Assembly: GCA_964486045.1 (NCBI GenBank)
Contig: CAZALK010000005.1
Coordinates: 190,713-254,712, forward strand
Length of the DNA: 64,000 bases
Direction: 5' to 3'
DNA from: an uncultured archaeon
GTDB taxonomy: Archaea > Asgardarchaeota > Lokiarchaeia > Sigyniarchaeales > SOKP01
Shown: positions 1 through 64,000 of the stretch, piece after piece
Layout: every line of letters starts with the position of its first letter
Position numbering within the stretch: position 1 is the stretch's first letter
Program-made: the position numbers and the translations under genes
Notes under the pieces: generated by a model
What the model was told of the DNA's origin: nothing
Seen by the model: the letters and a program-made list of their open reading frames with translations, nothing else
The model's database searches: none

Positions 1-348
1 ATCTTCAATCCAATCAATTTTAGCTAGCACTTCCACATCCTCATATTTAATTATTAATTCAGCTCGAATGATATTTCCCGTGATTTCGTCATAATCGAAT
101 GTTGTGGATTTATCTCCTACTATTTTATCTTTATCTAATTTAATTTTAACTGATTTGACAAAAGGCTGGCAACTAATTGCTGCTTCAATTCCATTTTCTA
201 TAGAACTAATAATTTTTTCGTCTGAACTTATAGGAATTCCACACAAAATATGATAAAGAGTACCTAGTTTAATTCCTGTTTCAAAACAAGCTCTCTCTCT
301 TAAGTTTAAACTCGATGAGAAATAGATCTTTTCATTTTTTCTTGACAT
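1..348 (-). CDS. mptD: Archaeal dihydroneopterin aldolase (MptD/DUF381 family), 3' end runs off the window
   Basis: Manual translation from ATG at 348: MSRKNEKIYFSSSLNLRERACFETGIKLGTLYHILCGIP...AAISCQPFV. The ERAxFExGIKLGxLYH motif is typical of the family, and the gene follows the RFAP synthase. Confidence 0.8.
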   Translation of the reverse strand, partial: MSRKNEKIYFSSSLNLRERACFETGIKLGTLYHILCGIPISSDEKIISSIENGIEAAISCQPFVKSVKIKLDKDKIVGDKSTTFDYDEITGNIIRAELIIKYEDVEVLAKIDWIED

Positions 349-354
349 AAAATA

Positions 355-1374
355 TCAGTCGAAATATTCAATTTTTGCTCCTGTATTATTCGGTTTACAG
401 ATATAAATATGCCCTCCACCGTTCTTCCGATTTTTTTGCACTTCTTTTAGAATAGCTTCCACTTCTGAATCAGATTCTACAATCCCAATAACGCTAGGAC
501 CAAATGAAGACATCCCATAAGCTTTTAATCCATATTCATCAAAAAATGTCAAAAGATTCTTAACAATTTCATTCTGAAGGTCAATTTCGATCTTTTTAAA
601 GCCAATATTTTGAATTCTTTTCAACCCTTCCCCAAAACACTTTAAGTCATTCTTTATAATCCCTGGAATCATTTTCATTATAATTTGATGAGAAACCTCA
701 TTTACTTCCTTTTGGGGAATTGGCGCGTAATTCTGAAAAACCCTAATTTCTTCATCCCCAAAAGCACCTTTTTTGACATCAGGAATTACTAATAAAAATC
801 TCCAATTTTCAGGGATGTTATGCCGAGAAATTGTTAATGCTGGATTCACTGAAGGGGAAGCAGATGAGGGTAAAAAAGTTTCTTTTTCTTTTCCAAACCC
901 AAAGTCATGTCCACCATCTAATATAAAACCTCCTGTCTCAAAACCACTCCAACCAATCCCAGATGTACCTCCCCTATTTACCATTTGAGTCATTTGTTTT
1001 ATAGATAAATGATTAATATTCTTCAATTTGGTTATCGCACTGATGATAGCTAAAGATAGTTGAGTTTTTGACCCTAGTCCTACGTGTGAGGGAAAGTATC
1101 TTTTAAGGTTGAAGTGGAAATTTTTATTACTAATATTAAATGTTTTAAATACTTTTGAAGCAATTTCATTGATTACTTCTATTGACTCTCTATAATATTT
1201 ATGAGCTTCAATCTGAAACTCCTCAGCACTATTTGAAGCCTCAAACACGACGTTAGGCTGATCTAACATAAGACCTATACCGCCATCAACTCGACCAGTA
1301 TACCCATTTTCATCTATTAAAGAAAGGTGTATGCGACATGGGGTTGTAATTCTTAAGGATGTCATATTTTTCAA
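355..1374 (-). CDS. Beta-ribofuranosylaminobenzene 5'-phosphate synthase (GHMP kinase family)
   Basis: TPCRIHLSLID, GRVDGGIG, PSHVGLGSKTQL, RGGTSGIG and GMSSFGP motifs. Confidence 0.88.
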   Translation of the reverse strand: MKNMTSLRITTPCRIHLSLIDENGYTGRVDGGIGLMLDQPNVVFEASNSAEEFQIEAHKYYRESIEVINEIASKVFKTFNISNKNFHFNLKRYFPSHVGLGSKTQLSLAIISAITKLKNINHLSIKQMTQMVNRGGTSGIGWSGFETGGFILDGGHDFGFGKEKETFLPSSASPSVNPALTISRHNIPENWRFLLVIPDVKKGAFGDEEIRVFQNYAPIPQKEVNEVSHQIIMKMIPGIIKNDLKCFGEGLKRIQNIGFKKIEIDLQNEIVKNLLTFFDEYGLKAYGMSSFGPSVIGIVESDSEVEAILKEVQKNRKNGGGHIYICKPNNTGAKIEYFD

Positions 1375-1586
1375 TTTAGAAGAGCAATTTCAACTATGAT
1401 TAAGAGTTTTTATAATAATTTAAATGTTTAATGTCTTCTAAACATAAATTTCTCAATAAATGGGAAATGTGTAGATTATTGACTCAATTAAAAGCAAATA
1501 ATCAGATTATTAATGATCAAAGAATTTTTCTTTTAGATTTTGCTATAAGATTTATTGCTAAAATTCGTAATAATAAGGTTGTTATA

Positions 1587-2099
1587 TTGAGTGATCTAGA
1601 AGGATTGACAAGGAATTTATTGAGTAAAGGATATACGGACCAACAAATTATTCAAAGATTGGTTCAGGAATATCATGACTTTAAAGAAATTGAAGATGCT
1701 TCAGCAGTTAAGCTTGCGGAAGCTATCTTAGATGAGTGCAGAAAAAGTGATAAAAATCTAATAACTGACTCCGTTATCAAAGATATATTAGATATAAATA
1801 AATCTGAAGTTACAGTAGGTAAGCAAGGTGTGGGATGTAGAGGTGCAGGAGATTTTTTTGTTCATAAATTAATCGCTGAATTGTCAGAAACAGGATCAAA
1901 AGCTTATTTAACTCCAGTTTCCTTAGATGATGCAGGAGCAGTCAATTTACTAGACATTAATGATAATATAAATTTATCAGGCTTAAAAGAAAATTTATTT
2001 ATTGTCTCAAAAATGGAAGGAATTCATTCTCGATTAAGCGATTTTCCATTTATCTGTGGTTTTCATGTTACTCGAGCGTGTTTAAGGGATTTACCTTAA
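1587..2099 (+). pseudogene. Truncated, intronless 5' paralog of the AIR-synthase-like gene at 4087
   Basis: Starts TTG-SDLEGLTR like the 4087 copy and shares GKQGVGCRGxGDFFVH and SKMEGIHSRLSDFPF. It stops at FHVTRACLRDLP*, where the full copy continues RDLYVKG. Confidence 0.8.
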
Positions 2100-2283
2100 A
2101 CTTTATACTATTATAAATAATTAAAATAATGAAATTATTATTATTTACAGAAATTCTGAAATTTAATACTGATACATCAGTATCAACTGTAAAGCCCTTT
2201 AGATTTATTGATAACTCTACATCAGAATAAGTTCGAAAATTTCTAGAAAAAAGATAATATCTATAAATTTGATTTCCTTAATT

Positions 2284-2502
2284 TTAACTTTTCTTTCTAT
2301 TTATTAAATAATCAAGTATATTCTCAATTTCTTCATCTTCTTTAAAGTAGATAGGTTGATCTCTTAGAGCAGATCCAAAGATATTTTGTATAAATTGTCC
2401 AAATCTCAAATCTGGGGAATTTTGCCACAGTTTTTCTATTTTTTCTAATATTCTCTTTATCCTCTTAGGATCGCGGTCTTCACTCCAAAGTTCTATAATC
2501 AT
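2284..2502 (-). CDS. Small hypothetical protein of the RDPKRI...PDLRFGQ type often seen in mobile or phage DNA
   Basis: 72-aa ORF with RDPKRIKRIL..W...PDLRFGQ; family recognition is from memory only. Confidence 0.55.
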   Translation of the reverse strand: MIIELWSEDRDPKRIKRILEKIEKLWQNSPDLRFGQFIQNIFGSALRDQPIYFKEDEEIENILDYLINRKKS

Positions 2503-2844
2503 GACCTCTTTTTCTTTACTGATTTAAATATGTTATTCTTTAACTCCCAAAAACAAAACTTAATAACAATTCTCCCAATCTTTGTTGAGGAAAATGGCTC
2601 CAAACCTCTTCTAATAATCGACATATCCTTTTAATTCTCTTCTTATCTCGCATAGTATATCCAATCTTCTAAATAATTTAAAAAAAAAAGACCACATCGA
2701 ATTATTAATTAAATCCTCACACTTTCATTTCTTTTTTTCAATAATCGGTTTTTTTATATCTAACAGAATCTTATGTTTAAAAAGATATTAATTAAACAAC
2801 CACAATTATGTAGATTATTCATAAAAAGGTTTTACAAATAACCC

Positions 2845-3073
2845 ATGAAATTAAAAAAACTATGGTTATTATATGAAATAATAGATAAGAACCCAGGATA
2901 TACCATTGATGAATTGCAACAGAAGGTAAAGTGGACAAGAAAAAAAATCACAAGATAATGCTAAAAAATTAGTTAGAGACAAAATAGTGCTACAACCAAA
3001 ATATTTTCCTACTCCATTCAAAGACTTAATTAATTGGGATGAAATAAAATATGCCAAAAAACCAATAGATTAA
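2845..3073 (+). pseudogene. Frameshifted small winged-HTH-like protein
   Basis: MKLKKLWLLYEIIDKNPGYTIDELQQKVKWTRKKITR* continues in the +1 frame as AKKLVRDKIVLQPKYFPTPFKDLINWDEIKYAKKPID*. The extra base lies near 2955. Confidence 0.5.
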
Positions 3074-3355
3074 ACAATTTCTTCCAAGTTAATCAAAAGA
3101 AGTCATTCATCAACTAAAAAATCGATAAATAGGATTTTCCATTGATAAATAGATTTTATCTTATCTGATTTAAGTAAAACTGTCGTCATTGAAATTAACG
3201 AAGAATACTTTCTTAACCTTCGAATTTTCTTAATACTATTGATCTTTGGGTTTTACTATAAAATCATATTATTTAAAAAATAAGGAAGTAGATGTAAGGC
3301 TATAAAAAAATGAAAATATATTTTATTTGATTATTAATGGGCATACATAATAGTA

Positions 3356-3469
3356 TTATGGTCCTCCTCCATCCCCCCAATGGCCCAATACCATGCTAGC
3401 CATAGGTATAAAGGAGGTAATGCCAACCAATACAAATAAAAGAACCTTATATAATTTAGTTAATTTCAT
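3356..3469 (-). CDS. 37-aa signal-peptide-like micropeptide
   Basis: MKLTKLYKVLLFVLVGITSFIPMASMVLGHWGDGGGP*: basic N-terminus, hydrophobic core, locally higher GC than the flanks. Confidence 0.4.
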   Translation of the reverse strand: MKLTKLYKVLLFVLVGITSFIPMASMVLGHWGDGGGP

Positions 3470-4086
3470 ACTACTAACCTTGTTATAAAATGAAATGAAT
3501 TTCCAGTGCTTTTACTGGTGTTATTATTTCTAAATACTTCTATTTAAACTGATATAATTTTCTTAATGAAGATTTTAATTAGATCAAATTGCTCTGGAAG
3601 TAATGCGAAAATATTAATAAAATCCTTATTAGGTTTTTAATAAAAAAATTCTAGCTAACTGGATAAGTATTTTATATTTCATAAAAAGAATTTTCTCTAC
3701 TTTCCATCAAGAAGTATTTTAATCGATAAAATAGAATTTTTCTAAAAAAAATATAGCAAGTTTTGAGGAATATAAGATTTTGTTGACTAAATACGTCTTT
3801 CTGATTTACAAAATTTTTGATTGTTCGGGATTTTGAATTGATTAATAGCTTAACTTATATTTTTTCATATCTTAGGTTAAATGGGCATATCTAAAATTTC
3901 GTTATATTATTCGTTCAAAATTATCAAATATATTTTGATTTGAGTAATATTCTTTTTAACTTATAGAAGTATAAGTAATAAAAGAGACTTTTCCTTAAAA
4001 AAAATAGATTTGATGGGGTAATATATTTTATAATCTCTATATTTAATAAATTAATATAGAATGATTTACATGCAAAGGTTTTATTT

Positions 4087-5493
4087 TTGAGTGATTTAGA
4101 AGGATTGACTAGAAAGTTAATGGAAAAAGGTTTTAAAAAGGAAGAAATCATTGTAAGGCTTGTTAATGAATATATGGATTTTAAAGACATTGACCAAGAG
4201 TCCGCAACTCTTCTTGCTGCAGCAATTTATGAAGAATGTAAAAAGAGCGATATAATAACTGTTTCAGATCCCTTTATAAGAAATTTGTTAGATATTAATA
4301 TGGCAAATGTAACTATTGGAAAACAAGGAGTGGGTTGTAGAGGATCAGGCGACTTTTTTGTTCATAAACTCGTTGCAGAGTTATCTGAAACAGAAATAAG
4401 GGCATATTTATCACCTAACTCCTTAGATGATGCTGGAGCTGTGAAGATTAGTGATATTGACGGATTTAAAACAGAAGATGATCTAATCATTGTATCTAAA
4501 ATGGAAGGAATTCATAGCCGCTTAAGTGACTTTCCATTCTTGTGTGGTTTTCACGTAAATTCATGTAATGCGTTTGTGTGAAGCGTATCGAGAGCTGCAC
4601 TACGAGATCTCTATGTTAAAGGCGCTAAGCCTATTTCAATAATGGTTGATGTACATCTAGGAGATGATGCAGACGTAGGTAAACTTTTTGATTTTATGGC
4701 AGGTATATCTTCTGTTTCAGAATTAGCAAATGTTCCAATAACAGCAGGTTCAACTTTGAGAATAGGTGGTGATATGGTTATAGGTAATCGATTGGTAGGG
4801 GGTGTAAGTGCTGTAGGTATCTGTACCAACTTATTGGCTAGGAGAAATATTAAAATTGGTGATAAGATACTAATGACTGAGGGAGCTGGTGGAGGTACAA
4901 TAACTACAACAGCGATCTATTCTGGGAATCACAATGTTGTCAAAGAAACAATGAATGTTAAGTTTCTTGAAGCTTGTGAAGTGTTATTAAATTCGGATTA
5001 CCTAAAAGACATTAGTGCTATGTGTGATGTTACAAATGGAGGACTTCGAGGAGATCTCTATGAAATTAACTATGAAGCTAACTGTGGTATGACAATATAT
5101 GAAAATGAGGTAAAAAAACTTGTAAATCTAAACGTTTTAAATCTTTTAGAGAAAGTGCAAGTTGATTATTTAGGTGTTTCTCTTGATGCTCTCCTAATTT
5201 ATTGTTCTGAATCTGCTTCAAAAAAAATTATTTCAGATTTAAAAAGAATAAGTATAAGATGTGCCGAGATTGGTTTCGTGAATGACTCAAAGGAAATATC
5301 CATGATATATTCCGATAAATCGAAAGAAAAAGTCCTTCCACGATTTCGAGAATCGGCATATACAAAAGTTAAACAAGTAATTGGTGAAGAAACTCCAGAA
5401 TTGATTAAAGTAATGGAAAAGAAAATTGAAGTCGCAGCCAACGCTGCTTTAGAAAAGCGTAACAATATTATAAGAATTATCAAAAATCTTTGA
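4087..5493 (+). CDS. AIR synthase/HypE/SelD-superfamily protein, 458 aa after removal of intron 4559-4588
   Basis: ORFs 4087-4581 and 4642-5493 are in the same frame, separated by a 30-nt insert containing TGA. The spliced junction reads FHVTRAALRDLYVKG. Also has the CDVTNGGLRGD motif. Confidence 0.88.
4559..4588 (+). other. BHB mRNA intron, 30 nt
   Basis: Outer helix tgtggttttc/gagagctgca, central helix acgt/gcgt, bulges aaa and atc, inner helix ttcatgtaa/ttgtgtgaa. Cuts aa|a and at|c give cac gta acg aga (HVTR). Confidence 0.9.
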
Positions 5494-5495
5494 TC

Positions 5496-6320
5496 TTAAG
5501 TGAGTGTGAGAACTTCATTCATTGAGCCAGAACGAAATCCTTCTAAATCAATGGTTATATAGTTAAAACCAATTTCCTTGAATTTCTTTTTAATTAAGTT
5601 TAAATTCTCAGATTTAAATATATTTGGTAAATCAACCTGTAAAAGTTCAATACGAGCTAGACCATTCTCATGATGTCTTACTCTTAATTGTGTTAGGTTA
5701 AAAGTTTTTTTCAAAAATCTCTCTCCTTCTCTTATGCGATATAATTTTTCTTCATTTATCTCTTGACCATATGGAACTCTTGAGGAAAAACATGCCATTG
5801 AAGGTTTTGAGTGAACAGATAAGTCAAAATATTTACAAATTTCCCGAATTTCTTGTTTGTTCATATTATATTCAACATATGGCGTGAATATATCTAAATC
5901 TTTCAATGCTTGCATTCCAGGGCGGTAATCTAAGAGATCATCTGCATTTGATCCGTCTAAAATGGTTTCAAAGTTTCTTTCTTTCTTCACTTTTATGATA
6001 TCCTGATAAAGACCAGTTTTACATAAGTAACATCTATTTTCAGGATTACATTGAAATTCTTTGTCGTTTAAAGGATGACGCTCAATAATCTCATGTGGGA
6101 TATTGTGGGAGCTAGCAAATTTACTAGCTTCTTCAATTTCTTCATCAGGATAAAGGATAGATTTTTCGGTTAAAAGTAGAGTTTCTTTAGCATACCGGCT
6201 TGACAGATAAGCTAAAAGTGAACTATCAACTCCTCCAGAAAAAGCCACTAATACTTTTTTTCCACTTAAAAATGAAGTAATATCATTTAACTTCTTTTTT
6301 ACAATGTTCGATAATTCCAT
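5496..6320 (-). CDS. larE: LarE-like ATP-dependent sacrificial sulfur transferase (PP-loop)
   Basis: AFSGGVDS, RCYLCK, DYRPG, KPSMACFSSRVPYG and GFRSGSMN motifs. Confidence 0.85.
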   Translation of the reverse strand: MELSNIVKKKLNDITSFLSGKKVLVAFSGGVDSSLLAYLSSRYAKETLLLTEKSILYPDEEIEEASKFASSHNIPHEIIERHPLNDKEFQCNPENRCYLCKTGLYQDIIKVKKERNFETILDGSNADDLLDYRPGMQALKDLDIFTPYVEYNMNKQEIREICKYFDLSVHSKPSMACFSSRVPYGQEINEEKLYRIREGERFLKKTFNLTQLRVRHHENGLARIELLQVDLPNIFKSENLNLIKKKFKEIGFNYITIDLEGFRSGSMNEVLTLT

Positions 6321-6425
6321 AATATTTACGAATGCCTTAGATAAACTATGTAGATTATTTAACAAAATAAAAATTACGATTATATATTAAAAATTAATCT
6401 CGAATAAATTAAAGAGGTAAAATAA

Positions 6426-7229
6426 TTACCACTTAAAGCTTGGGTTGAAAAATAGGAGAGTGTTAAGCTTCTGTAATGTAATGAAAACTATGACATAATA
6501 CCAACTTAAGGCAGAAAAAAGCATTATCCATTCAAGAAACTGCCTTGTCAATGGTTCTGGGCTAATAAGAAATAATATTGTAGCAGTCGAAGGTCCTAAT
6601 ATCATGAAGTATCCAATGGGTTTTGGAAATAATTTTTTCTTTATGACAATCGCGAGGCCCGTGAAAAAAGCACCAAAAGCAAAACCACCAAATGCTAATG
6701 TAGAGAAGAAATAGTGTATATCAAAGATGGAACGATCTTCACTAAAGACACCAACAAAGAACAATCCAAATATTCCTACTACAAGAAAGACTACACCTGT
6801 ATAACCAAATATTCTTCTAAATTTATTTACATAATGGGTACGCTTCAAATTATCGATATTCTCAACCATAGTTGAACTATACAGCCGATTTAAATTAAGT
6901 ATTAAGGGTACTATAAAGACTGATGAAACAATGCAAGTTATATCGAGTATAAACGGTGCTGGAGTATATTTAATCGACCCTAAATCACTGATGTAATTGA
7001 ACCATATACTATATGGAAGGGGACCAAAATTTAATGCAACAATCAAACCTAAGATTAATCCGGGTAAAAAGGTTGCTAAACTAATGTAAATTGATATCTT
7101 AACAATTTTAGGATCGGTTATTTTGTCGTAAAATTTCCTACCGTTTTGCTTCATCTTTTTGAATTTCGGATTTACAAAAGCAACATAAAACTTATTAAAT
7201 CGTTCCAAATAAGATACCTTTTCACTCAT
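6426..7229 (-). CDS. DUF998-like multi-pass membrane protein
   Basis: NYISDLGS and GVFSED...IH motifs, several TM segments. Confidence 0.65.
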   Translation of the reverse strand: MSEKVSYLERFNKFYVAFVNPKFKKMKQNGRKFYDKITDPKIVKISIYISLATFLPGLILGLIVALNFGPLPYSIWFNYISDLGSIKYTPAPFILDITCIVSSVFIVPLILNLNRLYSSTMVENIDNLKRTHYVNKFRRIFGYTGVVFLVVGIFGLFFVGVFSEDRSIFDIHYFFSTLAFGGFAFGAFFTGLAIVIKKKLFPKPIGYFMILGPSTATILFLISPEPLTRQFLEWIMLFSALSWYYVIVFITLQKLNTLLFFNPSFKW

Positions 7230-7412
7230 TTTATTCCCTCAAATTAGTTAATTTAATCTCCCATTCGTATTAAAGTTATTTTAACTCCGAAATTGAATTC
7301 AATATATTCTTAACCCGTTTTCTTATCTATTTCATATATTTTATATTTATATTTCTATCTTTTTTATCAAATTACGTTTAAAATGGACAGATTTTAAAAA
7401 TACAAAGATTTA

Positions 7413-7430
7413 TATACTATTCATAGTATA
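7413..7430. promoter_or_regulatory. Inverted repeat, probable PadR-family operator
   Basis: tatacta-ttca-tagtata about 65 bp upstream of the PadR gene. Confidence 0.5.
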
Positions 7431-7495
7431 GTATTCATAAGATAATATAAAATAAATACTATATAAAACAAAAATTAGCAAATGAAAAAGAGGAG

Positions 7496-8053
7496 TTGAT
7501 AACAATTATCAAACGTGTAAAGGAATTAGGTTCTGATGCATTAATCGCTTCAAAAAAATTTAGAGATTATGTTGAAAAGCAAGAAACTGAGATTAATAGA
7601 GGAATTAGCTCGCTTTGTATATTATCAACAATTATGCAGTCTGAAGAAAAGGAACTACATGGATACAAAATTTTAAAAGATCTTACAGAAAAGACAAATG
7701 AGATGTTAGTTATCGAGGAAGGAACGCTTTACCCAATATTACGAAAATTAGAACAAGATAATATTATTACATCGAGAAGAGAAGAATCTGGAAGGAAAAG
7801 GAAATTTTATAGCATGACTAATCATGGAAAACAAGTCCTTAATCACCTAGTAGGATTTTATTCGAAATTGACAGAGGCTATCGCGCCTTTATTTGATGTA
7901 AAGGTTGATTTAAAGCAAGAAAAATATTTTTATTGTCCAATGTGTGCCAACAAATTTGAGATTTCATCAATCTCTGAAGAGTTGAAATTTTGTACGATTT
8001 GTGGGTTTAATATTGAACAAGAATTAGAAAAACGAGGTTTAAGAAATGAATGA
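7496..8053 (+). CDS. PadR-family transcriptional regulator with C-terminal zinc ribbon
   Basis: HGYKI...EGTLYPILRKLE...RKRKFYSMT; CPMC...CTICG. Confidence 0.85.
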   Translation: MITIIKRVKELGSDALIASKKFRDYVEKQETEINRGISSLCILSTIMQSEEKELHGYKILKDLTEKTNEMLVIEEGTLYPILRKLEQDNIITSRREESGRKRKFYSMTNHGKQVLNHLVGFYSKLTEAIAPLFDVKVDLKQEKYFYCPMCANKFEISSISEELKFCTICGFNIEQELEKRGLRNE

Positions 8054-9074
8054 AAACGAAATGAATAATATGATTAAAGAATATTTAAAGAATGTAAAAG
8101 ATAAACTCCCCGAATGGCTAAAAGACAAAAAAGAACATGAAGAGATATTGGCTGAACTTGAAGACCATATTTGGAGTAAGGCAGAAGAATTATCGCAAAA
8201 CAGTCAACCCAGTTTAGATTCAGTTCAAATGGCAATTGAGCATATGGGAACACCAGAAAGCATTGGTAAAGAATACAAACGTCGTGGAACCCCAAAAGTT
8301 TACATCACTGAGGAATTGTGGCCATATTACAAAAAAGCTATAGGTGGAGTGTTTTCATTAATATTCGTCATTGTTGTAATAATCCAGGTCGTAAATTTGA
8401 TATTCGGAAACTTTGATTCATTTTGGGATGGAGTAATGGGTTTTCAGATTGGATTACTTATAGCTTTTGCAGTGTTAACCATTATTTTTGTGGCTCTAAG
8501 CCTTGAGGGCTATTTTCCGGAAGATTTCATGTCTGCAAAATCGTTAGATAAGATGAAAGACGAGAAAGGTATAACAGAAGAAAAGGAACGACCTTCAAAA
8601 CCTTTCATAAAGCCAGTAGGAGAAATTATAGGAGGATTGTTTGGTCTTATCATCGGAGTGCTATTCATTGTACAACCTTTTCCATTTTTAACGGCTATTA
8701 TTGACGCAGAGTTTCTTTTATTCCTTCAATTTGCTGGTGCTTTTATGTTGGCAGAAGGAATTATAGATTTAATCCGAGGACTAATAGGAAATAGACAGCT
8801 AAGAATTCATCAAATGATTCATGGTATTCTTATTGTTGTAAAACTTTCTTCAATTTCTGTAGTAATTTTGATGATGAATCGACCAGAAATATTTCCAATA
8901 TTGATTACGAATACCCCAGGGGGTCCACTTATTAATATTGGAATTGTTCCCGGTTTCTATAATATTTTTAGAGCAATAGCAGGTCTTGTAATAGCTGCAG
9001 TCGCACTTAGCACAATTGAAGATTTCTATAGAATATACAAGGCAGAAAAATATCTAAACTTAGAAAATAATTAA
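8046..9074 (+). CDS. Membrane protein with N-terminal HAAS-like domain (usual PadR partner)
   Basis: EYL...EILAELEDHI...MGTPESIGKEY followed by TM helices; overlaps the padR stop. Confidence 0.7.
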   Translation: MNENEMNNMIKEYLKNVKDKLPEWLKDKKEHEEILAELEDHIWSKAEELSQNSQPSLDSVQMAIEHMGTPESIGKEYKRRGTPKVYITEELWPYYKKAIGGVFSLIFVIVVIIQVVNLIFGNFDSFWDGVMGFQIGLLIAFAVLTIIFVALSLEGYFPEDFMSAKSLDKMKDEKGITEEKERPSKPFIKPVGEIIGGLFGLIIGVLFIVQPFPFLTAIIDAEFLLFLQFAGAFMLAEGIIDLIRGLIGNRQLRIHQMIHGILIVVKLSSISVVILMMNRPEIFPILITNTPGGPLINIGIVPGFYNIFRAIAGLVIAAVALSTIEDFYRIYKAEKYLNLENN

Positions 9075-9205
9075 TTATTTTTTTTTTTACTTTTTTTATT
9101 GTTAATGAGTGATTTGAAATTTGGGACTAGTGAGGGTTACTAACCTTTTTAAGCAAATTACATTTACCATTATTATGCTATTTTCAAAAAAAGAGGAGTT
9201 GATGT

Positions 9206-10660
9206 ATGGGGCTTAAAACACGGAACGATTATTTGATAAAAATTAGAAAGATGCGCCCAAATATTTATAAGTTTGGTGAATTGATTGAGGATCTTACCAC
9301 ACATCACGCTACAATGAGAGTAATTGAAAGTCATGCCATGAACTATGATGCCTCTCACGATCAAAAGCTTGAAAAGATATATACAACAAATTCAAGTTTA
9401 ACAGGAGAAAAAATATATCGGTGGAATTCGTTAATTCAAAATTCTGAAGATCTTATCACTAATATGAAATTAAAACGTCAGAATTTTCGGCGGACTGGCT
9501 CATGTACAGGAGCTGTTTGTGTTGGGTGGAACGCACAGAATGTGATGTGGGCAATTACTCAAGAAATGGATAAAGAATACGGCTCAAATTTCCAGGAAAG
9601 GTTAAAAAAGTGGATTATTCATGCTCAAAACGAAGGTTTGACAGTAGCAGGAGCTTTAACTGATGCGAAAGGTGATAGGAGCTTAAAACCTTCAAAACAA
9701 CCAAACTTGGATGCAAATCTAAGAATTGCAAAAGTTCTAGATAATGGAATAATAATTCGTGGAGCTAAATTAATGATAGCGGGTACAGCTGCTTCCCAAG
9801 AAATATTTCTTCTTCCTGGAGCGATTTACAAAGAGTCTGACAAAGATTACGCATTAGCTTGCGTTTTACCAAGAGATACAGAAGGCTTAACAATAATTGA
9901 AGCAACCCGTCCTAGTGATCAGCGGGATTTAGATGATAATTCAGGCTTTGAAGTACCTAACACTGGTCCAACTCAAGGTCTTTTATTTTTTGAAGATGTA
10001 TTTGTACCTATTGATCGAGTTTTTATGTGTGGAGAATATAAATATACTTCTAAGCTCATTCAATATTTCACAGCCAATTATCGGGCCTGTATTGGAGCTT
10101 GTGTTTCTGGGCAAGGAGATGTAATGATTGGAGCTTCAGTTTTAATGGCTCGAGCCAATGGTTTATCTTCAAAGACCTTTATGAACAAACTAGTTGATAT
10201 GTCAATAAACAATCAAATTAATTACGGTTTAGGTGCAGGAGCCTGTGCTATGGGAACAAAACATGCTTCTGGTGCATTTTTTGCTGATCCCTTAACTGCT
10301 CATACAAATAAGGTTATGGTCGCAAAATTACCTTATGAGACTAAAAGGCTTACACAAGAAATTGGTGGGGGAATTGTAGAAACGGGATGTATGCCGTCTT
10401 ATAAAGATTTTAATGGGGCAGAATATAGCGATATGGTCCGAAAATACTATAAAGCAGGTAATTGCTCTCCAGAAACTCGATATAAAATTGCGAGACTATC
10501 GGAATGGCTTACCATTGGTGGCGGTGTACCTGGTTGTATGCATGGAGGAGGTTCTCCTGATGGGGCTAGATTAGTTGTTAGGTTCAATACGCCTTTTGAT
10601 GAGTATGTGGATTATGCTAGAAAAATCATGAATATTGAAGAAGACGTTCCTGAACCTTAA
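9206..10660 (+). CDS. 4-hydroxybutyryl-CoA dehydratase / HpaB family protein
   Basis: GALTDAKGDRS, IIRGAK and CMHGGGSP motifs. Confidence 0.85.
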   Translation: MGLKTRNDYLIKIRKMRPNIYKFGELIEDLTTHHATMRVIESHAMNYDASHDQKLEKIYTTNSSLTGEKIYRWNSLIQNSEDLITNMKLKRQNFRRTGSCTGAVCVGWNAQNVMWAITQEMDKEYGSNFQERLKKWIIHAQNEGLTVAGALTDAKGDRSLKPSKQPNLDANLRIAKVLDNGIIIRGAKLMIAGTAASQEIFLLPGAIYKESDKDYALACVLPRDTEGLTIIEATRPSDQRDLDDNSGFEVPNTGPTQGLLFFEDVFVPIDRVFMCGEYKYTSKLIQYFTANYRACIGACVSGQGDVMIGASVLMARANGLSSKTFMNKLVDMSINNQINYGLGAGACAMGTKHASGAFFADPLTAHTNKVMVAKLPYETKRLTQEIGGGIVETGCMPSYKDFNGAEYSDMVRKYYKAGNCSPETRYKIARLSEWLTIGGGVPGCMHGGGSPDGARLVVRFNTPFDEYVDYARKIMNIEEDVPEP

Positions 10661-10786
10661 AAACCAAGTACCCCTTTAATGCCGATCATTCAGTTAACAG
10701 AAATCCAGTTAATCATAAACTATATTGAGGTTTACTAATTAATAAAAGTATTTGAATGTCTAGTCAAAAAATTTTTACTACAATTT

Positions 10787-12205
10787 ATGGGAAATAAAAT
10801 AGAATCTCTAAAGGAAAGTCTTCATCGAAGGTCATTTGGAGTTCATTTAACTTCGAGTGATATATTCTTGAAGTTTATCTTTCCTATAATAAAAGAAAAA
10901 TTATGGGACTATAGATGGATTGATCTATATGCCGGAGAAGGAAATTTGATCTTACCCATCCTGGATTCAATCCCCCCCGAAGATAGGGTGCGTTTTTTTA
11001 AAAACCACATTTACTTATCTGATATACAAGAGGAGATGCTGGAAAAATGTATTAAAAAAGCGGAGGTTTATGGTATTCCTAATGAAGTAGCTTCTAGTAA
11101 TATAAATCTACGAGATAATCTTGGAAGTTTTCCTGATTTTTTAAGAAATAGCCAACATCCGGTATTCCATATAACAAATCCACCATACCTCTACCTAGGA
11201 TATATTAGAAAACATAATGAAACTCAAAAATATTTAAAACTTTTTGAAGGAAGGAATGAGGGATATCAAGATTTATATCAAATCGCAATGATAAACGATT
11301 TAAAAAATGATGTTGACGACCTCATATATATTATCCCTTCGAATTTTTTGTTTGGTGCTTCTGTTTCTAATAAGTTCCGCAAAGATTTCTTAAAATTTTA
11401 TAAAATTAATCAAATGATAATATTCGAGACGAAGATATTCGAGTTTACAGGAACAAACATCTGTATTGGTTTTTTTGAAAAGAAAAGAATCCCTAAATCA
11501 GAGATTGCAAAATTTTATGGTGTTAAATTTAAAAAGCAAAATGAAGAAATAAAAAAAACATATATTCTTAAACCAAAATATAAATATCGTGCTGGTTCTG
11601 AATTCAACGAATTCCTTGAAGAAAGTCGAGTAAATACCCGATTGAATATTAACTATTATTTATTAAAGAAAGAATTAATGAATAATAAAGGAACTAATAA
11701 ATTAAGTGTGATAGATGCTAATAACTATAAAAATAGTAGTTATAATAGATTAAACATTCGAGTAAATGATAATTTAAAGAGCAAAATAGAATCTAATATA
11801 TTATATGTTCGAACAGTTGATACTGGTTCAATAGATGGCAGAGTTGGATTAGGAATAATTACAGAAGATTTTAATGTTAATGGTATATATGTATCTGGAA
11901 ATACATACAGAACTCATCCTATCCAAATATTTTTTGAACCTGAAATATCGCATAATAAGCAAATATTGTTGAAAAATTATTTCAATTTATTATTAGAATC
12001 GTTTAGGAAAAAGTTAGATAGTGAGTTTCTCACAACCTATAAATATTCTAAAGCGGAGTATACGAGAAAGTATCTTGGGTTAACTCAGGTCAGAAAACTA
12101 ATACAAACTTTCCCGTATAAAAAGTTGAATCAAAATTTTATAGAAAAATTGATTAAATATATTGATAAAAAAGACTTAGAGAGATTAAAAGAATTATTTT
12201 CTTAA
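10787..12205 (+). CDS. N6-adenine DNA methyltransferase (NPPY), no adjacent endonuclease
   Basis: DLYAGEGN (motif I), ITNPPY (motif IV), YIIPSNFL. Confidence 0.8.
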   Translation: MGNKIESLKESLHRRSFGVHLTSSDIFLKFIFPIIKEKLWDYRWIDLYAGEGNLILPILDSIPPEDRVRFFKNHIYLSDIQEEMLEKCIKKAEVYGIPNEVASSNINLRDNLGSFPDFLRNSQHPVFHITNPPYLYLGYIRKHNETQKYLKLFEGRNEGYQDLYQIAMINDLKNDVDDLIYIIPSNFLFGASVSNKFRKDFLKFYKINQMIIFETKIFEFTGTNICIGFFEKKRIPKSEIAKFYGVKFKKQNEEIKKTYILKPKYKYRAGSEFNEFLEESRVNTRLNINYYLLKKELMNNKGTNKLSVIDANNYKNSSYNRLNIRVNDNLKSKIESNILYVRTVDTGSIDGRVGLGIITEDFNVNGIYVSGNTYRTHPIQIFFEPEISHNKQILLKNYFNLLLESFRKKLDSEFLTTYKYSKAEYTRKYLGLTQVRKLIQTFPYKKLNQNFIEKLIKYIDKKDLERLKELFS

Positions 12206-13077
12206 AAACTTAAACTTGCGAGTAAGAATGTAAGTAACCCAAGAAAAGCCCCGATTTTTAGAAGTAAACTCACTTTTTTAAAATCTTTATTTACAAGATT
12301 ACGTCCTAGCATTAATATTATCGCAAATATAACTACAGCTAAACCAAAAACCATTGAAATTAAAAAAAGTAATTGGTTTATCACAGTAAAATATGGTAAA
12401 ATATAGAAAACCACGGCTACAACTGCAAATATCATAGATATCATTGTTGATTTTTTTATTCCAATCCGTATAGCCAGTGTTTTGACACCCTCTTCTTTAT
12501 CTCCTTCAACATCTTGGCATCCTTTAATAACTTCTCGAGAAAGAAGAAGGAAGAATGATGTTAAGAAGAAATAATATATATATGGAGGTATTCCTGAATT
12601 ATTTAAAATAGCTCCGTAGATTAGTCCAATAGAAAATGATATCCCCACAATTATATTTCCGATAAATCCACTTTTTTTTCCCCAAGCAGCGTATAGCCAC
12701 CCTATAAAAGCCATAAAAACAACTATAATAATATTTAGATATCCAATATTAAACAAAAGACTATGGAGGGTTGATAGAATAATCCCAATTAAAATAGTCG
12801 TTATCCATAAAATCTTTGCTTGACTTAAAGTTATTGAACCTCGGGGAATTGGCCTTTCTGGACGATTAATTTTATCAATTTCTACATCATAATAATCATT
12901 TATAACCATTGAAGAACCGGCAATAAAAAAATAGGTAAGAACACCAAAAATTATATTAAAAATAAATGTTAATAAATCAACCCCTATTCGAGTATTCAAA
13001 ATTCCAATAATAACCGTTAAACCTCCCATTAAATCATTAATGGGACGTAGTATTTCAATAGCATCAGTAAATTTCAT
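12202..13077 (-). CDS. Digeranylgeranylglyceryl phosphate synthase (UbiA family)
   Basis: NDYYDVEIDKINRPERPIPRG and REVIKGCQDVEGD; adjacent to GGGP synthase. Confidence 0.88.
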   Translation of the reverse strand: MKFTDAIEILRPINDLMGGLTVIIGILNTRIGVDLLTFIFNIIFGVLTYFFIAGSSMVINDYYDVEIDKINRPERPIPRGSITLSQAKILWITTILIGIILSTLHSLLFNIGYLNIIIVVFMAFIGWLYAAWGKKSGFIGNIIVGISFSIGLIYGAILNNSGIPPYIYYFFLTSFFLLLSREVIKGCQDVEGDKEEGVKTLAIRIGIKKSTMISMIFAVVAVVFYILPYFTVINQLLFLISMVFGLAVVIFAIILMLGRNLVNKDFKKVSLLLKIGAFLGLLTFLLASLSF

Positions 13078-13100
13078 AGTCAGTATCCACGCAAAATATT

Positions 13101-13919
13101 TTACAATTCAGAAAAATTTTTCTTCTGGATTTTTCCAGCTTTTTTAATTTCTTCAATTATTAATGTCAAAGAAGTTCCATTATCTTTTAGAATATAATTT
13201 TCGAGAAAAGTACCCATAACTATAATATCTGCTCCTGCTTCTACAAAAGCTCTTGCATCCTCTTTATTTTCGACACCACCCCCAGCAATTATTGGAATAT
13301 TTAGGATTCGTGAACATGTTGCTATATGCTCCGTAGGAATCTTTTCACTACCTGATCCTGCTTCTAAATAGACCATTTTAAATCCATACATTTCAGCAGC
13401 TAGAGCATATGCAGTTGTTAATTTAGGTTTGTTTCTCGGCAAGAGTTTCGCATTTCCTACCCACCCTGCGCTTGCTCCTGGTTCAATTATTAAATACGCC
13501 ATTGAAATATATTCTAAATTAATGCTTTTTATTGTAAAAGAGGCGAGAGCTTGTTGACCAACAATAAAGTAAGGATCTGAAGAATTCAATAGTGACATAA
13601 ACAAAATAGCATCGGCATGGTGAGAAATATTACTTGCTCCACCGGGAAAAATAATTACTGGCACATTTACTTTGCTTTTTACAGCTAAAACAGTTTTATC
13701 TACAAATCCTTGATTAAAGACAGTACTTCCGCCAATTAGTATCGCATCTGTACCTGCACCTTCAGCGAATTTAGCCATTTTTGCAGCTTTGTCTGGACTT
13801 TGTCTCATTGGATCTGGATCAATTAAAGAGAAATGTAAAGCACCTTCTCTATTTAATTTTTTAATGATATATTCATAGGTACTTTTTTCAATATACTCAT
13901 CAATCACCATATCAACCAT
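13101..13919 (-). CDS. Geranylgeranylglyceryl phosphate synthase
   Basis: HFSLIDPD, ILIGGS, IFPG, YLEAGSG and GGG motifs; start codon approximate. Confidence 0.9.
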   Translation of the reverse strand: MVDMVIDEYIEKSTYEYIIKKLNREGALHFSLIDPDPMRQSPDKAAKMAKFAEGAGTDAILIGGSTVFNQGFVDKTVLAVKSKVNVPVIIFPGGASNISHHADAILFMSLLNSSDPYFIVGQQALASFTIKSINLEYISMAYLIIEPGASAGWVGNAKLLPRNKPKLTTAYALAAEMYGFKMVYLEAGSGSEKIPTEHIATCSRILNIPIIAGGGVENKEDARAFVEAGADIIVMGTFLENYILKDNGTSLTLIIEEIKKAGKIQKKNFSEL

Positions 13920-13935
13920 ATTTTCCACCTTTAAT

Positions 13936-15333
13936 TCAAATTCCTTTTTTTTTAGAATTGACAATCATTTTTCTAATTTTATCATAAATTCCTATAACTT
14001 TTTCCTTCCATTCGGGAAATGTATCTAATCTATCAGGAAAATTTCTATAGAGTTTGGAAATTTCGTTCATTTTTATTCTGAGAAAATTTAAATCTAATAG
14101 TAAATTTGGGCGGGAAATTCCTTTAATTGCCTTTACTGCCATATTAACTAATGATAAGTTTAATCCCCCTTTAGAAGACATTTCTATAATTTCCTCTCCA
14201 CTTAATAAATCACGCTCTAAGCCAAAATTTAAATCATCATTAGAAAGGGTTTGAAGGACAATTCTTAATAAGTCTAATGCAGCAAATTCTGCACCAAAAC
14301 CAGTCATTACACGATGATTGTAACCCCACAACTCATTGATTGAATAATCACTCTTTTCAATAGCGTTTGTTGCTGAATTTGCGGCATAGAATCCTGCTCT
14401 CATTGAAGCATCAATCCCACCACCATGGAGTGGATTCACTTGACAAGCTGAATCCCCTATAAGTATAATTCCATTATCAGCACAAGACCATAATGGCCTT
14501 CGAACAGGAACAACTCCCCCACCCGAAGACAATATTTTATATTTTGAAGTTTTAATATATTCTTGAAAAACATTTTTGGTGTATAGTTCTTTTACTTTTC
14601 CTTTAAACTTCATAAAAGCTCCTAACCCAATATTTACTGAAGATTCATTCTTTGGAAAGTACCAGATATACCCTCCTGGAGCTTTTTCTTGATCAAGTAT
14701 AATTGAAATATACTCGGGATCTTGTACCTCAAGATCATTAGGGGAAAATTCCACAATCTCTCGATAGCATAAGATGCTATCTTCTCTTGAAAGATTTTTT
14801 TCGATTAATGAACTTTTTACTTGTTTTCGTAAAGGAGAATAAAATCCGCTTCCGTCAATTACTATTTTAGCTTTAAAATTCGTTTTTTCCCCATTTTCTA
14901 ATTTAACTTTTAATCCTGCAACAGTCCCATTTTCATAAATTAAATCCAATGCCATAGTTTTATCTAAAAACTGTTTTATGCCCACATCAACAGCTTCGTT
15001 AAGTAATCGCTGGCCAAATTCTAATCTATTAACGATATAACCAGCTTGCTTAGGATCAATTAAAGTAAGGCATTTCTTAAGATTTGGGGAGTACAATTTT
15101 GCACCCTTAATATGACATGATAATTCTGTTTCTCTTGGAGGGTTAATCTTTAAAAGCCCGAAAATTTCATTTCCTACAGCATCACCGCAGATTTTATTAC
15201 CAATTTGATCTCTTGGTTTACTGTCTATTAAACATACATCTAAACCTTTTTTTGCTGCGAATCTCGCAGCAGTGGCACCTCCAGTACCTGCTCCTACGAC
15301 AATGATATCAAAGGACTGCTTAATGTTTTCCAT
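13936..15333 (-). CDS. Digeranylgeranylglycerophospholipid reductase (geranylgeranyl reductase)
   Basis: VVGAGTGG, KICGDA, GYIWYFP and GDSACQVNPLHGGGI motifs. Confidence 0.9.
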   Translation of the reverse strand: MENIKQSFDIIVVGAGTGGATAARFAAKKGLDVCLIDSKPRDQIGNKICGDAVGNEIFGLLKINPPRETELSCHIKGAKLYSPNLKKCLTLIDPKQAGYIVNRLEFGQRLLNEAVDVGIKQFLDKTMALDLIYENGTVAGLKVKLENGEKTNFKAKIVIDGSGFYSPLRKQVKSSLIEKNLSREDSILCYREIVEFSPNDLEVQDPEYISIILDQEKAPGGYIWYFPKNESSVNIGLGAFMKFKGKVKELYTKNVFQEYIKTSKYKILSSGGGVVPVRRPLWSCADNGIILIGDSACQVNPLHGGGIDASMRAGFYAANSATNAIEKSDYSINELWGYNHRVMTGFGAEFAALDLLRIVLQTLSNDDLNFGLERDLLSGEEIIEMSSKGGLNLSLVNMAVKAIKGISRPNLLLDLNFLRIKMNEISKLYRNFPDRLDTFPEWKEKVIGIYDKIRKMIVNSKKKGI

Positions 15334-15401
15334 GATAACTGATTATAATTGTGTATTAAATTTGTTGGTGTTTTTTTTTGGGTTTAATAAATTAAAATTG
15401 A

Positions 15402-16148
15402 TTACATTAATGCTAGAAGATATATTATAAAAGTACTACCAATCGGAACAGTTAAATCATCATATGTACTTGGGGAAATTAATTCAATTATGGTTGCACT
15501 TCCACTAGTAATTAATGAATAGATTAAAATCGTTACAAATGATAATGTTTCTTGGACAGGAATTAGGAACCCAAACAGAAAAAATAAGAGAAAACATATT
15601 AGACTCGCCGTTATGAAAAATGTCAAAGAACCCTCTAATGTTCTTCTTGAATTCGTCCAAGGTAAACTTATATTAATTTTTCCCCAACTTTTGCCTATTA
15701 TTGAAGCTAAAGTATCTGAAACAATCATTATTAAAATCCCCGCGATTGGAAAATAAAAATTTTCAGGGGCGACAAGCCCAAAAATAAAAACTAGTAATGT
15801 AATTGAAAGACAGTAAAAAAAGGGACCTTGAAGAAAGGCTCGCTTTAATCCTTCTTCTTGTTCTTCTGATATTGCATTATATAAATCTTTTAGTGGCTTA
15901 ACCTTAGATTCTTTAGAACTAAAGTATACGAAAAGAGTAAGAGTACTCGCGATAATGCTTGGCCACAATGGCCAGAAATAAAAGGGGGAACTTAGAATTG
16001 ATAGTCCAGCAGATAAATGTATAGCTTTTCGTGCTGTAAATTTAGAAATTTTTTCTTTCTTATATAAAATTAAAGGAATAAAAATGGTCAAAATGACATA
16101 AAAGTATGTAATTCCAACAATTCCGAGGTCAGAGATAATCTTATTCAT
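15402..16148 (-). CDS. Phytol/dolichol (polyprenol) kinase family membrane protein
   Basis: ARKAIH, SDTLASIIG, RTLEGS and IELISPSTYDDLTVP motifs. Confidence 0.8.
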   Translation of the reverse strand: MNKIISDLGIVGITYFYVILTIFIPLILYKKEKISKFTARKAIHLSAGLSILSSPFYFWPLWPSIIASTLTLFVYFSSKESKVKPLKDLYNAISEEQEEGLKRAFLQGPFFYCLSITLLVFIFGLVAPENFYFPIAGILIMIVSDTLASIIGKSWGKINISLPWTNSRRTLEGSLTFFITASLICFLLFFLFGFLIPVQETLSFVTILIYSLITSGSATIIELISPSTYDDLTVPIGSTFIIYLLALM

Positions 16149-16244
16149 ATTATTAAACCAAAGAATTATTCGTGCCTTAAAGACTTTTTTCACATTCCTT
16201 TACTTGATTATAACGAATAATATGATCAAGAGTATGAATATTCA

Positions 16245-16490
16245 TTATAGGGATAAAGAAGGAACTTCATTATTCTTCCATTTCCTAACAACGGGATCTT
16301 TCCACCAATGTTTGGGAAGGTTTTCATAAACACCATATTTTTCTAACCCACTATTAAACGCGTTAATATTTGATTCAGGGGCTTGAATGTGATCTGTTTG
16401 AGGGTAAAAGTAAGCACCGAACCCACCTCCACGAGTTCCTAGATTGCGAACCATATGCCAGACTTCTCGTTCACATTTGATATAATCGAC
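16245..16490 (-). pseudogene. C-terminal remnant of a uroporphyrinogen-decarboxylase-like protein
   Basis: EREVWHMVRNLGTRGGGFG...APESNINAF resembles the URO-D-like C-terminus; the N-terminal part is missing. Confidence 0.5.
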
Positions 16491-16580
16491 TATAATTAAT
16501 TTAATACATTAAATAAAAAACATTATTATTGAATATCAAATTTCAACTCAAAAGAAGTAAATTAATTATAGATTCTATAT

Positions 16581-19280
16581 ATGAAAGAAAAAGATAATAT
16601 TGGAGAAACTATGACAAAAAAAGTATTTGGTTCGGGATATTTTGGTGAATGGGTTGAGGATGAATTTGGATTGCCTGCCTATCATTATACTTGTGATCAA
16701 ATTAATGATCCTAAAGCAATAACACCTATGAATGAAATTTGGCGTTCAAAAACAGACCATATTCATCTAGTTGGAAATGATCGCTTGGCGGGGGTGGCTT
16801 CAAACTATGGGTATATTCAAGTTCGTCAAGATGAAGGAAGTCCTAAATTTCTTAATGAATATGATCCAAAACATGGTCATTATGCGGGAGGTTTTGGTTA
16901 TCTAATTGATGGTAAAAATTTCCTTAATACATTCTATCCTGGGAATGGAGATAATTTTGATAGAATATTTGGGATTGGGTATTATAGAAAAAAAGTTTCT
17001 GGTATGGGTTTAAGCGCTGATCAAATTGTTTTTGCTCCTTATGGGGATGATCCAATTTTGATATCTCAAATAACAATTACAAATAGTAGAAATAAAGCAG
17101 TTAATCTACGATGGGTTGAGTATTGGGGATGTCAGATGTATCAATTTTCACCTGACGCATATCTTGTTGCTTTACAAAGCAAGAACGTGTCTCTTACAAG
17201 AGAATATAGATATCAATTCAGTAATAAATTTATTCATGATTTTCAAATGTTAAAGGAGGATATAGGGTTTTTAGAAACAAAATATTTTAAAAATCAAAGA
17301 GAGGAAAAACAAGAGTCTACATTAAAAGCAGTAATGAAAGATATGAATCCTCCGAAAACATTTCTTGTATCACTAGATGCTAATGCGGATGGCTTAAGTA
17401 CTAAAGCATCTAGTTTTTTCGGGATAGGAGGAGTAACATCCCCAGAGAGATTAATTGAACCTTTGAACTCAATTAATAACGAAGACGGTATTGAAAATGG
17501 GATGCTATTGGAACGAAAAATCTACTTAAATCCTAATGAGAGCCAGACTATTTATTTTGCATATGGATATATTACTCCTGAATTTAATATTGAGACACTG
17601 ATCAATAAGTATACCCAAAATTTTTCTGACCTTTGGGAAACTTCCTGTGAAAAATGGAAAGAAAATCGCATTTCATTAGAACTACCAGAGGAATCATGGG
17701 TAAATCGAGAATTATTATGGCATAACTATTATTTACGTGGATGTATGACTTATGATAGCTATTTCCAGGAGCACATTCTCTCACAAGGTCAGGTATATCA
17801 GTATATCATTGGTTTTCAAGGAGCTCTACGTGATCCGTTGCAACACGCCTTACCATTTATATATTGCGAGCCAAAAATAGTGAAAGAAATAATAAAGTAT
17901 GTATTAAAGACTACACTACCAGATGGTGAAATACCATATGGAATTGCAGGTAGTGGTATGATATTACCGGCTCCTTATAAACCATCTGATCAACAGATGT
18001 GGCTTTTATGGTTAGTAAGTGAATATGTACTTGTAACAAGAGATATAAAATTCTTAGATGAAGAATTACCTTGTTATCCCGTTTACGGCCCAAAAGTTCA
18101 AATCAAAAAGGTAAAGGATTTTTTATTGATATGTTATGATTATTTAACTGAAAATATTGGTACTGGGGAACACTCGCTTCAACGTATATTTAACGGTGAT
18201 TGGAATGATGGTGTTATATTAGGCCATTTTCCTAAAGAGACTCACGAAGATATTATAAGAAATGGTGAAAGTGTGTTAAATGCCGCAATGGCATCCTATA
18301 CACTCAAGATTTTCGGGGAATTATTAAGATATATTGGAGATTATGATAATTCAAGAAAAGCACTGGAATATGCTGATACCCAAATGAAAGCTGTGAAAGC
18401 CCAATGGATGGGAAAATGGTTTAAACGTGCCTGGCTTACAAAAGATATTGGTTGGAAAGGAATAGATCAACTTTGGCTTGAGCCTCAACCTTGGGCAATT
18501 ATTGGAGGTGCAGCTGATATAGAACAATCAAAAATCTTAGTAAAGTCGATAGACAAGTTAGTGCGCCAACCTTCTAAAATTGGAGCTAGACTTTTAAGTA
18601 AAGGGATGGAAGCAATAGAACGAGAGTTAGGGATGAGAGTAAACGGAGGGATATGGCCATCCATAAATGGAACGTTAATCTGGGCTTTATCCTTAATAGA
18701 TAATGAAATGGCATGGGAAGAGTGGAAGAAAAATTCTCTTGCTTATCATGCTGAGAATTACCCCGAAGTTTGGTATGGAATCTGGAGTGGTCCTGATGTT
18801 TATAATTCAAGTCTTTCTGAATTTCCTGGTCAAACTCATTTTACTAAAGAATTAATTAGTTGGAAAAAGAAAAAAGATGAACCAATTTTTGATGATACTC
18901 TGGGAGTGAATTGGACGGATTTTCCGGTAATGGATCTTCATCCTCATGCTTGGCCTTTATATAATACACTACACTTTATCGGTGCAAAATTCACGGTTGA
19001 AGGCGTAGAATTAACACCAGTTCTACCGAAAGATGAGTATGAATTTTCATCACCGATATTGGGATTAAAAAAATCTAAGCATGAATATTCAGGTTGGTAT
19101 TCACCATTAGTTGAAGGTACTTGGAAGATAACATTGAAGCTTAATCCTGTAGAAATCGGGAAAATAAGATCTTTGGAACTAAATGGCAAAAAAGAAGAAT
19201 TTGTGATTGACGGTGATAAAATCATTTGGAAAGGAAGAAGTGAAATAAACAATCCTTTAAGCTGGAAAATTGATATGTAA
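16581..19280 (+). CDS. GH94-like glycoside hydrolase/phosphorylase
   Basis: RDPLQH, GDWNDG, ESVLNAAM, LEPQPWAI and NGGIW motifs; 899 aa. Confidence 0.75.
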   Translation: MKEKDNIGETMTKKVFGSGYFGEWVEDEFGLPAYHYTCDQINDPKAITPMNEIWRSKTDHIHLVGNDRLAGVASNYGYIQVRQDEGSPKFLNEYDPKHGHYAGGFGYLIDGKNFLNTFYPGNGDNFDRIFGIGYYRKKVSGMGLSADQIVFAPYGDDPILISQITITNSRNKAVNLRWVEYWGCQMYQFSPDAYLVALQSKNVSLTREYRYQFSNKFIHDFQMLKEDIGFLETKYFKNQREEKQESTLKAVMKDMNPPKTFLVSLDANADGLSTKASSFFGIGGVTSPERLIEPLNSINNEDGIENGMLLERKIYLNPNESQTIYFAYGYITPEFNIETLINKYTQNFSDLWETSCEKWKENRISLELPEESWVNRELLWHNYYLRGCMTYDSYFQEHILSQGQVYQYIIGFQGALRDPLQHALPFIYCEPKIVKEIIKYVLKTTLPDGEIPYGIAGSGMILPAPYKPSDQQMWLLWLVSEYVLVTRDIKFLDEELPCYPVYGPKVQIKKVKDFLLICYDYLTENIGTGEHSLQRIFNGDWNDGVILGHFPKETHEDIIRNGESVLNAAMASYTLKIFGELLRYIGDYDNSRKALEYADTQMKAVKAQWMGKWFKRAWLTKDIGWKGIDQLWLEPQPWAIIGGAADIEQSKILVKSIDKLVRQPSKIGARLLSKGMEAIERELGMRVNGGIWPSINGTLIWALSLIDNEMAWEEWKKNSLAYHAENYPEVWYGIWSGPDVYNSSLSEFPGQTHFTKELISWKKKKDEPIFDDTLGVNWTDFPVMDLHPHAWPLYNTLHFIGAKFTVEGVELTPVLPKDEYEFSSPILGLKKSKHEYSGWYSPLVEGTWKITLKLNPVEIGKIRSLELNGKKEEFVIDGDKIIWKGRSEINNPLSWKIDM

Positions 19281-19512
19281 CTTAATAAATATTATGGTAT
19301 AATGATATAATGGATTCAATCTAGAAAGTTACATTTTTGCAGATTTTCTTTATTCTTAATTCTAGCTGTTTTTTACAGTATAGAACAAAATCTTATTTTA
19401 TCAGTATTTTAACTCTTAATGAATTGAAATAAAGTTTTCACCAAAAACCAAAAAAAAAAAATAAATAATAAAATAAATCTATTTGAAAAAATTACTTATT
19501 CAAATTAATCTA

Positions 19513-19938
19513 TTATTCTAAGAGATCGGCACCAAGTTCTGTAGCGAGTCCTTGAATCTCTCCATAAGCAATTGCATCCTGGAGATTTCCTTCAATGACA
19601 AGATCTCCGGACATATATGCGCTGGTACCATCAACCTCTCCTGAAGTAATGCCAGCGAATGTAGCTTGTGATGCTTTCATAGTAACAGTTGCGCCATCAT
19701 TTTCTCCTTCACCATAATCTACAGAACCTTCACCGAATTTAGTCCAAAATTTATAATCTATATCAGTTACCACAATTTGGACAAGAATTGTATCAATATC
19801 TTCCAGTTCTTCTTTAAATTCCTCATTTTCAGCTGCAAGTTGTTTAGCGAATTCATAAATTTTTAAGGCATCAGAAGGTTGGCTTTGGCCTTTTTCCCTC
19901 AATGTCTTTAATTCCTTAATCAAATTTTCGTCAACCAT
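19513..19938 (-). CDS. SCP2 sterol-carrier domain protein (copy 1)
   Basis: GEVDGTSAYMSGDLVIEGNLQDAI motif; 141 aa from ATG 19938. Confidence 0.85.
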   Translation of the reverse strand: MVDENLIKELKTLREKGQSQPSDALKIYEFAKQLAAENEEFKEELEDIDTILVQIVVTDIDYKFWTKFGEGSVDYGEGENDGATVTMKASQATFAGITSGEVDGTSAYMSGDLVIEGNLQDAIAYGEIQGLATELGADLLE

Positions 19939-20410
19939 TTTAATTATCAACCTATTTTTTTTTAAAACCAAAAAAAAATTTATAGTTAAAATATGCAATG
20001 TCATTTACTTTTAAAGTTTTATTTTAATTCTAAGATCTAGGTATAATAACAAGATTAACATTTGAGCAATTTTATAAATTATCTCATCTCAAGCAATAAC
20101 CGTTGTTATAAGTCTTCCCACCCAAACTCTCATAGCACTTGATAACCCGGAGAACCAATTAAAATGGCCTATTGAGTACCAATAAAGATCAGAATTACTC
20201 GAGCCAAAAGCTAAAACTCCGTTTGGTTAATGTGAGTTAATTTTCCACTTATCCACTAGATTATCTAATTTATGCCATTAAATTCTAAAATCGTTAAAAT
20301 AACTAATCTTAAAAGATTAAATACAGAATTTCCTTAACTTTAAATATGATTTTAATAGAATAAATTAAAAAAAAAGTAAATTATAAAATATATTTCAGTT
20401 GAGAAAATTC

Positions 20411-20836
20411 TTATTTAAGAAGATCTGCACCTAATTCCATGGCGAATGAAAGGATTTCCCCATATGCGATAGCATCCTGTAGGTTCCCTTCAATGACAAG
20501 ATCTCCTGACATATATGCACTTGTAGAATCAATTTCTTGTGAACTCAATCCAGCCCAAGTTGCTTGATTTGCCTTCATAGTGACACTCGCTTCATCACTT
20601 GGTCCTTCACCGTAATTTACTGCTCCTTCACCAAATTTTACCCAAAATTTATAATCTATATCTGTTATTTCTTGCTGGACAACTATTGTATCAATATCTT
20701 CAAGTTCTTCCTTTAATTCTTCATTTTCGGCACCGAGTTGCTTAATGAATTCATACAATTTAAGAGCATCAGAGGGGTTGGTTGAAGTCTTCCCTCTCGA
20801 TTCTTTTATTTCTTTTATTAAATTTGCGTCAACCAT
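20411..20836 (-). CDS. SCP2 sterol-carrier domain protein (copy 2)
   Basis: Same length and motif as copy 1; tandem paralog. Confidence 0.85.
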   Translation of the reverse strand: MVDANLIKEIKESRGKTSTNPSDALKLYEFIKQLGAENEELKEELEDIDTIVVQQEITDIDYKFWVKFGEGAVNYGEGPSDEASVTMKANQATWAGLSSQEIDSTSAYMSGDLVIEGNLQDAIAYGEILSFAMELGADLLK

Positions 20837-20978
20837 TTTAATTATCAGTTTATTTTTTTTTAACTGTAAAAATATTTAGTTATAGAATGCAATGTCATTT
20901 ACTTTTAAAATTTTATTTTATATCAAACAAATCGGTATAATAAACAAGATTAACATATGAGTAATTCTATTAATAATC

Positions 20979-22187
20979 TCATCTCAAACAACAATCTTTG
21001 TATTTTATTTTGCTTCCACATGGGCAAAGTGCATTACGACCAATTTTTTTTACTTTTATTTGAAATTTTGAGTCAATTTTTGAATTATTTTTGATTTTTT
21101 CTGCTAGAACTTTAAATCGAGGCAAATTGTTAACGTAAAATTTTCTCCATCCTTTGCATAATACACTTAAAGCTTTTGAGGACTCTATGAGATTGTACCG
21201 ATGTTTTTGACAGTCTCCATGACATAAATTAATGAATGGACAAGAAAGGCACCTGTTATTGGACTTAACTTTAAGACTACCGAAGTTTTGATACATTGCT
21301 GAATTTAAGAAATCATTCCAGCCTTGCGTTCTTACATTCCCTAACAACAGGCCTTTTTGAACAAAGAAATCGCATGGATAAACGTTACCATTATATTCTA
21401 CCACGAAATATTGACAACAATTATTTCCCATATAACAAACGCTATAGGTTCCAGATACCAAAAAATTCAAGATAGAATCAAATAATCGAATTGAGACCTT
21501 GTTAATGTCTTCTTTTATCCAATGTTCAAATAATTCACAAAGAAAATCCCCCCAATCTTCTCCCGTGATAGAAAATGGTTTAAGTTTACCATTTTCACCA
21601 AATTCAACACAAGGAATATACTGATGATAGAGAAAATCTTTTTCTTTTAAATAGTGGTATATCTCACTTGCTCTCATTACGGTTTTATTATTAATTAGAG
21701 TAAGAATGTTAAATTCAACATTATGTTTCTTTAAGTGACTTATTCCACGTAATACTTGGGAATGAGTGGGTTTAAAACCTCTTGTTTTTCTATAAAAATC
21801 ATGTAGATGTTCTGGTCCATCAAGGCTAACACCAAGAAGAAATTTATATTCAGCAAAAAATTCAGCCATTTCATTGGTAATAAGAGTTCCATTTGTCTGC
21901 AACCCATTACTTATGACCGCATTAGGAGGAGCGTATTTTGTCTGAAGTTCTACTGCTTTTTTAAAAAATTTCAAACCCATTATGGTTGGTTCTCCACCCT
22001 GCCACCCAAAAGCATAATTATTGTCTTGATTAGTCTGCATGTAGCCAGATATCATACTTTCTAATATGTCTTCTGACATTCTAGGGTGATTTTCTACGAT
22101 CTTTAAGTGATCAATATAAAAACAATATTGACATCTAAGATTACAATCAGCAGAGGCAGGTTTGATTAGTAATGAAAAGGGTGTCAT
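20979..22187 (-). CDS. Anaerobic sulfatase maturase (radical SAM/SPASM, C-terminal SEC-C)
   Basis: CNLRCQYC, WQGGEPT, YPCDF and GRNALCPCGSKIKYKDCC motifs. Confidence 0.92.
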   Translation of the reverse strand: MTPFSLLIKPASADCNLRCQYCFYIDHLKIVENHPRMSEDILESMISGYMQTNQDNNYAFGWQGGEPTIMGLKFFKKAVELQTKYAPPNAVISNGLQTNGTLITNEMAEFFAEYKFLLGVSLDGPEHLHDFYRKTRGFKPTHSQVLRGISHLKKHNVEFNILTLINNKTVMRASEIYHYLKEKDFLYHQYIPCVEFGENGKLKPFSITGEDWGDFLCELFEHWIKEDINKVSIRLFDSILNFLVSGTYSVCYMGNNCCQYFVVEYNGNVYPCDFFVQKGLLLGNVRTQGWNDFLNSAMYQNFGSLKVKSNNRCLSCPFINLCHGDCQKHRYNLIESSKALSVLCKGWRKFYVNNLPRFKVLAEKIKNNSKIDSKFQIKVKKIGRNALCPCGSKIKYKDCCLR

Positions 22188-22227
22188 TTTAATAATAATT
22201 TATTTTCATCATCATAACTATAAACAC

Positions 22228-24000
22228 TCATTTTGCTTTTCTTTTAACTAATTCCGGAAGATTTCTAAAATATCCTTGAAATCTTTTTGGAATATATTGA
22301 TTAAAAGATTCGGCAATGAACTTTTCATCTATTTTAAAAATTTTCTTGCTTTTTATTATTCTTTCTACTTCTAGAACCCATGAATCTCGTATTGGTAAAG
22401 GAATATAATTTAAACAGAGATAAAACATACTTTTTCCCTTATTTTTCCATATTATTTCGGTTTCACCAATTATATCATTTATATCTGCTCGATCTTCCCT
22501 CAATAAACAGTGCTTACTTAATATTTGATTGTCAATGGGTATTCCTAGACGTTCATATTGCTCAATTGGAGCATCATTTTTTTTCATTTCTTTAATCATT
22601 AACTTTATCATCCTTTTCTCAATTTCGGGATCAAAGATTGGATGTTCTTGATTCGGATCGTTTTGTAGGTCAAATAGGAAACTACCATATATAAATGGGT
22701 TTATCCAAGCTCTTGAGTTAAATCGCATTGTCTTACATCCTTTTGTAAAATCAAAAGGATCAGCCAAATTAACGGTTTTTATTTGATTAAGAGATAAAAA
22801 TCCACGCATTACTGTTGGTATGAGAGTGTAATTATAAAGGGGTTTGTTCATCGGATTTACAGGACTTCTCATATATACGTATCGTCCGTCTGTTATATTT
22901 ACATGAGCACCATGTACACCAAAGAGTGCTGTGTCCCTCACTTTGACATCTGTATCAACTGTTTCTTTTAAAATATTACCTTGCATATCTTTTGGACGTT
23001 TAACATTAAAAAATTCTAGTATAGTCGGTGCAAAGTCAGTCGTTTGTACGAGAGCATTTCGATTTTCATTCCGTTTTCCTGATCTTGGATCCCATATAAA
23101 TAACGGTATCTGGGCAATTTCATTATAAACGGGTTGTATCATTTTTCCCCACCAATCTTTTTCACTTAATAGAAATCCATGATCGGTTGAAACAATCAGC
23201 AAGGTGTCCTTCCACATATTATTTTTATCCATGAAATCTAATATTTTGCCAAGGTAATTATCACACATGCTCACAGAAGCAGCATATTGTTTTCGACAGT
23301 GTTCTATTTCTTCAGGAGATTCAGTTACTACTGAATAATTCGGCCAATCAAAATGAGGTCCATCATAATCATCTCTATATAAATCTTTATATTTTTGCGG
23401 TACAAAAAAGGGTTCATGAGGATCAAACGTTTCCAAGTGTAAGAACCAGTTATCTTCCATATGATTTTTTTCAAGAAACTCTAATCCTAATCTAAAAGTT
23501 TTTGCTTGAGGCATGTCTTCTTCTTTTTGCATATATTTTCTATTAACCCAATCTTGGCGCCAATGTTCATTACCCGTTCGCATATTCCTAATATGTTTAG
23601 GTATTTCTGGATCTTTTACTTCACCTTTCCAAGCATCTCCCTCATGTCCGCGAACAATCTCCCATGAAGTATACCTATTATGGTAAGTTCCACCTCCATC
23701 TTCCCAGTAGTGATAATGATCACTAACAAGATGAGAATAAACCCCATTTCTTTTTAAAATTTCAGGCATAGAATCATCAAATGGTTCCAAGGATCCCCAA
23801 CTTCTGTGTAGAAAATTATATCTCCCTGTGTGTAATTCCCGTCTTGCAGGCATACACGGAAGACTTCCAACATAATGGTTATCAAAAAATACAGTTTTTT
23901 CCGCAAGTCTTTTAAAATTTGGAGCATGAACCCAATCATATTCTAAAAACCTTTTATTCAGAGTATCAAAAAGAATCAGAATTGCCTTCATTTTTTCCAC
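22228..24000 (-). CDS. Cys-type sulfatase
   Basis: CMPARRELHTG, FDPHEP and STDHG motifs; upstream of its maturase. Confidence 0.92.
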   Translation of the reverse strand: MEKMKAILILFDTLNKRFLEYDWVHAPNFKRLAEKTVFFDNHYVGSLPCMPARRELHTGRYNFLHRSWGSLEPFDDSMPEILKRNGVYSHLVSDHYHYWEDGGGTYHNRYTSWEIVRGHEGDAWKGEVKDPEIPKHIRNMRTGNEHWRQDWVNRKYMQKEEDMPQAKTFRLGLEFLEKNHMEDNWFLHLETFDPHEPFFVPQKYKDLYRDDYDGPHFDWPNYSVVTESPEEIEHCRKQYAASVSMCDNYLGKILDFMDKNNMWKDTLLIVSTDHGFLLSEKDWWGKMIQPVYNEIAQIPLFIWDPRSGKRNENRNALVQTTDFAPTILEFFNVKRPKDMQGNILKETVDTDVKVRDTALFGVHGAHVNITDGRYVYMRSPVNPMNKPLYNYTLIPTVMRGFLSLNQIKTVNLADPFDFTKGCKTMRFNSRAWINPFIYGSFLFDLQNDPNQEHPIFDPEIEKRMIKLMIKEMKKNDAPIEQYERLGIPIDNQILSKHCLLREDRADINDIIGETEIIWKNKGKSMFYLCLNYIPLPIRDSWVLEVERIIKSKKIFKIDEKFIAESFNQYIPKRFQGYFRNLPELVKRKAK

Positions 24001-24097
24001 TAAAATTATTTATATTGAAGAACTTTTAATTAAATTTATTTAATCTCTATTGGTAATTATAGTTATCTGTAGTATAGATAAATTTTTGATGACCTTA

Positions 24098-24859
24098 ATG
24101 TTTTCACATGGTATTGTTAGAGCCCCTTCAAAAAATTTTCATGATGGTTTAACTACTTCTAATTTAGGAAAACCATATTATACTAAAGCAATTAAGCAGC
24201 ATTCGAATTATGTCAATGCATTAAAAAAATGCGGAATAGATATAATAACATTAAAAGCTGATGAAAGATTTCCAGATTCAACATTTGTGGAAGATGCTGC
24301 TGTTGTCAATGAAGATATAGCAGTTATAACTAACCTAGGGGCACCAAGCAGGAGAGGAGAAGAAGGAGATGTAAAAAACGTTTTAGAGAACTATTACAAC
24401 AATGTAGAGTCAATTGAAAATCCTGGGACATTAGAAGGCGGAGATGTCTTAAGAATAGAGAATGAATATTTTATTGGGCTATCGTCGAGAACAAATAAGG
24501 AAGGCGCGAAACAATTTGAAAATATATTAAAAAAGTACGGATACTCATGTATGTTAATCCCATTAACAAAATTTCTTCATCTCAAAACAGGAGTGGCTTA
24601 TATTGGGGACAATAATTTGATTGTATCAGGAGAATTAAGTGGTAATCCTATTTTCAATGATTACAATCTCATAAAAGTTGAAGAAGAAGAAAAATATGCT
24701 TCTAACTGTATAAGAGTCAATAATTATGTGCTAATTGCTGAAGGATTTAAAAAGTTTAAAGATACTATTATGAGTTTAGGATACAAAACCCTTGAAATAG
24801 ATATGTCAGAATTTAAAAAGATGGATGGTGGGCTTTCATGTCTATCATTAAGATTTTAA
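24098..24859 (+). CDS. Dimethylarginine dimethylaminohydrolase family amidinotransferase
   Basis: FPDSTFVEDAA, LEGGDV, LHLKT and DGGLSCLS motifs. Confidence 0.9.
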   Translation: MFSHGIVRAPSKNFHDGLTTSNLGKPYYTKAIKQHSNYVNALKKCGIDIITLKADERFPDSTFVEDAAVVNEDIAVITNLGAPSRRGEEGDVKNVLENYYNNVESIENPGTLEGGDVLRIENEYFIGLSSRTNKEGAKQFENILKKYGYSCMLIPLTKFLHLKTGVAYIGDNNLIVSGELSGNPIFNDYNLIKVEEEEKYASNCIRVNNYVLIAEGFKKFKDTIMSLGYKTLEIDMSEFKKMDGGLSCLSLRF

Positions 24860-24925
24860 GTTTGATTTCTATCAAAATAAAAGAACTGAAAGTGTTGATT
24901 AGGAATAGAATTCAATAATAAAGAA

Positions 24926-26449
24926 TTGGGAGTTGTTCTTACACCTCCAAAAACAGCAGAATATATTATATCCCGATTAGGACAAATCAAAGAAGAACAG
25001 AAGATTTTGGATCCATGTGTAGGTCCTGGAATGTTTGTAACAAAATTACTAGAATCAGGTATTGATAACAGTCAAATTTATTCCTTCGATATTAATAATA
25101 ATTATAAATTTGAAATTGAGAAGCTTGGAATTTCCTTTAAAAAGCAAGACACACTTTTAACTTTATATCCTGATTCTTATAATGAATTTGATATTATTCT
25201 AGGCAATCCACCATACCTAAATAAAGCAAGTGCATACGTAAAAAAAAATAAAACTAAGCTAAGAAATATTTATGGAAAAATAAATTCTCATGAAACTTAT
25301 TCAATGTTTATAGTAAATAGCATTTGGAGATTAAAAGAGGGGGGAAAATTAGGATTTATAACCAGTGATTCATTTTTAACTCTAAGCACCCATAAAAAGC
25401 TAAGGAGATTTATCCTTAATAACTGCCTCATTAATGAAATTCTTCTTGCACCTAAGGGATTGTTTTCAAATCAAAAAGTAAGCACAAGTCCTGTTATTTT
25501 GATTTTAACGAAATATACAGGTCATAAGAATAAAATAACTAGAGAAAATAATATAATGAGAATTATTCCTCGTGTAAATAGTGAAGATGATTATAAATCA
25601 CCGAAAGAGATTAATGAATTAAAGCAAGTGAGATATAGATCTTTCCCATTTAACATATTTTATATCGATGTTGAAAAAGAAGTTATAGAATTATTTGAAA
25701 AATCCCCTAAGTTAGAAGAATTTGTTAAGGGATTTATTGGAATGCATACCCATAATAATAGAAAATATATTGGTGCTGTTGAAGGTACAGATTTGGCAGA
25801 GATTTTTACCAAGCGAAATAAGAGCATACATAATCTAGATAATAAATATAAGATCGTTAAAAATAAGGATTTAGAGGCTCATAAGTGGAAATCTTATTTA
25901 AAGCGAGGTGGTGCGGATCTGTATTATAGACCAATAATGGAAGCCTTAGATTGGAGTGAAAAGTCAATAGAAGTGTATGATATTCCAAAAAGCGTTCCTT
26001 TTGAAGAAGAAGGATTGGTAATAAGTGGAGTTAGTTCTAGATTAGCAGCGCGTTATATGCCAAGAGAATGTTATTGGGATTCTAATAAAGCAATTGGATT
26101 TATAATTATCAAAAAATCTGTTTCTATTTATTATGTATTGGGTTTATTGAATAGTTCTTTATACAACTACCTAGCTAAGGGGATTATTAATAATACGTTT
26201 AGTATACAAATTTCAGGAATCCATGCTTTGCCATTTATTACCCCCGATAAAGAAACTAAGGAAATAATTGAACTTCAAGTTGATAAAATAATTAAAAATA
26301 AACGAAATAACCTTCAATTTGATTTCCATAAAGAGCAAAGGGTAATTGATGATACAATTTTCAATCTTTATGCCAAAAAATTCAATTTTTCCATGAAACT
26401 TAAAAAAAAACTAGATGAAAAGTTTTCTACATATAGAAAAGAGATTTAA
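24926..26449 (+). CDS. N6-adenine DNA methyltransferase, TaqI/Eco57I-like
   Basis: ILDPCVGPG, GNPPY, LGFITSDSFL and the TRD-like LGLLNSSL. Confidence 0.85.
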   Translation: MGVVLTPPKTAEYIISRLGQIKEEQKILDPCVGPGMFVTKLLESGIDNSQIYSFDINNNYKFEIEKLGISFKKQDTLLTLYPDSYNEFDIILGNPPYLNKASAYVKKNKTKLRNIYGKINSHETYSMFIVNSIWRLKEGGKLGFITSDSFLTLSTHKKLRRFILNNCLINEILLAPKGLFSNQKVSTSPVILILTKYTGHKNKITRENNIMRIIPRVNSEDDYKSPKEINELKQVRYRSFPFNIFYIDVEKEVIELFEKSPKLEEFVKGFIGMHTHNNRKYIGAVEGTDLAEIFTKRNKSIHNLDNKYKIVKNKDLEAHKWKSYLKRGGADLYYRPIMEALDWSEKSIEVYDIPKSVPFEEEGLVISGVSSRLAARYMPRECYWDSNKAIGFIIIKKSVSIYYVLGLLNSSLYNYLAKGIINNTFSIQISGIHALPFITPDKETKEIIELQVDKIIKNKRNNLQFDFHKEQRVIDDTIFNLYAKKFNFSMKLKKKLDEKFSTYRKEI

Positions 26450-26603
26450 AAATTTATATTCAATTTTCACTCAAATTTAATTGGTTTTTATCAGAGGATA
26501 AATTAGTACTTTTATCGTATTTAAGACTAGAAAATGAATTATTAACAAAATTGAAAAGCATTATACCAAAAGAAATAATAAAAACATAACAAAATGATGT
26601 TAT

Positions 26604-27638
26604 ATGGTTATTGAGACAAACATAACTAAAATGTTTGGGATTAAACATCCTATAATTGGAGCTCCAATGGGCCCTTTTTATACTACTGATTTAACTATTG
26701 CAGTTTCAGAAGCCGGTGGTTTAGGGGTATTAAGCCATACTAACTTATTTGGAGGGAGTCCAATCGAGGAAATGAAAAATCATATGTTAAAAGTGGTAGA
26801 ACATACCGATAAACCATTTGGTTTCAATGTTAGGACAGCCCGGATGCAACCAGACGCACCTACTCTTTGTAGAAAAATACCGAAATTTATAATGGATAAT
26901 CCTAAAATAAAGGAACAATGTAAATATGTAATTACAAGCGCAGGTTCACCTAAAATGATGAAATCAAGAAGTTTCCAGAGATTAAAGGAGAGTGGTTCGG
27001 ATATTAAGCATTTTCATGTCGCTCCAGCATTATGGCTTGCAGATAAATGTATGGCAGCTGAAGTTGATGGGATGGTAATAACTGGAAGCGAAGGAGGTGG
27101 TCATCAATCATATGAAAAGGTTAGCACGTTAGTTTTACTTCAACAAGTAGTAGAGAAATACCCAGATGTTCCTATTATTGCTTGTGGAGGATTCGCTACT
27201 GGTCAAGGACTAGCCGCAGCTTTGGCTATGGGCGCTGGAGCAGTAGCAATGGGTTCGAGATTTATCGCATCAAAAGAAAGTGAATTTCACGAAAATTATA
27301 AAAATATCGTCCCTCCTGCTAAAGCTCAAGATACTGTTCTAGTAACTGGATTTTTCGGACCTATTAGATTGTGGAAAAATAAATATGCTTCATCTCATGG
27401 CCTAGTTGCTAGTAAAGAGGAAAAAATCGCAATAGAGGTCGCTTTAACTGCTGATGAAATGATGAATCAACTAAAAAAAGGTGAACTTGCTTATGAAGGA
27501 AATATTGAAGATGGTAGTATTCTATTAGGTCAGAGTATAGGAATTATTAACAAAATTGAAAGTGTAAAAGATATTATCAATACGATTGTCTCAAATGCAG
27601 AGGATTCTCTAAAAGGCGCTTGTACCCAAATTAAATAA
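26604..27638 (+). CDS. Nitronate monooxygenase / FabK-like flavoprotein
   Basis: AVSEAGGLG, GSEGGGH, IACGG and GAVAMGSRF motifs. Confidence 0.88.
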   Translation: MVIETNITKMFGIKHPIIGAPMGPFYTTDLTIAVSEAGGLGVLSHTNLFGGSPIEEMKNHMLKVVEHTDKPFGFNVRTARMQPDAPTLCRKIPKFIMDNPKIKEQCKYVITSAGSPKMMKSRSFQRLKESGSDIKHFHVAPALWLADKCMAAEVDGMVITGSEGGGHQSYEKVSTLVLLQQVVEKYPDVPIIACGGFATGQGLAAALAMGAGAVAMGSRFIASKESEFHENYKNIVPPAKAQDTVLVTGFFGPIRLWKNKYASSHGLVASKEEKIAIEVALTADEMMNQLKKGELAYEGNIEDGSILLGQSIGIINKIESVKDIINTIVSNAEDSLKGACTQIK

Positions 27639-27799
27639 CAAAATTTTAAAAAACTTCTCGCTGATCAATGAATTTTTTTAATTTTTCCTTTTTCTTATCT
27701 TGAAATTATTTGAAAAAGTTTGAAAATTCAATATGCCCCTACGATTTATAAATTAAACACCAAGAGATAGAATTAAAAACTATCCATAAAAATTGTGAA

Positions 27800-29128
27800 A
27801 TGTCTCCTTCCATTCTAACCAAGATTCGTGTTTTAGGGGAAAATTCAAAATATGATATTTGTGCAAGTACCGCTTCCAGTCGTAGCACTAAATATCCAAA
27901 ACTTTTTGGGGATTCAAAAAAATGGATAGGAGCTACAGAAAGTGCCGGGATTTGCCATAGTTATACTCCTGATGGTAGATGCATGAGCCTTTTCAAAACC
28001 CTTTATACAAACAAATGCATTTATAATTGTAAATATTGTTTTTCTCAATCTTGTAAGAAAAAGATGAGCTTCACACCAGAAGAATATGCTCGTACATTTA
28101 TGAAGCTTTATACTATGAATACTGTAGAAGGTGTATTCATATCATCTGGAGTTTGTGGGAGTGCCGATAAAACAACAGAGGACATGTTAGAAGCGATACG
28201 ACTTTTAAGATTCAAGTATAATTTCCAAGGTTATGTACATTTCAAGTGTTTACCTGGTGTAAGCAAATATCTGCTCAAAGAAGCAATAACTTTATCAGAT
28301 CGTATCTCAATCAATACGGAAGCCTCTACTAAGGATTATCTAGCTGAAATTGCAGATCAAAAAGATTTTAATAATGATATTCTAACTCGTCAACACTGGT
28401 TAAAGCAAATTCGTATTAAACATAATGATGAAACCCTTAAAATATTGAGGGATTTGCAACAAGACGAAAAATTAGACTATCAAGAAAAAATGATTAAAGA
28501 TAGAAGAGAAAATGGGTATAAGAAATTTCGATGGGACGGAGCACCAATTCTTAATAGTGGACAAACAACTCAGTTTGTGGTAGGGGCTGCCGAAAGTGAA
28601 ACTGATTATGATTTACTTAAAAGGATTGATTGGGGATATCGAGAAATTGATTTAAGGCGTGCTTATTTTTCATCTTTCATTCCGATTGAAGGTACACCTT
28701 TAGCAGGTAAGCAGGCTGCCTCACTAGCAAGAGAGCATCGGTTATATCAAACAGATTGGCTACTGAGGATATATCATTATAAATTGAAAGATATAGAAGA
28801 TGTGATTACCGAGGAAGGTAATTTACCACAAGGAGATCCGAAAATTCATTTAGCTAGGCAATATTTTAAAGATCATAGTTTAGTAGATCCAAATCAAGCA
28901 TCCTATCATGAATTATTGCGAGTTCCTGGAATTGGTCCTATTTCAGCGAAGAGGATAATAAACTTACGAGCAAAAAAATTTATTTTTAAGCATCGTGAGA
29001 ATTTAAAGAATGTTGGTGTAGTATTAAAACGAGCTGATCCCTTTCTTCAAATAAATGGGCAAAATCAAACAACGCTTCATGATTTTATTAATAATGACAA
29101 TCTAACAATTGAAGGTGAAATCAAATGA
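27800..29128 (+). CDS. Putative DNA modification/repair radical SAM protein with HhH
   Basis: KYDICAS, GICHSYTPDGRC, CIYNCKYC, REHRLYQTDWL and LLRVPGIG motifs. Confidence 0.88.
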   Translation: MSPSILTKIRVLGENSKYDICASTASSRSTKYPKLFGDSKKWIGATESAGICHSYTPDGRCMSLFKTLYTNKCIYNCKYCFSQSCKKKMSFTPEEYARTFMKLYTMNTVEGVFISSGVCGSADKTTEDMLEAIRLLRFKYNFQGYVHFKCLPGVSKYLLKEAITLSDRISINTEASTKDYLAEIADQKDFNNDILTRQHWLKQIRIKHNDETLKILRDLQQDEKLDYQEKMIKDRRENGYKKFRWDGAPILNSGQTTQFVVGAAESETDYDLLKRIDWGYREIDLRRAYFSSFIPIEGTPLAGKQAASLAREHRLYQTDWLLRIYHYKLKDIEDVITEEGNLPQGDPKIHLARQYFKDHSLVDPNQASYHELLRVPGIGPISAKRIINLRAKKFIFKHRENLKNVGVVLKRADPFLQINGQNQTTLHDFINNDNLTIEGEIK

Positions 29129-29787
29129 CCAGGAGTGGAAATAAGCAAGATCCGTTAGAAGTTGTAGGTTGTGCCAAAGGATATTCACATGAAGAATTAA
29201 TTAAAAATCTACCACGTCATTGTAAATCAACTCCTGGTCTAATAGAACAGATAAAGAAAATACCTGAAGTAGTTTTTCGCAATTCAGGTACACTTTTTGC
29301 TAAAAAAGTAAATAAAATGATGCGGGAAGTTAATACTGAAACTTATCGTGCGAATCAATTTACACGGACAGAAATAAATAACCATGGTGTACTATTTGGG
29401 GTCGTTTTGCTCAAACATCAGGTTATAGATCTAGTTCTTGATTATTTCCACAAAAGATTTCCAGAATCGATAATATGTCTATACAATGAACACACGAAAA
29501 AAACAACTTCTATGGATGAAAAAAGAAAGATATTGGTTTCTAAATCTTCTTTAAATAAAGTTGTGGAGAAAGTTAGTGAAAATCGTCCCATTGTTCCCTT
29601 TTTTGAAGATATAAACTTCACCAGTGAACAGATCTTTGAAACTCTTTACAAATCACAGTTTATTCCTGAGCGAGAAAACAAAGATTTTTTTAAAAAAATG
29701 ATACCAGACAAATGTTTTGAATTACCAGGGATGAAAGGTGGAGTGGAAAAACGTTTTCGAAATAAAGATATTAGTGACTTTCTTTAA
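29125..29787 (+). CDS. DUF4130-like partner of the DNA-repair radical SAM protein
   Basis: 4-bp overlap with the radical SAM gene; YFHKRFP and LYKSQFIPEREN resemble the family. Confidence 0.65.
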   Translation: MTRSGNKQDPLEVVGCAKGYSHEELIKNLPRHCKSTPGLIEQIKKIPEVVFRNSGTLFAKKVNKMMREVNTETYRANQFTRTEINNHGVLFGVVLLKHQVIDLVLDYFHKRFPESIICLYNEHTKKTTSMDEKRKILVSKSSLNKVVEKVSENRPIVPFFEDINFTSEQIFETLYKSQFIPERENKDFFKKMIPDKCFELPGMKGGVEKRFRNKDISDFL

Positions 29788-29789
29788 GG

Positions 29790-30566
29790 TTATATTATCT
29801 TAGCAAACAAATCTTTAGCAGTCTTATAGGCGTCGTTCTCGTTATTCAGGAATAGGAGATTTTCACCAATTAAGTTAATTCTACTGATTTCTTCACTATT
29901 TGATACAAAACCTAAAAGTTTTACATTCTTTTCATTAATATTAGCAACTTCTTTTTTTAATATTTCTCTTACATTTTCTGGAAACCGATTTCCCAATATC
30001 CAAATATTTTCAAACAATAAATCTACCTCTTTAGTTAATTCTATAATCCGTTTCATCGTGTGAATACCCATTTTGCTAGGATCAGTTACAATAACTAAAT
30101 CTGTGACATTTCGACCGGTTTTTCGGGAAAAGTATTCTAACCCTGCAGGTGCATCTATAAATGTCACATCATAATTTTTGGAGAGAATGTCAATTACTCG
30201 CTTTAAGGTGTTATTTACACTACAGTAACATCCTTCACCTTCGCTACGCCCCATTTCAAGGATATCGAATTCATCCATTTCGAGCAAGGCACTGAAAACT
30301 TCAGACTCAATAACTTGATCTTTTGAGACATCTAGGGGTATTTGGCGTTTCTGTATTTTATTTTTGAGAACTGTCATTTTTCCGCCAATTGTTTCTTTAA
30401 AGTTTATTTCTTTTCCAATTATATCTCCTATATTTGCATCGGGATCGGCATCAATTACGAGGATATCGAGTTTTTCATATTTTTCAAGGAGATACTTTAA
30501 CATTAAAACCAGGAGAGTAGATTTTCCGACACCACCTTTACCAGAAAATGAAATTATTTTTTTCAT
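29790..30566 (-). CDS. cooC: CooC-like nickel-insertion ATPase
   Basis: GKGGVGKS, IDADPD, GEGCYC and DAPAGLEYFSR motifs. Confidence 0.85.
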   Translation of the reverse strand: MKKIISFSGKGGVGKSTLLVLMLKYLLEKYEKLDILVIDADPDANIGDIIGKEINFKETIGGKMTVLKNKIQKRQIPLDVSKDQVIESEVFSALLEMDEFDILEMGRSEGEGCYCSVNNTLKRVIDILSKNYDVTFIDAPAGLEYFSRKTGRNVTDLVIVTDPSKMGIHTMKRIIELTKEVDLLFENIWILGNRFPENVREILKKEVANINEKNVKLLGFVSNSEEISRINLIGENLLFLNNENDAYKTAKDLFAKII

Positions 30567-30800
30567 GAAGATCCACTTCATATTTGTATTTAATCTAATT
30601 TATGATAATTGATTTAAAGTTAAAAATTTGCTATAAATATTTTAAAATGGGAAAGTTTATTCTAGTAAGAATTAAAAGCTTCATTCATAGAGAAACTAAT
30701 AAATAATAGAAAAGTAGAGAGAAATTATGATAATAATAGATATTAAGAATAACGAGATGAACAATTGCATATGATTTTTAGTATTAGGGGTGATTAAAGC

Positions 30801-31469
30801 TTGAAAAATGCAATAAATGATATTAAGGGAATTATCTTTGATTTTGACTATACATTAGCAGATTCTTCAAAAGGTGTTGTAGAGTGTGTAAATTATGCAT
30901 TGAAAAAGTTAAAGTTCTCAGAAATCCCCGATGAGGAAATTAAAAGGACTATTGGTCTTACACTTGACCAAACTTTTATAACATTAGCGGGAAGACAACA
31001 ATTAGATAAAACCGACCAATTTAAATGTTTTTTCGTTGAAAAGGCAGATGAAATTATGACAGATAATACTAAACTTTTTACAGAAACACCCCGCGTCATC
31101 AGATTATTACATAATAATGGTATTAAATTAGGGATCGTATCTACGAAATTTCGATATAGAATAACAAAAATTTTAGAGAGGGAAGCTCTTTTAGATTATT
31201 TCGAAGTTGTAATAGGTGGAGAAGATGTTTTGATCCTTAAACCGGATCCAATTGGTTTATTGGAAGTGATAAAAAAATTAAATTTATCTGTTTCACAAAC
31301 TATCTACATAGGAGATAGCATAACTGATGCTGAGACTGCACGGAGAGCAGGAATATATTTTATAGCAGTACTTACTGGTGTTACATTGCGAGACGATTTT
31401 GAAAACTATCCAGCTACTCAGTTTCTTAAAGATATCTCTGAAATCCCTAGATTATTAAATATTGTATGA
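30801..31469 (+). CDS. HAD-superfamily phosphatase
   Basis: FDFDYTL, KPDP and YIGDS motifs. Confidence 0.88.
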   Translation: MKNAINDIKGIIFDFDYTLADSSKGVVECVNYALKKLKFSEIPDEEIKRTIGLTLDQTFITLAGRQQLDKTDQFKCFFVEKADEIMTDNTKLFTETPRVIRLLHNNGIKLGIVSTKFRYRITKILEREALLDYFEVVIGGEDVLILKPDPIGLLEVIKKLNLSVSQTIYIGDSITDAETARRAGIYFIAVLTGVTLRDDFENYPATQFLKDISEIPRLLNIV

Positions 31470-31558
31470 AAATTTTCACCTAAATGTCGCTGTTTTAGAG
31501 TTGGTAATTAAAAGTATAAAATAGAAATTATAACGTCGGTTTGAGGGTATAAGTTTAA

Positions 31559-32416
31559 TTATCTCCTTTGATTTGGGCGTCTTTGATCTGATCGCCTTTG
31601 ATCTGGTCGCCTTTGATCTTGACGATAAACTGGTACAATTTTAGAAGTGAATTCTTCAAGGGAGTAGGGAAATTCCTCCTCGCTCGCAATTTTCCCTAAT
31701 TCGAGCATAATTTGTCTAGCTAAGAACCAAAATGCTAAACCTAAGGCTTTTTTACCACGATTGTTTGCTGGAATTGCGAGATCTATTCCTGTAAGAGTAT
31801 CATCAGTGTCAAAAAGGGATGCTACGGGGATTCTTGCTAATTTAGCTTCTTGCAGAATAACTTTATCTGCATGTGGATCGACTATTACTACGACACTAGC
31901 ATCTTTTATATAAGTATCTATAAGTGGGTTGGTTAAGCTCCCAGGAATAAATCTAGTGGTAATTGCTTTACATCCTATAACCTCACAGAATTTTTTCACT
32001 GGTTCTTTTCCGTATCTTCTAACTGAAGTTACAATGACCCTATCGCTTCCTTCCTCTATGTACTTACTCAAGAATTTAGCCGCAATTTGTAATCTCTCAT
32101 CAGTTTTGGTCAAGTCAATAACATATAATCCATAATTAGTTTGTCGATATATAAATTTTCGAGCATCTCCGGTCAATAACTTTGTGCCGATATGTATACC
32201 ACAACTTAAGTAGAGCTGCTTCCGTTCCTCGTCTTTATCAACTAATATTTCTTGAGTTCCTAATTCTGTTTCAATATCTTCCGTATCTAATAAATCGAGT
32301 TCTTCTTCTAAATCTAAATCTTCTTCGAAATCAATTTCTAAATTTTCCTCAAAGTCTTCAATGGATTCCTCTTTATTTTCACTTTTTTCACCAGTTTTTT
32401 CCTTCTTTTTAGCCAA
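31559..32416 (-). CDS. rps2: 30S ribosomal protein uS2 with acidic N-terminal and repetitive C-terminal extensions
   Basis: GIHIGT, RFIPGSLTNP and IPANNRG motifs. Confidence 0.95.
   Translation of the reverse strand: MAKKKEKTGEKSENKEESIEDFEENLEIDFEEDLDLEEELDLLDTEDIETELGTQEILVDKDEERKQLYLSCGIHIGTKLLTGDARKFIYRQTNYGLYVIDLTKTDERLQIAAKFLSKYIEEGSDRVIVTSVRRYGKEPVKKFCEVIGCKAITTRFIPGSLTNPLIDTYIKDASVVVIVDPHADKVILQEAKLARIPVASLFDTDDTLTGIDLAIPANNRGKKALGLAFWFLARQIMLELGKIASEEEFPYSLEEFTSKIVPVYRQDQRRPDQRRSDQRRPNQRR
31565..31619 (-). repeat. About 4 x 15-bp tandem repeat encoding DQRRP/DQRRS
   Basis: ctttgat recurs every 15 nt; the protein ends DQRRPDQRRSDQRRPNQRR. Confidence 0.8.
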
Positions 32417-32635
32417 AATAATAGCCTTGTTTGTTTTATTCTTTTAAAATTTCTATTAATATTCGAAAGAAATGAATATTTGATTAAATAAGACATAGCT
32501 TTAATATTTTATTGAGGGTTTCACACTAATTAAAACAGATCTAAAGTATTAATATAGCAAAAATGATTTTAATTATTAATATAATTTATCATTCATAATC
32601 AATTATAATAAATTGTTTTTATACAGGTTGGCATA

Positions 32636-33124
32636 ATGGCTTCTTACCGATTTATTTTTGGAATACTAGTAGGGATAATTTTAAGTTTTTTGACCGTGTT
32701 TTTTTTCAATATGGAAAGTATCTTTAGTATTATAGAAACTACTGCAACATCTAATTTGTGGAAGGCTGTCGCGTTATTACTTGGAGCAAACTTTAAATTT
32801 GATATTGTAGCTTTTTTTTCTGGATCATTTACTGTGGCAGGGTTTTTTGCAGCTCAACTTCTCGCGTGGCTTTTTATCGGTTATATTAGTGGAACAATAG
32901 CAAAAGGAACACGAAGAGGTCTAATTGCAGGTTTATTAGTCGTTGTTATGGACATATTGTTGTGGGTTATTTTAAACATAGTATCTGGTGAGGATTTAAT
33001 GGCATTATTCCAAGGTGTTCAATTATCTGAAACTTTGGGGGGAATAATAAGCGCACTCTTAGGAGCTTTTATAGGAGGCTTATTTGGTGGATTAATCAGT
33101 GGACCTTACGAAGAATTCTACTAG
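32636..33124 (+). CDS. Hypothetical 4-TM membrane protein
   Basis: Gly-rich hydrophobic helices. Confidence 0.7.
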   Translation: MASYRFIFGILVGIILSFLTVFFFNMESIFSIIETTATSNLWKAVALLLGANFKFDIVAFFSGSFTVAGFFAAQLLAWLFIGYISGTIAKGTRRGLIAGLLVVVMDILLWVILNIVSGEDLMALFQGVQLSETLGGIISALLGAFIGGLFGGLISGPYEEFY

Positions 33125-33263
33125 GATTCTCTCATTACTACTCAAATTTTTTACGATATTTATAAATTTTTAGTCAAATTTACCATTTCTTTAATGATTA
33201 GGTTTAATTGATTTATTAATTTCTAATAATAGCTATCACCTATTTGAATTGATCATAAAGATA

Positions 33264-33800
33264 ATGGTTAAAAAAGGAGAAATTTTACCAGATCGGAATT
33301 TTGCTTTGGATTTACTTAGAACATTGAAAATCCAAGATTCAATTAAACGACATTCTGAAAAAGTTGCTGATAAAGCGCTAGAAATTGCAGATAAAATAGT
33401 TAAAGCTAAAGTTGATTTGAATTTGATAGAAATAGGTTCAATACTGCATGATATTGGAAGAACTAAAACCCATGGTTTTAACCATGCATTAATAGGTGGT
33501 AAAATATTAAGAGAAGGCGGTTTTTCCGAAAAACTTGCTAAAATATGCGAAACTCATATTTTGGGAGGTTTAGACAAAGAAGATGCAAGAAATTTTGGTT
33601 TACCTGAGAAAGATTATCTACCAAATTCACTAGAGGAAAAAATTGTATGTTTGGCTGATAAATATATTGCCGGAACAAAAGAAGTGTCAATAAATGAGAG
33701 ATTTAATAAATGGTTTTCTAAGTATGGACAATCTACAATACTAATAAAATCGAAAAGAAGAATTAAAGAAATACAAAAAGAATTAGAAGACCTAATGTAA
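33264..33800 (+). CDS. HD-domain phosphohydrolase
   Basis: RHS, LHDIGR and EEKIVCLADK motifs. Confidence 0.85.
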   Translation: MVKKGEILPDRNFALDLLRTLKIQDSIKRHSEKVADKALEIADKIVKAKVDLNLIEIGSILHDIGRTKTHGFNHALIGGKILREGGFSEKLAKICETHILGGLDKEDARNFGLPEKDYLPNSLEEKIVCLADKYIAGTKEVSINERFNKWFSKYGQSTILIKSKRRIKEIQKELEDLM

Positions 33801-33813
33801 ATCTTAGATTTCT

Positions 33814-34305
33814 TTATAATTTCTTCACTAACTGGTTTAAAATACCCCCATCTTCTAATATTTTAGTTAAAAACGCTGGTAATTTTTCAAATTTAATCTT
33901 CAAATTTTTAGTTTTGTTTAAAATCTCACCTTGGTTTAAAGTTATTTCTACATAATCTCCGTAATTAAACATGTCTTTATCCCATAATAATTGAATTCCA
34001 GGTATACCCAAATTTATTAAATTCCTAAAATAAATTCGCGCAAAAGATTTTGCAATAACGGTATTTACACCAAGAATTCTAAATACATGTACTGCTTCCT
34101 CTCTAGAACTACCTGTTCCAAAATTTTCACCAGCTACTAATATACAATGTTTCTTAACCTTTTCAACAAAATTTGGATCGATGTGCTGAAGGGTATATTT
34201 AGCCATTTCATTAGAATCTCTAATTGTTAAAACGTGACTAGGAATAATATCATCTGTATTAATATCATCTCCTAAAATATAAACATATCCTTCAATTTTA
34301 TTCAT
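33814..34305 (-). CDS. 3-isopropylmalate dehydratase/homoaconitase small subunit
   Basis: DINTDDIIP, NFGTGSSRE and SFARIYFRN motifs. Confidence 0.9.
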   Translation of the reverse strand: MNKIEGYVYILGDDINTDDIIPSHVLTIRDSNEMAKYTLQHIDPNFVEKVKKHCILVAGENFGTGSSREEAVHVFRILGVNTVIAKSFARIYFRNLINLGIPGIQLLWDKDMFNYGDYVEITLNQGEILNKTKNLKIKFEKLPAFLTKILEDGGILNQLVKKL

Positions 34306-34308
34306 CTA

Positions 34309-35574
34309 TTACAAAACCTCCCTAGGATCTGTTATTTCCCCTTTTAAAGCAGAAGCTGCAACAGTTGCAGGCGAAGCTAAGTAAACTTGAGAACTATGTG
34401 CGCCCATTCTTCCAACAAAGTTTCGATTTGAACTAGAAATGCAAATTTCTTCGGGTCCAAGAACACCCAAGTGACCTCCTATACAAGGACCACATGTAGA
34501 GTGACCAACTACTGCTCCAGAATTTATAAAAGTTTCAATTAATCCTTCTTTTAAGGCTTCTTCGTATATCTTTTTAGATGCAGGAATAATAATAAACCGA
34601 ATTTTTGAATTTATAGCTTTTCCTTTAAGAATTTTGGCAGCTATGCGGAAATCTTCCATTCTACCATTTGTACAGCTACCTAAAAATGCCTGATCTATTT
34701 TAATTCCTTCCACTTCCTCAATTTCAGCAAGATTGCCAGGATTGGATGGCTTTGCAACCACAGGTGTCATTTCTGATAGGTTATAATCGAAAATTCTTTC
34801 ATACACTGCATCATTATCAGGATATACAAATTTAAAGGGCTTTTCAGTTCTTCCTTCCATCCATATTCTCAATTTATCATCTGGTAAAAAAATACCAAAT
34901 TTTGCACCTGCTTCTACAACCATATTTGCGATTGTCATTCTCCCATCTATAGATAAACCAATTGCCCCGTCACCCTGGAACTCTAATGATTTATAGATCG
35001 CACCATTAGTTGACAAATCCGCTATAATTTTTAAAATAATATCTTTTGACATTACACCATTAGGTAATTTCCCATTAAGGTTTATTTGAAAAGATTCTGG
35101 TACTTTAAACCACAATTTCCCCGTTGCAAACACAACTGAAACGTCAGTTGCACCGATACCGGTAGATAAACAATTAAAAGCACCATATGTAGTAGTGTGA
35201 CTATCTGAGCCTACAATTAACATACCAGGACGAGAAAAGCCCATCTCTGGTAAAACTTGATGACAAATTCCTTTATTAACTTGATACCCGTAATTATGAA
35301 CAAACTTATACTTTTCAGCAAACAATCTCGCATCTCGATGCATTTCAGCAGCTGAAATCGTCGGAGCGGGTACCCAATGATCTAAAATAAAAAAGATCTT
35401 ATTTGGATCCCAAACATAGTCAATTTCTAATTTTTCATACTCTTTATGGATTCTTCCTCCTAATTGCTCATGAACCATTATCATATCAATTTCACAATTA
35501 ATAAATTCTCCAGGAGAAATTTCTTGAAGGCTTGAATGATTTAGAAGTATTTTTTCAGCAATCGTGTGACTCAA
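34309..35574 (-). CDS. 3-isopropylmalate dehydratase/homoaconitase large subunit
   Basis: GICHQ, DSHTTTYG, GSCTNGR, CGPCIG and NRNFVGRMG motifs. Confidence 0.92.
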   Translation of the reverse strand: MSHTIAEKILLNHSSLQEISPGEFINCEIDMIMVHEQLGGRIHKEYEKLEIDYVWDPNKIFFILDHWVPAPTISAAEMHRDARLFAEKYKFVHNYGYQVNKGICHQVLPEMGFSRPGMLIVGSDSHTTTYGAFNCLSTGIGATDVSVVFATGKLWFKVPESFQINLNGKLPNGVMSKDIILKIIADLSTNGAIYKSLEFQGDGAIGLSIDGRMTIANMVVEAGAKFGIFLPDDKLRIWMEGRTEKPFKFVYPDNDAVYERIFDYNLSEMTPVVAKPSNPGNLAEIEEVEGIKIDQAFLGSCTNGRMEDFRIAAKILKGKAINSKIRFIIIPASKKIYEEALKEGLIETFINSGAVVGHSTCGPCIGGHLGVLGPEEICISSSNRNFVGRMGAHSSQVYLASPATVAASALKGEITDPREVL

Positions 35575-35588
35575 TTATCTTCACATTT

Positions 35589-35822
35589 TTATTCTTCATT
35601 TTTACATAAAATTTTATAATCACTTTCTAACAGTAATACAGCTTTTCGAATTATTAAATAAGCGTCTAATAATACTCTTGAGTCGGTTGTCTCGATGGTG
35701 AGTTTAACAGCTTCTCTTTCTCCCTCTGTCCCTGCTAGACGAGGGAAGCTAAACTTATTTACCAACTTAGACAATCTTTCTATACATTGACTCTGATTCT
35801 GACTAGAAATCTCCTGCTTCAA
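35589..35822 (-). pseudogene. Internally deleted M28-peptidase-like gene
   Basis: The N-terminal FSFPRLAGTEGEREA is joined directly to a C-terminal-like helix; only 77 aa. Confidence 0.5.
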
Positions 35823-35917
35823 TTTTAATCGAGATTTTTCAGTTTATTTTAATAGAACTATTCCAGTACTTAAAGTTATAAGAATGATTTATGCTTTTTG
35901 TTTGAAGTTATAATTTT

Positions 35918-36520
35918 TTACATATTTTTTAGCTTATCTAATACAATTTTCTGGATCTTTTCTTGGACAAATTCTATGATATCATCTGAGTTGATAATAT
36001 AGTATTCTTCTTGCTTAGCACGAGTAAGATAAAGATTTCTAACTTTTTCTAAAAACAATATGTCTTCAAATTTTTCTAATTCATTCTCATTTTTACGAGC
36101 TAAAGCTATTTTAGGATCAACATCTAAAATAATTGTTAAATCTGGTTGTCCTACAAATTTATTTAACAGTTTTACCCATTCCACAGAAATTTTATCTGAT
36201 TGAATGGATTGATATATAATTGATGATTCTATATAACGATCTGAGATTACAATATGTCCTTCATCAAGCTTTTTCTGAATCTCACTATGATAATGATAAT
36301 CTCTATCTGCTGCGAATAGTAATGCATCTGTCGTGGGAGGAATTTCTTTGTTTTTCAGAAATTTTCTTAGAATTTTTCCGATTTCACTATTAGATGGTTC
36401 GTGGGTTAAATGGACTTTAAAACCTTTATATTTTAAAAATCCTGTTAGAAGTTGGCTGTGTGTGCTAGTTCCAGCCCCGTCACCACCATCTAAAACAATA
36501 AAAAAAGGCTTAAGATTCAA
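35918..36520 (-). CDS. tmk: Thymidylate kinase
   Basis: THEP, LLFAADR, SDRY and PDLTIILD motifs; variant P-loop GGDGAGTST. Confidence 0.88.
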   Translation of the reverse strand: MNLKPFFIVLDGGDGAGTSTHSQLLTGFLKYKGFKVHLTHEPSNSEIGKILRKFLKNKEIPPTTDALLFAADRDYHYHSEIQKKLDEGHIVISDRYIESSIIYQSIQSDKISVEWVKLLNKFVGQPDLTIILDVDPKIALARKNENELEKFEDILFLEKVRNLYLTRAKQEEYYIINSDDIIEFVQEKIQKIVLDKLKNM

Positions 36521-36722
36521 AATGATTTATAACTACTAAATATTTTATATTGAAAGAGATTATGAATCATAAGTAATTATTGATTTTAATTTTAATTAAC
36601 TCAATATTTAATATTTAATTAGTAAAGCATCGTAAAGTAATTGAATCGAAAAGTATATGAATCTTCCATAAAAATTAAAAGGATTGAATATTCTTTAAAA
36701 AATAAAATGGTCATATCTTAAA

Positions 36723-37070
36723 ATGCCAACTAGTACTATTACCGGTTTTTGTCCGCGTTGTAATCAACAAGTTTTATTAGCTCGTAAAGAGTTTGACACT
36801 TGTCTAGCGATAGTATTATTACTTTTTACAGTAATTGGCTTTTTTATCTACCTCGCTGTCTATTATAATAAAAAGGAAGATAGATGTGTGCACTGTCAAA
36901 CACAAATTACCTTCTCACAAGGTCAAGTACAATTTCAATCGTCTACTTCAAGAAATACATCAGAAGCAGAAGAAATAGAGGTAATTACAGCAAAATACTG
37001 CCCTTTATGTGGGGAAAAATTTGTGGTTGGGATAAAATTTTGTCCTAATTGTGGTAGTAAAATAACTTAA
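36723..37070 (+). CDS. LITAF-like membrane zinc-ribbon protein with C-terminal double zinc ribbon
   Basis: CPRC - hydrophobic hairpin - CVHC, then CPLC..CPNC. Confidence 0.65.
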   Translation: MPTSTITGFCPRCNQQVLLARKEFDTCLAIVLLLFTVIGFFIYLAVYYNKKEDRCVHCQTQITFSQGQVQFQSSTSRNTSEAEEIEVITAKYCPLCGEKFVVGIKFCPNCGSKIT

Positions 37071-37219
37071 GATTCAATTTAAGTGAAAATCCACGCCATA
37101 TTTAATTTCAAAGAGGACCTGACATTTTTTTCCTTTCAAAAATTGGACTCGAGATCTTTTTAGTATCCTCTTTCTTTTCATTGAATTAAATAATAATATA
37201 AAAAAAAAAAGGTAATAAA

Positions 37220-37597
37220 ATGTCATTAAGGTATTGTCCAAAATGTAATATGAATGTTCAGACAAAAAAGATGGAGTTTAATATTGTCCTAGTAATAATC
37301 TTAGCTATTTTTACAGGTGGTATTGGTATATTAATTTATGTTGCGATATATCTAGATAGAGAGAAAAGACCTCGTTGTATACATTGTAATAGTGTTAGCA
37401 CTGCTCAACTAGTCAATAATCAATCAAATTCAAATTATCAATTAGTTAGTAATTCTAATCAGATGATGAGTCAAAAGTCTGTTGTTCAAACACAACTTTT
37501 AGTAGAAGGAACCAAATTTTGTTATAGTTGTGGAACAGAGTTAGATCAGAGTGAGGATGCTAAATTCTGTAGATTTTGTGGGACTGGTATTCAATAG
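37220..37597 (+). CDS. LITAF-like membrane zinc-ribbon protein (tandem paralog)
   Basis: CPKC - hydrophobic hairpin - CIHC, then CYSC..CRFC. Confidence 0.65.
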   Translation: MSLRYCPKCNMNVQTKKMEFNIVLVIILAIFTGGIGILIYVAIYLDREKRPRCIHCNSVSTAQLVNNQSNSNYQLVSNSNQMMSQKSVVQTQLLVEGTKFCYSCGTELDQSEDAKFCRFCGTGIQ

Positions 37598-37662
37598 TTT
37601 AAAATCTCTTTTTATTTTTTATTTTTTTAATATTGACTTAGCCTATTAAGAATTATATTTTT

Positions 37663-38868
37663 TCACTTATTTAGACTCTTTTTAATCCTCATTAAAATCG
37701 TAGATTCGACTGGAGTGCACCCTTTTATGAATAATCCATTTTCTTCTTGATTGGATGTGCAATTTCCAATGAGGAAAGTATCTGAGTAAAGATCTGACTC
37801 ATTCATTCTCTTACCTATTGCTAAATTTAGGGGTTTTTCAGGAGTGAAATTTTCATCTATAAATTCTTTATTATTTTTAAGTAAGTTAAATACTGTTGAC
37901 AAACAAGCAGAACATGATTCTATATCTATAAGATTAACATTTTTATATTGTATTGTTATTGATGTTGGGGGGGGTTTCAATGGCTTCATAAAATCTTGAA
38001 TATTTTTGGGGATTGTTTTAATATCATATTGAGTTTGTGGCATGTTTTGTATCGATTCTGAGATTAATTTTAAATGTGGAACTTCTTGCAAAGTCCATTC
38101 TGGCTGGGTCAATGCAAGAGCAATGATATCTGCTGCAAGAAAGTTTGTTGATGCAATTATAGTGTCCATCCTTACGCAATTTCCTGAAGATGGGCCCATT
38201 CCTTCTTGGACGTATGATGCATCTACAATAGCTAAGGAAGGTTTTATTATATATGCAAGATCTGCTATGGCAATATCTAATTCCTTGACTTTTTCTATTT
38301 TATCTCTTATTTGATCGATTAAATTAGGGGCTTGGAGGTGGTGTAATGTAATTTTATCTCTTTTATGAATCAATCCTTTTAAGTTTTTGAAGCTTAATGA
38401 GGCACCAGTATGCATATGCATTTTAAGTACGGGTATCGATATAATATAGTCAATATCGTTCAAATAACCTGTAAGTCTTATTTTTTTTAATACTTTCCCC
38501 TGGGGGATCTTTTTTACGATTGGAGGGGGTTCGTCCAAATCTAAAAAATGAAGATCTTTATCTTCTAACAAATTAGAATAACCGGACTTCTCAAATGCCA
38601 TCTGAGTATTTGTATTTATGATAGGAGAATCACCAATGAAAAATTTAGCGTTATATCGTTCCTTTAAGTAATTATAAATTGCGGATACTACATCGGGGTT
38701 TGTATTGATACCCGTTCGAGGTTCAGCATCTCTACCGACATTAGGTTTTAATAAAATGTTCTTCCCTGTCATATCAGGAATGATAAGGTTATCAAGGCAT
38801 GAAATTACTGATTTAAGAATATTACTATTTCGAGCTAATGAAACAATAGGCATTTCTTTACTTTTCAT
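37663..38868 (-). CDS. DUF362 domain Fe-S protein
   Basis: LLKPN, PVLKMH, SFKNLKG, EGMGP, CSAC and GCTP motifs. Confidence 0.85.
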   Translation of the reverse strand: MKSKEMPIVSLARNSNILKSVISCLDNLIIPDMTGKNILLKPNVGRDAEPRTGINTNPDVVSAIYNYLKERYNAKFFIGDSPIINTNTQMAFEKSGYSNLLEDKDLHFLDLDEPPPIVKKIPQGKVLKKIRLTGYLNDIDYIISIPVLKMHMHTGASLSFKNLKGLIHKRDKITLHHLQAPNLIDQIRDKIEKVKELDIAIADLAYIIKPSLAIVDASYVQEGMGPSSGNCVRMDTIIASTNFLAADIIALALTQPEWTLQEVPHLKLISESIQNMPQTQYDIKTIPKNIQDFMKPLKPPPTSITIQYKNVNLIDIESCSACLSTVFNLLKNNKEFIDENFTPEKPLNLAIGKRMNESDLYSDTFLIGNCTSNQEENGLFIKGCTPVESTILMRIKKSLNK

Positions 38869-39737
38869 TATTTTATCCCTAAAAACTCGATAATCTTCTT
38901 TTTCATTAGACTCCTATTAGGATTTTGATTTGTCCACCATTCAAACGCTAAAATCCCTTGATTAACAAGCATATCTAAACCTCCTAGTGTTTGACATCCA
39001 ATTTCTACCGCTTCCTTAATCAATCTCGTTTCTAGCGGATTATAAACAACGTCAAATACAAAAAGATCTCCATGGAGCAAATCTTTTGATAGAGGAGTAT
39101 CTTTGACCTTAGGATACATCCCTATGGGGGTTGCATTGATAAGAATGTCTGCTTTCTTTAACCCTTCGTAAATATTATTTTTGTTGCTTATTTTTCCTTC
39201 AATATCTGCGTTCATTTTCTCTTTAATTTCATTAGCAACTGCAATTGCTCTTTCAACAACCAAATCAGTCAATATAATGTGATTGGCTTCTTCTGCCATA
39301 ATATATGCTAAAGATCTAGCCACACCTCCAGATCCTAAAAAAACAATATTTTTACCAGATATTTTACACCCTATATCTAGGAGAGCTTTTTTAGCACCGC
39401 TAGCGTCAGTATTTCTTGCTTTTAAAAATCCTTCCTCGTTTTTTATTGTGTTTACCGCACCAATTTTTAGAGCAATTGGATCAATTTCATCTAAGTATCT
39501 AATAATTGATTCCTTATGAGGTGATGTAACATTTATACCCTTAATGTCCAAACTTCTTATGCCACTGATAGCTTTTTCAAGATTCTTTGGATGAACATCA
39601 ATAGCCAAATACACATAATCAAGCCCTAGCTCTTGAAGAGCAGGATTCCACATAATAGGAGACATGCTATGTTCAATAGGGTGCCCAATAACACAAAAAA
39701 TCTTGGTTTTTGAAGTAATAAGTTTTCCAGAAGACAT
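38868..39737 (-). CDS. aroE: Shikimate dehydrogenase
   Basis: HSMSP, GAVNT, NTD, INATPIGM and GLDMLVNQG motifs. Confidence 0.93.
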   Translation of the reverse strand: MSSGKLITSKTKIFCVIGHPIEHSMSPIMWNPALQELGLDYVYLAIDVHPKNLEKAISGIRSLDIKGINVTSPHKESIIRYLDEIDPIALKIGAVNTIKNEEGFLKARNTDASGAKKALLDIGCKISGKNIVFLGSGGVARSLAYIMAEEANHIILTDLVVERAIAVANEIKEKMNADIEGKISNKNNIYEGLKKADILINATPIGMYPKVKDTPLSKDLLHGDLFVFDVVYNPLETRLIKEAVEIGCQTLGGLDMLVNQGILAFEWWTNQNPNRSLMKKKIIEFLGIK

Positions 39738-39842
39738 CCTTAAAGCAGAAGTTTTAAATTTTATTTAATAATATGTTTAAGAAAAAATGTAATTTATAAT
39801 TATTTAGCCATTATCAAGGAATATTAGGAGGAAAATAAGAAA

Positions 39843-40397
39843 ATGAGTAAAATATCTTTAAGTCGGGGGTTAACCACTTTCCCTATGCCAGCAGCAGTAA
39901 TTTCTGTGGGTACAGGAGATGAAGCCAATTTAATTACTCTTGCTTATGTTGGAAAAGTGTGTTCAAGGCCTCCAATTATTGCTATATCTATACAACCCGT
40001 TCGTCACTCTTATCAATTAATAGAACAGCTTGGAGAATTCGTGATCAATTACCCAACTATCAATCAATTAAAAGAAATGGATTATTGTGGTACGAGATCT
40101 GGGAGAAATGTGAATAAATGGAAAGAGTTAAATCTAACAAAAGAAAAAGCTTTAGTTGTGAATGTGCCTTTAGTAAAGGAATTCCCTTGGAATATGGAAT
40201 GTAAGGTTGTCAATAGGTTAGAACTTGGCACTCACGTATGTTATTTTGGTGAGGTAGTAGCCGTTCATTCTGATGAAGAATTCGTTAAGAATAATTCACT
40301 GGATCCTGATAAATTCAATTTTTTCGCTTATGTTTCAGGCAATTATATTGCTTTGAATAAAGGAGCAATAGAAAAACATGGATTTTCATTATCATAA
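39843..40397 (+). CDS. Flavin reductase family protein
   Basis: GEFVIN, CGTRSGR and ECKV..GTH motifs. Confidence 0.88.
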   Translation: MSKISLSRGLTTFPMPAAVISVGTGDEANLITLAYVGKVCSRPPIIAISIQPVRHSYQLIEQLGEFVINYPTINQLKEMDYCGTRSGRNVNKWKELNLTKEKALVVNVPLVKEFPWNMECKVVNRLELGTHVCYFGEVVAVHSDEEFVKNNSLDPDKFNFFAYVSGNYIALNKGAIEKHGFSLS

Positions 40398-40446
40398 TCT
40401 TTAGAATGATCTCTATGAATATTTGAATTATACAGTTAGAGGAATT

Positions 40447-40977
40447 ATGTCTAAAAGTAATATCACGCTAATTGGATTTATGGCAACAGGGAAAACTACA
40501 GTAGGGAAGGCACTAGTAGAATATCTAGGAAGCACATACTTCTTCATTGAAACAGATCAAATAATAATAGAGAATGTCGGAAAGGATATCCCAAAAATTT
40601 TCGCTGAAGAGGGTGAAAAGAAATTTCGAGAATATGAAATAACCGCATGTAAACAAGTTTCCTTGCTAAAAAATGTTGTAATTTCATGCGGAGGTGGTGT
40701 TGTGTTAAATAAGGTAAATATTGACAATTTAAAAAAAAAATGCCATATCATTTTATTAAAAGCATCAATTCAAGAGATATACACTAGAGCTATGAAAAAT
40801 GGAAAGGAAACTAGACCTATTATTAATAAAGAGGACCCCAAAGGTGAAATAAGAAATGTTCTAAAATTCCGTAATCCGTTATACGATAGAGCTGCAGATT
40901 TTATTATCGAAACAACTGGTAAGAAAATTAATGATATTGTTTTGGAGATTGTAAAAAAAACCTATCTAAAAACCTAA
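40447..40977 (+). CDS. aroK: Shikimate kinase, bacterial AroK type
   Basis: GFMATGKTT, GEKKFREYE, SCGGG and RP motifs. Confidence 0.9.
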   Translation: MSKSNITLIGFMATGKTTVGKALVEYLGSTYFFIETDQIIIENVGKDIPKIFAEEGEKKFREYEITACKQVSLLKNVVISCGGGVVLNKVNIDNLKKKCHIILLKASIQEIYTRAMKNGKETRPIINKEDPKGEIRNVLKFRNPLYDRAADFIIETTGKKINDIVLEIVKKTYLKT

Positions 40978-41035
40978 GTTTAAATTTTTAAAACATACTA
41001 ATATAATGTAAAATAATTGGTTAAGAGTTAAGACT

Positions 41036-41244
41036 ATGACTGAATATAAAAGGACTAAATGCCCAAAATGTAACAATGAGAATCCACGCATGCTCCATGA
41101 TGAACCCGATAAGAGTAATATTCTTTACTACAGTATTGGAAACGTTATTTAAACTTTCCGCTGAAGCAGGGTACTCCAGTTTATGCGCGCATCATAAAAT
41201 GTGGCGACTGTGGAACCACTTTTTCTAAATCTGCTACGGCATAA
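41036..41244 (+). CDS. 59-aa zinc-finger protein after removal of intron 41137-41165 (absent from the ORF track)
   Basis: Spliced product MTEYKRTKCPKCNNENPRMLHDEPDKSNILYYSMQGTPVYARIIKCGDCGTTFSKSATA joins two CxxC knuckles. Confidence 0.8.
41137..41165 (+). other. BHB/BHL mRNA intron, 29 nt
   Basis: Central helix cagt/gctg, bulges att and aag, inner helix ggaaa/tttcc. Cuts at|t and aa|g create agt ATG cag. Confidence 0.82.
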
Positions 41245-41343
41245 AATAACATTAGAGAGATTAAACTATAGGTAATATAACCTAATCATAAGAAAGATAA
41301 GGTTTTTCCCTTCTTTTTTTAATTCTTTTTTATATGAAAGGAG

Positions 41344-42096
41344 TTAAATACTAAAATTTAATAAGTTCAGAATTTCTCTAAGTTTAGTAATATTTATTTG
41401 ACCTGGTGCTGTTTTTTCTGAATAGGAACTATATGTTAAAAAAGAATTGCTAAAATTACATAAAATTCTTGAAAATAATCCCTGATCACCCATGCAAAAG
41501 GAGATTATTCTTAATTTCTTGCTAGATTTTGTTTTGCATAGTTGTAAAGGGACTAAATTATCTTCAAAAGATTGTGCTGTAAATATAAGTTTAAAGATGC
41601 CTTTTTCTATTATCTTGTGGTCAATAAGCAACTCATTTTTCAACTTATTCAAAAAAATTTCTAAGGATTTGATAGCTTCACCGTAAGTAGGAGTTCTTTC
41701 AAAATCGTGTACAGAATAAATTAGGTTTACTTTATTATTTGAAGCTATTTGAATTATTTCGCTTAAAATACTGCTTTCTGTGTTAATTTCAATATCAAAA
41801 TATCGTGGTCCTGATTCGATTAGAAGTTTCATTATTTGAACTCGCTCACTGACATCAATTTCTAACTGCCCACCTTCAGAGCGATCTCTTAACGTACATA
41901 TCACTGGAATTTTGGGTTGAATTCGATTTAAAAGACTTACTACAAAGTCTTTTGTAATTTTTTGAATTTCAGTCATATAATCTAATCTTAATTCGATTAA
42001 ATTTGGGTTTAGCTCTACAACTTTTTTAATAGTAGGAGCGATTTCGCTGATATTTATAGATTTAACTGGAATCGGCACACAAATATTGTATTTCAT
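41344..42096 (-). CDS. aroD: Type I 3-dehydroquinate dehydratase
   Basis: IELRLD, TLRDRSEGG, SVHDF and TAPGQ motifs. Confidence 0.9.
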   Translation of the reverse strand: MKYNICVPIPVKSINISEIAPTIKKVVELNPNLIELRLDYMTEIQKITKDFVVSLLNRIQPKIPVICTLRDRSEGGQLEIDVSERVQIMKLLIESGPRYFDIEINTESSILSEIIQIASNNKVNLIYSVHDFERTPTYGEAIKSLEIFLNKLKNELLIDHKIIEKGIFKLIFTAQSFEDNLVPLQLCKTKSSKKLRIISFCMGDQGLFSRILCNFSNSFLTYSSYSEKTAPGQINITKLREILNLLNFSI

Positions 42097-42122
42097 GATA
42101 AAAAACAAACACATTAATAAAA

Positions 42123-42796
42123 TTAAATTTCTACTATTTCTTTTATATCTTCTTCTGTGAACTTTAAGGTGTTTTCAGCATTTACCTTTTTGATCTTATC
42201 CATTTCATCATAGTATTTAATTATTGGTTCAGCGTTTGCTTCATAAGCATCTAACCTGTTTTTGAGCGTTTCTTCATTATCATCACTTCTTTGTTGAAAC
42301 TTTATTTCTGAATCGCATTTATCACATAAACCTTCTACCTTAGGCGGGAGAGTATATTTGTTGTATAGTTTTCCACAGTTAGGACAGGAGTATCTACCTA
42401 AAATTCTTTTCATAATTAACTCTCTTGGGACTTCTAGGAGAAGTAATAAATCGATTTCGGTTATACTTGTTAATGCTTTTGCTTGGGAGATTGTACGAGG
42501 GAAACCATCAAGAATGAAACCTTCTGCCTTCACATCTTCCCTAGTTAGCCGATCTCGTACTATATCGATGGTTACATCATCAGGAACAAGTTCTCCCTTG
42601 TCCATATAGCTTTTTGCTTTTAATCCTAAAGGTGTTTCATTTTTTAGGTTTTCTCTAAATATATCTCCTGTACTGATATGGATAATATCTGGTAATACTT
42701 TTTTGATTTGCCCGGAAAATGTACCTTTTCTGGATTTTGGGACGCTCCCTAAAATTTTCCAGCCCCGGGGGGTCCAAATAATATTAATTTTTTCAT
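42123..42796 (-). CDS. adk: Adenylate kinase (bacterial type, Zn-LID), 214 aa after removal of intron 42728-42756
   Basis: Spliced N-terminus MKKLILFGPPGAGKGTFSGQI; HISTGDIFR, GELVPD, LDGFPRT, CPNC..CDKC and QRSDD motifs. Confidence 0.93.
42728..42756 (-). other. BHB/BHL mRNA intron, 29 nt, inside the adk P-loop
   Basis: Sense strand ctgg AAA atttt-a-ggga-gcg-tccc-aaaat ccag AAA. Cutting aa|a in both bulges gives gct gga aaa ggt (AGKG). Confidence 0.9.
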
Positions 42797-42880
42797 TTCG
42801 AGCTTCCTTATTAATTATATAAATATTTAGATTAGACATCTAAAATAATTAAAGAGATAAATTAATACATTAAAAAAAAC

Positions 42881-43468
42881 TTAACCCGTGAAATAAGATT
42901 TTTCAACTTCTTTTATTAAATTTTCTACCCTTCTCTTTTCTCTCCTGCTAAATAGTTTAGCAAAATCCCGTTTTATGGAGGAACCATAATAAGAGTTTCC
43001 AAAAAAGGTTTTAGATTTTTCAATTGCCGTTAATAGTGATTCTTTCCTTCCAACATGAAGATATATCGAAATGTCATTAATAATGAGCACGGGGGTTGGT
43101 TTTTCATTGAACAAATTAAGTATTTTAGATGTCTTCTTATAATTTTCACATGCATTTTGATAAACCTCTTTTTCATTGTTGGCTTTTAGTCGCGGTGGTA
43201 TAATTTCTCCTTTATATAAGATATTGTTACATTTATTAGCTCCATCGTAAAAATCCTGAATTTTGCCACCGAATTTCAAATTATTTATCATACTTAAGGG
43301 GGGGGCAAAATCTAAGATGCTAATTTCTTTTGGATGAACTTTATTTAACTCTACAAGAAATTGAATAAAATTTGAAGCAAAATAAGTCTTTTTAGTATTA
43401 GTTTCTCCATATAATAGTGTGTGGTGGTCGATTAAGTCGTTGAAATTTAAATTTTCGAGAAAAATCAT
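42881..43468 (-). CDS. Hypothetical protein, degenerate P-loop NTPase-like
   Basis: LLYGETNTKKT, LDFAP and LIINDISIYLH motifs. Confidence 0.6.
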   Translation of the reverse strand: MIFLENLNFNDLIDHHTLLYGETNTKKTYFASNFIQFLVELNKVHPKEISILDFAPPLSMINNLKFGGKIQDFYDGANKCNNILYKGEIIPPRLKANNEKEVYQNACENYKKTSKILNLFNEKPTPVLIINDISIYLHVGRKESLLTAIEKSKTFFGNSYYGSSIKRDFAKLFSRREKRRVENLIKEVEKSYFTG

Positions 43469-43494
43469 AAAATTAGAAATATTCTATTTTATTT

Positions 43495-44046
43495 TTAAAA
43501 AAAGTCTTCTCTGTTTATATTTGCTTTCTTTAATGCTAAAAGAATTATAAAACCAATAATACTCCCAGGAATACAACTAGCCGCAAATAATCCCCACCAA
43601 GTAAATAAACCTTCAATACCCCCTATTGGTGCAATTAACTGAGCGATCGTTCCCCCTATAAAGACTGTTCCAATTGGTTCAAATAAGGCAGCAAGTTCTA
43701 CATATTTAGGTGATTTTTTCCATAATAAGTATGCTACTAATCCTACAACAACCGCTCCAGACATCCCTCCATGAAAAGCATGAATTGAGCCTATTGTTAA
43801 TGAAAATCTAAGTACTGCTATTGTTGAAGCAGTAATTAATGCAAAGATAGTGCCTACTAAAACACCCATAATTGCATTGACAATGTGTGCAAAAGGATTA
43901 ATCCTCGCACCAAATATTGTGAAGTAAGCAAATGGATTTAAATAACTTAAGACAAGCCCAACTCCTACCATGATAGCTGAAGTTGCAACTCTTTTGGATA
44001 TACCAGTTCGTAATATTTTTTTCCCACTTAATTCATTAGTACTCAT
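43495..44046 (-). CDS. thiW: ECF transporter S-component ThiW
   Basis: PFAHIVNAIMGVLVG and EPIGT motifs; next to thiN. Confidence 0.85.
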   Translation of the reverse strand: MSTNELSGKKILRTGISKRVATSAIMVGVGLVLSYLNPFAYFTIFGARINPFAHIVNAIMGVLVGTIFALITASTIAVLRFSLTIGSIHAFHGGMSGAVVVGLVAYLLWKKSPKYVELAALFEPIGTVFIGGTIAQLIAPIGGIEGLFTWWGLFAASCIPGSIIGFIILLALKKANINREDFF

Positions 44047-44120
44047 TTTAAAAAAACCTAATAGATTGTATTTTCATTTTTTTCTAGTTTAATTTAATTT
44101 AAAAGGTTTAGGGTATCTCT

Positions 44121-44711
44121 TTAAATTATTTTGATAATTTTTTCTAGTTTTTTAATTATATCACGTGAATCCCTTCCAAATACACGGATCATTGGTTCTT
44201 TACCAATAGATCCCTTGTCCCAAATAATATCTGGAATCCTCCCATTCTTCTCTAAACTCTCCTTAATTAACCACTGCATTGTTGAAAATTCTTTATCTTT
44301 TGTTTCTTGGGGTTCAGCCTCTCGGAAAATTTCTATTAACATTAAATCTGTTTTTTCTTTAATCTTTTTTATTATTTCAGGTGTGAATTTCAGGTTCATA
44401 ACAAAATTTATTGATTTATCAAATGATTTTGCTGTAAGTACCAATCTGGCTGTGTGTTCAGCAACCCCAAATCTAATTTCTCCAGCAGCTTTAGGCATTC
44501 CATCTACAATAGTAATCCTTCCATCAATACCTGCCACATCTTCCCTTCTCGTGGCATTAAATAAAGCCCCAGCAATATTTGTACGTACTTCGGGTATTAA
44601 ATTACAAAATTTCTTAAGTTGAATAAAATTATAGATCTCTTTTATTTGGTTTATAATTCTTAATTTTTCGTCAGTAATTGCTGCTTCTAAGGGCTTATTG
44701 CCATCCATCAA
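44121..44711 (-). CDS. thiN: Thiamine-phosphate synthase ThiN domain protein
   Basis: LIPEVRTN, DVAGIDGRI and DKGSIGKEPM motifs. Confidence 0.85.
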   Translation of the reverse strand: MMDGNKPLEAAITDEKLRIINQIKEIYNFIQLKKFCNLIPEVRTNIAGALFNATRREDVAGIDGRITIVDGMPKAAGEIRFGVAEHTARLVLTAKSFDKSINFVMNLKFTPEIIKKIKEKTDLMLIEIFREAEPQETKDKEFSTMQWLIKESLEKNGRIPDIIWDKGSIGKEPMIRVFGRDSRDIIKKLEKIIKII

Positions 44712-44779
44712 ATCTATAAGTAATATTAGCTTATTTAATTTATCGTTTATTCATATATTTGTAGGAAGAGCATAATTTT

Positions 44780-45469
44780 ATGATAACAATAGGAGATTTT
44801 ACAATAAGCCCAACAAAGATCATTTGTTTAGGTATAAATTACATGGATCACATCGAAGAGACTAATATGAAAATACCGGAAGAGCCATTACTCTTTCCAA
44901 AAACACTTAATTGCCTAATTACAAATAACCAACCAATTTTATACCCAAAATACTTATATAATAATAGACGATATAATCGGGTTGATTACGAAGTAGAATT
45001 GGCGTTTATTGTGAAAGATAAATGCAAGGATATATCAGCGAGTGACGTATACAATCATATCTTAGGATACACCGTTTTTAACGACGTGACCGCTCGTAAA
45101 ATGCAAACAAAGGATATAACTTCCCAAAAACCGTGGTTTCGTTCTAAGTCATTTGACACATTCGGACCAATCGGCCCCGTAATTAAAAAAGTTAATGAAA
45201 TCAATGATCCCCATAATCTTAATATTGAATTAAGGGTAAATGGAGAGTTAAAACAATCTTCAAATACAAAATATTTATTATTTAAGATTCCTGAAACTTT
45301 TGAGTATATTAGCCGACTTTTTACTATGGAACCAGGTGATATAATTGCTACAGGTACTCCTGCAGGGATAGGACCTGTTAAACCTGGAGATTTAATTGAA
45401 GCAACGATAGAAAATATTGGTACTCTAGCAAATAAAGTAATTCTAGAAGGAGAAGAAGAGAATTTATGA
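44780..45469 (+). CDS. Fumarylacetoacetate hydrolase family protein
   Basis: KIICLGINY, DYEVEL, NDVTAR and GDIIATGTP motifs. Confidence 0.92.
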   Translation: MITIGDFTISPTKIICLGINYMDHIEETNMKIPEEPLLFPKTLNCLITNNQPILYPKYLYNNRRYNRVDYEVELAFIVKDKCKDISASDVYNHILGYTVFNDVTARKMQTKDITSQKPWFRSKSFDTFGPIGPVIKKVNEINDPHNLNIELRVNGELKQSSNTKYLLFKIPETFEYISRLFTMEPGDIIATGTPAGIGPVKPGDLIEATIENIGTLANKVILEGEEENL

Positions 45470-46143
45470 GAATTGGTAAAACTGACATTGCACCAACCAA
45501 AATTATATGTATAGGTCGTAACTATTTAGAACATGCTAAAGAACTAAATTCTCCTATACCTACTGAGCCAGTTTTTTTCGTTAAGACGCTAAACTCAATT
45601 ATAACTGATGGAAACCCAATAATTTATCCCAGAATTTTATATGAAAATGATGAATTCAACAGAGTAGATCATGAAGTAGAACTTGCTTTTATTATGCAGA
45701 AGACATGTAAAAAAATTTCATCTGCTAAAGCTTGTGATTTTATTCAGGGATTTTCTATTTTTTTAGATATAACTGCTAGAAAAATGCAAATTTTAGATAG
45801 AAACAGAAATTTACCTTGGTATCGAAGTAAGAATTTTGATACATTCTCGGTTATAGGTCCTCGCGTAGTTCCTCTAAATGAAATTAAAGATCCTCATAAT
45901 CTTAATATTGAATTAAAAGTTAATGGAGTAATAAAGCAATCATCTAACACAAAACACATGATTTTTAAAATTCCAAGAATTATGGAATATTTATCCAGCT
46001 TTTTAACTCTCGAAAAAGGAGACATTATAGCAACAGGTACACCAAGCGGGGTTGGACCAATTCAACCGGGAAATATTATTGAAGCCTCAATAGAAAATAT
46101 TGGGACAATTACTCATCAAGTCGTTTTAGAAAGAGAAGATTAA
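45466..46143 (+). CDS. Fumarylacetoacetate hydrolase family protein (tandem paralog)
   Basis: Same motifs as the upstream copy; 4-bp overlap. Confidence 0.92.
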   Translation: MRIGKTDIAPTKIICIGRNYLEHAKELNSPIPTEPVFFVKTLNSIITDGNPIIYPRILYENDEFNRVDHEVELAFIMQKTCKKISSAKACDFIQGFSIFLDITARKMQILDRNRNLPWYRSKNFDTFSVIGPRVVPLNEIKDPHNLNIELKVNGVIKQSSNTKHMIFKIPRIMEYLSSFLTLEKGDIIATGTPSGVGPIQPGNIIEASIENIGTITHQVVLERED

Positions 46144-46249
46144 GAAATCTTTTGCTTTCATAGTCTAGCATCAACCCTTATTTTTCATTACGACATATAT
46201 TTAAATTTTTATTTTTTCTATTAAACAAAAGAATAACTCAAATTCAAAA

Positions 46250-47428
46250 ATGCTAAAGAAAGTTTTAATTGCTTCGGAATCGGCATTTCGTAGAACTCTT
46301 CTTTCTGAAATGATTGCATCTCACAAGGAAATAGTGATAGTTGGTAATGTAAGGAACGATAGTGAAGCAATCGATGTAATAAAAAAAAAAAATCCACATG
46401 TTTTAATTTTAGATATTGAATTTGATAATAAGGATTGGTATACACAGTTCTATCCCATTGTGAAATTTTATCTCATTAGTACTATTGTTTTGACTGACGT
46501 CAATCCTAAAAACATTGATGTATTTGAAGTTCCGATTCTATTAAAATCCTATGATTATATTTTGAAGCCCAATGGGATTTGGAAGGATGAATTACCTAAA
46601 ATTAAGGAAAACATATTTTCAAAAATTTTAATGGTGGATATTCCTAAAATTCATAAAATTGATAATAAGACAAGAATAATGAATAAAAATGTTTTTATTC
46701 GCCAAAGTCAGAAATTAAGGATACAAGAATCAACTAGATCGAGTCAGATTGAAGACACAAGAATAAAAACAGAAATTAATCCAGAACTTAAACCAACTAT
46801 TGAACCACGGTTAGAAGAATATTTCTTAGAATTCGCTCCAGTTACCTTTACTAAATTAGAAACCAAAATAGTGGTAATTGGTGCTAGTGTGGGGGGTCCT
46901 AGAACACTAAGATTAATATTAAGTGAAATTCCTAGATACTTTTCAGCCCCCATTTTAGTTGTACAACATTTAAATCATTTTTTTATGAGACAATTTGTTG
47001 TTTCTTTAAAAGCTGTTTGCAAAGCGAATGTAAAAATGGGCAATAATTATGAAGAAATTCATCCGGGAACCATTTACTTTTCCCCTGGGGATAAGCATAT
47101 GCAAGTCACAGTAAAGAATAATAAACCTTGTATTAGGACATTTGAAGGTGAACCCATAAATTTCTGTAGACCTTCTGTTGATGTTTTATTCTATTCAACT
47201 GCTAGAATTTTTAAGAATAAAGCACTTGGAGTTTTGCTAACTGGAATGGGAAAAGATGGGGTTGCGGGACTTCATGCAATTAAATATGAAAGAGGTAGAA
47301 CTATAGCTGAATCCGAAGAGACAAGTATTCTATATGGTATGCCAAAAGCAGCAGCAGAAACTGGTGCTGCAGATTTAGTTATCCCAAATTATAAAATTAT
47401 TGATGAAATAATAAAATTTGTGAATTAA
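46250..47428 (+). CDS. cheB: CheB-like methylesterase with degenerate receiver domain
   Basis: GASVGGP, VVQH, RPSVDVLF, LTGMGKDG and YGMP motifs; the receiver acidic pocket reads ASES. Confidence 0.85.
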   Translation: MLKKVLIASESAFRRTLLSEMIASHKEIVIVGNVRNDSEAIDVIKKKNPHVLILDIEFDNKDWYTQFYPIVKFYLISTIVLTDVNPKNIDVFEVPILLKSYDYILKPNGIWKDELPKIKENIFSKILMVDIPKIHKIDNKTRIMNKNVFIRQSQKLRIQESTRSSQIEDTRIKTEINPELKPTIEPRLEEYFLEFAPVTFTKLETKIVVIGASVGGPRTLRLILSEIPRYFSAPILVVQHLNHFFMRQFVVSLKAVCKANVKMGNNYEEIHPGTIYFSPGDKHMQVTVKNNKPCIRTFEGEPINFCRPSVDVLFYSTARIFKNKALGVLLTGMGKDGVAGLHAIKYERGRTIAESEETSILYGMPKAAAETGAADLVIPNYKIIDEIIKFVN

Positions 47429-47459
47429 ATTTTTTATAAGTGACTACTTTTAATAAATC

Positions 47460-47645
47460 ATGGAACCATCAGTAAGTGAGGAATCTAAAAAAGAAATTCT
47501 GAAATTAATCTCAACCCCGGGTATTGAAATTGAAGATATTGTAAAAAAGGTTGGATTAGATTATAAACTAGTAATGAATTTCTTATCTGACGAATTCCTA
47601 AAATATAATTTTGATTATGGCAGAAGAATCTGTTGTAGGTTTTAA
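47460..47645 (+). CDS. Small hypothetical HTH-like protein
   Basis: 61 aa with an HTH-like PGIEIEDIVKKVGLDY segment. Confidence 0.5.
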   Translation: MEPSVSEESKKEILKLISTPGIEIEDIVKKVGLDYKLVMNFLSDEFLKYNFDYGRRICCRF

Positions 47646-47709
47646 AGCAAGTTCATTATAATAAAACTTATTAATTCTCAATTATTTTATAGTTCACTAA
47701 GTTCATAAC

Positions 47710-47809
47710 ATTTTAAAGGACTTAGGACGCAAATTAAAGCGGTTTCGATATACTCTATATATTGAAGTGAGTTGTTATAATCTTGATTTAGCGTTCTTAG
47801 TCTTAAATG
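47710..47809 (+). promoter_or_regulatory. Long hairpin upstream of the uL11-uL1-uL10-P1 operon
   Basis: Nested pairings aggact/agtctt, aggacgc/gcgttct, aaattaa/ttgattt and ttcgatata/tatattgaa. Confidence 0.55.
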
Positions 47810-47849
47810 ATTTTGAATTTAAAATTACTAGAAAAAGTAGTGAGATTAT

Positions 47850-48375
47850 GTGAGTGAAAAAGGAAAAGTTGTTGTAATGGCTCTTGTAACTGGTGGTAGT
47901 GCATCAGGAGGGCCACCCATTGGACCCGCAGTTGGACCTACAGGCATAAACGTAAATCACCTCGATTATTGATGTATACATTAAAGATGTTGTTGACGAA
48001 ATAAATAGTCAAACAATGGTCTTTAAGGGTTTAACTGTACCGGTAAGAATAGAATGTGATCCCGAAACAAAACAATTTAAGATATTTGTTGAAACTCCTT
48101 CCACAGCATCATTATTACTTAAGGAGACTGGAGTAGAAAAGGGGAGCTCATCATGTTCAGAAGAAAAAATTGGTGATCTAACGATTGAGCAGGTTGTTGG
48201 TGTCGTTGAAGCAAAGAAAGGAAAGTTTTTAGATAAAACGTTTAAATCTGCTGTTAAAACAGCTCTAGGGACTGCATTATCTATAGGAATTACAGTTGAA
48301 GGTGAAGACCCCAGAGAAATTCAAAAAAAATTAGAAAATGGAGAATTTGATGACAAAATCAAAGGTGTATTGTAA
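47850..48375 (+). CDS. rpl11: 50S ribosomal protein uL11, 165 aa after removal of intron 47950-47977
   Basis: GTG start; MSEKGKVVVMALVTGGSASGGPPIGPAVGPTGIN|IKDVVDEINSQTMVFKG. The ORF track shows only the 3' exon. Confidence 0.93.
47950..47977 (+). other. BHB/BHL mRNA intron, 28 nt
   Basis: Central helix gcat/atgt, bulges aaa and ata, inner pairs cg/tg and aatc/gatt. Cuts aa|a and at|a give ggc ata aac att aaa (GINIK). Confidence 0.85.
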
Positions 48376-48377
48376 AG

Positions 48378-49109
48378 TTGAAGGTAGATGATAAATTATT
48401 AAAAAAATCCTTAGGTACCGCAATAGATTTTTCATTGATTAAGAAAGAAGGTTTTGAAGATAAAGTTAGAAAGTTCGATGAAACGATTGATCTTATTATT
48501 AACATAAAGGATGTGAATCTAAATGATCCTAAAAACCGAATTGATAAAGAAATTATCCTCTCACATCAAGTGGTTGCTGGTGAAAAACCAAGTGTATGTG
48601 TGATCGCTTCAGATGAGATATTGAATGAAGCTAAGAAGGCAGATATAGACACTCTTGATGCTGAAGGGCTAATTAAATTAAATACTGAAGAAAAAAAGTA
48701 TAAAAAGAAATTTGCTAAGAAGTATGAATTTTTCATAGTTGAGGCGAAGATGATGCGAGATGTTGCACGTTACTTAGCAAGATTTCTAGGCCCCTTAGGA
48801 AAAATGCCTAAACCCTTCCCTACTGGCTATGGAATTATATCTACTGCCGATGATTTAAAAGTTGCTTTCGAAAGATATAAAAAAGTAGTTCGAATTCAAA
48901 TGAAGAAACAACCAATCATTTTTACTAAAATAGGGAAAAAATCAATGGATAGTGAAAAATTATTTGAAAATATCAAAACTATAGTTGACTTTATTGCTGA
49001 TCAAATGCCTCATAAGTTCAATAACTTTAAATCAATGTATTTAAAAAGTTCAATGGGGAGGCCATGTAAGGTAGATGAAGCTTTTCTAAAAACTTTAGAG
49101 GTGAATTAG
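48378..49109 (+). CDS. rpl1: 50S ribosomal protein uL1
   Basis: RKFDETIDL, LGPLGKMP and KSSMG motifs; operon position. Confidence 0.93.
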   Translation: MKVDDKLLKKSLGTAIDFSLIKKEGFEDKVRKFDETIDLIINIKDVNLNDPKNRIDKEIILSHQVVAGEKPSVCVIASDEILNEAKKADIDTLDAEGLIKLNTEEKKYKKKFAKKYEFFIVEAKMMRDVARYLARFLGPLGKMPKPFPTGYGIISTADDLKVAFERYKKVVRIQMKKQPIIFTKIGKKSMDSEKLFENIKTIVDFIADQMPHKFNNFKSMYLKSSMGRPCKVDEAFLKTLEVN

Positions 49110-49113
49110 TAAT

Positions 49114-50007
49114 TTGATAAAGAAGAAGCATATTCCCGATTGGAAGTTAGAGGAAGTTAACATATTATTAGATTTATTTGGAAAATATAAAAATGTTGCT
49201 GTTATCGAGGTTGGTCACATACATGATATACAAATTCAATCAACTCGTAAGATTTTAAGGGGAAAATCTGTGTTTAGAATGTCGAAAAAATCTTTACAGC
49301 TACGATCGATCCAGGAATTTAAAAAAAGATCAAAGAAATCAAATTTAGATGAATTGGCAAATCATATTCCTGGTCAATCAAGTTTGGTATTTACAAATCT
49401 TGACTTTATGGAGTTAAAAAAGATCCTTCATGAAAATGAGTGGATGGTTCCAGCAAGGCCAAATGAAATAACACCAGTAGATATCTGGGTTCCAGAAGGA
49501 GATACTGGGTTACCTACAGGGCAAGTAATTAGCGAACTGAATATGACTTTAAAACTCCCTACAAGAATAATCAATGACACTATTCACATTCGTGAAAATA
49601 CTAGAACACATAAAACAGGAGATTTAGTTTCTGTTAAACAAGCAGCCGTTCTGAAAAAATTAGGGATAACTCCAATAGAATCGTTAATAAAGATACATTT
49701 TGCTTGGAGTGATGGGGAAGTTGTACCAATTGATATCCTATATATGGATGTAGAAGAGTTTAAACGAGATGTCACAATAGCCTATAAAGCAGCACTTGGT
49801 ATTGCTTTTGAGATGCCATATTACATAGAAAATATACATGAAGAATATATTAGAAAAGCTGCGGCTGAAGCTAACACACTTGAAGTAATGATATTTAGTG
49901 AAGGGATCACTATACCTACAAAAACCAAACCTGAAGTTGAAGAAAAAGAAGCAGAAGAAGAGCCTGATGAAGGGGAAGAAGTGGGAATTGGTGGATTATT
50001 CGGTTAA
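49114..50007 (+). CDS. rpl10: 50S ribosomal protein uL10 (P0)
   Basis: IPDWK, GDTGLPTG, LKKLGITP motifs and acidic tail ending GIGGLFG. Confidence 0.93.
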   Translation: MIKKKHIPDWKLEEVNILLDLFGKYKNVAVIEVGHIHDIQIQSTRKILRGKSVFRMSKKSLQLRSIQEFKKRSKKSNLDELANHIPGQSSLVFTNLDFMELKKILHENEWMVPARPNEITPVDIWVPEGDTGLPTGQVISELNMTLKLPTRIINDTIHIRENTRTHKTGDLVSVKQAAVLKKLGITPIESLIKIHFAWSDGEVVPIDILYMDVEEFKRDVTIAYKAALGIAFEMPYYIENIHEEYIRKAAAEANTLEVMIFSEGITIPTKTKPEVEEKEAEEEPDEGEEVGIGGLFG

Positions 50008-50071
50008 AAAAAAAAAATAACAATAAAAAATTAATATAAAATTAAAAGTATTAAATTGGAGGTTTTAAGTA

Positions 50072-50362
50072 ATGGAAAGTATCTATGCTGCATTATTGCT
50101 TCATAAAGTTGGAGGAAAAATTACCGAGGCAAATGTAGAAAAAGTGTTGACTGCCGCAGGTGGAAAAACTGATAAAACAGAAATAGCTAAACTAATTGCA
50201 GGGTTAAAAGAAGCAGATATTGATGAAATCATAAAGTCTGCTGGTACTGCGTCTGTTGTGGCTGCTCCCTCTGGAGGCAAAACAAAGGAAAAGAAGGAAA
50301 AAAAGAAGGAAAAAGAAGAAGAAGTTGAAGAAGAGCCTACAGGTATTGGAAGCCTATTTTAA
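50072..50362 (+). CDS. rpl12: Ribosomal stalk protein P1/aL12
   Basis: YAALLLH, acidic tail ending GIGSLF. Confidence 0.93.
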   Translation: MESIYAALLLHKVGGKITEANVEKVLTAAGGKTDKTEIAKLIAGLKEADIDEIIKSAGTASVVAAPSGGKTKEKKEKKKEKEEEVEEEPTGIGSLF

Positions 50363-50400
50363 CTGAAAATGGAGCTTGGAAAAACTCTATAATCAATCTT

Positions 50401-50430
50401 TAAGATTGGGCGGAATTCGCCTAATTTTTA
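50401..50430 (+). terminator. Stem-loop downstream of the r-protein operon
   Basis: aagattgggcg ... cgcctaatttt hairpin. Confidence 0.5.
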
Positions 50431-50679
50431 AAGAATTGGTAATAATTTTTGGTATTAGATGTAACAACTATTTTTTTTTATTTATTATAATAATCTTTAA
50501 GTATTTTTTTTGAGAAACCATTTCATATAAACTAATTTATTTGAAAGAACTCCCCAAATCAAAAACTTTTTTTTTAATTCAATTTTTTAAAAATTACTGA
50601 TTAGATTTGAGATTTTAATATTATATGATTGATAATCTTACGATAATTTACCTAAAATGACATCCGTTGTTGTATAAAT

Positions 50680-52164
50680 ATGGCAGGAAAATTCCTTAAA
50701 TTCTTCGCACCATTCGTAAAAGCAATGCCCGAAATAAAAAATCCTCAACGTGAGGTTTCTTTTAAAGAGAAGTTTATTTGGACCGCTGTTGTACTAATTA
50801 TCTATTTAATAATGTCAAACATCCCTCTCTATGGTATTCAGATTGAAGATTCAACTGACTATTTTTATTGGTTACGTGTAATTCTCGCAAGCCAGAGGGG
50901 AACACTTACTGAACTCGGTATTGGTCCTATTGTGACTGCAGGACTTATCATGCAATTATTATTAGGCTCCAAAATCATAAATGTAAATATGGCTGATCCC
51001 TATGATAGAGCTTTATTTAGTGGGTCTCAGAAGGTTCTTGCCATATTCTTAACAACTTTTAATGCTATTGCTTATTTACTCGGTGGTGCTTTTGGAAGTT
51101 TATCAGAAATAGGGATTCAAGGTGCAGTCTTTGTATTTGTTCAATTACTTTTTGCAGGAGTAATTATAATTCTCCTTGATGAATTACTTCAAAAAGGATG
51201 GGGTCTTGGTAGTGGTGTATCCTTATTTATTGCTGCTGGTGTGGCGGGTCAAATATTTTGGAATAGTTTCAGTTTTATTACTACCCCAGCTCCCCCTGAG
51301 GGGGATGGATTACCACGAGGAATTGTTATTGCGTTTTTTACTGCAATCTTTGATAACAATCCTAATACTAATGTAGGAGATCTTTTTCTTAGGGGATCAC
51401 TCCCATCACTACTAGGCATCGTAACTACTGTGGGTATAGTTTTCTTGGTCGTTTGGTTTGAATCAACCCGTGTAGAAATTCCCCTTACATATCGAGGCTA
51501 TCGAGGATATAAAGGTAAATATCCAATGAAACTACTGTATGTATCAAATATTCCTGTAATACTAGTTAATGCATTATATGCAAATTTTCTATTTTTTGGG
51601 CAGTTACTTGCTGGACCAGCATCTGGTATACGTGGAAGTAATGGAGGTCTTATCCCCGATATGTGGATTGACCTAATAGGAGTTTTTAAGTCGCAGCAAG
51701 GTGGAGGAGGTGGTCAGCTAGTACCTACAGGGGGATTAATTTATTTGCTTACACCTCCATTAGGAATGGCTCAGTTAGTAGCAGATCCCTTTAGGGCTGT
51801 TTTTTATTTACTTATTTTCATCTTCCTTTGTATAATACTCGGACGCGTGTGGGTGGAAGTAAGTGGATTAGCGCCTCGCGATATAGCAGGGCAGATAATA
51901 GATTCAAAGATGCAAGTACCCGGATTCAGGAGCTCTGAGAAAATATTGGAACGGATATTAAAACGGTACATCCCGACCTTGGTGATTCTTAACGGAATTC
52001 TTATAGCTACACTGAGTTTCTTCGCAGATAGTTTAGGAGCTTTAACATCCGGTACAGGTTTATTAATAAGCATTGGTATTATTCACCAATATGGTGAGAC
52101 CCTTGCGAAAGAAATGGCCGCCGCCCAATATCCTGGAATGCGCGGATTGCTTGGAATGGATTAA
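50680..52164 (+). CDS. secY: Preprotein translocase SecY/Sec61 alpha
   Basis: LGIGPIVTAG, GWGLGSGVSLFIA, YPMKLLYVSNIP and GTGLL motifs. Confidence 0.97.
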   Translation: MAGKFLKFFAPFVKAMPEIKNPQREVSFKEKFIWTAVVLIIYLIMSNIPLYGIQIEDSTDYFYWLRVILASQRGTLTELGIGPIVTAGLIMQLLLGSKIINVNMADPYDRALFSGSQKVLAIFLTTFNAIAYLLGGAFGSLSEIGIQGAVFVFVQLLFAGVIIILLDELLQKGWGLGSGVSLFIAAGVAGQIFWNSFSFITTPAPPEGDGLPRGIVIAFFTAIFDNNPNTNVGDLFLRGSLPSLLGIVTTVGIVFLVVWFESTRVEIPLTYRGYRGYKGKYPMKLLYVSNIPVILVNALYANFLFFGQLLAGPASGIRGSNGGLIPDMWIDLIGVFKSQQGGGGGQLVPTGGLIYLLTPPLGMAQLVADPFRAVFYLLIFIFLCIILGRVWVEVSGLAPRDIAGQIIDSKMQVPGFRSSEKILERILKRYIPTLVILNGILIATLSFFADSLGALTSGTGLLISIGIIHQYGETLAKEMAAAQYPGMRGLLGMD

Positions 52165-53327
52165 TAGGTCAATCTACTTCGCTTTTGACAAAAGATGGAC
52201 TCTCTGGGAGTCACCTTATAAGATGTTTCATCCCGGAAAATCCGAACTCTAAATCTATTCAGAGTACATTGATTTAAATTAATAAATTTACTTATAATAT
52301 AATGATTAAATATTATCAAAAACATAAATTTCAGCAAGAAATATATGATTCATAGCGAATTTAAATATTTAGGAACAACCAAGCTAAGAAAGAGAGAAAT
52401 AGGGAGCAGAAAAGTCACCAAAGAGACTTATATTAACCATTTGCTTTCAATTAAGTTAGTAAATAAATATACTTTAATTTGTGTCAATGAATTAGAGTTA
52501 ATGGAGTATTCCCGTAGAGGAAGTGAATTCGATTCTATAGCTGACAAACTAAGAAATTGGTATGAAAGTGACTATGAGATCAATATCTCTGATTACGACT
52601 TTACATTTCCTATTCTTAATGAACTTGCGTATATGGGGGAACAAGAAGCACTACAAACCTATAATAAACTTATTTCTAATAGAGCAATAATTGAAAAGCT
52701 TATAGACATTGATTTTAATAATTTTTTCAAGGATATCTATGATATTTATCTAGAACAATTAGAGAAGGGGGAAGTAAATATGGATCTAGCAAAACGAATT
52801 AAATTAGAAGATTTATGTTCATTTTATTATTATCAATACAAAGCTGATATATTAGAAAATGATTTTTACCTACATATTTGGGATAAAATAAAATTTAACC
52901 TGAAAATTCCCATATCTCTAATTGATGAGGATATTATTAAAGAATTATTCAAAGCTTTTGAGGTAAAGCTATGGACTGACGATCCAGATTTGAATTATGA
53001 AGCTTATAGCAGTGAATATAATTCAAAATATAATAGGACATTCTTTAAAGAAATAATCGATCCAATTTTAATGGAAATTCTAACAACTAGACCAAAACTT
53101 AAAACCCAATTTATTTTAGAATTTAATAATAAAATTAACTCTTTAAATAAACTTAATTCACCTGAAATAATATTGATAGACGTTGTTTTAAAGTGCTCCG
53201 ATCTTACCGAAGATTTGTTCGAATATAATTCATGCGTTTCAAAAGTGTATAGCAGTATTAGCTATCTATCGCAAATTAAGTTAAACGTAGGTTAGTTGAT
53301 GTATTTGCTTCTTGGAATGGATTAATA
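52150..53327. mobile_element. Insertion of about 1.16 kb bounded by 17-bp direct repeats at the secY 3' end
   Basis: cttggaatggattaata occurs at 52150-52166 (including the secY stop) and at 53311-53327. Confidence 0.7.
52345..53295 (+). CDS. Hypothetical protein (cargo of the insertion)
   Basis: 316-aa ORF with no recognised motif. Confidence 0.65.
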   Translation: MIHSEFKYLGTTKLRKREIGSRKVTKETYINHLLSIKLVNKYTLICVNELELMEYSRRGSEFDSIADKLRNWYESDYEINISDYDFTFPILNELAYMGEQEALQTYNKLISNRAIIEKLIDIDFNNFFKDIYDIYLEQLEKGEVNMDLAKRIKLEDLCSFYYYQYKADILENDFYLHIWDKIKFNLKIPISLIDEDIIKELFKAFEVKLWTDDPDLNYEAYSSEYNSKYNRTFFKEIIDPILMEILTTRPKLKTQFILEFNNKINSLNKLNSPEIILIDVVLKCSDLTEDLFEYNSCVSKVYSSISYLSQIKLNVG

Positions 53328-53398
53328 CGATTGTAATGATGAATTTGGGTTCCTTCTATAAAGTTTATAATTGTTTTTAATTTACTTAAAGTATAATA

Positions 53399-53995
53399 AT
53401 GATTTTATTAACATTCAATTTTGCAGATTGGCTTTCTTCACCACCAATATCAATGTTTTTTGTGCTAATTTTATCTTGTCTTACCGCATTAATAAGTGCT
53501 TTCTTAACTAGGTGGCTAGTTGATACTGATGAACTTGAGCGTAAGCAAAAACAAGTCAAAGGTCATGGAGAAGAGAAAGAAAAGATAGTTGAACTAGCTG
53601 AAATTGATCCAGAACGTTATCAAAAGCAACGAAAAAGATGGGAGCGTAAAGAAGCAATGTTAAAGCAATCGCAGCAGAAAATGTCACTTCAGAGATTGAA
53701 ACCAACTTGTATAACTTTTCTTCCTATGATTATAATTTTTGGTATTCTGAATACTATTTTTAGTGGTGCACAAGTGGCACTTAGTCCTATGCACGCTAAT
53801 GATCTCCCACTTATAGGAGGCTTTATAAGCGCAGGACCCGTTTGGATAAACTTTACGGCATGGTATTTTCTGTGCTCTTTAGGGATTAATACTTTAGTTC
53901 AAAGGTTACTTAAGTTACAGACACAGGCATCAGGTGGAATGGGGCAGATGATGGGCGCTACTAAAGCTAAGGGTATCGAGTTTCCAGATGTATAA
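53399..53995 (+). CDS. DUF106 / EMC3-TMCO1 (Oxa1 superfamily) membrane protein
   Basis: TM - coiled coil - KPTCITFLP - WYFLCS; usual position downstream of secY. Confidence 0.88.
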   Translation: MILLTFNFADWLSSPPISMFFVLILSCLTALISAFLTRWLVDTDELERKQKQVKGHGEEKEKIVELAEIDPERYQKQRKRWERKEAMLKQSQQKMSLQRLKPTCITFLPMIIIFGILNTIFSGAQVALSPMHANDLPLIGGFISAGPVWINFTAWYFLCSLGINTLVQRLLKLQTQASGGMGQMMGATKAKGIEFPDV

Positions 53996-54093
53996 ATAAA
54001 TTCAACTTTGAAAACAAACTTATTGAATTCATGTATAATAAAGCAACGGGGAGTATTTCTTTAACTTCTTTTTATGAGTATAAAGAAATGATA

Positions 54094-54192
54094 CGCAGAC
54101 AGAGGGATTCGAACCCCCGAGTGCATTCGCACACTGGCTTTCTGGGAGTATTCCCGCTCCAAGCCAGCGCCGTACCGCTAGGCAATGTCTGC
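54094..54192 (-). tRNA. tRNA-Ser(GGA) with canonical 37/38 intron (54140-54156, 17 nt)
   Basis: GCAGACA/TGTCTGC acceptor stem, CTGGC-TTGGAGA-GCCAG after splicing, long variable arm, TTCGAAT, G73. BHB is ttgg AGC ggg..ctc ccag AAA. Confidence 0.92.
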
Positions 54193-54392
54193 AAAAAATC
54201 TGATCAGATTATTTCAGTATTATTTTCAATATAAGGATTCAAAATTTTAATATTTTATCTAATGAATTTTGAAAATAAAAATCGAAAATAATTTATTTTT
54301 ACTTGAATTTACTAAGTTACTTCAAATTGATGTAATTTACTGGAAATATACTACACCAGTAACTAAACAAATAATTTGGTGACAAATTACAT

Positions 54393-54665
54393 ATGAGCGT
54401 GTATGATATAGGAAGGCTCTGCGTTAAAACAATGGGCAGAGAAGCTGGACATTATTGTGTTATCATTGACATAATTGATAAAAATTATCTCCTAATTGAT
54501 GGCTTAAATATCAAAAGAAGAAGGGTCAATTATAATCATATTGAGCCAATTCCGGAAACAATTGATATTAAAAAAAGCGCTAACCATGAAGAAGTTGAAA
54601 GCGCGATAAAAAAGGCAAAACTAGACAAAAAAATGAAAGAAATTGTTTCTTTCCCTATAAAATAA
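54393..54665 (+). CDS. rpl14e: 50S ribosomal protein eL14
   Basis: IGRLCVKTMGREAG and KRRRVNYNHIEP motifs. Confidence 0.93.
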   Translation: MSVYDIGRLCVKTMGREAGHYCVIIDIIDKNYLLIDGLNIKRRRVNYNHIEPIPETIDIKKSANHEEVESAIKKAKLDKKMKEIVSFPIK

Positions 54666-54835
54666 TTTTTTTTTATCCTATTTTTTTTATGTAATTGTTT
54701 AAACTTCTTTAATTGTAAATTAAAATATGAAAATGCATAAACTGTCCCATTTTAATCGTTAAACGAGCCTATACGAATGTTAAGATACAAGTTATTTGTT
54801 GTGTTTAGTTTGTGTCTTACAGGATTTTAATACAG

Positions 54836-55384
54836 TTAAAATAATTCCTTTTTTTTTAAAGCAGAGAATATCAGTTCTAAAATTTCTTCAATAGTCGATT
54901 CTGCTGTATCAATAATCAAATCATAGATCTCCTCTATTTTTAATTGATTATTTAGATCAATATTATATAGTTTGTTAAATCGAGCTAGTTCTGATTTTTC
55001 TCTTATGGTTGTCTCCTTTAATTTATCATCGTACATTGAATTATCTCTTTCAACCATTCTATTAACTCTTATTTTCAATGAGCAAGTTAATAAAATTTTA
55101 AAATCTGCTATTGACTCAAGATTGTAGGCACTTAGTTGGCTATCTATTACTACGTTATCTTTTAAAGCTATCCCCATTATTTTATCATCTAATTTCCTAT
55201 CGATATCCGGATTCTTTTCAACGTAGTCTGTGAATTCTTCTAATGTAAAATTCATATCTTTCGCCAGATCTCTAAAATCCTGTCCTGTACTATAATATTT
55301 CAATCCTAATTTTTGAGAGAGCAATTTCCCAATTGTGCTTTTACCAGTTCCATGCAGTCCTGAAATTGTTAAGATCATTATCAA
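54836..55384 (-). CDS. cmk: Cytidylate kinase (archaeal type)
   Basis: ISGLHGTGKST, STGQDFR, IDRKLD and YDLIIDT motifs. Confidence 0.9.
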   Translation of the reverse strand: MIMILTISGLHGTGKSTIGKLLSQKLGLKYYSTGQDFRDLAKDMNFTLEEFTDYVEKNPDIDRKLDDKIMGIALKDNVVIDSQLSAYNLESIADFKILLTCSLKIRVNRMVERDNSMYDDKLKETTIREKSELARFNKLYNIDLNNQLKIEEIYDLIIDTAESTIEEILELIFSALKKKELF

Positions 55385-55469
55385 ATAAATTTTAAATATT
55401 AATGGAATCTCAAATGAAGTAATATATCTTTAATATTTAAATAGTAGAAGTTGATTAAATGAAAAATAA

Positions 55470-55739
55470 TTATGAGTTCCAAATTGACTCTTTTATTAAA
55501 GTTTTCAGACATAAAGAACAATACCTTCCACTTTCTGTTCTATTTGCTCTTCTAGCAGTTTTATCTGTTTTTTTCATTTTTGAGGTGCGCAATCGTGGAA
55601 TAGATTGAATAGGTCTCTTACAAATTGTACAATGTGCTCTTTTAGGTTTTCTTCTCCAATAATGAGTAACTTTTTTGTTACCTGGTGTTCTTAATTTTTT
55701 CCTAGCTTGGCTTCTGGATCTCAAACCTGGACGTGGAAT
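55470..55739 (-). CDS. rpl34e: 50S ribosomal protein eL34, probable ATT start
   Basis: (M)PRPGLRSRS...RTPG...CTIC...ANR...CSLC. ATT at 55739 follows an in-frame TAA and a GAGGT element. Confidence 0.88.
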   Translation of the reverse strand: MPRPGLRSRSQARKKLRTPGNKKVTHYWRRKPKRAHCTICKRPIQSIPRLRTSKMKKTDKTARRANRTESGRYCSLCLKTLIKESIWNS

Positions 55740-55832
55740 TTAAATAACCTCTTAGAGTATTATTATAGGGGAATATTAATTAAGCTAATATTATGTTAAA
55801 ATAAGAAAAGAATATTAATTTTATTGTTTTGC

Positions 55833-56480
55833 TTATGCTTTTAGAGTTAATTTGCTTTGAAATTCCTTGAAGATTTGATATATTTCATCTCCAATTTCAT
55901 CACTAGATATAATTCCTCTGTCTTCACTTTTAAATTTAGCTAGTGTGTTTTCATAAATCCTTTTAATTTTTATACGAAGATCATCCATTCCAGGAAATCT
56001 CTTTATATTAATTTTTAGTTCTCTAAAAAGGTTATCTATAAGCTCAATATTATGCAATCCTTTTAATTTCAAGGCATCCATCAATGTTATAAATGAGGAA
56101 GTTATTTCTAAAGTGATACCCGGAAGTTCTAATACAGTAGAGCTTATATTCCTTCGAACAATTGTTCGATCCAATAAATCACTCTCATCGGCGTTATGAG
56201 CGAATTCCAGAGAAGAAAGTTTATTGATTATGTCAATTGCATTATAGTATTGTTCCATAAAGTTCATTTTCTGAAGAAGGAGGGAAAGATCAATCTTTCT
56301 TTCATTTAGATAGAAATTAAATCTTAATAATTCTTTAATTGCATTTTTAACTGTTCTTCTGAAGAAATTATTATTAATAACACCTTTCTCGAATTTTTTA
56401 TAAGCGTTAAGAATGGTATGAATTAATGCGTATAATTCCGATTCAATTTCCTTGCTAGAGTTAAATTTATCTCTTACCAT
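55833..56480 (-). CDS. Vps28-like (ESCRT-I) protein
   Basis: ELYALIHTI in the N-terminal region and ITSSFITLMDALKL...IYQIFKEFQSKL in the C-terminal bundle resemble Vps28. Confidence 0.7.
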   Translation of the reverse strand: MVRDKFNSSKEIESELYALIHTILNAYKKFEKGVINNNFFRRTVKNAIKELLRFNFYLNERKIDLSLLLQKMNFMEQYYNAIDIINKLSSLEFAHNADESDLLDRTIVRRNISSTVLELPGITLEITSSFITLMDALKLKGLHNIELIDNLFRELKINIKRFPGMDDLRIKIKRIYENTLAKFKSEDRGIISSDEIGDEIYQIFKEFQSKLTLKA

Positions 56481-56543
56481 GTTATTGTTAACAGATTAAA
56501 AATAAGATATTTTGTAAATTTTATTAAATATTATATTATAAAT

Positions 56544-57458
56544 TTAGCCGAATAATGTAGGGCGCAAGAAATAGAATAAAATAGCAATTATAGCACCAAT
56601 AATAATAGTTGCAATTAATACTCGAGTTGTTGAAGAATTGCTTAACTCTCTTATTGCCAAGGTCATCAATATAGGAATCCAAATAGCAATTGTAAGTGCA
56701 TCTATTACATCTAGTACTGCCCAAATTCTAGAGTTAAACATTTGGTCCAAAGCACCAACAACATCTGTTACTGTTATCTGAGGGAATCCAACTAAAACAA
56801 TAAGAGCTTTGATTGCATTAATTAATAAGAACGGAGAAAACGCGCATAACATCATTTTAAATTTATGGGATGCTTCTAATTGGAGCATAGTACCACCTTT
56901 ATAAATACTAAATGGACTAATTTCTGCTTCTTTATATTTCTCTTGAGATTCCTTTAATCCTCCAAAACGTGCTTCTAATCTTTGACTAAACCCAACGGCG
57001 TAATTTGCACCCTTAGTAAATAACCAAATTAAAATTGCAAAAAATGTAAATTGAAAACATATTCCAAAAATAAAGAATGATGCGAAAAAACTTATATTAT
57101 AAACAAATTGAATTAACGTAAATGCCTCAACTCCAGGAAAACTAAAGTGGGAGAAGAGTGCTAAGCCCATAACTCCATAAAGTAAAGAGCTAAAAAATAA
57201 GATTAAACCGCCAGGTGCTTTACTTCTTTTATGATTGATGTCCCAAAAGCTACGAGAGGGACTTATGAAAAGATAGAGAATTTTTAAATACCATGGGTAG
57301 GGACTAATCCATTCTGCCTCATATCTTCTAAAGAAACCAACTGTTTCAATTTTCTCTATCTTTAATCGAAAACCACAGAAATTACATGCAAAACTATCAG
57401 AAGTATTCTCATTTCCGCATCGAGGACAACGTTGGAAAGAAGCAACTGTTTGGGACAA
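56544..57458 (-). CDS. Zinc-ribbon plus Yip1-like membrane protein
   Basis: CPRC..CNFC; LFISPSRSFWDI followed by about 5 TM helices. Confidence 0.65.
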   Translation of the reverse strand: MSQTVASFQRCPRCGNENTSDSFACNFCGFRLKIEKIETVGFFRRYEAEWISPYPWYLKILYLFISPSRSFWDINHKRSKAPGGLILFFSSLLYGVMGLALFSHFSFPGVEAFTLIQFVYNISFFASFFIFGICFQFTFFAILIWLFTKGANYAVGFSQRLEARFGGLKESQEKYKEAEISPFSIYKGGTMLQLEASHKFKMMLCAFSPFLLINAIKALIVLVGFPQITVTDVVGALDQMFNSRIWAVLDVIDALTIAIWIPILMTLAIRELSNSSTTRVLIATIIIGAIIAILFYFLRPTLFG

Positions 57459-57623
57459 AAATTTCTCACACGTTCATTACTTTTTTTAATAATCATATAA
57501 TAAATTAATCTTTTAAAGATTTCTTTTAAACTTGGGAGATCTCAGTAATCAAAAATTTTAGGGTATTCGATTTATTTACTATTTCTTATCTAATTGTATC
57601 TTAATCCAAAAACAATAAGCACT

Positions 57624-58697
57624 TTAAAAAATTTCTATGATGGAGTGACTATTCTTTTTAATAAACTTGTAATTTTTTCGAGTAAATAATTTAAGCAATT
57701 CTAAATTGGTTTTTGTGTGGTTAGTTATTTGGAGTACTTTTATTCTTGAAGGTTCTTTACTATAAGCCATTAATGGAATTAACTGATCGCTTAAATAGTT
57801 ATCAACGGGAATGTCATTTTCAACATACTTAATTATTTCATTTGCAGCGCTAATTCCTAAATCCTCAGATTTTATATGTCTTTCTCCTAGTATTGTTCCT
57901 GTAGAAATTATTGCCCCTGTGTCGGAACAAGACCATAATGAAAGACCCACCCCCGGACTTGTAGAAGATACCCAATGGAATTTTATATCCGTCTCAATTT
58001 TTAATTTTCTTTTAATCTGTTGTTGAATAGATTTTCTAATTCTTGTTCCGACATTGTCTCTGCTTCGTTTTAATTGGTTAGTGATAATAATCTCTCCTTG
58101 TATTAAATTAATATTTCCTAATTCTGTCAAATTTATTGGATTTATAGTTACTTTTGAAGGAAATATGGTACATTTTACTCTAGCTCCACCTTTAGGATAA
58201 AATCCGTGTTTCAGTATTTCTAAATCAATTTTACTTCCAGACCTGCTGAAAATCTTATAAACTACTTCCTTAAGATAATTAAGACTCGGAGCATACTTGC
58301 CATGGGTTCCACCTCCACTAAGAGAAATCTCAATTTTCTCTTTTTGTTTAATTTCAAGGCTTGCTATTTGAATTGGTTGTAATAATAGTCCTACGTTTGC
58401 TGCAGTGCTAATATTTACATGAATGTGATCTTTCCATTCCAGATTGGGATTTGGAATAAATATGAGTTCTTCAGTCCCTACTTTACAATCGCTTAATTTA
58501 CTATTTGTTAATTCTGCTATAGCTTTTAGACCGAGTAAATGTTGTGTTCTTAACCCAGGTTTGGGTCGATTAGCACGAATATTTCTTATTTTAATTGGAA
58601 GGTTATATAAGTAAGAGAATCCTATTGCAATTCGAAGTATGGAACCTCCACCTTCTCCGAAAGAACCGTCTAATTCTAAAAATCTCAACTTCTTCAC
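57624..58697 (-). CDS. rtcA: RNA 3'-terminal phosphate cyclase
   Basis: LDGSFGEGGGSILR, IRANRPKPGLRTQH, GFYPKGG, DQLI and HTKTN motifs. Confidence 0.93.
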   Translation of the reverse strand: MKKLRFLELDGSFGEGGGSILRIAIGFSYLYNLPIKIRNIRANRPKPGLRTQHLLGLKAIAELTNSKLSDCKVGTEELIFIPNPNLEWKDHIHVNISTAANVGLLLQPIQIASLEIKQKEKIEISLSGGGTHGKYAPSLNYLKEVVYKIFSRSGSKIDLEILKHGFYPKGGARVKCTIFPSKVTINPINLTELGNINLIQGEIIITNQLKRSRDNVGTRIRKSIQQQIKRKLKIETDIKFHWVSSTSPGVGLSLWSCSDTGAIISTGTILGERHIKSEDLGISAANEIIKYVENDIPVDNYLSDQLIPLMAYSKEPSRIKVLQITNHTKTNLELLKLFTRKNYKFIKKNSHSIIEIF

Positions 58698-58797
58698 AAA
58701 AGAAACATTTTTTATAATTTGAATAATTTGAATTTGTTCTAAAAATTTTCCTAAAGAAAGAGCTAAAGAAATTAATTATAAAAAACTATCCCTTATT

Positions 58798-59322
58798 TCA
58801 TTTTTTGATAATGTAATCAATTGAAGTCTTATTCGGAGCAACAATTAAAGGATAGTTTGTATCGATAAGCCCTTGGTTACGCATTTTTTCTACAACTTGA
58901 TTTTGTGTCTCCCAAGTAATTATAGTTTCTACACCCTCTTGATACGATTCAATTTTCGTACGAAACTCAGATAGATAATAAAACCTCTCGGCCCTATCTT
59001 TCTCATTAAATAACTGATTCTCTTCATATTCCCAACGTGAATGTATTAGAATAAGTTCTTTCAAACAATTTGTCATCCTTGCCCCAAACTTCATCAAAAA
59101 AACACCAAGAACTTGATAAGCTAACATAGACCTGTGACTAATAGCAATGTCTACTAGATCTTCATATCGTTCATTAATGAGAGTTCTCCATCTCTTCTCG
59201 GGAATATACCGAAATTCCTTTCTCTCAACTTCATTCAAAGAAGAATCCACTAACTCAGAAAACTGAAACCAATATGTAGAAGCCATGCTGCAACCCATAA
59301 TGGTATATGACCAAGTTCTCAT
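58798..59322 (-). CDS. Hypothetical protein
   Basis: 174-aa ORF with no recognised motif. Confidence 0.6.
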   Translation of the reverse strand: MRTWSYTIMGCSMASTYWFQFSELVDSSLNEVERKEFRYIPEKRWRTLINERYEDLVDIAISHRSMLAYQVLGVFLMKFGARMTNCLKELILIHSRWEYEENQLFNEKDRAERFYYLSEFRTKIESYQEGVETIITWETQNQVVEKMRNQGLIDTNYPLIVAPNKTSIDYIIKK

Positions 59323-59511
59323 ATATTTTAGAAACTAAACTTTTATTTTAATAATATTAATTAACAAAAAAAAAAATTAAATTTGAGTTATTTTGAAGTA
59401 AATGGTGAAAGAACTTACCATTTTTCCAAATTCTCTAAATAAATATTTTTCTTTTTTTCTCTTTTCTTTTATTTTAAAATTTATTAAAATATTCATATAA
59501 TAAAATAATCT

Positions 59512-60657
59512 TCATAAATCATCAGCAGTAATAAGAGATTTCAAACGATTAATTCCATCAAACTCTTCTATTAATTCTATAATCTCTTTAGGTACTAAAG
59601 GTTTCCAAGATTTATTATTTTTAATAATTAACTGTCTAATATTACTTGAATTGAATTTTTTTTTAAAAATTGTGATTTTTTTCCCCACCCTGAAACCCTC
59701 ATTCTGAAACAATTCTCTAATCCAATCACTGTTAGAAAAAATAGCGTCAAATTCTCCTACAATGGACACCACATGATCTACCCATTCTTTTGCATTAAAA
59801 ATATCAGGAACATCGTAGATATCGTATCTTTTAATAGAGATATGTCTTTTTTTAAGAGTAGTTTGGAGAAATTCTCGCCTTTCAATATTCGTAAAAGGAT
59901 CATTAAATGTATTTGACAATTGAGAGCTACCTATTCCAATCTTTACTGTTCTATATGATTTCAATATATTCTTTAGAATATATATATGTCCATGATGAAG
60001 AGGTTGAAATCTTCCGATAAATAATGCACTATTATTACTTTGTGAAAATTTTGGTACAGCTTCATTTTCAAAAAGAGAATTAATGTCAGTAGTAAATAGC
60101 TTTTTCCAAATTTTCTTTGTATATCCGATAGATTTTTCATTTTTTAATATATTTTCAAGTTCAGCTCTTCCATAAAATCTGCTTCCTTTAATGTCTAACT
60201 CATTTGGATTTGGTTTTATAATTACATCATAATCTACTAATCCAAAAAAGACATAGCTTATTTCTCTTTCTTTATCATCAGTTTCATTCTTTAATTCATA
60301 AAATTTGATCCTATTTAGTGCTCTGGATGGGATTCCAAATTCTTCTTCAAGTTCCCTCATGGCATCCTTTTTTATTTTCTTAAGATCCATACTTTTTTTC
60401 CATAATAGATGCCCAGAAGATGAATCTGTGAAATATTCTGGATACTCTGCTTTGTTGTTACTTCTTTTTTGGACTAAATATCTAATTTCCCCATTAGATG
60501 AATGCGAAATTATGAAAAATCGGGTAATTAAGTGAATAATTTTTTTCTTATGTGCTTCTTGTCTTTCCAAAGGAAATATAACTTTAGATATCTGACCTGA
60601 TTCTAAATATTTTAGGTTATTCTTTTTTATACAGGCCACGATCTCTTTTTCCATCAC
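59512..60657 (-). CDS. NUDIX plus nicotinamide-nucleotide adenylyltransferase fusion
   Basis: N-terminal QKRS..K..YP...SSGH...AMRELEEEFGI (NUDIX); C-terminal FIGRFQPLHHGH, GSSQ, DPFT and SSNIR. Confidence 0.88.
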   Translation of the reverse strand: MMEKEIVACIKKNNLKYLESGQISKVIFPLERQEAHKKKIIHLITRFFIISHSSNGEIRYLVQKRSNNKAEYPEYFTDSSSGHLLWKKSMDLKKIKKDAMRELEEEFGIPSRALNRIKFYELKNETDDKEREISYVFFGLVDYDVIIKPNPNELDIKGSRFYGRAELENILKNEKSIGYTKKIWKKLFTTDINSLFENEAVPKFSQSNNSALFIGRFQPLHHGHIYILKNILKSYRTVKIGIGSSQLSNTFNDPFTNIERREFLQTTLKKRHISIKRYDIYDVPDIFNAKEWVDHVVSIVGEFDAIFSNSDWIRELFQNEGFRVGKKITIFKKKFNSSNIRQLIIKNNKSWKPLVPKEIIELIEEFDGINRLKSLITADDL

Positions 60658-60667
60658 TTTTTTCCTC

Positions 60668-61504
60668 TTATAATCTTATTTTTATAATGTCTCCTACTTT
60701 AAAATCGAATATATTTGCGGCGTGTCCTTGATTTATCGAAACTTCAAGAAAACCAGTAGATCCAACGAGAAATAACATAGAATCTTTAGGAACGCTTGAA
60801 AAGTGAGAAGAAAATATCCCTTCATACTTATTATCATTAATAAAGATGGAGATTTTTTGGTCATCCTCTAGTATTAAATCTGAATCTTTTATTTTATTTC
60901 CAATCATAGGAATTGTTGTTGTCACATTTCCGAAAGAATCTATACATTGAATTGAACTCAAGATACTTCTTTTTACTAAATCTATTTTCAAAATAATCGG
61001 TATTTTCATTAGACTATTAAAATCAAATGTTGAGCCCAGATTACTTAAAGGAAAGTTCTTTTCTCTCTTGATATAAGCACCAACTGGTGCCATGATATCT
61101 CTCCCATGAAATGTCGATGAGACAGGTTGATTAAAATATTCCTCATTTTGAATACTAATACACTCGGATATTTCCACTATATCAAATGTATTTGGGAAAA
61201 TCCCATTATCAGGACCAATGAAAAAATAATTTGAATGTGTTTTAAGTGCTATTATTCTTCTAGTACTACCAACTCCAGGATCCACGACAATTATAAATAC
61301 TGTGGTTTTTGGAAAATGTTTATAGGTAGTCTTTAATATGTAAGACGCCTCAATTATTGAATATGAAGAAATTCCATGTGAGATATCAATTATATTTACA
61401 TTGGGATTGATATTCAATATAACCGCTTTCATGACAGCTACATAATGTTGACCTTTCGGACCGAAATCTGTTAATAATGCAATGATGTGTTCCATGTTAT
61501 TCAA
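60668..61504 (-). CDS. SAM hydroxide adenosyltransferase (DUF62)
   Basis: LLTDFG, VVDPGVG, GPDNG, STFHGRD and DSFGN motifs. Confidence 0.92.
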   Translation of the reverse strand: MNNMEHIIALLTDFGPKGQHYVAVMKAVILNINPNVNIIDISHGISSYSIIEASYILKTTYKHFPKTTVFIIVVDPGVGSTRRIIALKTHSNYFFIGPDNGIFPNTFDIVEISECISIQNEEYFNQPVSSTFHGRDIMAPVGAYIKREKNFPLSNLGSTFDFNSLMKIPIILKIDLVKRSILSSIQCIDSFGNVTTTIPMIGNKIKDSDLILEDDQKISIFINDNKYEGIFSSHFSSVPKDSMLFLVGSTGFLEVSINQGHAANIFDFKVGDIIKIRL

Positions 61505-61608
61505 AAAGGATGGATGAATTTCTTTTTAGGAGAACTTTTTATTCACTATTTTATAAACACAACAAGATATATTCATAGAAAAAATTTATGAATATTAAAT
61601 GATAAAAA

Positions 61609-62511
61609 TTAGTTCTTCCGGTATTTTTGATCTACCTTATGGAAATCCTCAAGAGCTTTTGATTTCAGCCTATATTCTTCCTCTTTATCGAACTGCACTA
61701 ACTTTTTAGAAATTTCACTTGCACGTCTATATGTAATATAAGCTTTATGAAAGTCCTCATTCCTTAATGAATTACGTGCTTCTTCGACCAATTTTTCCCT
61801 CTCCTTTGATAATTCAGGAGTGCGCTTTGAAAATTCTCCTTTCTCTTTTAATGAATCAGCTATATCTGTTATATATAATTGTTCTGCTAATTCCCCCGCT
61901 TTGAAATAAAATTTTGCTGCTTTTTCGTGATCCTCAGTTTTTATGGCATTTTCAGCTGTGATATAGAATTCAGAGATTTTACTGTGTTCTCCATCTTCAA
62001 TTTTCTCTAATAAGTCTTGAGCTATTTTTCTTTCTTTCTTTCCGCCGCTCAGCATGAATTTTGTTATATTAATGATACTCTTCTTCAATTGTTCAGGTTG
62101 AAGGATATCAATTAATGGTTCTAAATGCTCGAGGTAAATGTCTTTCAATATAATTTCAAACTTCTCTTGAGGAATACCTAAGATGTTAAGACTTGGCATT
62201 TCTAATACTTCAGCAGCTTCTTTAAGAGAGGATCGGAATTTTTCTGTTTCATCTTCTTCATTTAATAACATCCCTATTATAACTCCTAAAGCTTTTCTGG
62301 CATTCTTTCCTTTAAATTTGTAATTAAATGAAAAAATATGATGATCTTTTAGCTTTAACAGATTATAATCGCTTTTTGAATGATCCAGATTTAATCTCAA
62401 GAAGAGATCATTTGAAATTTCAAAATCTGATTTTCCTTCTTTAAAATAATATCCTAATATTTGATAGTCGGAATCTGTGGGGAGTAATATTACAAAACAG
62501 CCACTTGGCAT
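61609..62511 (-). CDS. Hypothetical protein with longin/uDENN-like N-terminus and helical-repeat C-terminus
   Basis: Beta-beta-alpha-beta-beta-beta-alpha pattern, then two TPR/MIT-like repeats (EDHEKAAKFY / EDFHKAYITY). Confidence 0.5.
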   Translation of the reverse strand: MPSGCFVILLPTDSDYQILGYYFKEGKSDFEISNDLFLRLNLDHSKSDYNLLKLKDHHIFSFNYKFKGKNARKALGVIIGMLLNEEDETEKFRSSLKEAAEVLEMPSLNILGIPQEKFEIILKDIYLEHLEPLIDILQPEQLKKSIINITKFMLSGGKKERKIAQDLLEKIEDGEHSKISEFYITAENAIKTEDHEKAAKFYFKAGELAEQLYITDIADSLKEKGEFSKRTPELSKEREKLVEEARNSLRNEDFHKAYITYRRASEISKKLVQFDKEEEYRLKSKALEDFHKVDQKYRKN

Positions 62512-62580
62512 CTAAAATTAAACACCTCTTTAGTTATAAGTGAAAAATTCATTTGAATGAAAGTTTATTTAAATTTATTC

Positions 62581-63000
62581 TTACTCCTTGGTACCGATTA
62601 TTCTGTTAGTTTCTTCTCTTATCGATTGAATTATATTTAATAATTGGGCATAATATAGATTATCTGCAACTGTTTTTGAGGCTTGTTTTATTGTATCAAT
62701 AGCTTTCTTTTCTTCCTCAGCTATTACTTCAATTGATTTTTCGTCCCAAAGTTCTTTTATTTGGTTATTAAAATCATCACTTAAATCTTGGAGGTTCTTA
62801 CTTGATTGAATTCTGAATTGCTTCAACACTTCTACAATAAGCCTTATATTTTCTGTTATAGAAACCGTTTGTTCAGAAAAGTTTTGGGTCATATTAGTTA
62901 TTGAATCACTCATTTGGTTAATTTGAGCAATTGTTCCATCTAATGAGCCCATTATCTGATTTATCTTTTGGATCATCTCTTCCAATAATTGTTCTGCCAA
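62581..63000 (-). CDS. Coiled-coil protein
   Basis: Heptad pattern over the full 139 aa. Confidence 0.7.
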   Translation of the reverse strand: MAEQLLEEMIQKINQIMGSLDGTIAQINQMSDSITNMTQNFSEQTVSITENIRLIVEVLKQFRIQSSKNLQDLSDDFNNQIKELWDEKSIEVIAEEEKKAIDTIKQASKTVADNLYYAQLLNIIQSIREETNRIIGTKE

Positions 63001-63033
63001 TTTTTTTCACCAATTAATTATTAATAAATTACT

Positions 63034-63447
63034 TTATTCCATTATTTCCTCTTCTTTGAGGGAATCTTTAAGACTTTTTACAGAATCGATTGCCTCGGAT
63101 AATAGTAGATTCACAGTTTCTTGATTCAAAAGCCCCTCAGAGAGATTTGAAAAATCTTCAAGTTTTTTGATTAGGTTATTTAAGGCATCCAATCCTAATC
63201 CTTCTTGAATAACTTTCAATTCCTTTGTTGTTCCCTTGCCTATTTCTCTTACAGCATCAATATGCTTCGTTTGAGTTACATTAATCTCGCTTGAAAATTC
63301 CTCCAACTTCTCTGTAAGGCTTGAAATTTTTTCCTCAATATTTTCATTGAGAGCATTCAGTGATGTATTTAGGTCTTGTATTGATTTTCCTAATTGTGCT
63401 ATCCGCTTATAGATGTTCTGTAAAAGATCCGTTAACATCTCAGCCAT
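63034..63447 (-). CDS. Coiled-coil protein
   Basis: Heptad pattern; N-terminus similar to the downstream gene (MAE.L..L.Q.I). Confidence 0.7.
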   Translation of the reverse strand: MAEMLTDLLQNIYKRIAQLGKSIQDLNTSLNALNENIEEKISSLTEKLEEFSSEINVTQTKHIDAVREIGKGTTKELKVIQEGLGLDALNNLIKKLEDFSNLSEGLLNQETVNLLLSEAIDSVKSLKDSLKEEEIME

Positions 63448-63683
63448 GGTTTATTCACTTAATCAATATTTTTTGAAGGTTTATTTAACACTCATTTTTT
63501 CATATTATAAATATAACAGATTACATCAATAAAAAAATATTCAATAAAAAAATATTTATCTTTTTTCTTATTTAATTAGAATATAAACACAATTAAGATT
63601 AATAGCCATCGGATTAATTAATAAATAGAAAACAGTAATAATAAGAGATACTTTAGATAGCAAATTTGTGTTTCTAACAATCA

Positions 63684-63859
63684 GGGCCATTTGCTTAGCC
63701 TGGTTAACAAGGTTTTATATGCTTGGTCAACAAGCGCAGGTCTTATAAATGACCGTCGGACATACAAGAGTATAATTGTCCGAGAAAGTAAAAACCTGAG
63801 ATCCGGGGTTCAATTGATGATTGGGATTCCCTTCGTCAGAATCCACCCCCGATGGCCCA
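63684..63859 (+). tRNA. tRNA-Ile(UAU) with three non-canonical introns (63707-63731, 63749-63793, 63814-63844)
   Basis: Removing the three BHB/BHL introns gives a 75-nt cloverleaf: GGGCCAT TT GCTT AGCCTGGTTA AAGC G CAGGT CTTATAA ACCTG AGATC CGGGG TTCAAAC CCCCG ATGGCCC A, followed by a T-tract. Confidence 0.85.
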
Positions 63860-64000
63860 TTTTTTTTATTTTAAAAATTATTTTCGTGAAACATCAATTT
63901 CACGATGATTCATCAATATCAGAAAGATATTAAAAGAAAAAGGTCTAATTGACTAAATTTTAACTTTTAATTTTATTATTTTTTTAGCTTATTCTTATAT

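What the first reader, a model, noticed from the sequence alone, without database searches (positions are those of the whole stretch)
4087..48375. Dense system of BHB (tRNA-endonuclease-type) introns in protein-coding genes of an Asgard-like archaeon
Seen in sequence: four unrelated genes among about 60 (AIR-synthase-like, small Zn-finger, adk, uL11) each carry a 28-30 nt insert. Each folds into a 4-bp helix flanked by two 3-nt bulges plus an intron hairpin. Cutting after the second nucleotide of each bulge restores the frame to the base in all four, and restores the known motif in adk, uL11 and the AIR-synthase-like gene. Established: that geometry and cut rule belong to archaeal splicing endonuclease EndA with RtcB ligation, and the textbook mRNA example is essentially cbf5 in some Crenarchaeota. 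Inference: this organism splices many mRNAs with the tRNA machinery, at about one intron per 16 kb here, and standard annotation would miscall these genes as pseudogenes. In-frame introns lacking stops would have been missed, so four is a minimum.
Basis: partly seen in the sequence, partly recalled or inferred. Interest (0 to 1): 0.97.

Follow-up and report, generated by a model that had tools for sequence, protein, structure and literature searches.

The report
tRNA-type mini-introns in Asgard protein genes
Four ordinary protein genes of this Asgard (Promethearchaeota) archaeon, including ribosomal protein uL11 and adenylate kinase, are each interrupted by a 28-30-base insert shaped like an archaeal tRNA intron, so their mRNAs probably have to be cut and rejoined by the tRNA-splicing enzymes, which was known before for essentially one archaeal protein gene (cbf5).

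Summary
Observation confirmed.

- Each fits a 4-bp helix with two 3-nt bulges and an intron hairpin.
- A motif-free alignment with the closest congener shows that the only indels of 25 nt or more in about 58 kb are the AIR, adk and uL11 inserts.
- The Zn-ribbon insert is kept at 29 nt in 30 of 30 congeners, with compensatory stem changes.
- Intron-less alleles pin both cuts to after the second nucleotide of each bulge.
- The genome encodes an alpha/beta EndA pair and one RtcB.
- At least four more such introns lie elsewhere in the genome: RNA polymerase A', a BcrAD-type ATPase, and TrpD-like and SelD-like genes.
- Presence or absence flips between sister genomes. One congener has three introns in uL11.

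No RNA data could be examined, so splicing itself is inferred.

The local density of 1 per 16 kb does not hold genome-wide. In another 462 kb aligned to the same congener I found one such difference.

This scan has already reported single BHB mRNA introns in other Asgard genomes (radA, cbf5, EF-1alpha) and many candidates in other windows of this genome. I found no publication on it.

The parts
4087..4558 (+). AIR-synthase-like gene, exon 1. It ends ...CACGUAA; the last 6 nt are H5 (ACGU) plus the first 2 nt of the 5' bulge.
   Evidence: Open frame. tblastn shows continuity with 80 related loci.
4559..4588 (+). 30-nt BHB intron of the full hBHBh' type: 6-bp outer helix, ACGU/GCGU central helix, bulges AAA and AUC, 9-bp hairpin. 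It contains an in-frame TGA at 4579-4581.
   Evidence: Absent from G013. Among related loci, 61 have no insert, 15 have 30 nt and 4 have 29 nt at the same site. Covariation: 93.9% of cells paired, 5 of 13 pairs compensatory.
4589..5493 (+). AIR-synthase-like gene, exon 2 (AIRS plus AIRS_C domains). The junction codon A|CG encodes Thr.
   Evidence: Pfam. Intron-less alleles carry a single codon here, ACN in most, GCN or TCG in a few.
41036..41136 (+). Small Zn-ribbon gene, exon 1 (first CxxC pair). It ends ...CAGUAU.
41137..41165 (+). 29-nt frame-shifting BHB (HBh') intron: CAGU/GCUG helix, bulges AUU and AAG, bulged hairpin.
   Evidence: The MFE is the BHB fold. Present at a constant 29 nt in 30 of 30 congeners aligned. 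97.7% of cells paired, 7 of 11 pairs with compensatory changes, 0 of 500 shuffles reach this.
41166..41244 (+). Zn-ribbon gene, exon 2 (second CxxC pair). The junction codon AU|G encodes Met.
   Evidence: The exonic bulge positions are invariant.
42757..42796 (-). adk exon 1 (MKKLILFGPPGAG plus the first base of the Lys codon).
42728..42756 (-). 29-nt frame-shifting BHB (HBh') intron inside the P-loop: CUGG/CCAG helix, bulges AAA and AAA, hairpin with a GGGA/UCCC tip.
   Evidence: An exact 29-nt indel against G013. 27 of 29 congeners lack it; G020 has a different 30-nt insert at the same site.
42123..42727 (-). adk exon 2 (ADK plus ADK_lid domains).
   Evidence: Pfam ADK matched from profile position 10.
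47850..47949 (+). uL11 exon 1 (GTG start; ...GPPIGPAVGPTGI plus the first base of the Asn codon).
   Evidence: Pfam Ribosomal_L11_N positions 3-25.
47950..47977 (+). 28-nt frame-shifting BHB (HBh') intron, 'site A': GCAU/AUGU helix, bulges AAA and AUA. The hairpin is weak in this genome.
   Evidence: An exact 28-nt indel against G013. A homologous intron occurs in 9 of 24 congeners with 95.4% of cells paired.
47978..48375 (+). uL11 exon 2.
   Evidence: Pfam Ribosomal_L11_N positions 27-58 plus the Ribosomal_L11 domain.

Best explanation
These are archaeal bulge-helix-bulge introns in pre-mRNAs, mostly of the relaxed HBh' type. After transcription, the last four bases of exon 1 (two bases upstream of the splice site) pair with four bases near the 3' end of the insert. 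The rest of the insert forms a hairpin stacked on that helix, which leaves a 3-nt bulge on each strand. The heteromeric (alpha-beta)2 splicing endonuclease EndA cuts after the second nucleotide of each bulge. RtcB then joins the exons and probably circularises the 27-32-nt intron. Only the spliced mRNA encodes the full protein. The introns are heritable but are gained, lost or exchanged quickly among congeners.

Shown here: the geometry, its conservation and covariation, the exact cut positions deduced from intron-less alleles, the presence of the enzymes, and the occurrence in several unrelated single-copy essential genes.

Inferred: that EndA and RtcB actually do the cutting and joining in vivo.
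For: 1. Geometry is present in all four inserts, and BHB-constrained folds are near the MFE.

2. A motif-free comparison with the closest congener gives exact 28-, 29- and 30-nt indels at uL11, adk and AIR. There are no other indels of 25 nt or more in about 58 kb.

3. The Zn-ribbon insert is 29 nt, so it shifts the frame, in 30 of 30 congeners, while both exons stay conserved at the protein level. 97.7% of cells are paired, 7 of 11 pairs show compensatory changes, and 0 of 500 shuffles reach this.

4. The AIR insert is 30 nt in 15 related loci and 29 nt, frame-shifting, in 4 others. 93.9% of cells are paired and 5 of 13 pairs are compensatory.

5. The cut rule is pinned down independently.
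   - Only 'after bulge nucleotide 2' gives Thr (ACG) in AIR and Asn in uL11, as in the intron-less alleles.
   - Bulge positions predicted to be exonic are invariant or nearly so, while the third position of the 5' bulge, predicted to be intronic, is the most variable.

6. The enzymes are encoded.
   - The C7 paralog aligns over residues 47-201 to the tRNA-splicing endonuclease chain 3p1z_B, keeps the catalytic Tyr, His and Lys, and keeps the loop region.
   - The C10 paralog lacks the catalytic His.
   - There is one RtcB.
   - Asgard EndA is reported to be the (alpha-beta)2 type with the L1 loop that confers broad specificity (PMC5829648).

7. The genes are single-copy and essential.

8. The same thing occurs elsewhere in the genome.
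   - RNA polymerase A': Rpb1_1 profile positions 2-73 in exon 1 and 74-202 in exon 2.
   - BcrAD_BadFG ATPase: profile positions 1-135 and 137-271.
   - TrpD-like and SelD-like genes.
   - There is a decoy-controlled excess of frame-restoring strong BHBs only in the 26-34-nt class: 14 against 2 and 7 in the two decoy frames.

9. tRNA genes of this genome are heavily interrupted by introns that include the same size class.
Against: Three of the four introns lack the outer exon-exon helix, so they depend on a broad-specificity enzyme whose activity has not been tested for this lineage.

The window's own uL11 intron has a poor hairpin (two mismatches, -1.6 kcal/mol) and may be spliced inefficiently.

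The ORF-fusion census has high background, so the genome-wide number is poorly known.
Confidence: 0.85

Rival explanations
1. The inserts are removed or skipped by something other than EndA. One option is another structure-specific RNase plus a ligase that recognises the hairpin. The other is ribosomal bypassing (hopping) over the hairpin, as in phage T4 gene 60.
For: Each insert has a stable hairpin with a stop codon soon after the 5' junction. In adk, a hop from AAA to AAA would give the same protein. No RNA data exist.
Against: In the Zn-ribbon gene and in AIR the junction lies inside a codon (AU|G and A|CG), which hopping cannot produce. uL11 has no matching take-off and landing codons. 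The conserved elements are exactly the BHB ones: the 4-bp helix formed with exon 1 and two 3-nt bulges with the exonic positions fixed. A hairpin recognised alone would not require these.
Confidence: 0.07
2. The four genes are pseudogenes, or are decaying after random small insertions.
For: Read literally, three are frame-shifted and one has an in-frame stop. Automatic annotation would call them broken.
Against: uL11, adk and RNA polymerase A' are single-copy essential genes. The exons carry no other defects. The frame-shifting Zn-ribbon insert persists in 30 genomes, with mostly silent exon changes and compensatory stem changes. Random insertions would not share a length class and BHB geometry.
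Confidence: 0.03
3. The inserts are assembly or sequencing artefacts of this MAG.
For: The genome is a metagenome-assembled draft with 45 contigs and 7.8% contamination. I could not lay reads on it.
Against: Homologous inserts at the same sites occur in many independently assembled MAGs from different studies and in single-contig genomes. Examples are site A of uL11 in G006, and AIR in 19 GenBank MAGs from several projects.
Confidence: 0.01

Closest known systems
cbf5 pre-mRNA intron of Crenarchaeota (Aeropyrum, Sulfolobus, Desulfurococcales; Watanabe 2002, Yoshinari 2006, Yokobori 2009 = PMC2738675)
   Same: [quoted passage not shown] It is removed by the hetero-oligomeric splicing endonuclease and shows gain and loss among relatives.
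   Different: That case is one gene in thermophilic Crenarchaeota. Here at least eight unrelated genes in one Asgard genome are affected (four in this window), including uL11, adk and RNA polymerase A'. One gene in a congener has up to three introns, the size class is narrow (27-32 nt), and presence or absence flips between sister genomes.
Non-canonical (HBh'/BHL) tRNA introns of TACK and Asgard archaea, including the heavily interrupted Asgard tRNA genes (bioRxiv 10.64898/2026.10.13.758758; PMC5829648)
   Same: The same motif, a size class that overlaps with this genome's tRNA introns, the same presumed enzymes, and repeated gains. tRNA introns of 32-33 nt are also polymorphic between this genome and its congeners.
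   Different: The host RNA is an mRNA. No tRNA body helps recognition, and the excised length has to preserve a reading frame.
HAC1/XBP1 unconventional mRNA splicing (IRE1 cut, RtcB ligation)
   Same: A short frame-changing intron (26 nt in XBP1) is removed from an mRNA by a protein endonuclease acting on an RNA structure, and the exons are joined by RtcB without a spliceosome.
   Different: The nuclease is different (IRE1, twin 7-nt loops), the splicing is regulated by stress, and it is eukaryotic. No IRE1 is expected in this organism.
Translational bypassing (T4 gene 60)
   Same: A short non-coding gap containing a hairpin and an early stop codon sits inside an essential ORF.
   Different: Bypassing needs matching take-off and landing codons at codon boundaries. 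Three of the four junctions here do not allow that.

Membership tests
Archaeal BHB (EndA-dependent) intron | A central 4-bp helix flanked by two 3-nt bulges on opposite strands | tested here: met
   Explicit pairing in all four inserts. The helix is paired in 98.7-100% of cells in the three intron families aligned.
Archaeal BHB (EndA-dependent) intron | Flanking helices h (exon-exon) and h' (intron), required for the strict hBHBh' form | tested here: inconclusive
   h' is present in all four, though weak in this genome's uL11. The outer helix h is present only in AIR (6 bp). The other three are the relaxed HBh' type, which per PMC5829648 only the (alpha-beta)2 or epsilon2 enzymes cut.
Archaeal BHB (EndA-dependent) intron | Cuts at symmetric positions in the two bulges give a functional exon junction | tested here: met
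   Cutting after bulge nucleotide 2 restores the frame in all four and reproduces the residues of intron-less alleles. The conservation pattern of the bulge columns agrees.
Archaeal BHB (EndA-dependent) intron | The structure is maintained in evolution (covariation) | tested here: met
   Zn-ribbon: 7 of 11 pairs compensatory. AIR: 5 of 13. uL11 site A: 2 of 12, with 95.4% of cells paired. Controls with slid partners give 16-52% paired.
Archaeal BHB (EndA-dependent) intron | The host encodes a splicing endonuclease able to cut relaxed motifs, and an RtcB ligase | tested here: met
   There are two EndA paralogs. One has Tyr, His and Lys plus the loop region and aligns to the tRNA-splicing endonuclease chain 3p1z_B. 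The other lacks the catalytic His. There is one RtcB at 557 bits.
Archaeal BHB (EndA-dependent) intron | Spliced RNA or an excised (circular) intron observed; cleavage by EndA in vitro | not testable with these tools
Group I / group II self-splicing introns | A ribozyme core of hundreds of nucleotides | tested here: not met
   The inserts are 28-30 nt. Rfam finds only one tRNA in the window.
Programmed translational bypass | Matching take-off and landing codons at codon boundaries | tested here: not met
   This is possible only in adk (AAA to AAA). The Zn-ribbon and AIR junctions split codons, and uL11 has no codon match.

The most novel reading that the evidence does not exclude
In this Promethearchaeota genus, BHB micro-introns behave as a dynamic, possibly mobile population that colonises protein-coding genes as well as tRNAs. 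Three observations point that way:
- The first 35 codons of uL11 have been hit at three different sites, and one genome carries all three.
- The same adk P-loop site carries unrelated hairpins in two genomes.
- Sister genomes differ in presence or absence, with about 8 state changes for one site on a 24-genome tree.

This would be a spliceosome-independent, protein-enzyme-based 'genes in pieces' system operating on essential mRNAs in the closest prokaryotic relatives of eukaryotes. It might also couple expression of core transcription and translation genes to EndA/RtcB activity.
Probability: 0.45. Interest if true: 0.93.

Novelty: new variant of a known kind. Interest (0 to 1): 0.86.

Why it matters
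Endonuclease-spliced introns in archaeal protein genes have been a curiosity confined essentially to cbf5. Here they interrupt several unrelated, essential, single-copy genes in an Asgard archaeon and turn over rapidly between close relatives.

If RNA data confirm this, several things follow:
1. Gene callers systematically mis-annotate such genes in Asgard MAGs as pseudogenes or truncated proteins. That affects completeness estimates, phylogenomic markers (uL11, RNAP A', EF-1alpha, radA) and metabolic reconstructions.
2. EndA and RtcB become part of mRNA expression in these organisms.
3. The debate on the origin of interrupted genes gains a concrete case that is open to experiment: intron proliferation without a spliceosome in the lineage nearest to eukaryotes.
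4. The polymorphism across about 50 congeners offers a natural data set for how BHB introns are gained and precisely lost.

Tried and rejected
**Genome-wide ORF-fusion census** (BHB motif plus restored ORF, with frame-shifted excision as decoy).
- Background from neighbouring genes and off-frame ORFs is as large as the signal.
- A significant excess appears only for 26-34-nt inserts with strong hairpins (14 against 2 and 7).
- With a no-start-codon filter the count is 35 against 18 and 21.
- No reliable total could be derived.
- Two top candidates proved to be adjacent genes: SdhA/SdhB and the end of HgdD.

**Are the introns a repeated mobile sequence family?** blastn-short of the insert sequences against the genome: the hits inspected (those of the AIR query) were its own locus and chance matches of 21 nt or less. 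There is no sequence-level repeat family.

**Further in-frame, stop-free introns in the window.** A structural scan gave 72 hits that cannot be told from chance, so the search was inconclusive.

**Motif-free sampling elsewhere in the genome.**
- In 72 kb of random chunks against G013 and G062 there were no mRNA-intron indels and three tRNA-intron indels.
- In 462 kb against G013, only the RNAP A' intron was found.
- Extrapolating the window's density to the whole genome is therefore rejected.
- Introns shared with G013, like the Zn-ribbon one, are invisible to this test.

**Literature.** Seven full-text searches found no paper on BHB introns in Asgard mRNAs. The library lacks most subscription journals.

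**Other readings rejected:** selenocysteine or read-through for the in-frame TGA in AIR (the 10 extra codons are absent from 61 homologs, and four relatives have a 29-nt version), inteins, and group I/II introns.

Full report
**What is there**

The window is low-GC (about 31%) DNA. It comes from a 5.18-Mb, 45-contig genome, G000:C5:190713-254712. Its close relatives are GenBank MAGs, most labelled Promethearchaeota, the Asgard phylum formerly called Lokiarchaeota. A marine-sediment metagenome run holds 99% of the sampled words of the stretch searched.

| Gene | Coordinates | Length | Note |
|---|---|---|---|
| AIR-synthase-like | 4559-4588 | 30 nt | same frame on both sides, in-frame TGA |
| CxxC...CxxC zinc ribbon | 41137-41165 | 29 nt | one CxxC pair in each exon |
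| adk | 42756-42728, minus strand | 29 nt | inside the P-loop, GAGK\|GT |
| uL11 | 47950-47977 | 28 nt | between GIN and IK |

Pfam shows that each interrupted family continues across its gap. Ribosomal_L11_N positions 3-25 lie in exon 1 and 27-58 in exon 2. ADK is matched from position 10 in exon 2, and AIRS plus AIRS_C lie in exon 2.

**Geometry**

The arrangement is the same in all four. Four exon-1 bases, ending two bases before the splice site, pair with four bases near the 3' end of the insert. The three bases after each strand of this helix are unpaired. The interior of the insert is a hairpin directly adjacent to the helix.

- With the helix and bulges imposed, the folds lie 0.3-1.5 kcal/mol from the MFE.
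- For the Zn-ribbon gene and adk the MFE is essentially this fold.
- AIR also has a 6-bp exon-exon outer helix, so it is a full hBHBh' motif.
- The other three are HBh' motifs.
- The window's own uL11 hairpin is poor.

**More than chance, and not an artefact**

A blastn alignment of the window with the syntenic contig of the closest congener (G013, about 80% nucleotide identity) was made without any reference to the motif. The only indels of 25 nt or more in about 58 kb are the uL11 insert (28 nt), the adk insert (29 nt) and the AIR insert (30 nt, which the aligner split into 10 + 9 + 11). All three are present here and absent there.

The Zn-ribbon insert is shared. It occurs at the same site and at exactly 29 nt in all 30 congeners aligned. 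This length shifts the frame, yet both exons remain conserved. The homologous inserts occur in many independently assembled MAGs, including single-contig genomes, which rules out an assembly artefact.

**Structure is under selection**

| Intron family | Sequences | Cells paired | Pairs with compensatory change | Shuffles reaching this | Slid-partner controls |
|---|---|---|---|---|---|
| Zn-ribbon | 30 | 97.7% | 7 of 11 | 0 of 500 | 16-52% paired |
| AIR | 20 | 93.9% | 5 of 13 | at most 1 of 500 on four of the five measures | 25-51% paired |
| uL11 site A | 9 | 95.4% (central helix 100%) | 2 of 12 | 9 of 500 (cells paired) | 25-49% paired |

**Where the cuts fall**

The intron-less alleles give an independent test of the cut positions.

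- In 61 of 80 related loci the AIR gene has a single codon at the site, ACN (Thr) in most and GCN or TCG in a few.
- Intron-less congeners read uL11 as GIN-IK and adk as GAGKGT.
- Cutting after nucleotide 1 or 3 of each bulge would give Ser or Lys in AIR. Cutting after nucleotide 0 or 1 would give Tyr in uL11.
- Only 'after nucleotide 2' gives both Thr and Asn.

The alignments agree with this. The bulge positions predicted to be exonic are the first two of the 5' bulge and the last of the 3' bulge. They are invariant or nearly so, while the third position of the 5' bulge, predicted to be intronic, is the most variable. From my own knowledge, this is the rule established for archaeal EndA.

Four relatives carry a 29-nt version of the AIR insert. 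That version would shift the frame unless it is excised.

**Machinery**

The genome has two EndA paralogs and one RtcB.

- The C7 protein aligns over residues 47-201 to 3p1z_B, a tRNA-splicing endonuclease (by my recollection the alpha subunit of the Aeropyrum pernix enzyme). It has the catalytic Tyr, His and Lys, and the region of the Crenarchaea-specific (L1) loop is conserved.
- The C10 protein has Ser where the catalytic His should be, so it looks like a structural beta subunit.

This matches the published statement that Asgard archaea have (alpha-beta)2 EndA with the L1 insert, the type able to cut relaxed motifs (PMC5829648).

**Beyond the window**

I ran a genome-wide scan for BHB motifs whose excision fuses two open frames, using frame-shifted excision as a decoy. 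Its background is high. It shows an excess only for 26-34-nt inserts with strong hairpins: 14 against 2 and 7 in the decoy frames. There is no excess at 36-54 nt. A no-start-codon filter gives 35 against 18 and 21.

Pfam continuity verified four more cases:
- RNA polymerase A', C13:44101-44130: Rpb1_1 positions 2-73 and 74-202, junction GHFGH|IELARP.
- A BcrAD_BadFG ATPase, C7:54809-54835: positions 1-135 and 137-271.
- A TrpD-like gene.
- A SelD-like gene.

Two other candidates were simply adjacent genes.

Motif-free comparison with G013 over another 462 kb found only the RNAP A' intron as a clean BHB difference. In 72 kb of random chunks there were no mRNA-intron differences and three 32-33-nt tRNA-intron differences. 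The window is therefore unusually rich, and 1 per 16 kb is not the genome-wide density. Introns shared with G013 escape this test. I can vouch for at least eight in this genome, and the true number is unknown.

**Dynamics**

Among 24 congeners, uL11 carries an intron at three different sites:
- site A (GIN|IK) in nine genomes;
- site B (PPI|GPA) in three;
- site C (TGG|SAS) in three;
- none in eleven;
- G005 carries all three.

On a tree of the uL11-L1-L10 region, site A needs about eight state changes, and sister pairs differ in state. That tree comes from one 1.7-kb region with a midpoint root, so it is indicative only.

adk is intron-less in 27 of 29 congeners. G020 has a different 30-nt hairpin at the same site. 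G017 has a second 30-nt insert in the Zn-ribbon gene. In the hits I inspected (those of the AIR query), the inserts have no sequence copies elsewhere in the genome. If they are mobile, they do not spread as a repeat family.

**Rival explanations**

- Pseudogenes: excluded by the single-copy essential status of the genes, the intact exons, and 30-genome conservation of a frame-shifting insert.
- Assembly error: excluded by recurrence in independent assemblies.
- Ribosomal hopping: would work only for adk, because the other junctions split codons or lack matching codons.
- Another nuclease: cannot be excluded without biochemistry, but what is conserved is specifically the BHB.

**Comparison with what is known, and novelty**

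The mechanism class is that of the crenarchaeal cbf5 pre-mRNA intron (PMC2738675) and of non-canonical tRNA introns. A 2026 preprint describes heavy interruption of Asgard tRNA genes (10.64898/2026.10.13.758758) but treats protein-coding genes only as synteny anchors.

Seven full-text searches found nothing on BHB introns in Asgard mRNAs. The library is incomplete, so this is not proof of novelty.

Within this scan, follow-ups have already reported single cases in other Asgard genomes (radA, cbf5, EF-1alpha), and first-stage notes list many candidates in other windows of this genome. I tested two of those myself: RNAP A', confirmed by Pfam continuity and by its absence from G013, and selD2, which is only consistent (adjacent Pfam domains on either side of the insert).

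**Verdict**

The missing piece is RNA-level proof.

Noticed in passing
window 54094-54192 (-): A tRNA gene spans 99 nt against a 71-position Rfam model. ARAGORN misreads it as having a 4-nt anticodon. It probably carries an intron of about 28 nt at a non-canonical position.
   Followed up: partly
whole genome (G000): ARAGORN finds only 31 tRNAs. Twenty of them are called intron-containing, and several are mistyped as Pyl, Stop or SeC. This suggests heavy non-canonical interruption of the tRNA genes, in line with the 2026 preprint on Asgard tRNA introns.
   Followed up: partly
L179:4390-4422 (G000:C1, about 604.4 kb); L217:3355-3386 (G062); L216:2004-2036 (G013): Three 32-33-nt indels between this genome and two congeners all lie inside tRNA genes. 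tRNA introns are therefore polymorphic in the same size class as the mRNA introns.
   Followed up: partly
L007 (G005:C40), about 175 nt upstream of locus position 1501: The uL11 gene of congener G005 carries three mini-introns (sites C, B and A) within its first 35 or so codons.
   Followed up: partly
L082 (G017:C52), Zn-ribbon gene exon 2: A second 30-nt insert occurs in the Zn-ribbon gene, in this congener only.
   Followed up: no
L053 (G020:C13), adk P-loop: A 30-nt insert with a different hairpin sequence sits at the same adk site as in the window (helix CUGG/CUAG). It is either an independent gain or a strongly diverged homolog.
   Followed up: partly
window 1431-2099 (+) and 4087-4558 (+): The 222-aa ORF at 1431-2099 shares a near-identical coding segment (around 1836-1867 against 4336-4367) with the N-terminal part of the AIR-synthase-like gene. 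It appears to be a paralog of that N-terminal region, which has no Pfam match.
   Followed up: no
window 54274-54664: This segment aligns to G013 in inverted orientation relative to its flanks (85% identity). It is a small inversion next to the tRNA gene.
   Followed up: no
window 46250-47428 (+): A CheB-type methylesterase with a receiver domain lies directly upstream of the uL11-uL1-uL10-P1 ribosomal protein cluster.
   Followed up: no
G000:C1:309608 (30 nt) and G000:C4:4252 (32-33 nt): These are clean single-block insertions relative to G013, in the intron size class, that did not fit my BHB definition. They are unexplained; they could be 10-aa protein indels or introns with another geometry.
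   Followed up: no

What the first reader, a model, noticed from the sequence alone, without database searches (positions are those of the whole stretch)
4543..4599. Textbook strict BHB intron in the AIR-synthase-like gene, corroborated by its neighbouring paralog
A 10-bp exon-exon helix (tgtggttttc/gagagctgca), a 4-bp central helix (acgt/gcgt), two 3-nt bulges and a 9-bp intron helix are all present, counting G-U pairs. EndA-rule cuts create an ACG codon and give FHVTRA, matching the intronless paralog at about 2060 (FHVTRA). Simply deleting between the cgta repeats would give FHVSRA, so the Thr match independently supports the BHB cut sites.
Basis: seen in the sequence. Interest (0 to 1): 0.88.

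Follow-up and report, generated by a model that had tools for sequence, protein, structure and literature searches.

The report
tRNA-type mini-intron in Asgard protein gene
A 30-base insert that breaks a conserved enzyme gene of a Loki-type Asgard archaeon has the RNA shape that the tRNA-splicing enzyme cuts, and comparison with about 40 relatives suggests it is spliced out of the mRNA and has spread between species with the front half of the gene.

Summary
Window 4559-4588 is a 30-nt insert in the PurM/AIR-synthase-like gene 4087-5493(+). It folds into a strict helix-bulge-helix-bulge-helix motif: an 11-bp exon helix, a 4-bp central helix, two 3-nt bulges and a 9-bp intron helix.

The intron reading is strongly supported by comparison. 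No RNA data exist.
- About 35 congeneric orthologs have no insert and read FHV-T/A-RA.
- Ten genomes and 18 further distinct metagenome variants carry the insert at the same nucleotide.
- One insert (G024) is 29 nt and shifts the frame. One (G059) has two in-frame TGAs.
- Cutting after the second base of each bulge restores an intact 458-470-aa ORF and the Thr codon in every complete gene.
- Codons between the TGA and the next ATG vary almost only synonymously.
- The genome encodes two EndA paralogs and RtcB.

A Sec insert, a pseudogene, a split gene and ribosome hopping are all contradicted.

Three corrections and additions:
- The "paralog" is a displaced 5' fragment of the resident gene.
- Exon 1, the intron and 8 codons form a cassette that moved among species, always ending at codon 165/166.
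- A second 30-nt BHB insert sits in a thiolase gene, and adk and uL11 in this window carry frameshifting 29- and 28-nt inserts.

In print I found only cbf5 of Crenarchaeota. This scan has reported similar mRNA introns before on other DNA.

The parts
4087..4558 (+). Exon 1 of the PurM/AIR-synthase-like gene: codons 1-157 plus the first base (A) of the Thr158 codon. TTG start as listed; the true start was not verified.
   Evidence: ORF list and translation. Aligns without gaps to orthologs. dN/dS is 0.19 against G024 exon 1.
4559..4588 (+). 30-nt BHB intron, phase 1 (attcatgtaatgcgtttgtgtgaagcgtat).
   Evidence: Absent from about 35 congeneric orthologs; present at the same nucleotide in 10 genomes and 23 metagenome contigs. 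Its excision restores FHVTRA and a full ORF.
4589..5493 (+). Exon 2: the CG of the Thr codon through the stop at 5491-5493. Holds the AIRS and AIRS_C domains.
   Evidence: Pfam PF00586 and PF02769. dN/dS is 0.09 against G013 exon 2. Codons 159-175 differ only synonymously between G000 and G024.
4542..4552 (+). 5' strand of the exon-exon (outer, h) helix.
   Evidence: Pairs with 4590-4600, 11 bp. 100% of cells paired in 28 sequences. Lowest synonymous diversity of any 9-codon window of exon 1.
4590..4600 (+). 3' strand of the outer helix.
   Evidence: As above. The variable positions (gct/gcc, gca/aca, tgt/tgc) all keep the pair.
4553..4556 (+). 5' strand of the 4-bp central helix H (acgt).
   Evidence: Pairs with 4583-4586. 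96% of cells paired. The first pair is A.G in 4 of 28 sequences.
4583..4586 (+). 3' strand of the central helix (gcgt).
4557..4559 (+). 5' bulge (aaa); predicted cut between 4558 and 4559.
   Evidence: Geometry read. The cut rule was validated on the tRNA-Ser intron of this window.
4587..4589 (+). 3' bulge (atc); predicted cut between 4588 and 4589.
   Evidence: As above.
4560..4582 (+). Intron hairpin h': 9-bp stem (4560-4568 with 4574-4582) and 5-nt loop.
   Evidence: 96% of cells paired in 28 sequences. Pairs 4-7 vary (C-G/U-G/U-A; G-C/G-U/A-U; U-G/U-A/C-G). Covariation score 0.153 against 0.130 in shuffles, reached by 2 of 500.
4579..4581 (+). In-frame TGA inside the intron. It stops translation of unspliced mRNA after 164 codons.
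   Evidence: The TGA triplet is invariant in 28 sequences, where it forms part of the stem next to the central helix. It is out of frame in G024.
1431..2099 (+). Displaced, intronless 5' fragment of the resident allele. Homology runs 1587-2096 and it ends at codon 165 (…FHVTRACLRDL).
   Evidence: 83% aa identical to G013 exon 1 and sister to it at 100% support, against 66% to the window's own exon 1. Window 2-2094 is collinear with G013.
2080..2101 (.). 8-6-8 palindrome gtttaagg-gattta-ccttaaac exactly at the break of the displaced fragment.
Evidence: Read.
2097..4086 (.). About 2 kb of inserted, AT-rich, almost non-coding DNA. Its last ~140 nt (3948-4086) is the upstream region that travels with the intron-bearing exon 1.
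   Evidence: No counterpart in G013 or G024. 3948-4086 is shared with G063, G060, G067, G047, G053 and G062. Only weak DUF1040 and HTH hits, no recombinase.

Best explanation
Window 4559-4588 is an archaeal bulge-helix-bulge (tRNA-type) intron inside a protein-coding mRNA.

Proposed mechanism (inferred):
- The transcript folds so that exon bases 4542-4552 and 4590-4600 form the outer helix.
- Bases 4553-4556 and 4583-4586 form the 4-bp central helix, and the intron forms its own 9-bp hairpin.
- The host's two-subunit splicing endonuclease (EndA alpha/beta) cuts after the second base of each 3-nt bulge.
- RtcB joins the exons (…cacgtaa|cgagagct…). This creates the ACG Thr158 codon and an mRNA for a 458-aa PurM-superfamily protein.
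- The 30-nt intron is released, probably as a circle.
- Unspliced mRNA terminates at the TGA within the intron.

Shown here: the fold, its exact position relative to orthologs, conservation of the fold, purifying selection on both exons, and the presence of the enzymes.

Inferred: cleavage and ligation in vivo.

Second layer, shown by trees and breakpoints: the intron does not follow the species. Exon 1, the intron and the first 8 codons of exon 2 behave as one transferable module. It has replaced the resident 5' half of the gene in several species of the genus, always ending at codon 165/166. In this genome the displaced resident 5' half is still present at 1431-2099.
For: 1. Presence/absence at one nucleotide. 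The 24 intronless orthologs read base by base all show a single codon between FHV and RA. A further 17 or so genus orthologs show an uninterrupted open frame of intronless length. Ten genomes carry an insert there.

2. Exact restoration. Excision by the BHB rule gives FHVTRA and an intact ORF of 458-497 aa in all 8 complete intron-bearing genes. G042 and G053 are cut by contig ends.

3. Not translatable. The G024 insert is 29 nt. Unspliced reading frameshifts and stops after about 24 codons, yet the 301-codon exon 2 is intact. G059 has two in-frame TGAs.

4. Selection. dN/dS is 0.09-0.19 for both exons. Codons 159-175, which lie between the TGA and the next ATG, differ at 5 synonymous and 0 non-synonymous sites between G000 and G024. 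Both exons must therefore be read as one frame.

5. Structure.
- The MFE is exactly hBHBh' in 7 of 10 genomes.
- 97.8% of 644 cells are paired in 28 distinct sequences, against 30-56% when the 3' partners are slid.
- The covariation score was reached by 2 of 500 shuffles, and cells changed on both sides by 10 of 500.

6. Exon constraint. Synonymous diversity of the 9 exon codons that build the helix is 0.098 in intron-bearing genes. That is lower than all 144 other 9-codon windows of exon 1. It is 0.459 in intronless genes.

7. Machinery. Two PF01974 EndA paralogs (102 and 67 bits) and one RtcB (557 bits) are in the genome. Asgard EndA is reported as the broad-specificity (alpha-beta)2 type (PMC5829648).

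8. The cut rule reproduces the canonical 37/38 tRNA-Ser intron of this window.

9. Not unique in the genome.
- A thiolase gene (G000:C3) has a 30-nt strict-bulge BHB insert. Its excision gives M-D-A, as in 10 orthologs that are 90-95% identical and 30 nt shorter.
- adk and uL11 in this window are split by 29- and 28-nt frameshifting inserts.

Cassette: in the exon-1 tree a 99% branch separates 18 of the 19 intronless genus sequences. All 10 intron-bearing sequences lie on the other side, with intronless G002 (3 label changes). In the exon-2 tree they are scattered (8 changes, at least 5 forced). The signature switches at codon 165/166.
Against: - No RNA evidence: no RNA run holding this DNA was listed, so splicing is inferred only.
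- In G000 itself the BHB fold is not the MFE (-15.1 against -15.4 kcal/mol). It is rich in G-U pairs, and the z-score of the 57-mer is only -1.9.
- Covariation is modest. With the 10 genomes alone it does not exceed shuffles. Most changes go through G-U.
- 4 of 28 sequences break the first central-helix pair (A.G), and a few have one mismatch in the intron stem.
- The metagenome variants were found with a pattern that fixed columns 4-14, 16, 18-20 and 38-53. Invariance there is partly by construction.
- 27 of 28 inserts are 30 nt with the TGA in frame, which a pure non-coding model does not require.
- The genome-wide motif scan shows no excess of 30-nt ORF-fusing strict motifs over other lengths.
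Confidence: 0.87

Rival explanations
1. The 30 nt are translated. The TGA encodes selenocysteine, giving a lineage-specific 10-residue Sec-containing loop (NSCNAFVUSV).
For: The genome has a tRNA-Sec (C15:137829-137921). The insert is a multiple of 3 with the TGA in frame in 27 of 28 variants, and the TGA triplet is invariant.
Against: - The G024 insert is 29 nt and puts the TGA out of frame, yet the gene is intact.
- G059 would need two Sec residues.
- The peptide differs at 7 of 10 positions among ten close relatives, while the flanking motif is invariant.
- No homolog has any residue here, so there is no Cys/Sec alignment.
- The 3' UTR is only 2 nt before a convergent gene.
- No SECIS family hit at Rfam gathering thresholds. 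A dedicated archaeal SECIS model was not run.
Confidence: 0.02
2. The gene is dead or split. Either the insert with its stop codon inactivated it (pseudogene), or the two halves are made as separate polypeptides (4087-4581 and 4642-5493).
For: Table-11 ORF calling gives exactly these two ORFs. An ATG exists at 4642.
Against: - Both halves are intact in 10 genomes and 23 contigs in a 31% GC genome.
- dN/dS is 0.09-0.19.
- Codons 159-175 lie between the stop and the ATG and would be untranslated. They encode the invariant RAALRDLYVKGAKPISI and change almost only synonymously.
- In G024 exon 2 is in another frame, yet is still conserved.
Confidence: 0.04
3. Translational bypass (ribosome hopping, as in T4 gene 60) from GTA 4555-4557 to GTA 4585-4587 over the hairpin, giving FHVSRA.
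For: Matching GTA take-off and landing codons flank a stable hairpin in G000. This would also tolerate the 29-nt variant.
Against: - The landing codon is GGA, not GTA, in G062, G053, L050 and L067. The take-off codon is GTT in G060.
- The product would carry Ser where all intronless orthologs have Thr or Ala.
- There is no stop directly after the take-off codon.
- The thiolase and adk inserts have no matching codon pairs.
Confidence: 0.02
4. The fold is a by-product of a DNA-level event: a small palindromic insertion with a 4-bp cgta duplication. The RNA is removed or tolerated by some other, unknown route.
For: cgta direct repeats flank the insert, and the intron stem is an inverted repeat. 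The insert travels with DNA-level recombination events.
Against: It does not explain why the bulge and helix geometry, and the exon synonymous sites that build the outer helix, are conserved. It also does not explain why only the EndA cut rule restores Thr.
Confidence: 0.05

Closest known systems
BHB intron of the cbf5 (pseudouridine synthase) pre-mRNA in Crenarchaeota (Watanabe 2002; Yoshinari 2006; Yokobori 2009, PMC2738675)
   Same: A short BHB intron inside a protein-coding sequence. The host has a hetero-oligomeric (alpha-beta)2 EndA. Distribution among relatives is patchy. Gene finders miscall it as a frameshift or a split gene.
   Different: Different gene (a PurM-superfamily enzyme of unknown role) and a different lineage (a Loki-type Asgard genus). 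Only 30 nt, strict hBHBh'. The distribution reflects lateral replacement of the whole 5' exon rather than vertical gain and loss. No RT-PCR proof exists here.
Canonical archaeal tRNA introns (for example the 17-nt intron of tRNA-Ser(GGA) at window 54093-54193)
   Same: Same motif geometry and the same cut rule. Presumably the same enzymes, EndA and RtcB.
   Different: The outer helix is built from codons, not from an anticodon stem, so synonymous sites of nine codons are constrained.
Mobile introns with co-conversion of flanking exons (group I/II intron homing)
   Same: The intron and adjoining exon sequence are shared between otherwise divergent genes. The AIRS cassette ends 25 nt 3' of the intron. 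The thiolase intron shares 25 nt and 16 nt of flanks between two paralogous genes in two species.
   Different: It has no ribozyme or ORF and is far too small. No homing endonuclease or integrase lies next to it. A displaced copy of the resident exon remains, which homing does not leave behind.
Integrative elements that rebuild their target gene with their own copy of its end (for example tRNA-gene-targeting archaeal elements)
   Same: A displaced resident fragment, then variable inserted DNA, then a foreign replacement fragment fused in frame at one fixed point. A palindrome sits at the break.
   Different: No recombinase gene was found in any of the six inserts examined. No identical att core is recognisable. 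Cargo is ordinary cellular genes or decayed DNA.

Membership tests
Archaeal BHB (EndA-spliced) intron | [quoted passage not shown] | tested here: met
   4557-4559 and 4587-4589 flank acgt/gcgt. The arrangement is kept in 24 of 28 sequences; 4 have A.G at the first central pair.
Archaeal BHB (EndA-spliced) intron | Flanking helices h (exon) and h' (intron), that is the strict hBHBh' form | tested here: met
   11-bp outer and 9-bp inner helix. The MFE equals this fold in 7 of 10 genomes.
Archaeal BHB (EndA-spliced) intron | Removal at the bulge positions yields the functional product | tested here: met
   Gives FHVTRA and a full-length ORF in every complete gene. This is the only frame-keeping 30-nt deletion that gives Thr.
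Archaeal BHB (EndA-spliced) intron | Host encodes the splicing endonuclease and the RtcB ligase | tested here: met
   Two PF01974 hits (G000:C7:36595-36819 and C10:137165-137410) and one PF01139 hit (C1:512216-513523).
Archaeal BHB (EndA-spliced) intron | Structure maintained by pair-preserving or compensatory substitutions | tested here: met
   12 further pair types and 9 cells changed on both sides. The covariation score was reached by 2 of 500 shuffles. Weak with the 10 genomes alone.
Archaeal BHB (EndA-spliced) intron | Cleavage and ligation observed in RNA (spliced junction, circular intron) | not testable with these tools
   No RNA run holding this DNA was listed.
cbf5 pre-mRNA intron family | Intron located in the cbf5 gene of Crenarchaeota | tested here: not met
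   The host gene matches AIRS and AIRS_C. NCBIfam gives only sub-threshold ThiL, HypE and SelD hits. The organism is a 5.2-Mb, 31% GC, Loki-like archaeon.
Selenoprotein (UGA = Sec) | The in-frame UGA stays readable in all functional homologs and aligns to Cys/Sec | tested here: not met
   The 29-nt insert in G024 puts the TGA out of frame. G059 has two TGAs. Homologs have no residue at this place.
Selenoprotein (UGA = Sec) | SECIS element in the 3' UTR | tested here: inconclusive
   Nothing at Rfam gathering thresholds, and the gene abuts a convergent gene 2 nt after its stop. No dedicated archaeal or Loki SECIS model was run.
Programmed translational bypass (gene 60 type) | Matched take-off and landing codons, and a product consistent with homologs | tested here: not met
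   GTA/GTA in G000, but GGA at the landing site in G062, G053, L050 and L067. The product would be Ser, not Thr.
Site-specific integrative element rebuilding its target gene | Displaced target fragment and replacement fragment joined at one fixed point | tested here: met
   The fragments in G000 and G048 both end at …RDL (codon 165). Remnants lie upstream in G063, G047, L047 and L068. The sequence signature switches at codon 165/166 in the intron-bearing genes aligned.
Site-specific integrative element rebuilding its target gene | Element-encoded integrase or recombinase and a repeated att core | tested here: not met
   No recombinase domain in the inserts of G000, G063, L063 and L057. No identical core was seen at the two junctions. 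Only an 8-6-8 palindrome lies at 2080-2101.

The most novel reading that the evidence does not exclude
This Loki-type genus holds a population of about 30-nt BHB mini-introns in protein-coding genes, including essential ones (adk, uL11). These introns are mobile at the DNA level. They move between species, and even between paralogous genes, together with adjoining exon sequence. In the AIRS gene the intron rides on a replacement 5' gene half that is installed at one fixed site (codon 165/166) along with variable cargo DNA. That would be an active intron gain-and-spread system for mRNAs in the closest prokaryotic relatives of eukaryotes, independent of group II introns.
Probability: 0.45. Interest if true: 0.9.

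Novelty: new member of a known kind. Interest (0 to 1): 0.78.

Why it matters
In the papers I could search, cbf5 of Crenarchaeota is the one archaeal protein-coding sequence with demonstrated tRNA-type splicing. Introns in other genes were only predicted (PMC2738675, PMC5829648).

This case matters for three reasons:
1. It is well supported comparatively and lies in an Asgard archaeon, the group closest to eukaryotes. That bears directly on whether interrupted protein genes and protein-enzyme mRNA splicing existed on the archaeal side before eukaryotes.
2. It shows concretely that gene callers split or truncate such genes. Here they give ORFs of 164 and 283 aa instead of one 458-aa protein, and spurious N-termini for adk and uL11.
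3. The cassette pattern gives a testable picture of how such an intron spreads without any ribozyme or encoded enzyme.

It also raises the question of how splicing competes with coupled transcription and translation. All four inserts examined carry an in-frame stop.

Tried and rejected
- RNA evidence: the look-up of sequencing runs (kinds 'any' and 'rna') listed no RNA holder, only DNA metagenome runs from marine sediment. I did not lay reads, because DNA contigs cannot show splicing.
- Covariation with the 10 genomes alone was not better than shuffles. It needed the 18 additional metagenome variants.
- Genome-wide discovery of further mRNA introns with strict contiguous helices:
  - ORF-fusing hits show no peak at 30 nt.
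  - Most hits are intergenic spacers between same-strand genes, for example C8:124037, an ABC permease/ATPase junction.
  - C10:115130 (esterase) and C9:4929 were not convincing.
  - The scan misses relaxed motifs such as the one in adk.
- Search for a recombinase. The inserted DNA in G000 (2097-4086), G063, L063 and L057 holds only weak DUF1040 and HTH hits, or TPR, response-regulator, DUF389, amino-acid-permease and NosD/beta-helix genes.
- The 2-kb insert has only short patches of similarity elsewhere in the genome and none to the G013 or G024 loci.
- Literature searches found no report of BHB introns in Asgard protein-coding genes.
- Hypotheses rejected: Sec, pseudogene, split gene and ribosome hopping (see rivals).
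- Not done: a fold of the protein to place the insert in the PurM fold; a dedicated SECIS search; a check of the catalytic residues of EndA.
Full report
**What is there**

The window is G000:C5:190713-254712. The assembly is 5.18 Mb in 45 contigs at 31% GC. Its tRNA genes are heavily interrupted, and it has a tRNA-Sec. Matching metagenome contigs include LAZR01… records from marine sediment. By my own recollection, untested here, these belong to the Lokiarchaeum GC14_75 data set. I therefore treat the organism as a Loki-type Asgard archaeon.

The gene at 4087-5493(+) carries Pfam AIRS and AIRS_C domains. NCBIfam gives only sub-threshold ThiL, HypE, SelD and sll0787 hits. It is a PurM-superfamily enzyme of unknown specific role. 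Its neighbours are a GHMP-kinase-like gene and a PP-loop ATPase-like gene. Read by table 11, the frame stops at TGA 4579-4581 and then continues in the same frame.

**The observation**

- The exon helix 4543-4552/4590-4599 extends to 11 bp.
- The central helix is acgt/gcgt.
- The bulges are aaa and atc.
- The intron stem has 9 bp and a 5-nt loop.

Cutting after the second base of each bulge removes 4559-4588. The same rule, applied to the tRNA-Ser(GGA) gene of this window, removes a 17-nt intron at the canonical 37/38 position and leaves an intron-free tRNA.

The fold alone is not overwhelming.
- In G000 it is isoenergetic with the MFE (-15.1 against -15.4 kcal/mol).
- A genome-wide scan finds 4 motifs of this quality, where about 1 is expected.
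- It is, however, by far the best motif in the genome whose removal fuses two long ORFs.

**Comparative test**

I searched 41 relatives, then all 54 genomes of the genus.
- About 35 congeneric orthologs, and all order-level orthologs found, have an uninterrupted gene.
- In the 24 read base by base, exactly one codon lies between FHV and RA. In the 32 aligned it is Thr in all but two (Ala).
- Ten genomes carry an insert at the same nucleotide: G000, G024, G042, G047, G053, G059, G060, G062, G063 and G067.
- A DNA pattern search added 23 metagenome contigs holding 18 further distinct variants.

The BHB rule restores FHVTRA and a full-length ORF in every complete gene.

Three facts exclude reading the insert as protein.
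1. The G024 insert is 29 nt. Unspliced reading frameshifts and stops within about 24 codons, yet its 301-codon exon 2 is intact.
2. G059 has two in-frame TGAs.
3. The encoded peptide differs at 7 of 10 positions among ten close relatives, while the surrounding motif (SRLSDFPF.CGFHVTRA.LRDLYVKGA) is almost invariant.

Both exons are under purifying selection, with dN/dS 0.09-0.19. The codons between the TGA and the next ATG (159-175) show 5 synonymous and 0 non-synonymous differences between G000 and G024. This excludes a split gene made as two polypeptides.

**Structure conservation**

- In 7 of 10 genomes the MFE of the 56-57-mer is exactly hBHBh', at -19 to -25.5 kcal/mol.
- Over 28 distinct sequences, 97.8% of cells pair, against 30-56% when the 3' partners are slid.
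- Stem pairs 4-7 vary with pair-keeping changes: C-G/U-G/U-A, G-C/G-U/A-U and U-G/U-A/C-G.
- The covariation score was reached by 2 of 500 shuffles. With the ten genomes alone it was not significant.

Caveats: the pattern search fixed many columns, and four sequences have A.G at the first central pair, which is a relaxed form.

Independent support comes from the exons. The nine codons that build the helix have the lowest synonymous diversity of any window of exon 1 in intron-bearing genes (0.098; 0 of 144 windows are as low). The same codons vary freely in intronless genes (0.459).

**Machinery**

The genome has two EndA (PF01974) paralogs and one RtcB. Asgard EndA is described as (alpha-beta)2 with the L1 loop that confers broad specificity (PMC5829648).

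**The 'paralog' and the cassette**

The copy at 1431-2099 is a 3'-truncated fragment ending …FHVTRACLRDLP*.
- It is 83% identical to G013 exon 1 and sister to it.
- Window 2-2094 is collinear with the G013 locus up to that point.
- Exon 2 of the full gene is also G013-like.
- Exon 1, the intron and the first 8 codons of exon 2 are G024-like, with the switch at about codons 165-170.

In trees, a 99% branch separates 18 of the 19 intronless genus exon-1 sequences. All ten intron-bearing ones lie on the other side on short branches, with intronless G002. Their exon-2 sequences are scattered among intronless species, with at least 5 label changes forced. The shared signature ends at codon 165/166 (…cga gat ctc tat) in the intron-bearing genes aligned.

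Other genomes show the same architecture.
- G048 has a decayed resident fragment that ends at the same RDL. There the replacement copy is intronless.
- G063, G047, L047 and L068 keep remnants of a resident exon 1 upstream.
- Between the upstream GHMP gene, or the remnant, and the cassette lie 1.2-6.2 kb of unrelated DNA: decayed sequence, TPR, response regulator, DUF389, a permease and a NosD-like protein. No recombinase is present.
- In G024, G062, L052, L055 and L062 the cassette abuts the GHMP gene directly.
- An 8-6-8 palindrome lies exactly at the break in G000 (2080-2101; lead from e1-5505156).

My reading is that a site-specific insertion or replacement process acts at codon 165/166, and that the intron hitch-hikes on the replacement 5' half. 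The mechanism and the enzyme are unknown.

**Not an isolated case**

- My ORF-fusion and paralog screen independently recovered a 30-nt strict-bulge BHB insert in a thiolase-like gene (G000:C3:186175-186204, four codons after the catalytic Cys). Excision gives M-D-A. Ten orthologs that are 90-95% identical are 30 nt shorter and read atg gat gct.
- G022 carries the same insert, with 1 nt changed, in a gene only 77% identical. It shares 25 nt and 16 nt of identical exon flanks with G000, and these flanks differ from G022's own ortholog at 7 synonymous sites.
- In this window, adk (29 nt, 42728-42756, minus strand, inside the P-loop GPPGAGK|GT) and uL11 (28 nt, about 47950-47979) are split by frameshifting inserts. 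Their downstream parts match the families only from profile positions 25 and 32 onward.
- Earlier notes of this scan list more candidates in this genome, and followed-up cases in other genomes. I tested only those named above.

**Verdict**

It is a new member of a known kind, the archaeal BHB pre-mRNA intron, known in print from cbf5. The gene and the lineage are new, and there is unusually clear evidence of lateral spread. Direct RNA proof is missing.

Noticed in passing
G000:C3:186175-186204 (gene 185862-187106, + strand; locus L070:1176-1205): A second 30-nt strict-bulge BHB insert, in a thiolase-like gene four codons after the catalytic Cys. It is phase 1, with an in-frame TGA at intron bases 21-23, as in the AIRS intron. 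Ten orthologs that are 90-95% identical lack it. G022 carries the same insert, with identical short exon flanks, in a paralogous gene only 77% identical.
   Followed up: yes
window 42728-42756 (minus strand), adk gene 42123-42796: A 29-nt frameshifting insert inside the Walker A loop of adenylate kinase (MKKLILFGPPGAGK|GTFSGQ). The central helix is ctgg/ccag, both bulges are aaa, and there is no adjacent outer helix (relaxed form). The called ORF 42123-42839 has a spurious N-terminus.
   Followed up: partly
window 47850-48375 (+), insert about 47950-47979: Ribosomal protein uL11 is split by a 28-nt frameshifting insert that contains a TGA. Exon 2 matches the L11 profile only from position 32. 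A gcat/atgt central helix with aaa and ata bulges is possible, but the intron stem is weak.
   Followed up: partly
window 1431-4086, and G048:C450, G063:C30, G047:C44, L047, L068, L063, L057: The spot upstream of the AIRS gene is a variable islet. Displaced resident exon-1 fragments all end at codon 165. They are followed by 1.2-6.2 kb of unrelated cargo or decayed DNA, with no recombinase found. G000 has an 8-6-8 palindrome at 2080-2101 at the break.
   Followed up: partly
window 54093-54193 (minus strand): tRNA-Ser(GGA) has a canonical 17-nt BHB intron at position 37/38 (central helix ttgg/ccag, bulges agc and aaa). I used it to validate the cut rule.
   Followed up: yes
G000:C3:187693 (L=32) and G000:C1:759270 (L=30): The relaxed motif scan also picked ORF-fusing inserts in a MoxR-like AAA ATPase (…LLIDEIDKAD|IEFPNDLL…), next to the thiolase gene, and in a SelD-like gene (…GGHTIYSEWPL|IGGEASG…). 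They are plausible further mRNA introns. I did not compare them with orthologs.
   Followed up: no
G000 whole genome: ARAGORN finds only 31 tRNA genes. Twenty are called with introns, many at odd positions or with wrong identities ('tRNA-Stop', 'tRNA-Pyl'). Only 6 are resolved by a single BHB excision, so most probably carry several introns.
   Followed up: no
G000 contigs C40 and C45: Two short contigs have 58-59% GC against 31% for the rest of the assembly. They are probably contaminants in the bin.
   Followed up: no

Follow-up and report, generated by a model that had tools for sequence, protein, structure and literature searches.

A 59-residue zinc-ribbon gene between aroK and aroD of a Lokiarchaeial genome, very probably interrupted by a 29-nt bulge-helix-bulge mini-intron

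The window, the whole 64,000-nt stretch of Lokiarchaeial DNA analysed here (G+C about 31%), contains genes for shikimate dehydrogenase, a flavin reductase, shikimate kinase (aroK), type I dehydroquinase (aroD) and adenylate kinase (adk) in this order, with a gap of 366 bp between aroK and aroD. The initial annotation had placed two CxxC-bearing exons in different reading frames in this gap; both were found where it had put them, and Pfam confirmed the genes on either side (Table 1). Read without splicing, the ATG at 41036 starts a 38-codon ORF with the CPKC knuckle, which an in-frame UAA (41150-41152), lying inside the predicted intron, terminates. A second frame, open from 41119 to the TAA at 41242-41244, holds the CGDC knuckle together with a PVY loop; a search of this frame for in-frame ATG, GTG and TTG start codons found none. 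The two frames overlap over 41119-41152 and differ by -1, so that they can be joined only by removing 3n+2 bases.

Table 1. Coordinates of the zinc-ribbon gene, its neighbours, its predicted bulge-helix-bulge (BHB) elements and other predicted inserts of the same design (a slash marks a predicted protein junction)
Feature	Position	Strand	Description
Shikimate kinase gene (aroK)	40447-40977	+	PF01202, E 1e-39; directly upstream of the zinc-ribbon gene
Exon 1	41036-41136	+	Met1-Ser33 plus AU, the first 2 bases of the Met34 codon; first zinc knuckle, CPKC
Central helix, 5' strand (H)	41131-41134	+	CAGU, in exon 1; pairs with 41160-41163
5' bulge	41135-41137	+	AUU; predicted cut after U41136
Predicted intron	41137-41165	+	29-nt BHB mini-intron; corresponds to the gap in the intronless syntenic relative L092
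Intron hairpin (h')	41138-41159	+	GGAAA..UUUCC; 5 bp, 1-nt bulge, 3 bp, 5-nt loop
Central helix, 3' strand (H')	41160-41163	+	GCUG, in the intron; pairing in 25 sequences, RNAalifold
3' bulge	41164-41166	+	AAG; predicted cut after A41165
Exon 2	41166-41244	+	G of the Met34 codon, Gln35-Ala59, stop TAA 41242-41244
Type I dehydroquinase gene (aroD)	41344-42114	-	PF01487, E 1e-46
Adenylate kinase gene (adk)	42123-42796; insert 42728-42756	-	29-nt BHB insert in the P-loop codons (GPPGAGK/GT), 1.5 kb from the zinc-ribbon intron
AIR-synthase-related gene	4087-5493; insert 4559-4588	+	30-nt BHB insert; helix ACGU 4553-4556 / GCGU 4583-4586; in-frame UGA
uL11 gene	from 47877; insert about 47957-47984	+	28-nt insert after ...GPTGINV
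RNA polymerase A' gene	G000:C13 44101-44130 (L088)		30-nt BHB insert between GHFGH and IELARPV
Second AIRS/AIRS_C gene	G000:C1 759271-759300 (L089)		Insert of the same design, GGHTIYSEWPL/IGGEASG
AAA ATPase gene	C3 187694-187725 (L090)		32-nt insert just past Walker B, LLIDEIDKAD/IEFPNDLL
Zn-ribbon and LURP-one-related gene	C18 43552-43581 (L091)	-	Insert of the same design
Zinc-ribbon homologues	L002 656-696; L065		Predicted intron in the Tyr codon of PVY (41 nt; 31 nt)
Zinc-ribbon homologues	L059, L062 1614-1643; L064 1623-1654		Predicted intron in the Lys codon after PVY (30 nt; 32 nt in L064)
Zinc-ribbon homologue	L075 1655-1684		Predicted intron one codon past the Lys codon (30 nt)

Cleavage of both bulges between their second and third bases would remove 41137-41165 and yield UAC UAC AGU AU/G CAG GGU (the slash marks the junction), in which the joined AU and G form the AUG codon of Met34. 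In silico, the product is a 59-aa protein with a (CxxC)2 zinc ribbon. The predicted spliced RNA would read CUACAGUAU joined to GCAGGG, with 41137-41165 absent, and the predicted tryptic peptide spanning the junction is SNILYYSMQGTPVYAR. The AUU and AAG bulges, the split Met codon and the 59-aa product had all been proposed in the initial annotation, and that proposal is borne out at the level of sequence by an exact indel, by covariation and by selection on exon 2.

The spliced peptide matched 38 proteins in a search, and every one with a named source belongs to Lokiarchaeota/Promethearchaeota. Some 33 of them are full-length (55-62 aa) and uninterrupted, with ...LYYSMQGTPVY...KCGxCG..., and the intronless homologues reading YYSMQGTPVY over the predicted junction, which the initial annotation had suggested looking for, thus exist to the letter. 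Exon 1 aligns with residues 1-33 of such homologues, and about 55 uninterrupted Promethearchaeota genes read ...LYYS-M-QGTPVY... at the exact junction point. In an alignment of 32 uninterrupted homologues, the residues around the junction (L30, Y31, Y32, S33, M34, Q35, G36, P38, V39 and Y40) are invariant, as are C9, C12, C46 and C49. Three short matches (38-42 aa) are exon 1 running into the insert (YYSIGNVI, YYSIENVIKTFR and YYSIGKVN); on their contigs, too, the gene lies between aroK and aroD and has a 29-nt insert in this position. The expectation that genes of this kind would be invisible to annotation therefore holds only in part: gene callers truncate or overlook such genes, and as three public records (P0034, P0036 and P0037) list exon 1 alone as a protein of 38-42 aa, this one is mis-annotated as truncated and not always missed.

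A scan with one genome per species gave 80 loci, 21 of which carry the 29-nt insert at this site. Together with the window and the three metagenome contigs, these formed a set of 25 intron-bearing sequences. In-silico removal of the intron gave intact proteins of 56-60 aa with both CxxC motifs in all 25, after a second intron, checked by hand, had also been removed in three of them. The closest intronless relative (L092), whose protein is 86% identical, has a clean 29-nt gap exactly at 41137-41165 and shares the order aroE / flavin reductase / aroK / Zn gene / aroD / adk with the window. When intron presence was mapped on a tree of the aroK genes, it cost 4 changes vs 19.3 with shuffled labels, and the intron hairpins of different clades could be aligned with one another; both observations point to an old and mostly vertically inherited intron, with some losses or gains. 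Judged from these comparisons, the intron at this site would be an old inherited feature, and a single origin is compatible with the aroK tree. Among these loci, the first knuckle of one homologue (L053, 1501-1668) is CSC and not CxxC (KCSCGEENPRK); the codon lost from this zinc ligand motif may reflect a sequencing error or a degenerate copy.

The predicted intron consists of the third base of the 5' bulge, the 22-nt hairpin, the 4-nt 3' strand of the central helix and 2 bulge bases. The CAGU/GCUG helix has three Watson-Crick pairs and one G.U pair, and hairpin h', which is also the minimum-free-energy hairpin, abuts it directly. One architecture fits all 25 sequences: a 4-bp helix H, each strand of which is followed on its 3' side by a 3-nt bulge, with a hairpin stacked on H. 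In this alignment, 95.3% of cells can pair as the structure demands, vs 19-49% when the partners are slid, and changes on both sides, that is, compensatory ones, occur in 8 of the 12 pairs. The covariation score was 0.383 vs 0.19 in shuffles, none of the 500 shuffles reaching the observed score, and RNAalifold found the same helices unaided. In helix H, 99% of cells are paired through compensated variants (CAGU/GCUG, UAGU/GCUA, CAGC/GCUG and CAGU/ACUG), with a single C.A exception, while hairpin h' shows compensatory changes in 5/5 outer and 2/3 inner pairs.

The outer exon-exon helix h is weak, with at most 2 invariant pairs beside an A.C mismatch, which makes the motif a relaxed HBh' form and not a strict hBHBh', and such a form requires a tolerant endonuclease. 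Relaxed HBh' motifs are described as frequent among introns cut by heteromeric EndA (PMC2738675, PMC5829648). Local folding of 41110-41190 was no more stable than that of shuffled sequences (z -0.42) and recovered only the intron hairpin, an uninformative result of the kind expected for a protein-recognised motif. A loose BHB pattern has 69,062 matches in the AT-rich 5.2-Mb genome, and the motif by itself is not beyond chance; that cutting at its two sites rebuilds, with single-base accuracy, a protein conserved across some 80 genomes is far beyond chance.

We estimated selection on both parts of the gene by the NG86 method. In intron-bearing genes, dN/dS was 0.10 for exon 1 and 0.087 for exon 2, with dS of about 0.9-1.4; in intronless genes, the corresponding parts gave 0.10 and 0.14. 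By this measure, exon 2 is conserved as protein in a frame that lacks an initiation codon and can be entered from exon 1 only after removal of the 29 nt.

Genes for two EndA proteins and one RtcB (557 bits) are present in the 45 contigs (5.18 Mb) of the genome, the EndA genes lying at around 36.6 kb of G000:C7 and 137.2 kb of C10. Both EndA proteins are about 200 aa long and have an N-terminal (PF02778) and a catalytic (PF01974) domain, the latter matched with 102 and 67 bits; two paralogues would be consistent with the broad-specificity heteromeric type. We consider it very probable that the interval is one gene for a 59-aa zinc-ribbon protein, whose pre-mRNA carries a 29-nt archaeal BHB intron (41137-41165) removed by EndA and RtcB. 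In the proposed mechanism, CAGU of exon 1 would pair with GCUG at the 3' end of the intron to form the 4-bp central helix in the transcript, leaving a 3-nt bulge 3' of each helix strand and the remaining intron as a hairpin stacked on the helix. EndA would then cleave after the second base of each bulge, and RtcB ligase would join the exons, forming the AUG of Met34 and bringing exon 2 into frame. Excised BHB introns are usually circularised by RtcB. We infer both splicing itself (cutting and ligation) and the enzymes responsible from these sequence features. A search of JGI metagenome contigs for the spliced-junction pattern of the window clade, as DNA or cDNA, gave no match. The single contig found there with a second junction pattern (L097) was discarded as plain genomic DNA from an intronless locus, with 87% identity to L050 across 1.4 kb.

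Three other explanations were weighed. The intron might be real and its splicing conditional, the unspliced fraction serving as a post-transcriptional throttle or the 38-aa one-knuckle peptide as a second product. A complete short ORF in the unspliced mRNA would suit this proposal, as would a relaxed motif which, for want of a strong outer helix, is perhaps a poor substrate. However, the residues read from the intron (IGNVI, IENVIKTFR, IGKVN and MGKAISAYR) are not conserved, and with no pointer to a regulator we regard conditional splicing as a speculative and decidedly unlikely addition to the main explanation.

Translational recoding, in which ribosomes would bypass (hop) or frameshift over the 29 nt and join the frames without RNA splicing, is highly improbable. 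In its favour, the two frames overlap over 41119-41152, and the take-off region is followed, as in phage T4 gene 60, by a hairpin and a stop codon. Moreover, cbf5 introns were formerly mistaken for frameshifts (PMC2738675). Yet the DNA contains no codon for the invariant Met34, whose AUG arises only once AU and G are joined. No matched pair of take-off and landing codons reaches the QGTPVY frame: a hop from AGU to the AGC at 41165-41167 enters a frame that stops after 10 codons, and a simple -1 shift in the overlap adds about 10 non-conserved residues, of which the homologues have none. Translation models do not require the conserved 3-nt bulges and the covarying 4-bp helix, which are features of an endonuclease substrate, and inserts of like design that are 30 nt long and in frame occur in other genes. 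Gene inactivation, in which 29 inserted bp would have left a pseudogene or a scar and silenced exon 2, would fit the end of the unspliced reading after 38 codons and the annotation of the truncated product alone in three databases, but it is scarcely credible: the insert stays at 29 nt in 25 sequences saturated at synonymous sites (dS about 1) and evolves through compensatory changes, the essential RNA polymerase A' and adenylate kinase genes bear like inserts, and exon 2, intact with its CxxC in every copy, combines a low dN/dS (0.087) with no start of its own and a frame unreachable without splicing, which excludes a pseudogene.

As to the product of the spliced gene, profile comparison identifies it as the Loki-specific 'Zn domain', a (CxxC)2 zinc ribbon predicted to bind zinc. 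The family profile matches, over residues 6-54, the C-terminal Zn domain of the Loki gelsolin 2DGel (7WHG chain G, residues 288-333, E 1e-9), which likewise has (CxxC)2 and a long loop with a conserved Tyr at its tip (Y40 here). In 2DGel the domain lies at the C-terminus, whereas here it stands alone and is encoded beside aroK. Akil et al. 2022 (PMC9433394) described this domain as Loki-specific and found it, with its Tyr-tipped loop, at the C-termini of unrelated proteins and as stand-alone small proteins; they gave it no function and did not mention interrupted genes. Consistently with their description, an exhaustive profile search returned 97 representatives, many of which are C-terminal domains of longer proteins.

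An AF2 model of the spliced product predicts a three-stranded zinc ribbon (pLDDT 84.7). Pfam gave only generic, sub-threshold zinc-ribbon matches to the spliced peptide, and comparison of the model with the PDB (Foldseek) and by wide VIA-align gave only weak, generic zinc-ribbon neighbours (the N-terminus of NrdR at Z 3.7; TFIIS and Rpb9 at E > 0.2), from which, being weak and generic, no function was drawn. A predicted complex of AroK with the zinc ribbon scored 0.02, which counts neither for nor against an interaction. The zinc-ribbon gene lies directly downstream of aroK, on the same strand and at a distance of about 60 nt, in 72 of 83 related loci of these deeply diverged Promethearchaeota, among which aroK identity is 53-89%; this preserved adjacency suggests that the two genes are co-transcribed.

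We then considered other genes of the same genome. A genome-wide scan for the BHB motif with the same cut rule and fused ORFs, used as a candidate list only, showed no overall enrichment (298 matches vs 283-334 with shifted-cut controls) and a slight excess at L = 30 (13 vs 7.8). Many of the matches were adjacent genes, such as sdhA/sdhB, but checking confirmed clear true positives in the RNA polymerase A' gene, the two AIR-synthase-related genes, the AAA ATPase gene and the zinc-ribbon/LURP-like gene. Besides that of the zinc-ribbon gene, six other putative introns of this kind were checked in the genome. In the RNA polymerase A' gene, Pfam Rpb1_1 is matched at 2-73 in exon 1 and at 74-312 in exon 2, contiguous at the predicted junction. 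In-silico splicing of the AIR-synthase-related gene gives ...CGFHV-T-RAALRDLYVKGAKP..., and its exon 2 matches Pfam AIRS 43-97 and AIRS_C. In adk, the insert, read directly, has AAA bulges beside a perfectly paired CUGG/CCAG helix, and its hairpin is 10 bp long; without the insert, the gene encodes a 214-aa Adk collinear with the intronless Adk of L092, all but one of the first 48 residues being identical. The 238-aa ORF that an annotation-style reading of adk yields was rejected as an artefact, a read-through from an upstream ATG. For uL11, Pfam L11_N is matched at 4-28 and 25-58 in two frames, and removal of the insert gives ...GINVKDVVDEINSQT..., with a less clean BHB geometry (3/4 helix pairs and a shifted hairpin). 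The inserts share a layout of 1 nt, hairpin, 4 nt and 2 nt and differ in sequence. A search of the genome for the exact motif of the zinc-ribbon intron found it at this locus only, so that the introns are not sequence copies of each other.

The zinc-ribbon gene itself is interrupted at additional positions in other lineages (Table 1), and in each case the same cut rule restores the consensus protein in silico. Across lineages, this gene of 56 codons has four intron positions, the one in the window and three additional ones, and L002, L065 and L075 each fit two introns into about 170 nt of gene. In L002 and L065, the central helix of the second intron is again CAGU/GCUG, a reuse that hints at intron duplication or transposition.

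Among the closest known counterparts is the cbf5 pre-mRNA intron of Crenarchaeota (Watanabe 2002; Yokobori 2009, PMC2738675). As described in the latter report, cbf5 introns are mostly of the unconventional BHB type, 16-44 bp long and cut between the second and third bulge residues, and the splicing of archaeal protein-coding transcripts is presented there as confirmed for no gene other than cbf5. The likeness to the zinc-ribbon intron extends to a short BHB intron within coding sequence that splits a codon, the cut rule, an often unconventional BHB, a heteromeric endonuclease, a length too short for coding and presence or absence that varies among relatives. The two differ in phylum (Crenarchaeota vs Promethearchaeota/Asgard) and in host gene, here a zinc ribbon of 56-59 aa; moreover, the zinc-ribbon intron is one of many in its genome and its gene was invaded at four positions across lineages. 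The splicing of cbf5 has been confirmed experimentally, whereas we infer that of the zinc-ribbon gene from sequence comparison. The zinc-ribbon intron is thus of the same kind as the orthologous cbf5 intron (in the catalytic Asp codon, in Desulfurococcales or Sulfolobales) without being a member of that group. The non-canonical BHB introns of archaeal tRNA genes (Marck & Grosjean 2003) share the motif, the cut rule and the presumed use of EndA and RtcB, and differ from the present case in that the host here is an mRNA.

Since the mechanism is that of the cbf5 pre-mRNA intron, the kind is already known. Confirmed archaeal pre-mRNA splicing in print is essentially limited to cbf5 of Crenarchaeota, and the literature searched on Asgard introns dealt with tRNA only; compared with that literature, the novelty lies in the phylum, the host gene and how densely such introns occur. 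Taken jointly, the data make it likely that the protein genes of Loki-type Asgard archaea contain uniform mini-introns by the dozen, each about 29-32 nt long, which are removed by tRNA-splicing enzymes and have been gained repeatedly, as the four positions in a 56-codon gene across lineages suggest. The hosts may include the essential RNA polymerase A' and adenylate kinase genes and, probably, that of uL11. If such a genome-wide system is real, the archaea most closely related to eukaryotes would splice mRNAs and gain and lose introns as a matter of course, and the current annotations of their genomes would contain systematic errors at the genes concerned. The comparative case is unusually clean, combining an exact indel, covariation and selection on a frame reachable only by splicing. 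Should RNA confirm it, Asgard archaea would splice mRNAs routinely via EndA/RtcB, which would bear on the evolution of intron-bearing genes and of RNA-ligase-based splicing (cf. eukaryotic HAC1/XBP1). A small gene with a 29-nt intron and a predicted junction peptide also makes a convenient experimental test system.

Asgard tRNA genes are heavily interrupted according to two reports (PMC11291895; bioRxiv 10.64898/2026.10.13.758758), neither of which mentions introns in protein-coding genes. In line with them, ARAGORN found 31 tRNAs across the genome, 20 with introns; the low total and the high share of intron-bearing genes suggest that many interrupted tRNA genes were missed. Within the window, ARAGORN also reported a 101-nt 'tRNA-???' with a 4-base anticodon at 54093-54193 (minus strand), which is probably an intron-interrupted tRNA gene.

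What the first reader, a model, noticed from the sequence alone, without database searches (positions are those of the whole stretch)
42720..42775. Intron splits the Walker A loop of adenylate kinase
The 29-nt insert sits inside GPPGAGK-GT, shifts the frame and contains TAG. The ORF-track N-terminus is therefore spurious and the true start is ATG 42796. The motif ctgg-AAA...ccag-AAA has a relaxed outer helix (cccgggg/ttccggg), i.e. BHL type. Established: relaxed BHL substrates need the broader-specificity splicing endonucleases. No adenylate kinase lies at the usual archaeal position after secY in this window, so this may be the copy the cell depends on.
Basis: partly seen in the sequence, partly recalled or inferred. 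Interest (0 to 1): 0.85.

Follow-up and report, generated by a model that had tools for sequence, protein, structure and literature searches.

The report
tRNA-type mini-intron splits Asgard adenylate kinase
The only standard adenylate kinase gene of this Asgard (Lokiarchaeia-type) archaeon is broken in its ATP-binding loop by a 29-base insert shaped like a tRNA intron, and relatives carry different 30- and 31-base inserts at the same spot, so the mRNA is very probably cut and re-joined by the tRNA-splicing enzymes, which the papers I could search confirm inside a coding sequence for only one archaeal gene (cbf5).

Summary
Confirmed. A 29-nt insert (42756..42728, minus) shifts the frame and puts TAG in the Walker A loop of a zinc-lid adenylate kinase of a Promethearchaeota (Lokiarchaeia) genome. 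Removing it at the EndA cut positions gives a 214-aa protein from ATG 42796, the length of most intronless orthologues. New evidence: three unrelated-looking insert sequences (29, 30, 31 nt) sit at this exact junction in four separate lineages. All keep the 4-bp helix, the bulge and the stem. A 7-bp exon-exon helix is complete in 5/5 carriers but 1/68 non-carriers. Exon 2 is under purifying selection (dN/dS about 0.06). The genome has no other ADK-family or AdkA gene (an AK6-like kinase exists) and encodes RtcB and a two-subunit EndA with the broad-specificity loop lysine. Splicing itself is inferred: no RNA data. Carriers are not monophyletic (AU p=0.0001); repeated loss and repeated gain or transfer remain undecided. 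The scan has already reported this intron class in other genes of this genome and in other Lokiarchaeia; the look-ups showed no earlier adk case. In searchable papers only cbf5 is confirmed.

The parts
42757..42796 (-). adk exon 1 (40 nt): ATG start, MKKLILFGPPGAG plus first base of the Walker A Lys codon
   Evidence: same N-terminus in intronless orthologues
42728..42756 (-). 29-nt candidate EndA-type intron; shifts the frame, in-frame TAG at 42751..42749; folds into the intron stem (h')
   Evidence: same-site 30- and 31-nt inserts in relatives
42759..42762 (-). central 4-bp helix, exon strand CTGG
   Evidence: CTGG in all six carriers with DNA against 16 of 66 non-carriers
42756..42758 (-). 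3-nt bulge AAA with the predicted 5' cut (AA/A)
42730..42733 (-). central helix, intron strand CCAG (CTAG in the other lineages, G-C to G-U)
42718..42729 (-). 12-nt one-sided loop starting with AAA, holding the predicted 3' cut (AA/A between 42728 and 42727)
   Evidence: its synonymous positions vary among carriers
42763..42769 (-). outer exon-exon helix, 5' strand CCCGGGG
   Evidence: 7/7 pairs in 5 of 5 carriers, 1 of 68 non-carriers
42711..42717 (-). outer exon-exon helix, 3' strand TTCCGGG
42123..42727 (-). adk exon 2: rest of a long, bacterial-type adenylate kinase with Cys4 lid
   Evidence: TIGR01351 210.6 bits against cut-off 168; dN/dS 0.058-0.072 against sister genomes

Best explanation
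The insert is a real mRNA intron of the archaeal tRNA type. The adk pre-mRNA folds into a relaxed bulge-helix motif: intron stem, 3-nt bulge, 4-bp helix, then a 12-nt loop closed by a 7-bp exon-exon helix. The heteromeric splicing endonuclease EndA cuts after the second A on each side, RtcB joins the exons, and the junction GCT GGA AAA GGT ACA restores GPPGAGKGT in a 214-aa kinase. The unspliced message stops after 15 codons. Shown: sequence, frame restoration, motif geometry, its conservation in carriers, purifying selection, presence of the enzyme genes. Inferred: folding in vivo, cleavage by EndA, ligation by RtcB, dependence of the cell on this copy.
For: Cut rule and frame agree in the one register of six that forms the motif. 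Inserts of 29, 30 and 31 nt with three different sequences lie at the same junction, and all six with DNA restore GKGT (five full genes give 214 aa; one contig starts inside exon 1). All 65 cells of 13 pairs are paired, against 18-60% in slid controls. Outer helix 5/5 against 1/68. dN/dS about 0.06, no stops in exon 2; a second strain has the identical intron and two SNPs elsewhere. Single PF00406 hit, no AdkA in a 99% complete genome. EndA alpha with Y142/H150/K181 and loop K59 aligned to A. pernix K44; second paralogue lacks the His; RtcB frame intact. Same-type inserts break uL11, RNase HII, Rpo1N, FwdB and a CoA activase of this genome, with intronless or same-site orthologues.
Against: No transcript or cleavage data. 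Covariation is weak: one pair with a two-sided change, 44/500 shuffles as high. Overall folding energy is ordinary. The 3' side is a 12-nt loop rather than a strict bulge. Carriers are few and related, so counts are not independent. An AK6-like kinase could buffer loss. The genome-wide motif scan is not enriched overall (36 hits against 24-34 in offset controls); only its strongest class is (5 against 0).
Confidence: 0.9

Rival explanations
1. Translational recoding: the ribosome frameshifts, hops or reads through the insert, with no RNA splicing.
For: Recoding is known in archaea (PMC8211752, abstract only). The insert is a hairpin next to an A/T run. One Logan protein (P0070, 99% identical to G022) has the 30-nt insert in frame without a stop (DNA not available).
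Against: The 29-, 30- and 31-nt inserts would need a -1 shift, a UGA read-through and a +1 shift at the same codon. A shift or read-through leaves about 10 foreign residues inside the P-loop: a -1 shift here gives GAGK-ILGSVPKSR-KGT, and the 30-nt type loses the Lys position. It does not explain the 4-bp helix and bulge geometry.
Confidence: 0.03
2. The gene is inactivated by a small insertion (pseudogene or mobile-element footprint), and the AK6-like kinase supplies the activity.
For: Most relatives are intronless, including about 30 proteins 85-91% identical. AA(A)A repeats flank the insert. A PRK03839-like kinase is present.
Against: No decay: exon 2 is open with dN/dS about 0.06. Four lineages carry same-site inserts with intact genes. 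No second copy of the insert in the genome (no other match longer than 15 nt in the output shown, which was cut). Synonymous exon sites in the helices are constrained only in carriers.
Confidence: 0.04
3. The insert is removed from the RNA by another enzyme, or excised at DNA level, and the resemblance to an EndA substrate is incidental.
For: The 3' site lacks a strict 3-nt bulge. No Asgard EndA has been assayed on such substrates (10.64898/2026.10.13.758758).
Against: Boundaries follow the EndA rule exactly in all carriers. The loop-bearing enzyme type that cuts relaxed motifs is present. No intronless second copy in the assembly.
Confidence: 0.02
4. Sequencing or assembly artefact.
For: The genome is a MAG with 7.8% contamination.
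Against: The identical insert is in an independent assembly (L234), and different inserts lie at the same site in five other assemblies with DNA.
Confidence: 0.01

Closest known systems
cbf5 pre-mRNA intron of Crenarchaeota (Desulfurococcales, Sulfolobales; Watanabe 2002, Yoshinari 2006, Yokobori 2009 PMC2738675)
   Same: Short intron in a coding sequence, inside the codon of a catalytic residue (Asp in Cbf5, Walker A Lys here, both after the first base); relaxed BHB motif; host has a heteromeric EndA; patchy presence among relatives.
   Different: Different gene and phylum (Promethearchaeota). One of many such introns in one genome rather than a single case. Carriers are a scattered minority (8 of 213 rows). 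cbf5 splicing is shown by cDNA; this one is not.
Non-canonical tRNA introns with HBh'/BHL motifs cut by (alpha beta)2 EndA with the L1/CSL loop (PMC5829648; Asgard tRNA introns, bioRxiv 10.64898/2026.10.13.758758)
   Same: Motif geometry, size range, enzyme type; Asgard EndA is reported to carry the L1 loop; repeated gains are reported for Asgard tRNA introns.
   Different: The host RNA is an mRNA and the closing helix is made of synonymous codon positions; the Asgard preprint does not treat mRNAs (0 occurrences of 'mRNA' or 'cbf5').
BHB intron in the 5' UTR of Haloferax HVO_1309 (PMC7714728)
   Same: EndA-processed intron in an mRNA.
   Different: It lies outside the coding sequence, so no frame has to be restored.
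Long bacterial-type adenylate kinase with zinc lid (TIGR01351; Bacillus/Geobacillus Adk structures such as 1ZIN)
   Same: P-loop GPPGAGKGT and Cys4 lid; an intronless orthologue aligns over its full length.
   Different: Gene split by an intron; located upstream of aroD, not after secY.

Membership tests
EndA-spliced (BHB-type) archaeal intron | 4-bp central helix between exon and intron strands | tested here: met
   CTGG/CCAG here, CTGG/CTAG in the other lineages; all paired
EndA-spliced (BHB-type) archaeal intron | 3-nt bulge closed by an intron helix (HBh' half) | tested here: met
   AAA, AAT, AAA bulges; the first stem pair changes A-U to G-C between lineages
Strict hBHBh' motif | Second 3-nt bulge closed directly by an exon helix | tested here: not met
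   12-nt one-sided loop, then a 7-bp exon helix: relaxed HBh'/BHL form
EndA-spliced (BHB-type) archaeal intron | Cuts after the second nucleotide of each bulge give the functional product | tested here: met
   Restores GKGT in all six carriers with DNA plus the second strain; 214 aa in the full genes
EndA-spliced (BHB-type) archaeal intron | Host encodes an EndA able to cut relaxed motifs, and a ligase | tested here: met
   Two paralogues; alpha with triad and CSL Lys, beta without His; RtcB 557 bits, no stops. Activity not assayed.
EndA-spliced (BHB-type) archaeal intron | Spliced RNA or excised intron observed; cleavage by EndA in vitro | not testable with these tools
   No RNA data held; no 214-aa spliced form in the protein cluster of this gene
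Group I / group II or homing-endonuclease introns | Ribozyme core or intron-encoded ORF | tested here: not met
   29-31 nt, no ORF; no Rfam family over the insert
Adenylate kinase, TIGR01351 | Score above the curated cut-off; P-loop; lid | tested here: met
   210.6 bits against 168 from exon 2 alone; P-loop complete only after splicing

The most novel reading that the evidence does not exclude
Promethearchaeota use EndA/RtcB as a routine mRNA-splicing system on which core housekeeping enzymes depend, and these ORF-less 30-nt introns spread sideways: the adk intron entered this lineage recently together with about 35 nt of flanking exon by short-patch recombination from a distant relative, at a P-loop site hit repeatedly.
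Probability: 0.3. Interest if true: 0.88.

Novelty: new variant of a known kind. Interest (0 to 1): 0.72.

Why it matters
If spliced, a central energy-metabolism enzyme of an Asgard archaeon depends on the tRNA-splicing machinery. The searchable literature confirms one coding-region case in all archaea (cbf5). Together with the other interrupted genes checked here, it makes protein-enzyme mRNA splicing a normal step of gene expression in a lineage close to eukaryotes, where RtcB also ligates an mRNA (XBP1). In practice gene callers give these genes false N-termini (the 238- and 209-aa records in public sets), which distorts Asgard annotation. The adk site is a compact test case for how such introns are gained and lost: three insert sequences, four lineages and many close intronless relatives.

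Tried and rejected
Whole-region folding energy as evidence: not significant (z 0.04). Covariation statistics: too few independent sequences (44/500). A donor copy of the intron elsewhere in the genome: none seen. Rfam: no match over the insert. A spliced 214-aa form in public protein sets: not found. First genome-wide motif scan was too strict and missed adk itself; the second is noisy, and only its strongest hits exceed the controls. One origin with vertical descent and no loss: rejected by the AU test. A fixed co-conversion tract as the only reason for shared flanks: weakened, because the 31-nt lineage differs at three synonymous sites on the 3' side (two in the loop, one a G-U to G-C change in the helix) while keeping every pair. 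DNA for the stop-free in-frame variant P0070 could not be fetched. Searches failed on wrong coordinates. Paper searches found no report of mRNA introns in Asgard archaea; the library lacks most subscription papers.

Full report
Observation. On the minus strand the gene starts at ATG 42796 and reads MKKLILFGPPGAGK, then F and TAG. Removing 29 nt restores one open frame of 214 residues to the stop at 42123, with GPPGAGKGT intact. Six registers give the same joined sequence. Only one (42756..42728) forms a 4-bp helix CTGG/CCAG with a 3-nt bulge and an intron stem, and it equals cutting after the second base of each AAA. Shuffling the insert gives that geometry in 0.2-0.3% of trials, and with equal energy in at most 0.01%. 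Folding energy of the region alone is ordinary (z 0.04).

Organism and gene. The closest named records are mostly Promethearchaeota MAGs; the genome is 5.2 Mb, 99% complete, 7.8% contaminated. Exon 2 alone passes TIGR01351, and an intronless orthologue aligns end to end with Bacillus-type zinc-lid kinases. There is one PF00406 hit and no archaeal AdkA. The other P-loop hits examined are a Cmk, a 180-aa kinase with no family over cut-off, an SRP-type GTPase by sequence, and an AK6/Fap7-like kinase below its cut-off. From my own knowledge, AK6-type proteins can show adenylate kinase activity in vitro, so essentiality is likely, not proven. The gene lies upstream of aroD in all relatives examined, so the empty slot after secY is not special to intron carriers.

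Comparative evidence. Of 71 loci read at DNA level, 67 are intronless, as are 117 of the 120 best protein hits. Carriers: this genome and a second strain with the identical 29-nt insert (L234); a 30-nt insert with in-frame TGA in G020, G022 and contig SDBS01017265.1; a 31-nt insert in GCA_054391055.1 and GCA_048881765.1; and a Logan protein nearly identical to G022 whose 30-nt insert is in frame without a stop. All inserts with DNA sit at the same junction and restore GKGT under the same cut rule. Across five full carriers all 13 pairs tested are paired in every sequence; slid controls give 18-60%. Four pairs change on one side and one on both sides, and the shuffle control is not passed (44/500). 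The exon-exon helix is complete in 5/5 carriers and 1/68 non-carriers (kin are not independent). Exon 2 has dN/dS 0.058-0.072 against sister genomes, like the sisters among themselves (0.05). Inserts of 3n-1, 3n and 3n+1 bases at one codon cannot share a recoding mechanism, and any translated insert would wreck the P-loop. Removal from the RNA explains all three.

Machinery. Two EndA paralogues. One matches the A. pernix catalytic subunit, with Y142, H150, K181 and the loop GSPLGINKPR whose K59 aligns with K44; the other has Ser in place of the catalytic His. [quoted passage not shown] RtcB has an open frame. Many tRNA genes of the genome carry introns.

Not an isolated case. My motif scan is noisy overall (36 hits against 24-34), but its five strongest hits, adk among them, have no counterpart in controls. 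Comparison with relatives supports inserts of the same kind in Rpo1N, FwdB and a CoA activase (intronless orthologues give the joined sequence), RNase HII (same-site inserts in four relatives) and uL11 in this window. Earlier notes of this scan report the class in this genome and other Lokiarchaeia. I treat them as leads; they are not independent proof, and none returned concerned adk.

History. Carriers are not one clade on the gene-body tree (AU p 0.00014). On 213 rows the label needs four changes, all forced by well-supported branches. This genome sits inside a 37-row clade in which only it and its twin strain carry the intron. A single gain needs 4 to 22 losses, depending on how weak branches are collapsed. 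The 35 exon bases around the junction differ at 1 position from G020 (57 of 241 in the body) but at 7-8 from the nearest intronless relatives (26-34 of 241 in the body). This fits structural selection on an old intron lost many times, or transfer of the intron with a short exon patch. The data do not decide.

Comparison with the known. The nearest case is the crenarchaeal cbf5 intron (PMC2738675). In 2020 it was still called the only other BHB intron beside a Haloferax 5' UTR case (PMC7714728). The 2026 preprint on Asgard tRNA introns does not treat mRNAs and notes that splicing of its new candidates has not been shown in an Asgard cell. The adk insert meets every sequence-level criterion of a relaxed EndA intron and fails only the strict two-bulge form; the RNA-level criterion could not be tested.

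Verdict. Real feature, very probably a spliced mRNA intron (0.9). A new variant of a known kind: known chemistry, new gene, new phylum, part of a genome-wide set. Interest 0.72.

Noticed in passing
window 47950..47977 (+): 28-nt insert in uL11 with GCAT-AAA / ATGT-ATA motif (weak stem); removal gives GINIKDVV as in intronless relatives. Relatives carry inserts at this and at least two other nearby sites.
   Followed up: partly
window 41137..41165 (+): 29-nt motif insert whose removal yields a small CxxC...CxxC zinc-ribbon protein; found by my scan, no homologue check by me.
   Followed up: partly
G000 C13:44101 (+), C1:474888 (-), C2:135224 (+), C7:54809 (+): 30-, 30-, 29- and 27-nt inserts in Rpo1N, RNase HII, FwdB and a CoA-activase gene (names from sequence motifs), each in a conserved motif; presence is patchy among five relatives.
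   Followed up: partly
G000 C7:137290 (+), C11:93369 (-), C17:113110 (+), C7:62120 (-): Further scan candidates of 30-32 nt: a histone, a dodecin-like gene and two unnamed genes.
   Followed up: no
P0070 (Logan ERR10503174): Strain nearly identical to G022 whose 30-nt adk insert has Trp where the others have TGA, so a stop codon may not be needed to keep the intron; DNA not retrievable.
   Followed up: partly
L217 (G022, Rpo1N): Sequence upstream of the G000 junction does not match the orthologues; probably a longer or different insert at or near the same site.
   Followed up: no
window 52345..53295 (+): Orphan 316-aa ORF between secY and the membrane-protein gene that usually follows it.
   Followed up: no
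window 63684..63859 (+) and 54093..54193 (-): tRNA-like genes with introns; the first is missed by ARAGORN.
   Followed up: no
G000 C1:657170 (+), L162:1486-2085: AK6/Fap7-like kinase (PRK03839, 96 bits, below cut-off 152).
   Followed up: partly
window 44780..46143 (+): Two tandem fumarylacetoacetate-hydrolase-family genes, conserved beside the adk block in relatives.
   Followed up: no
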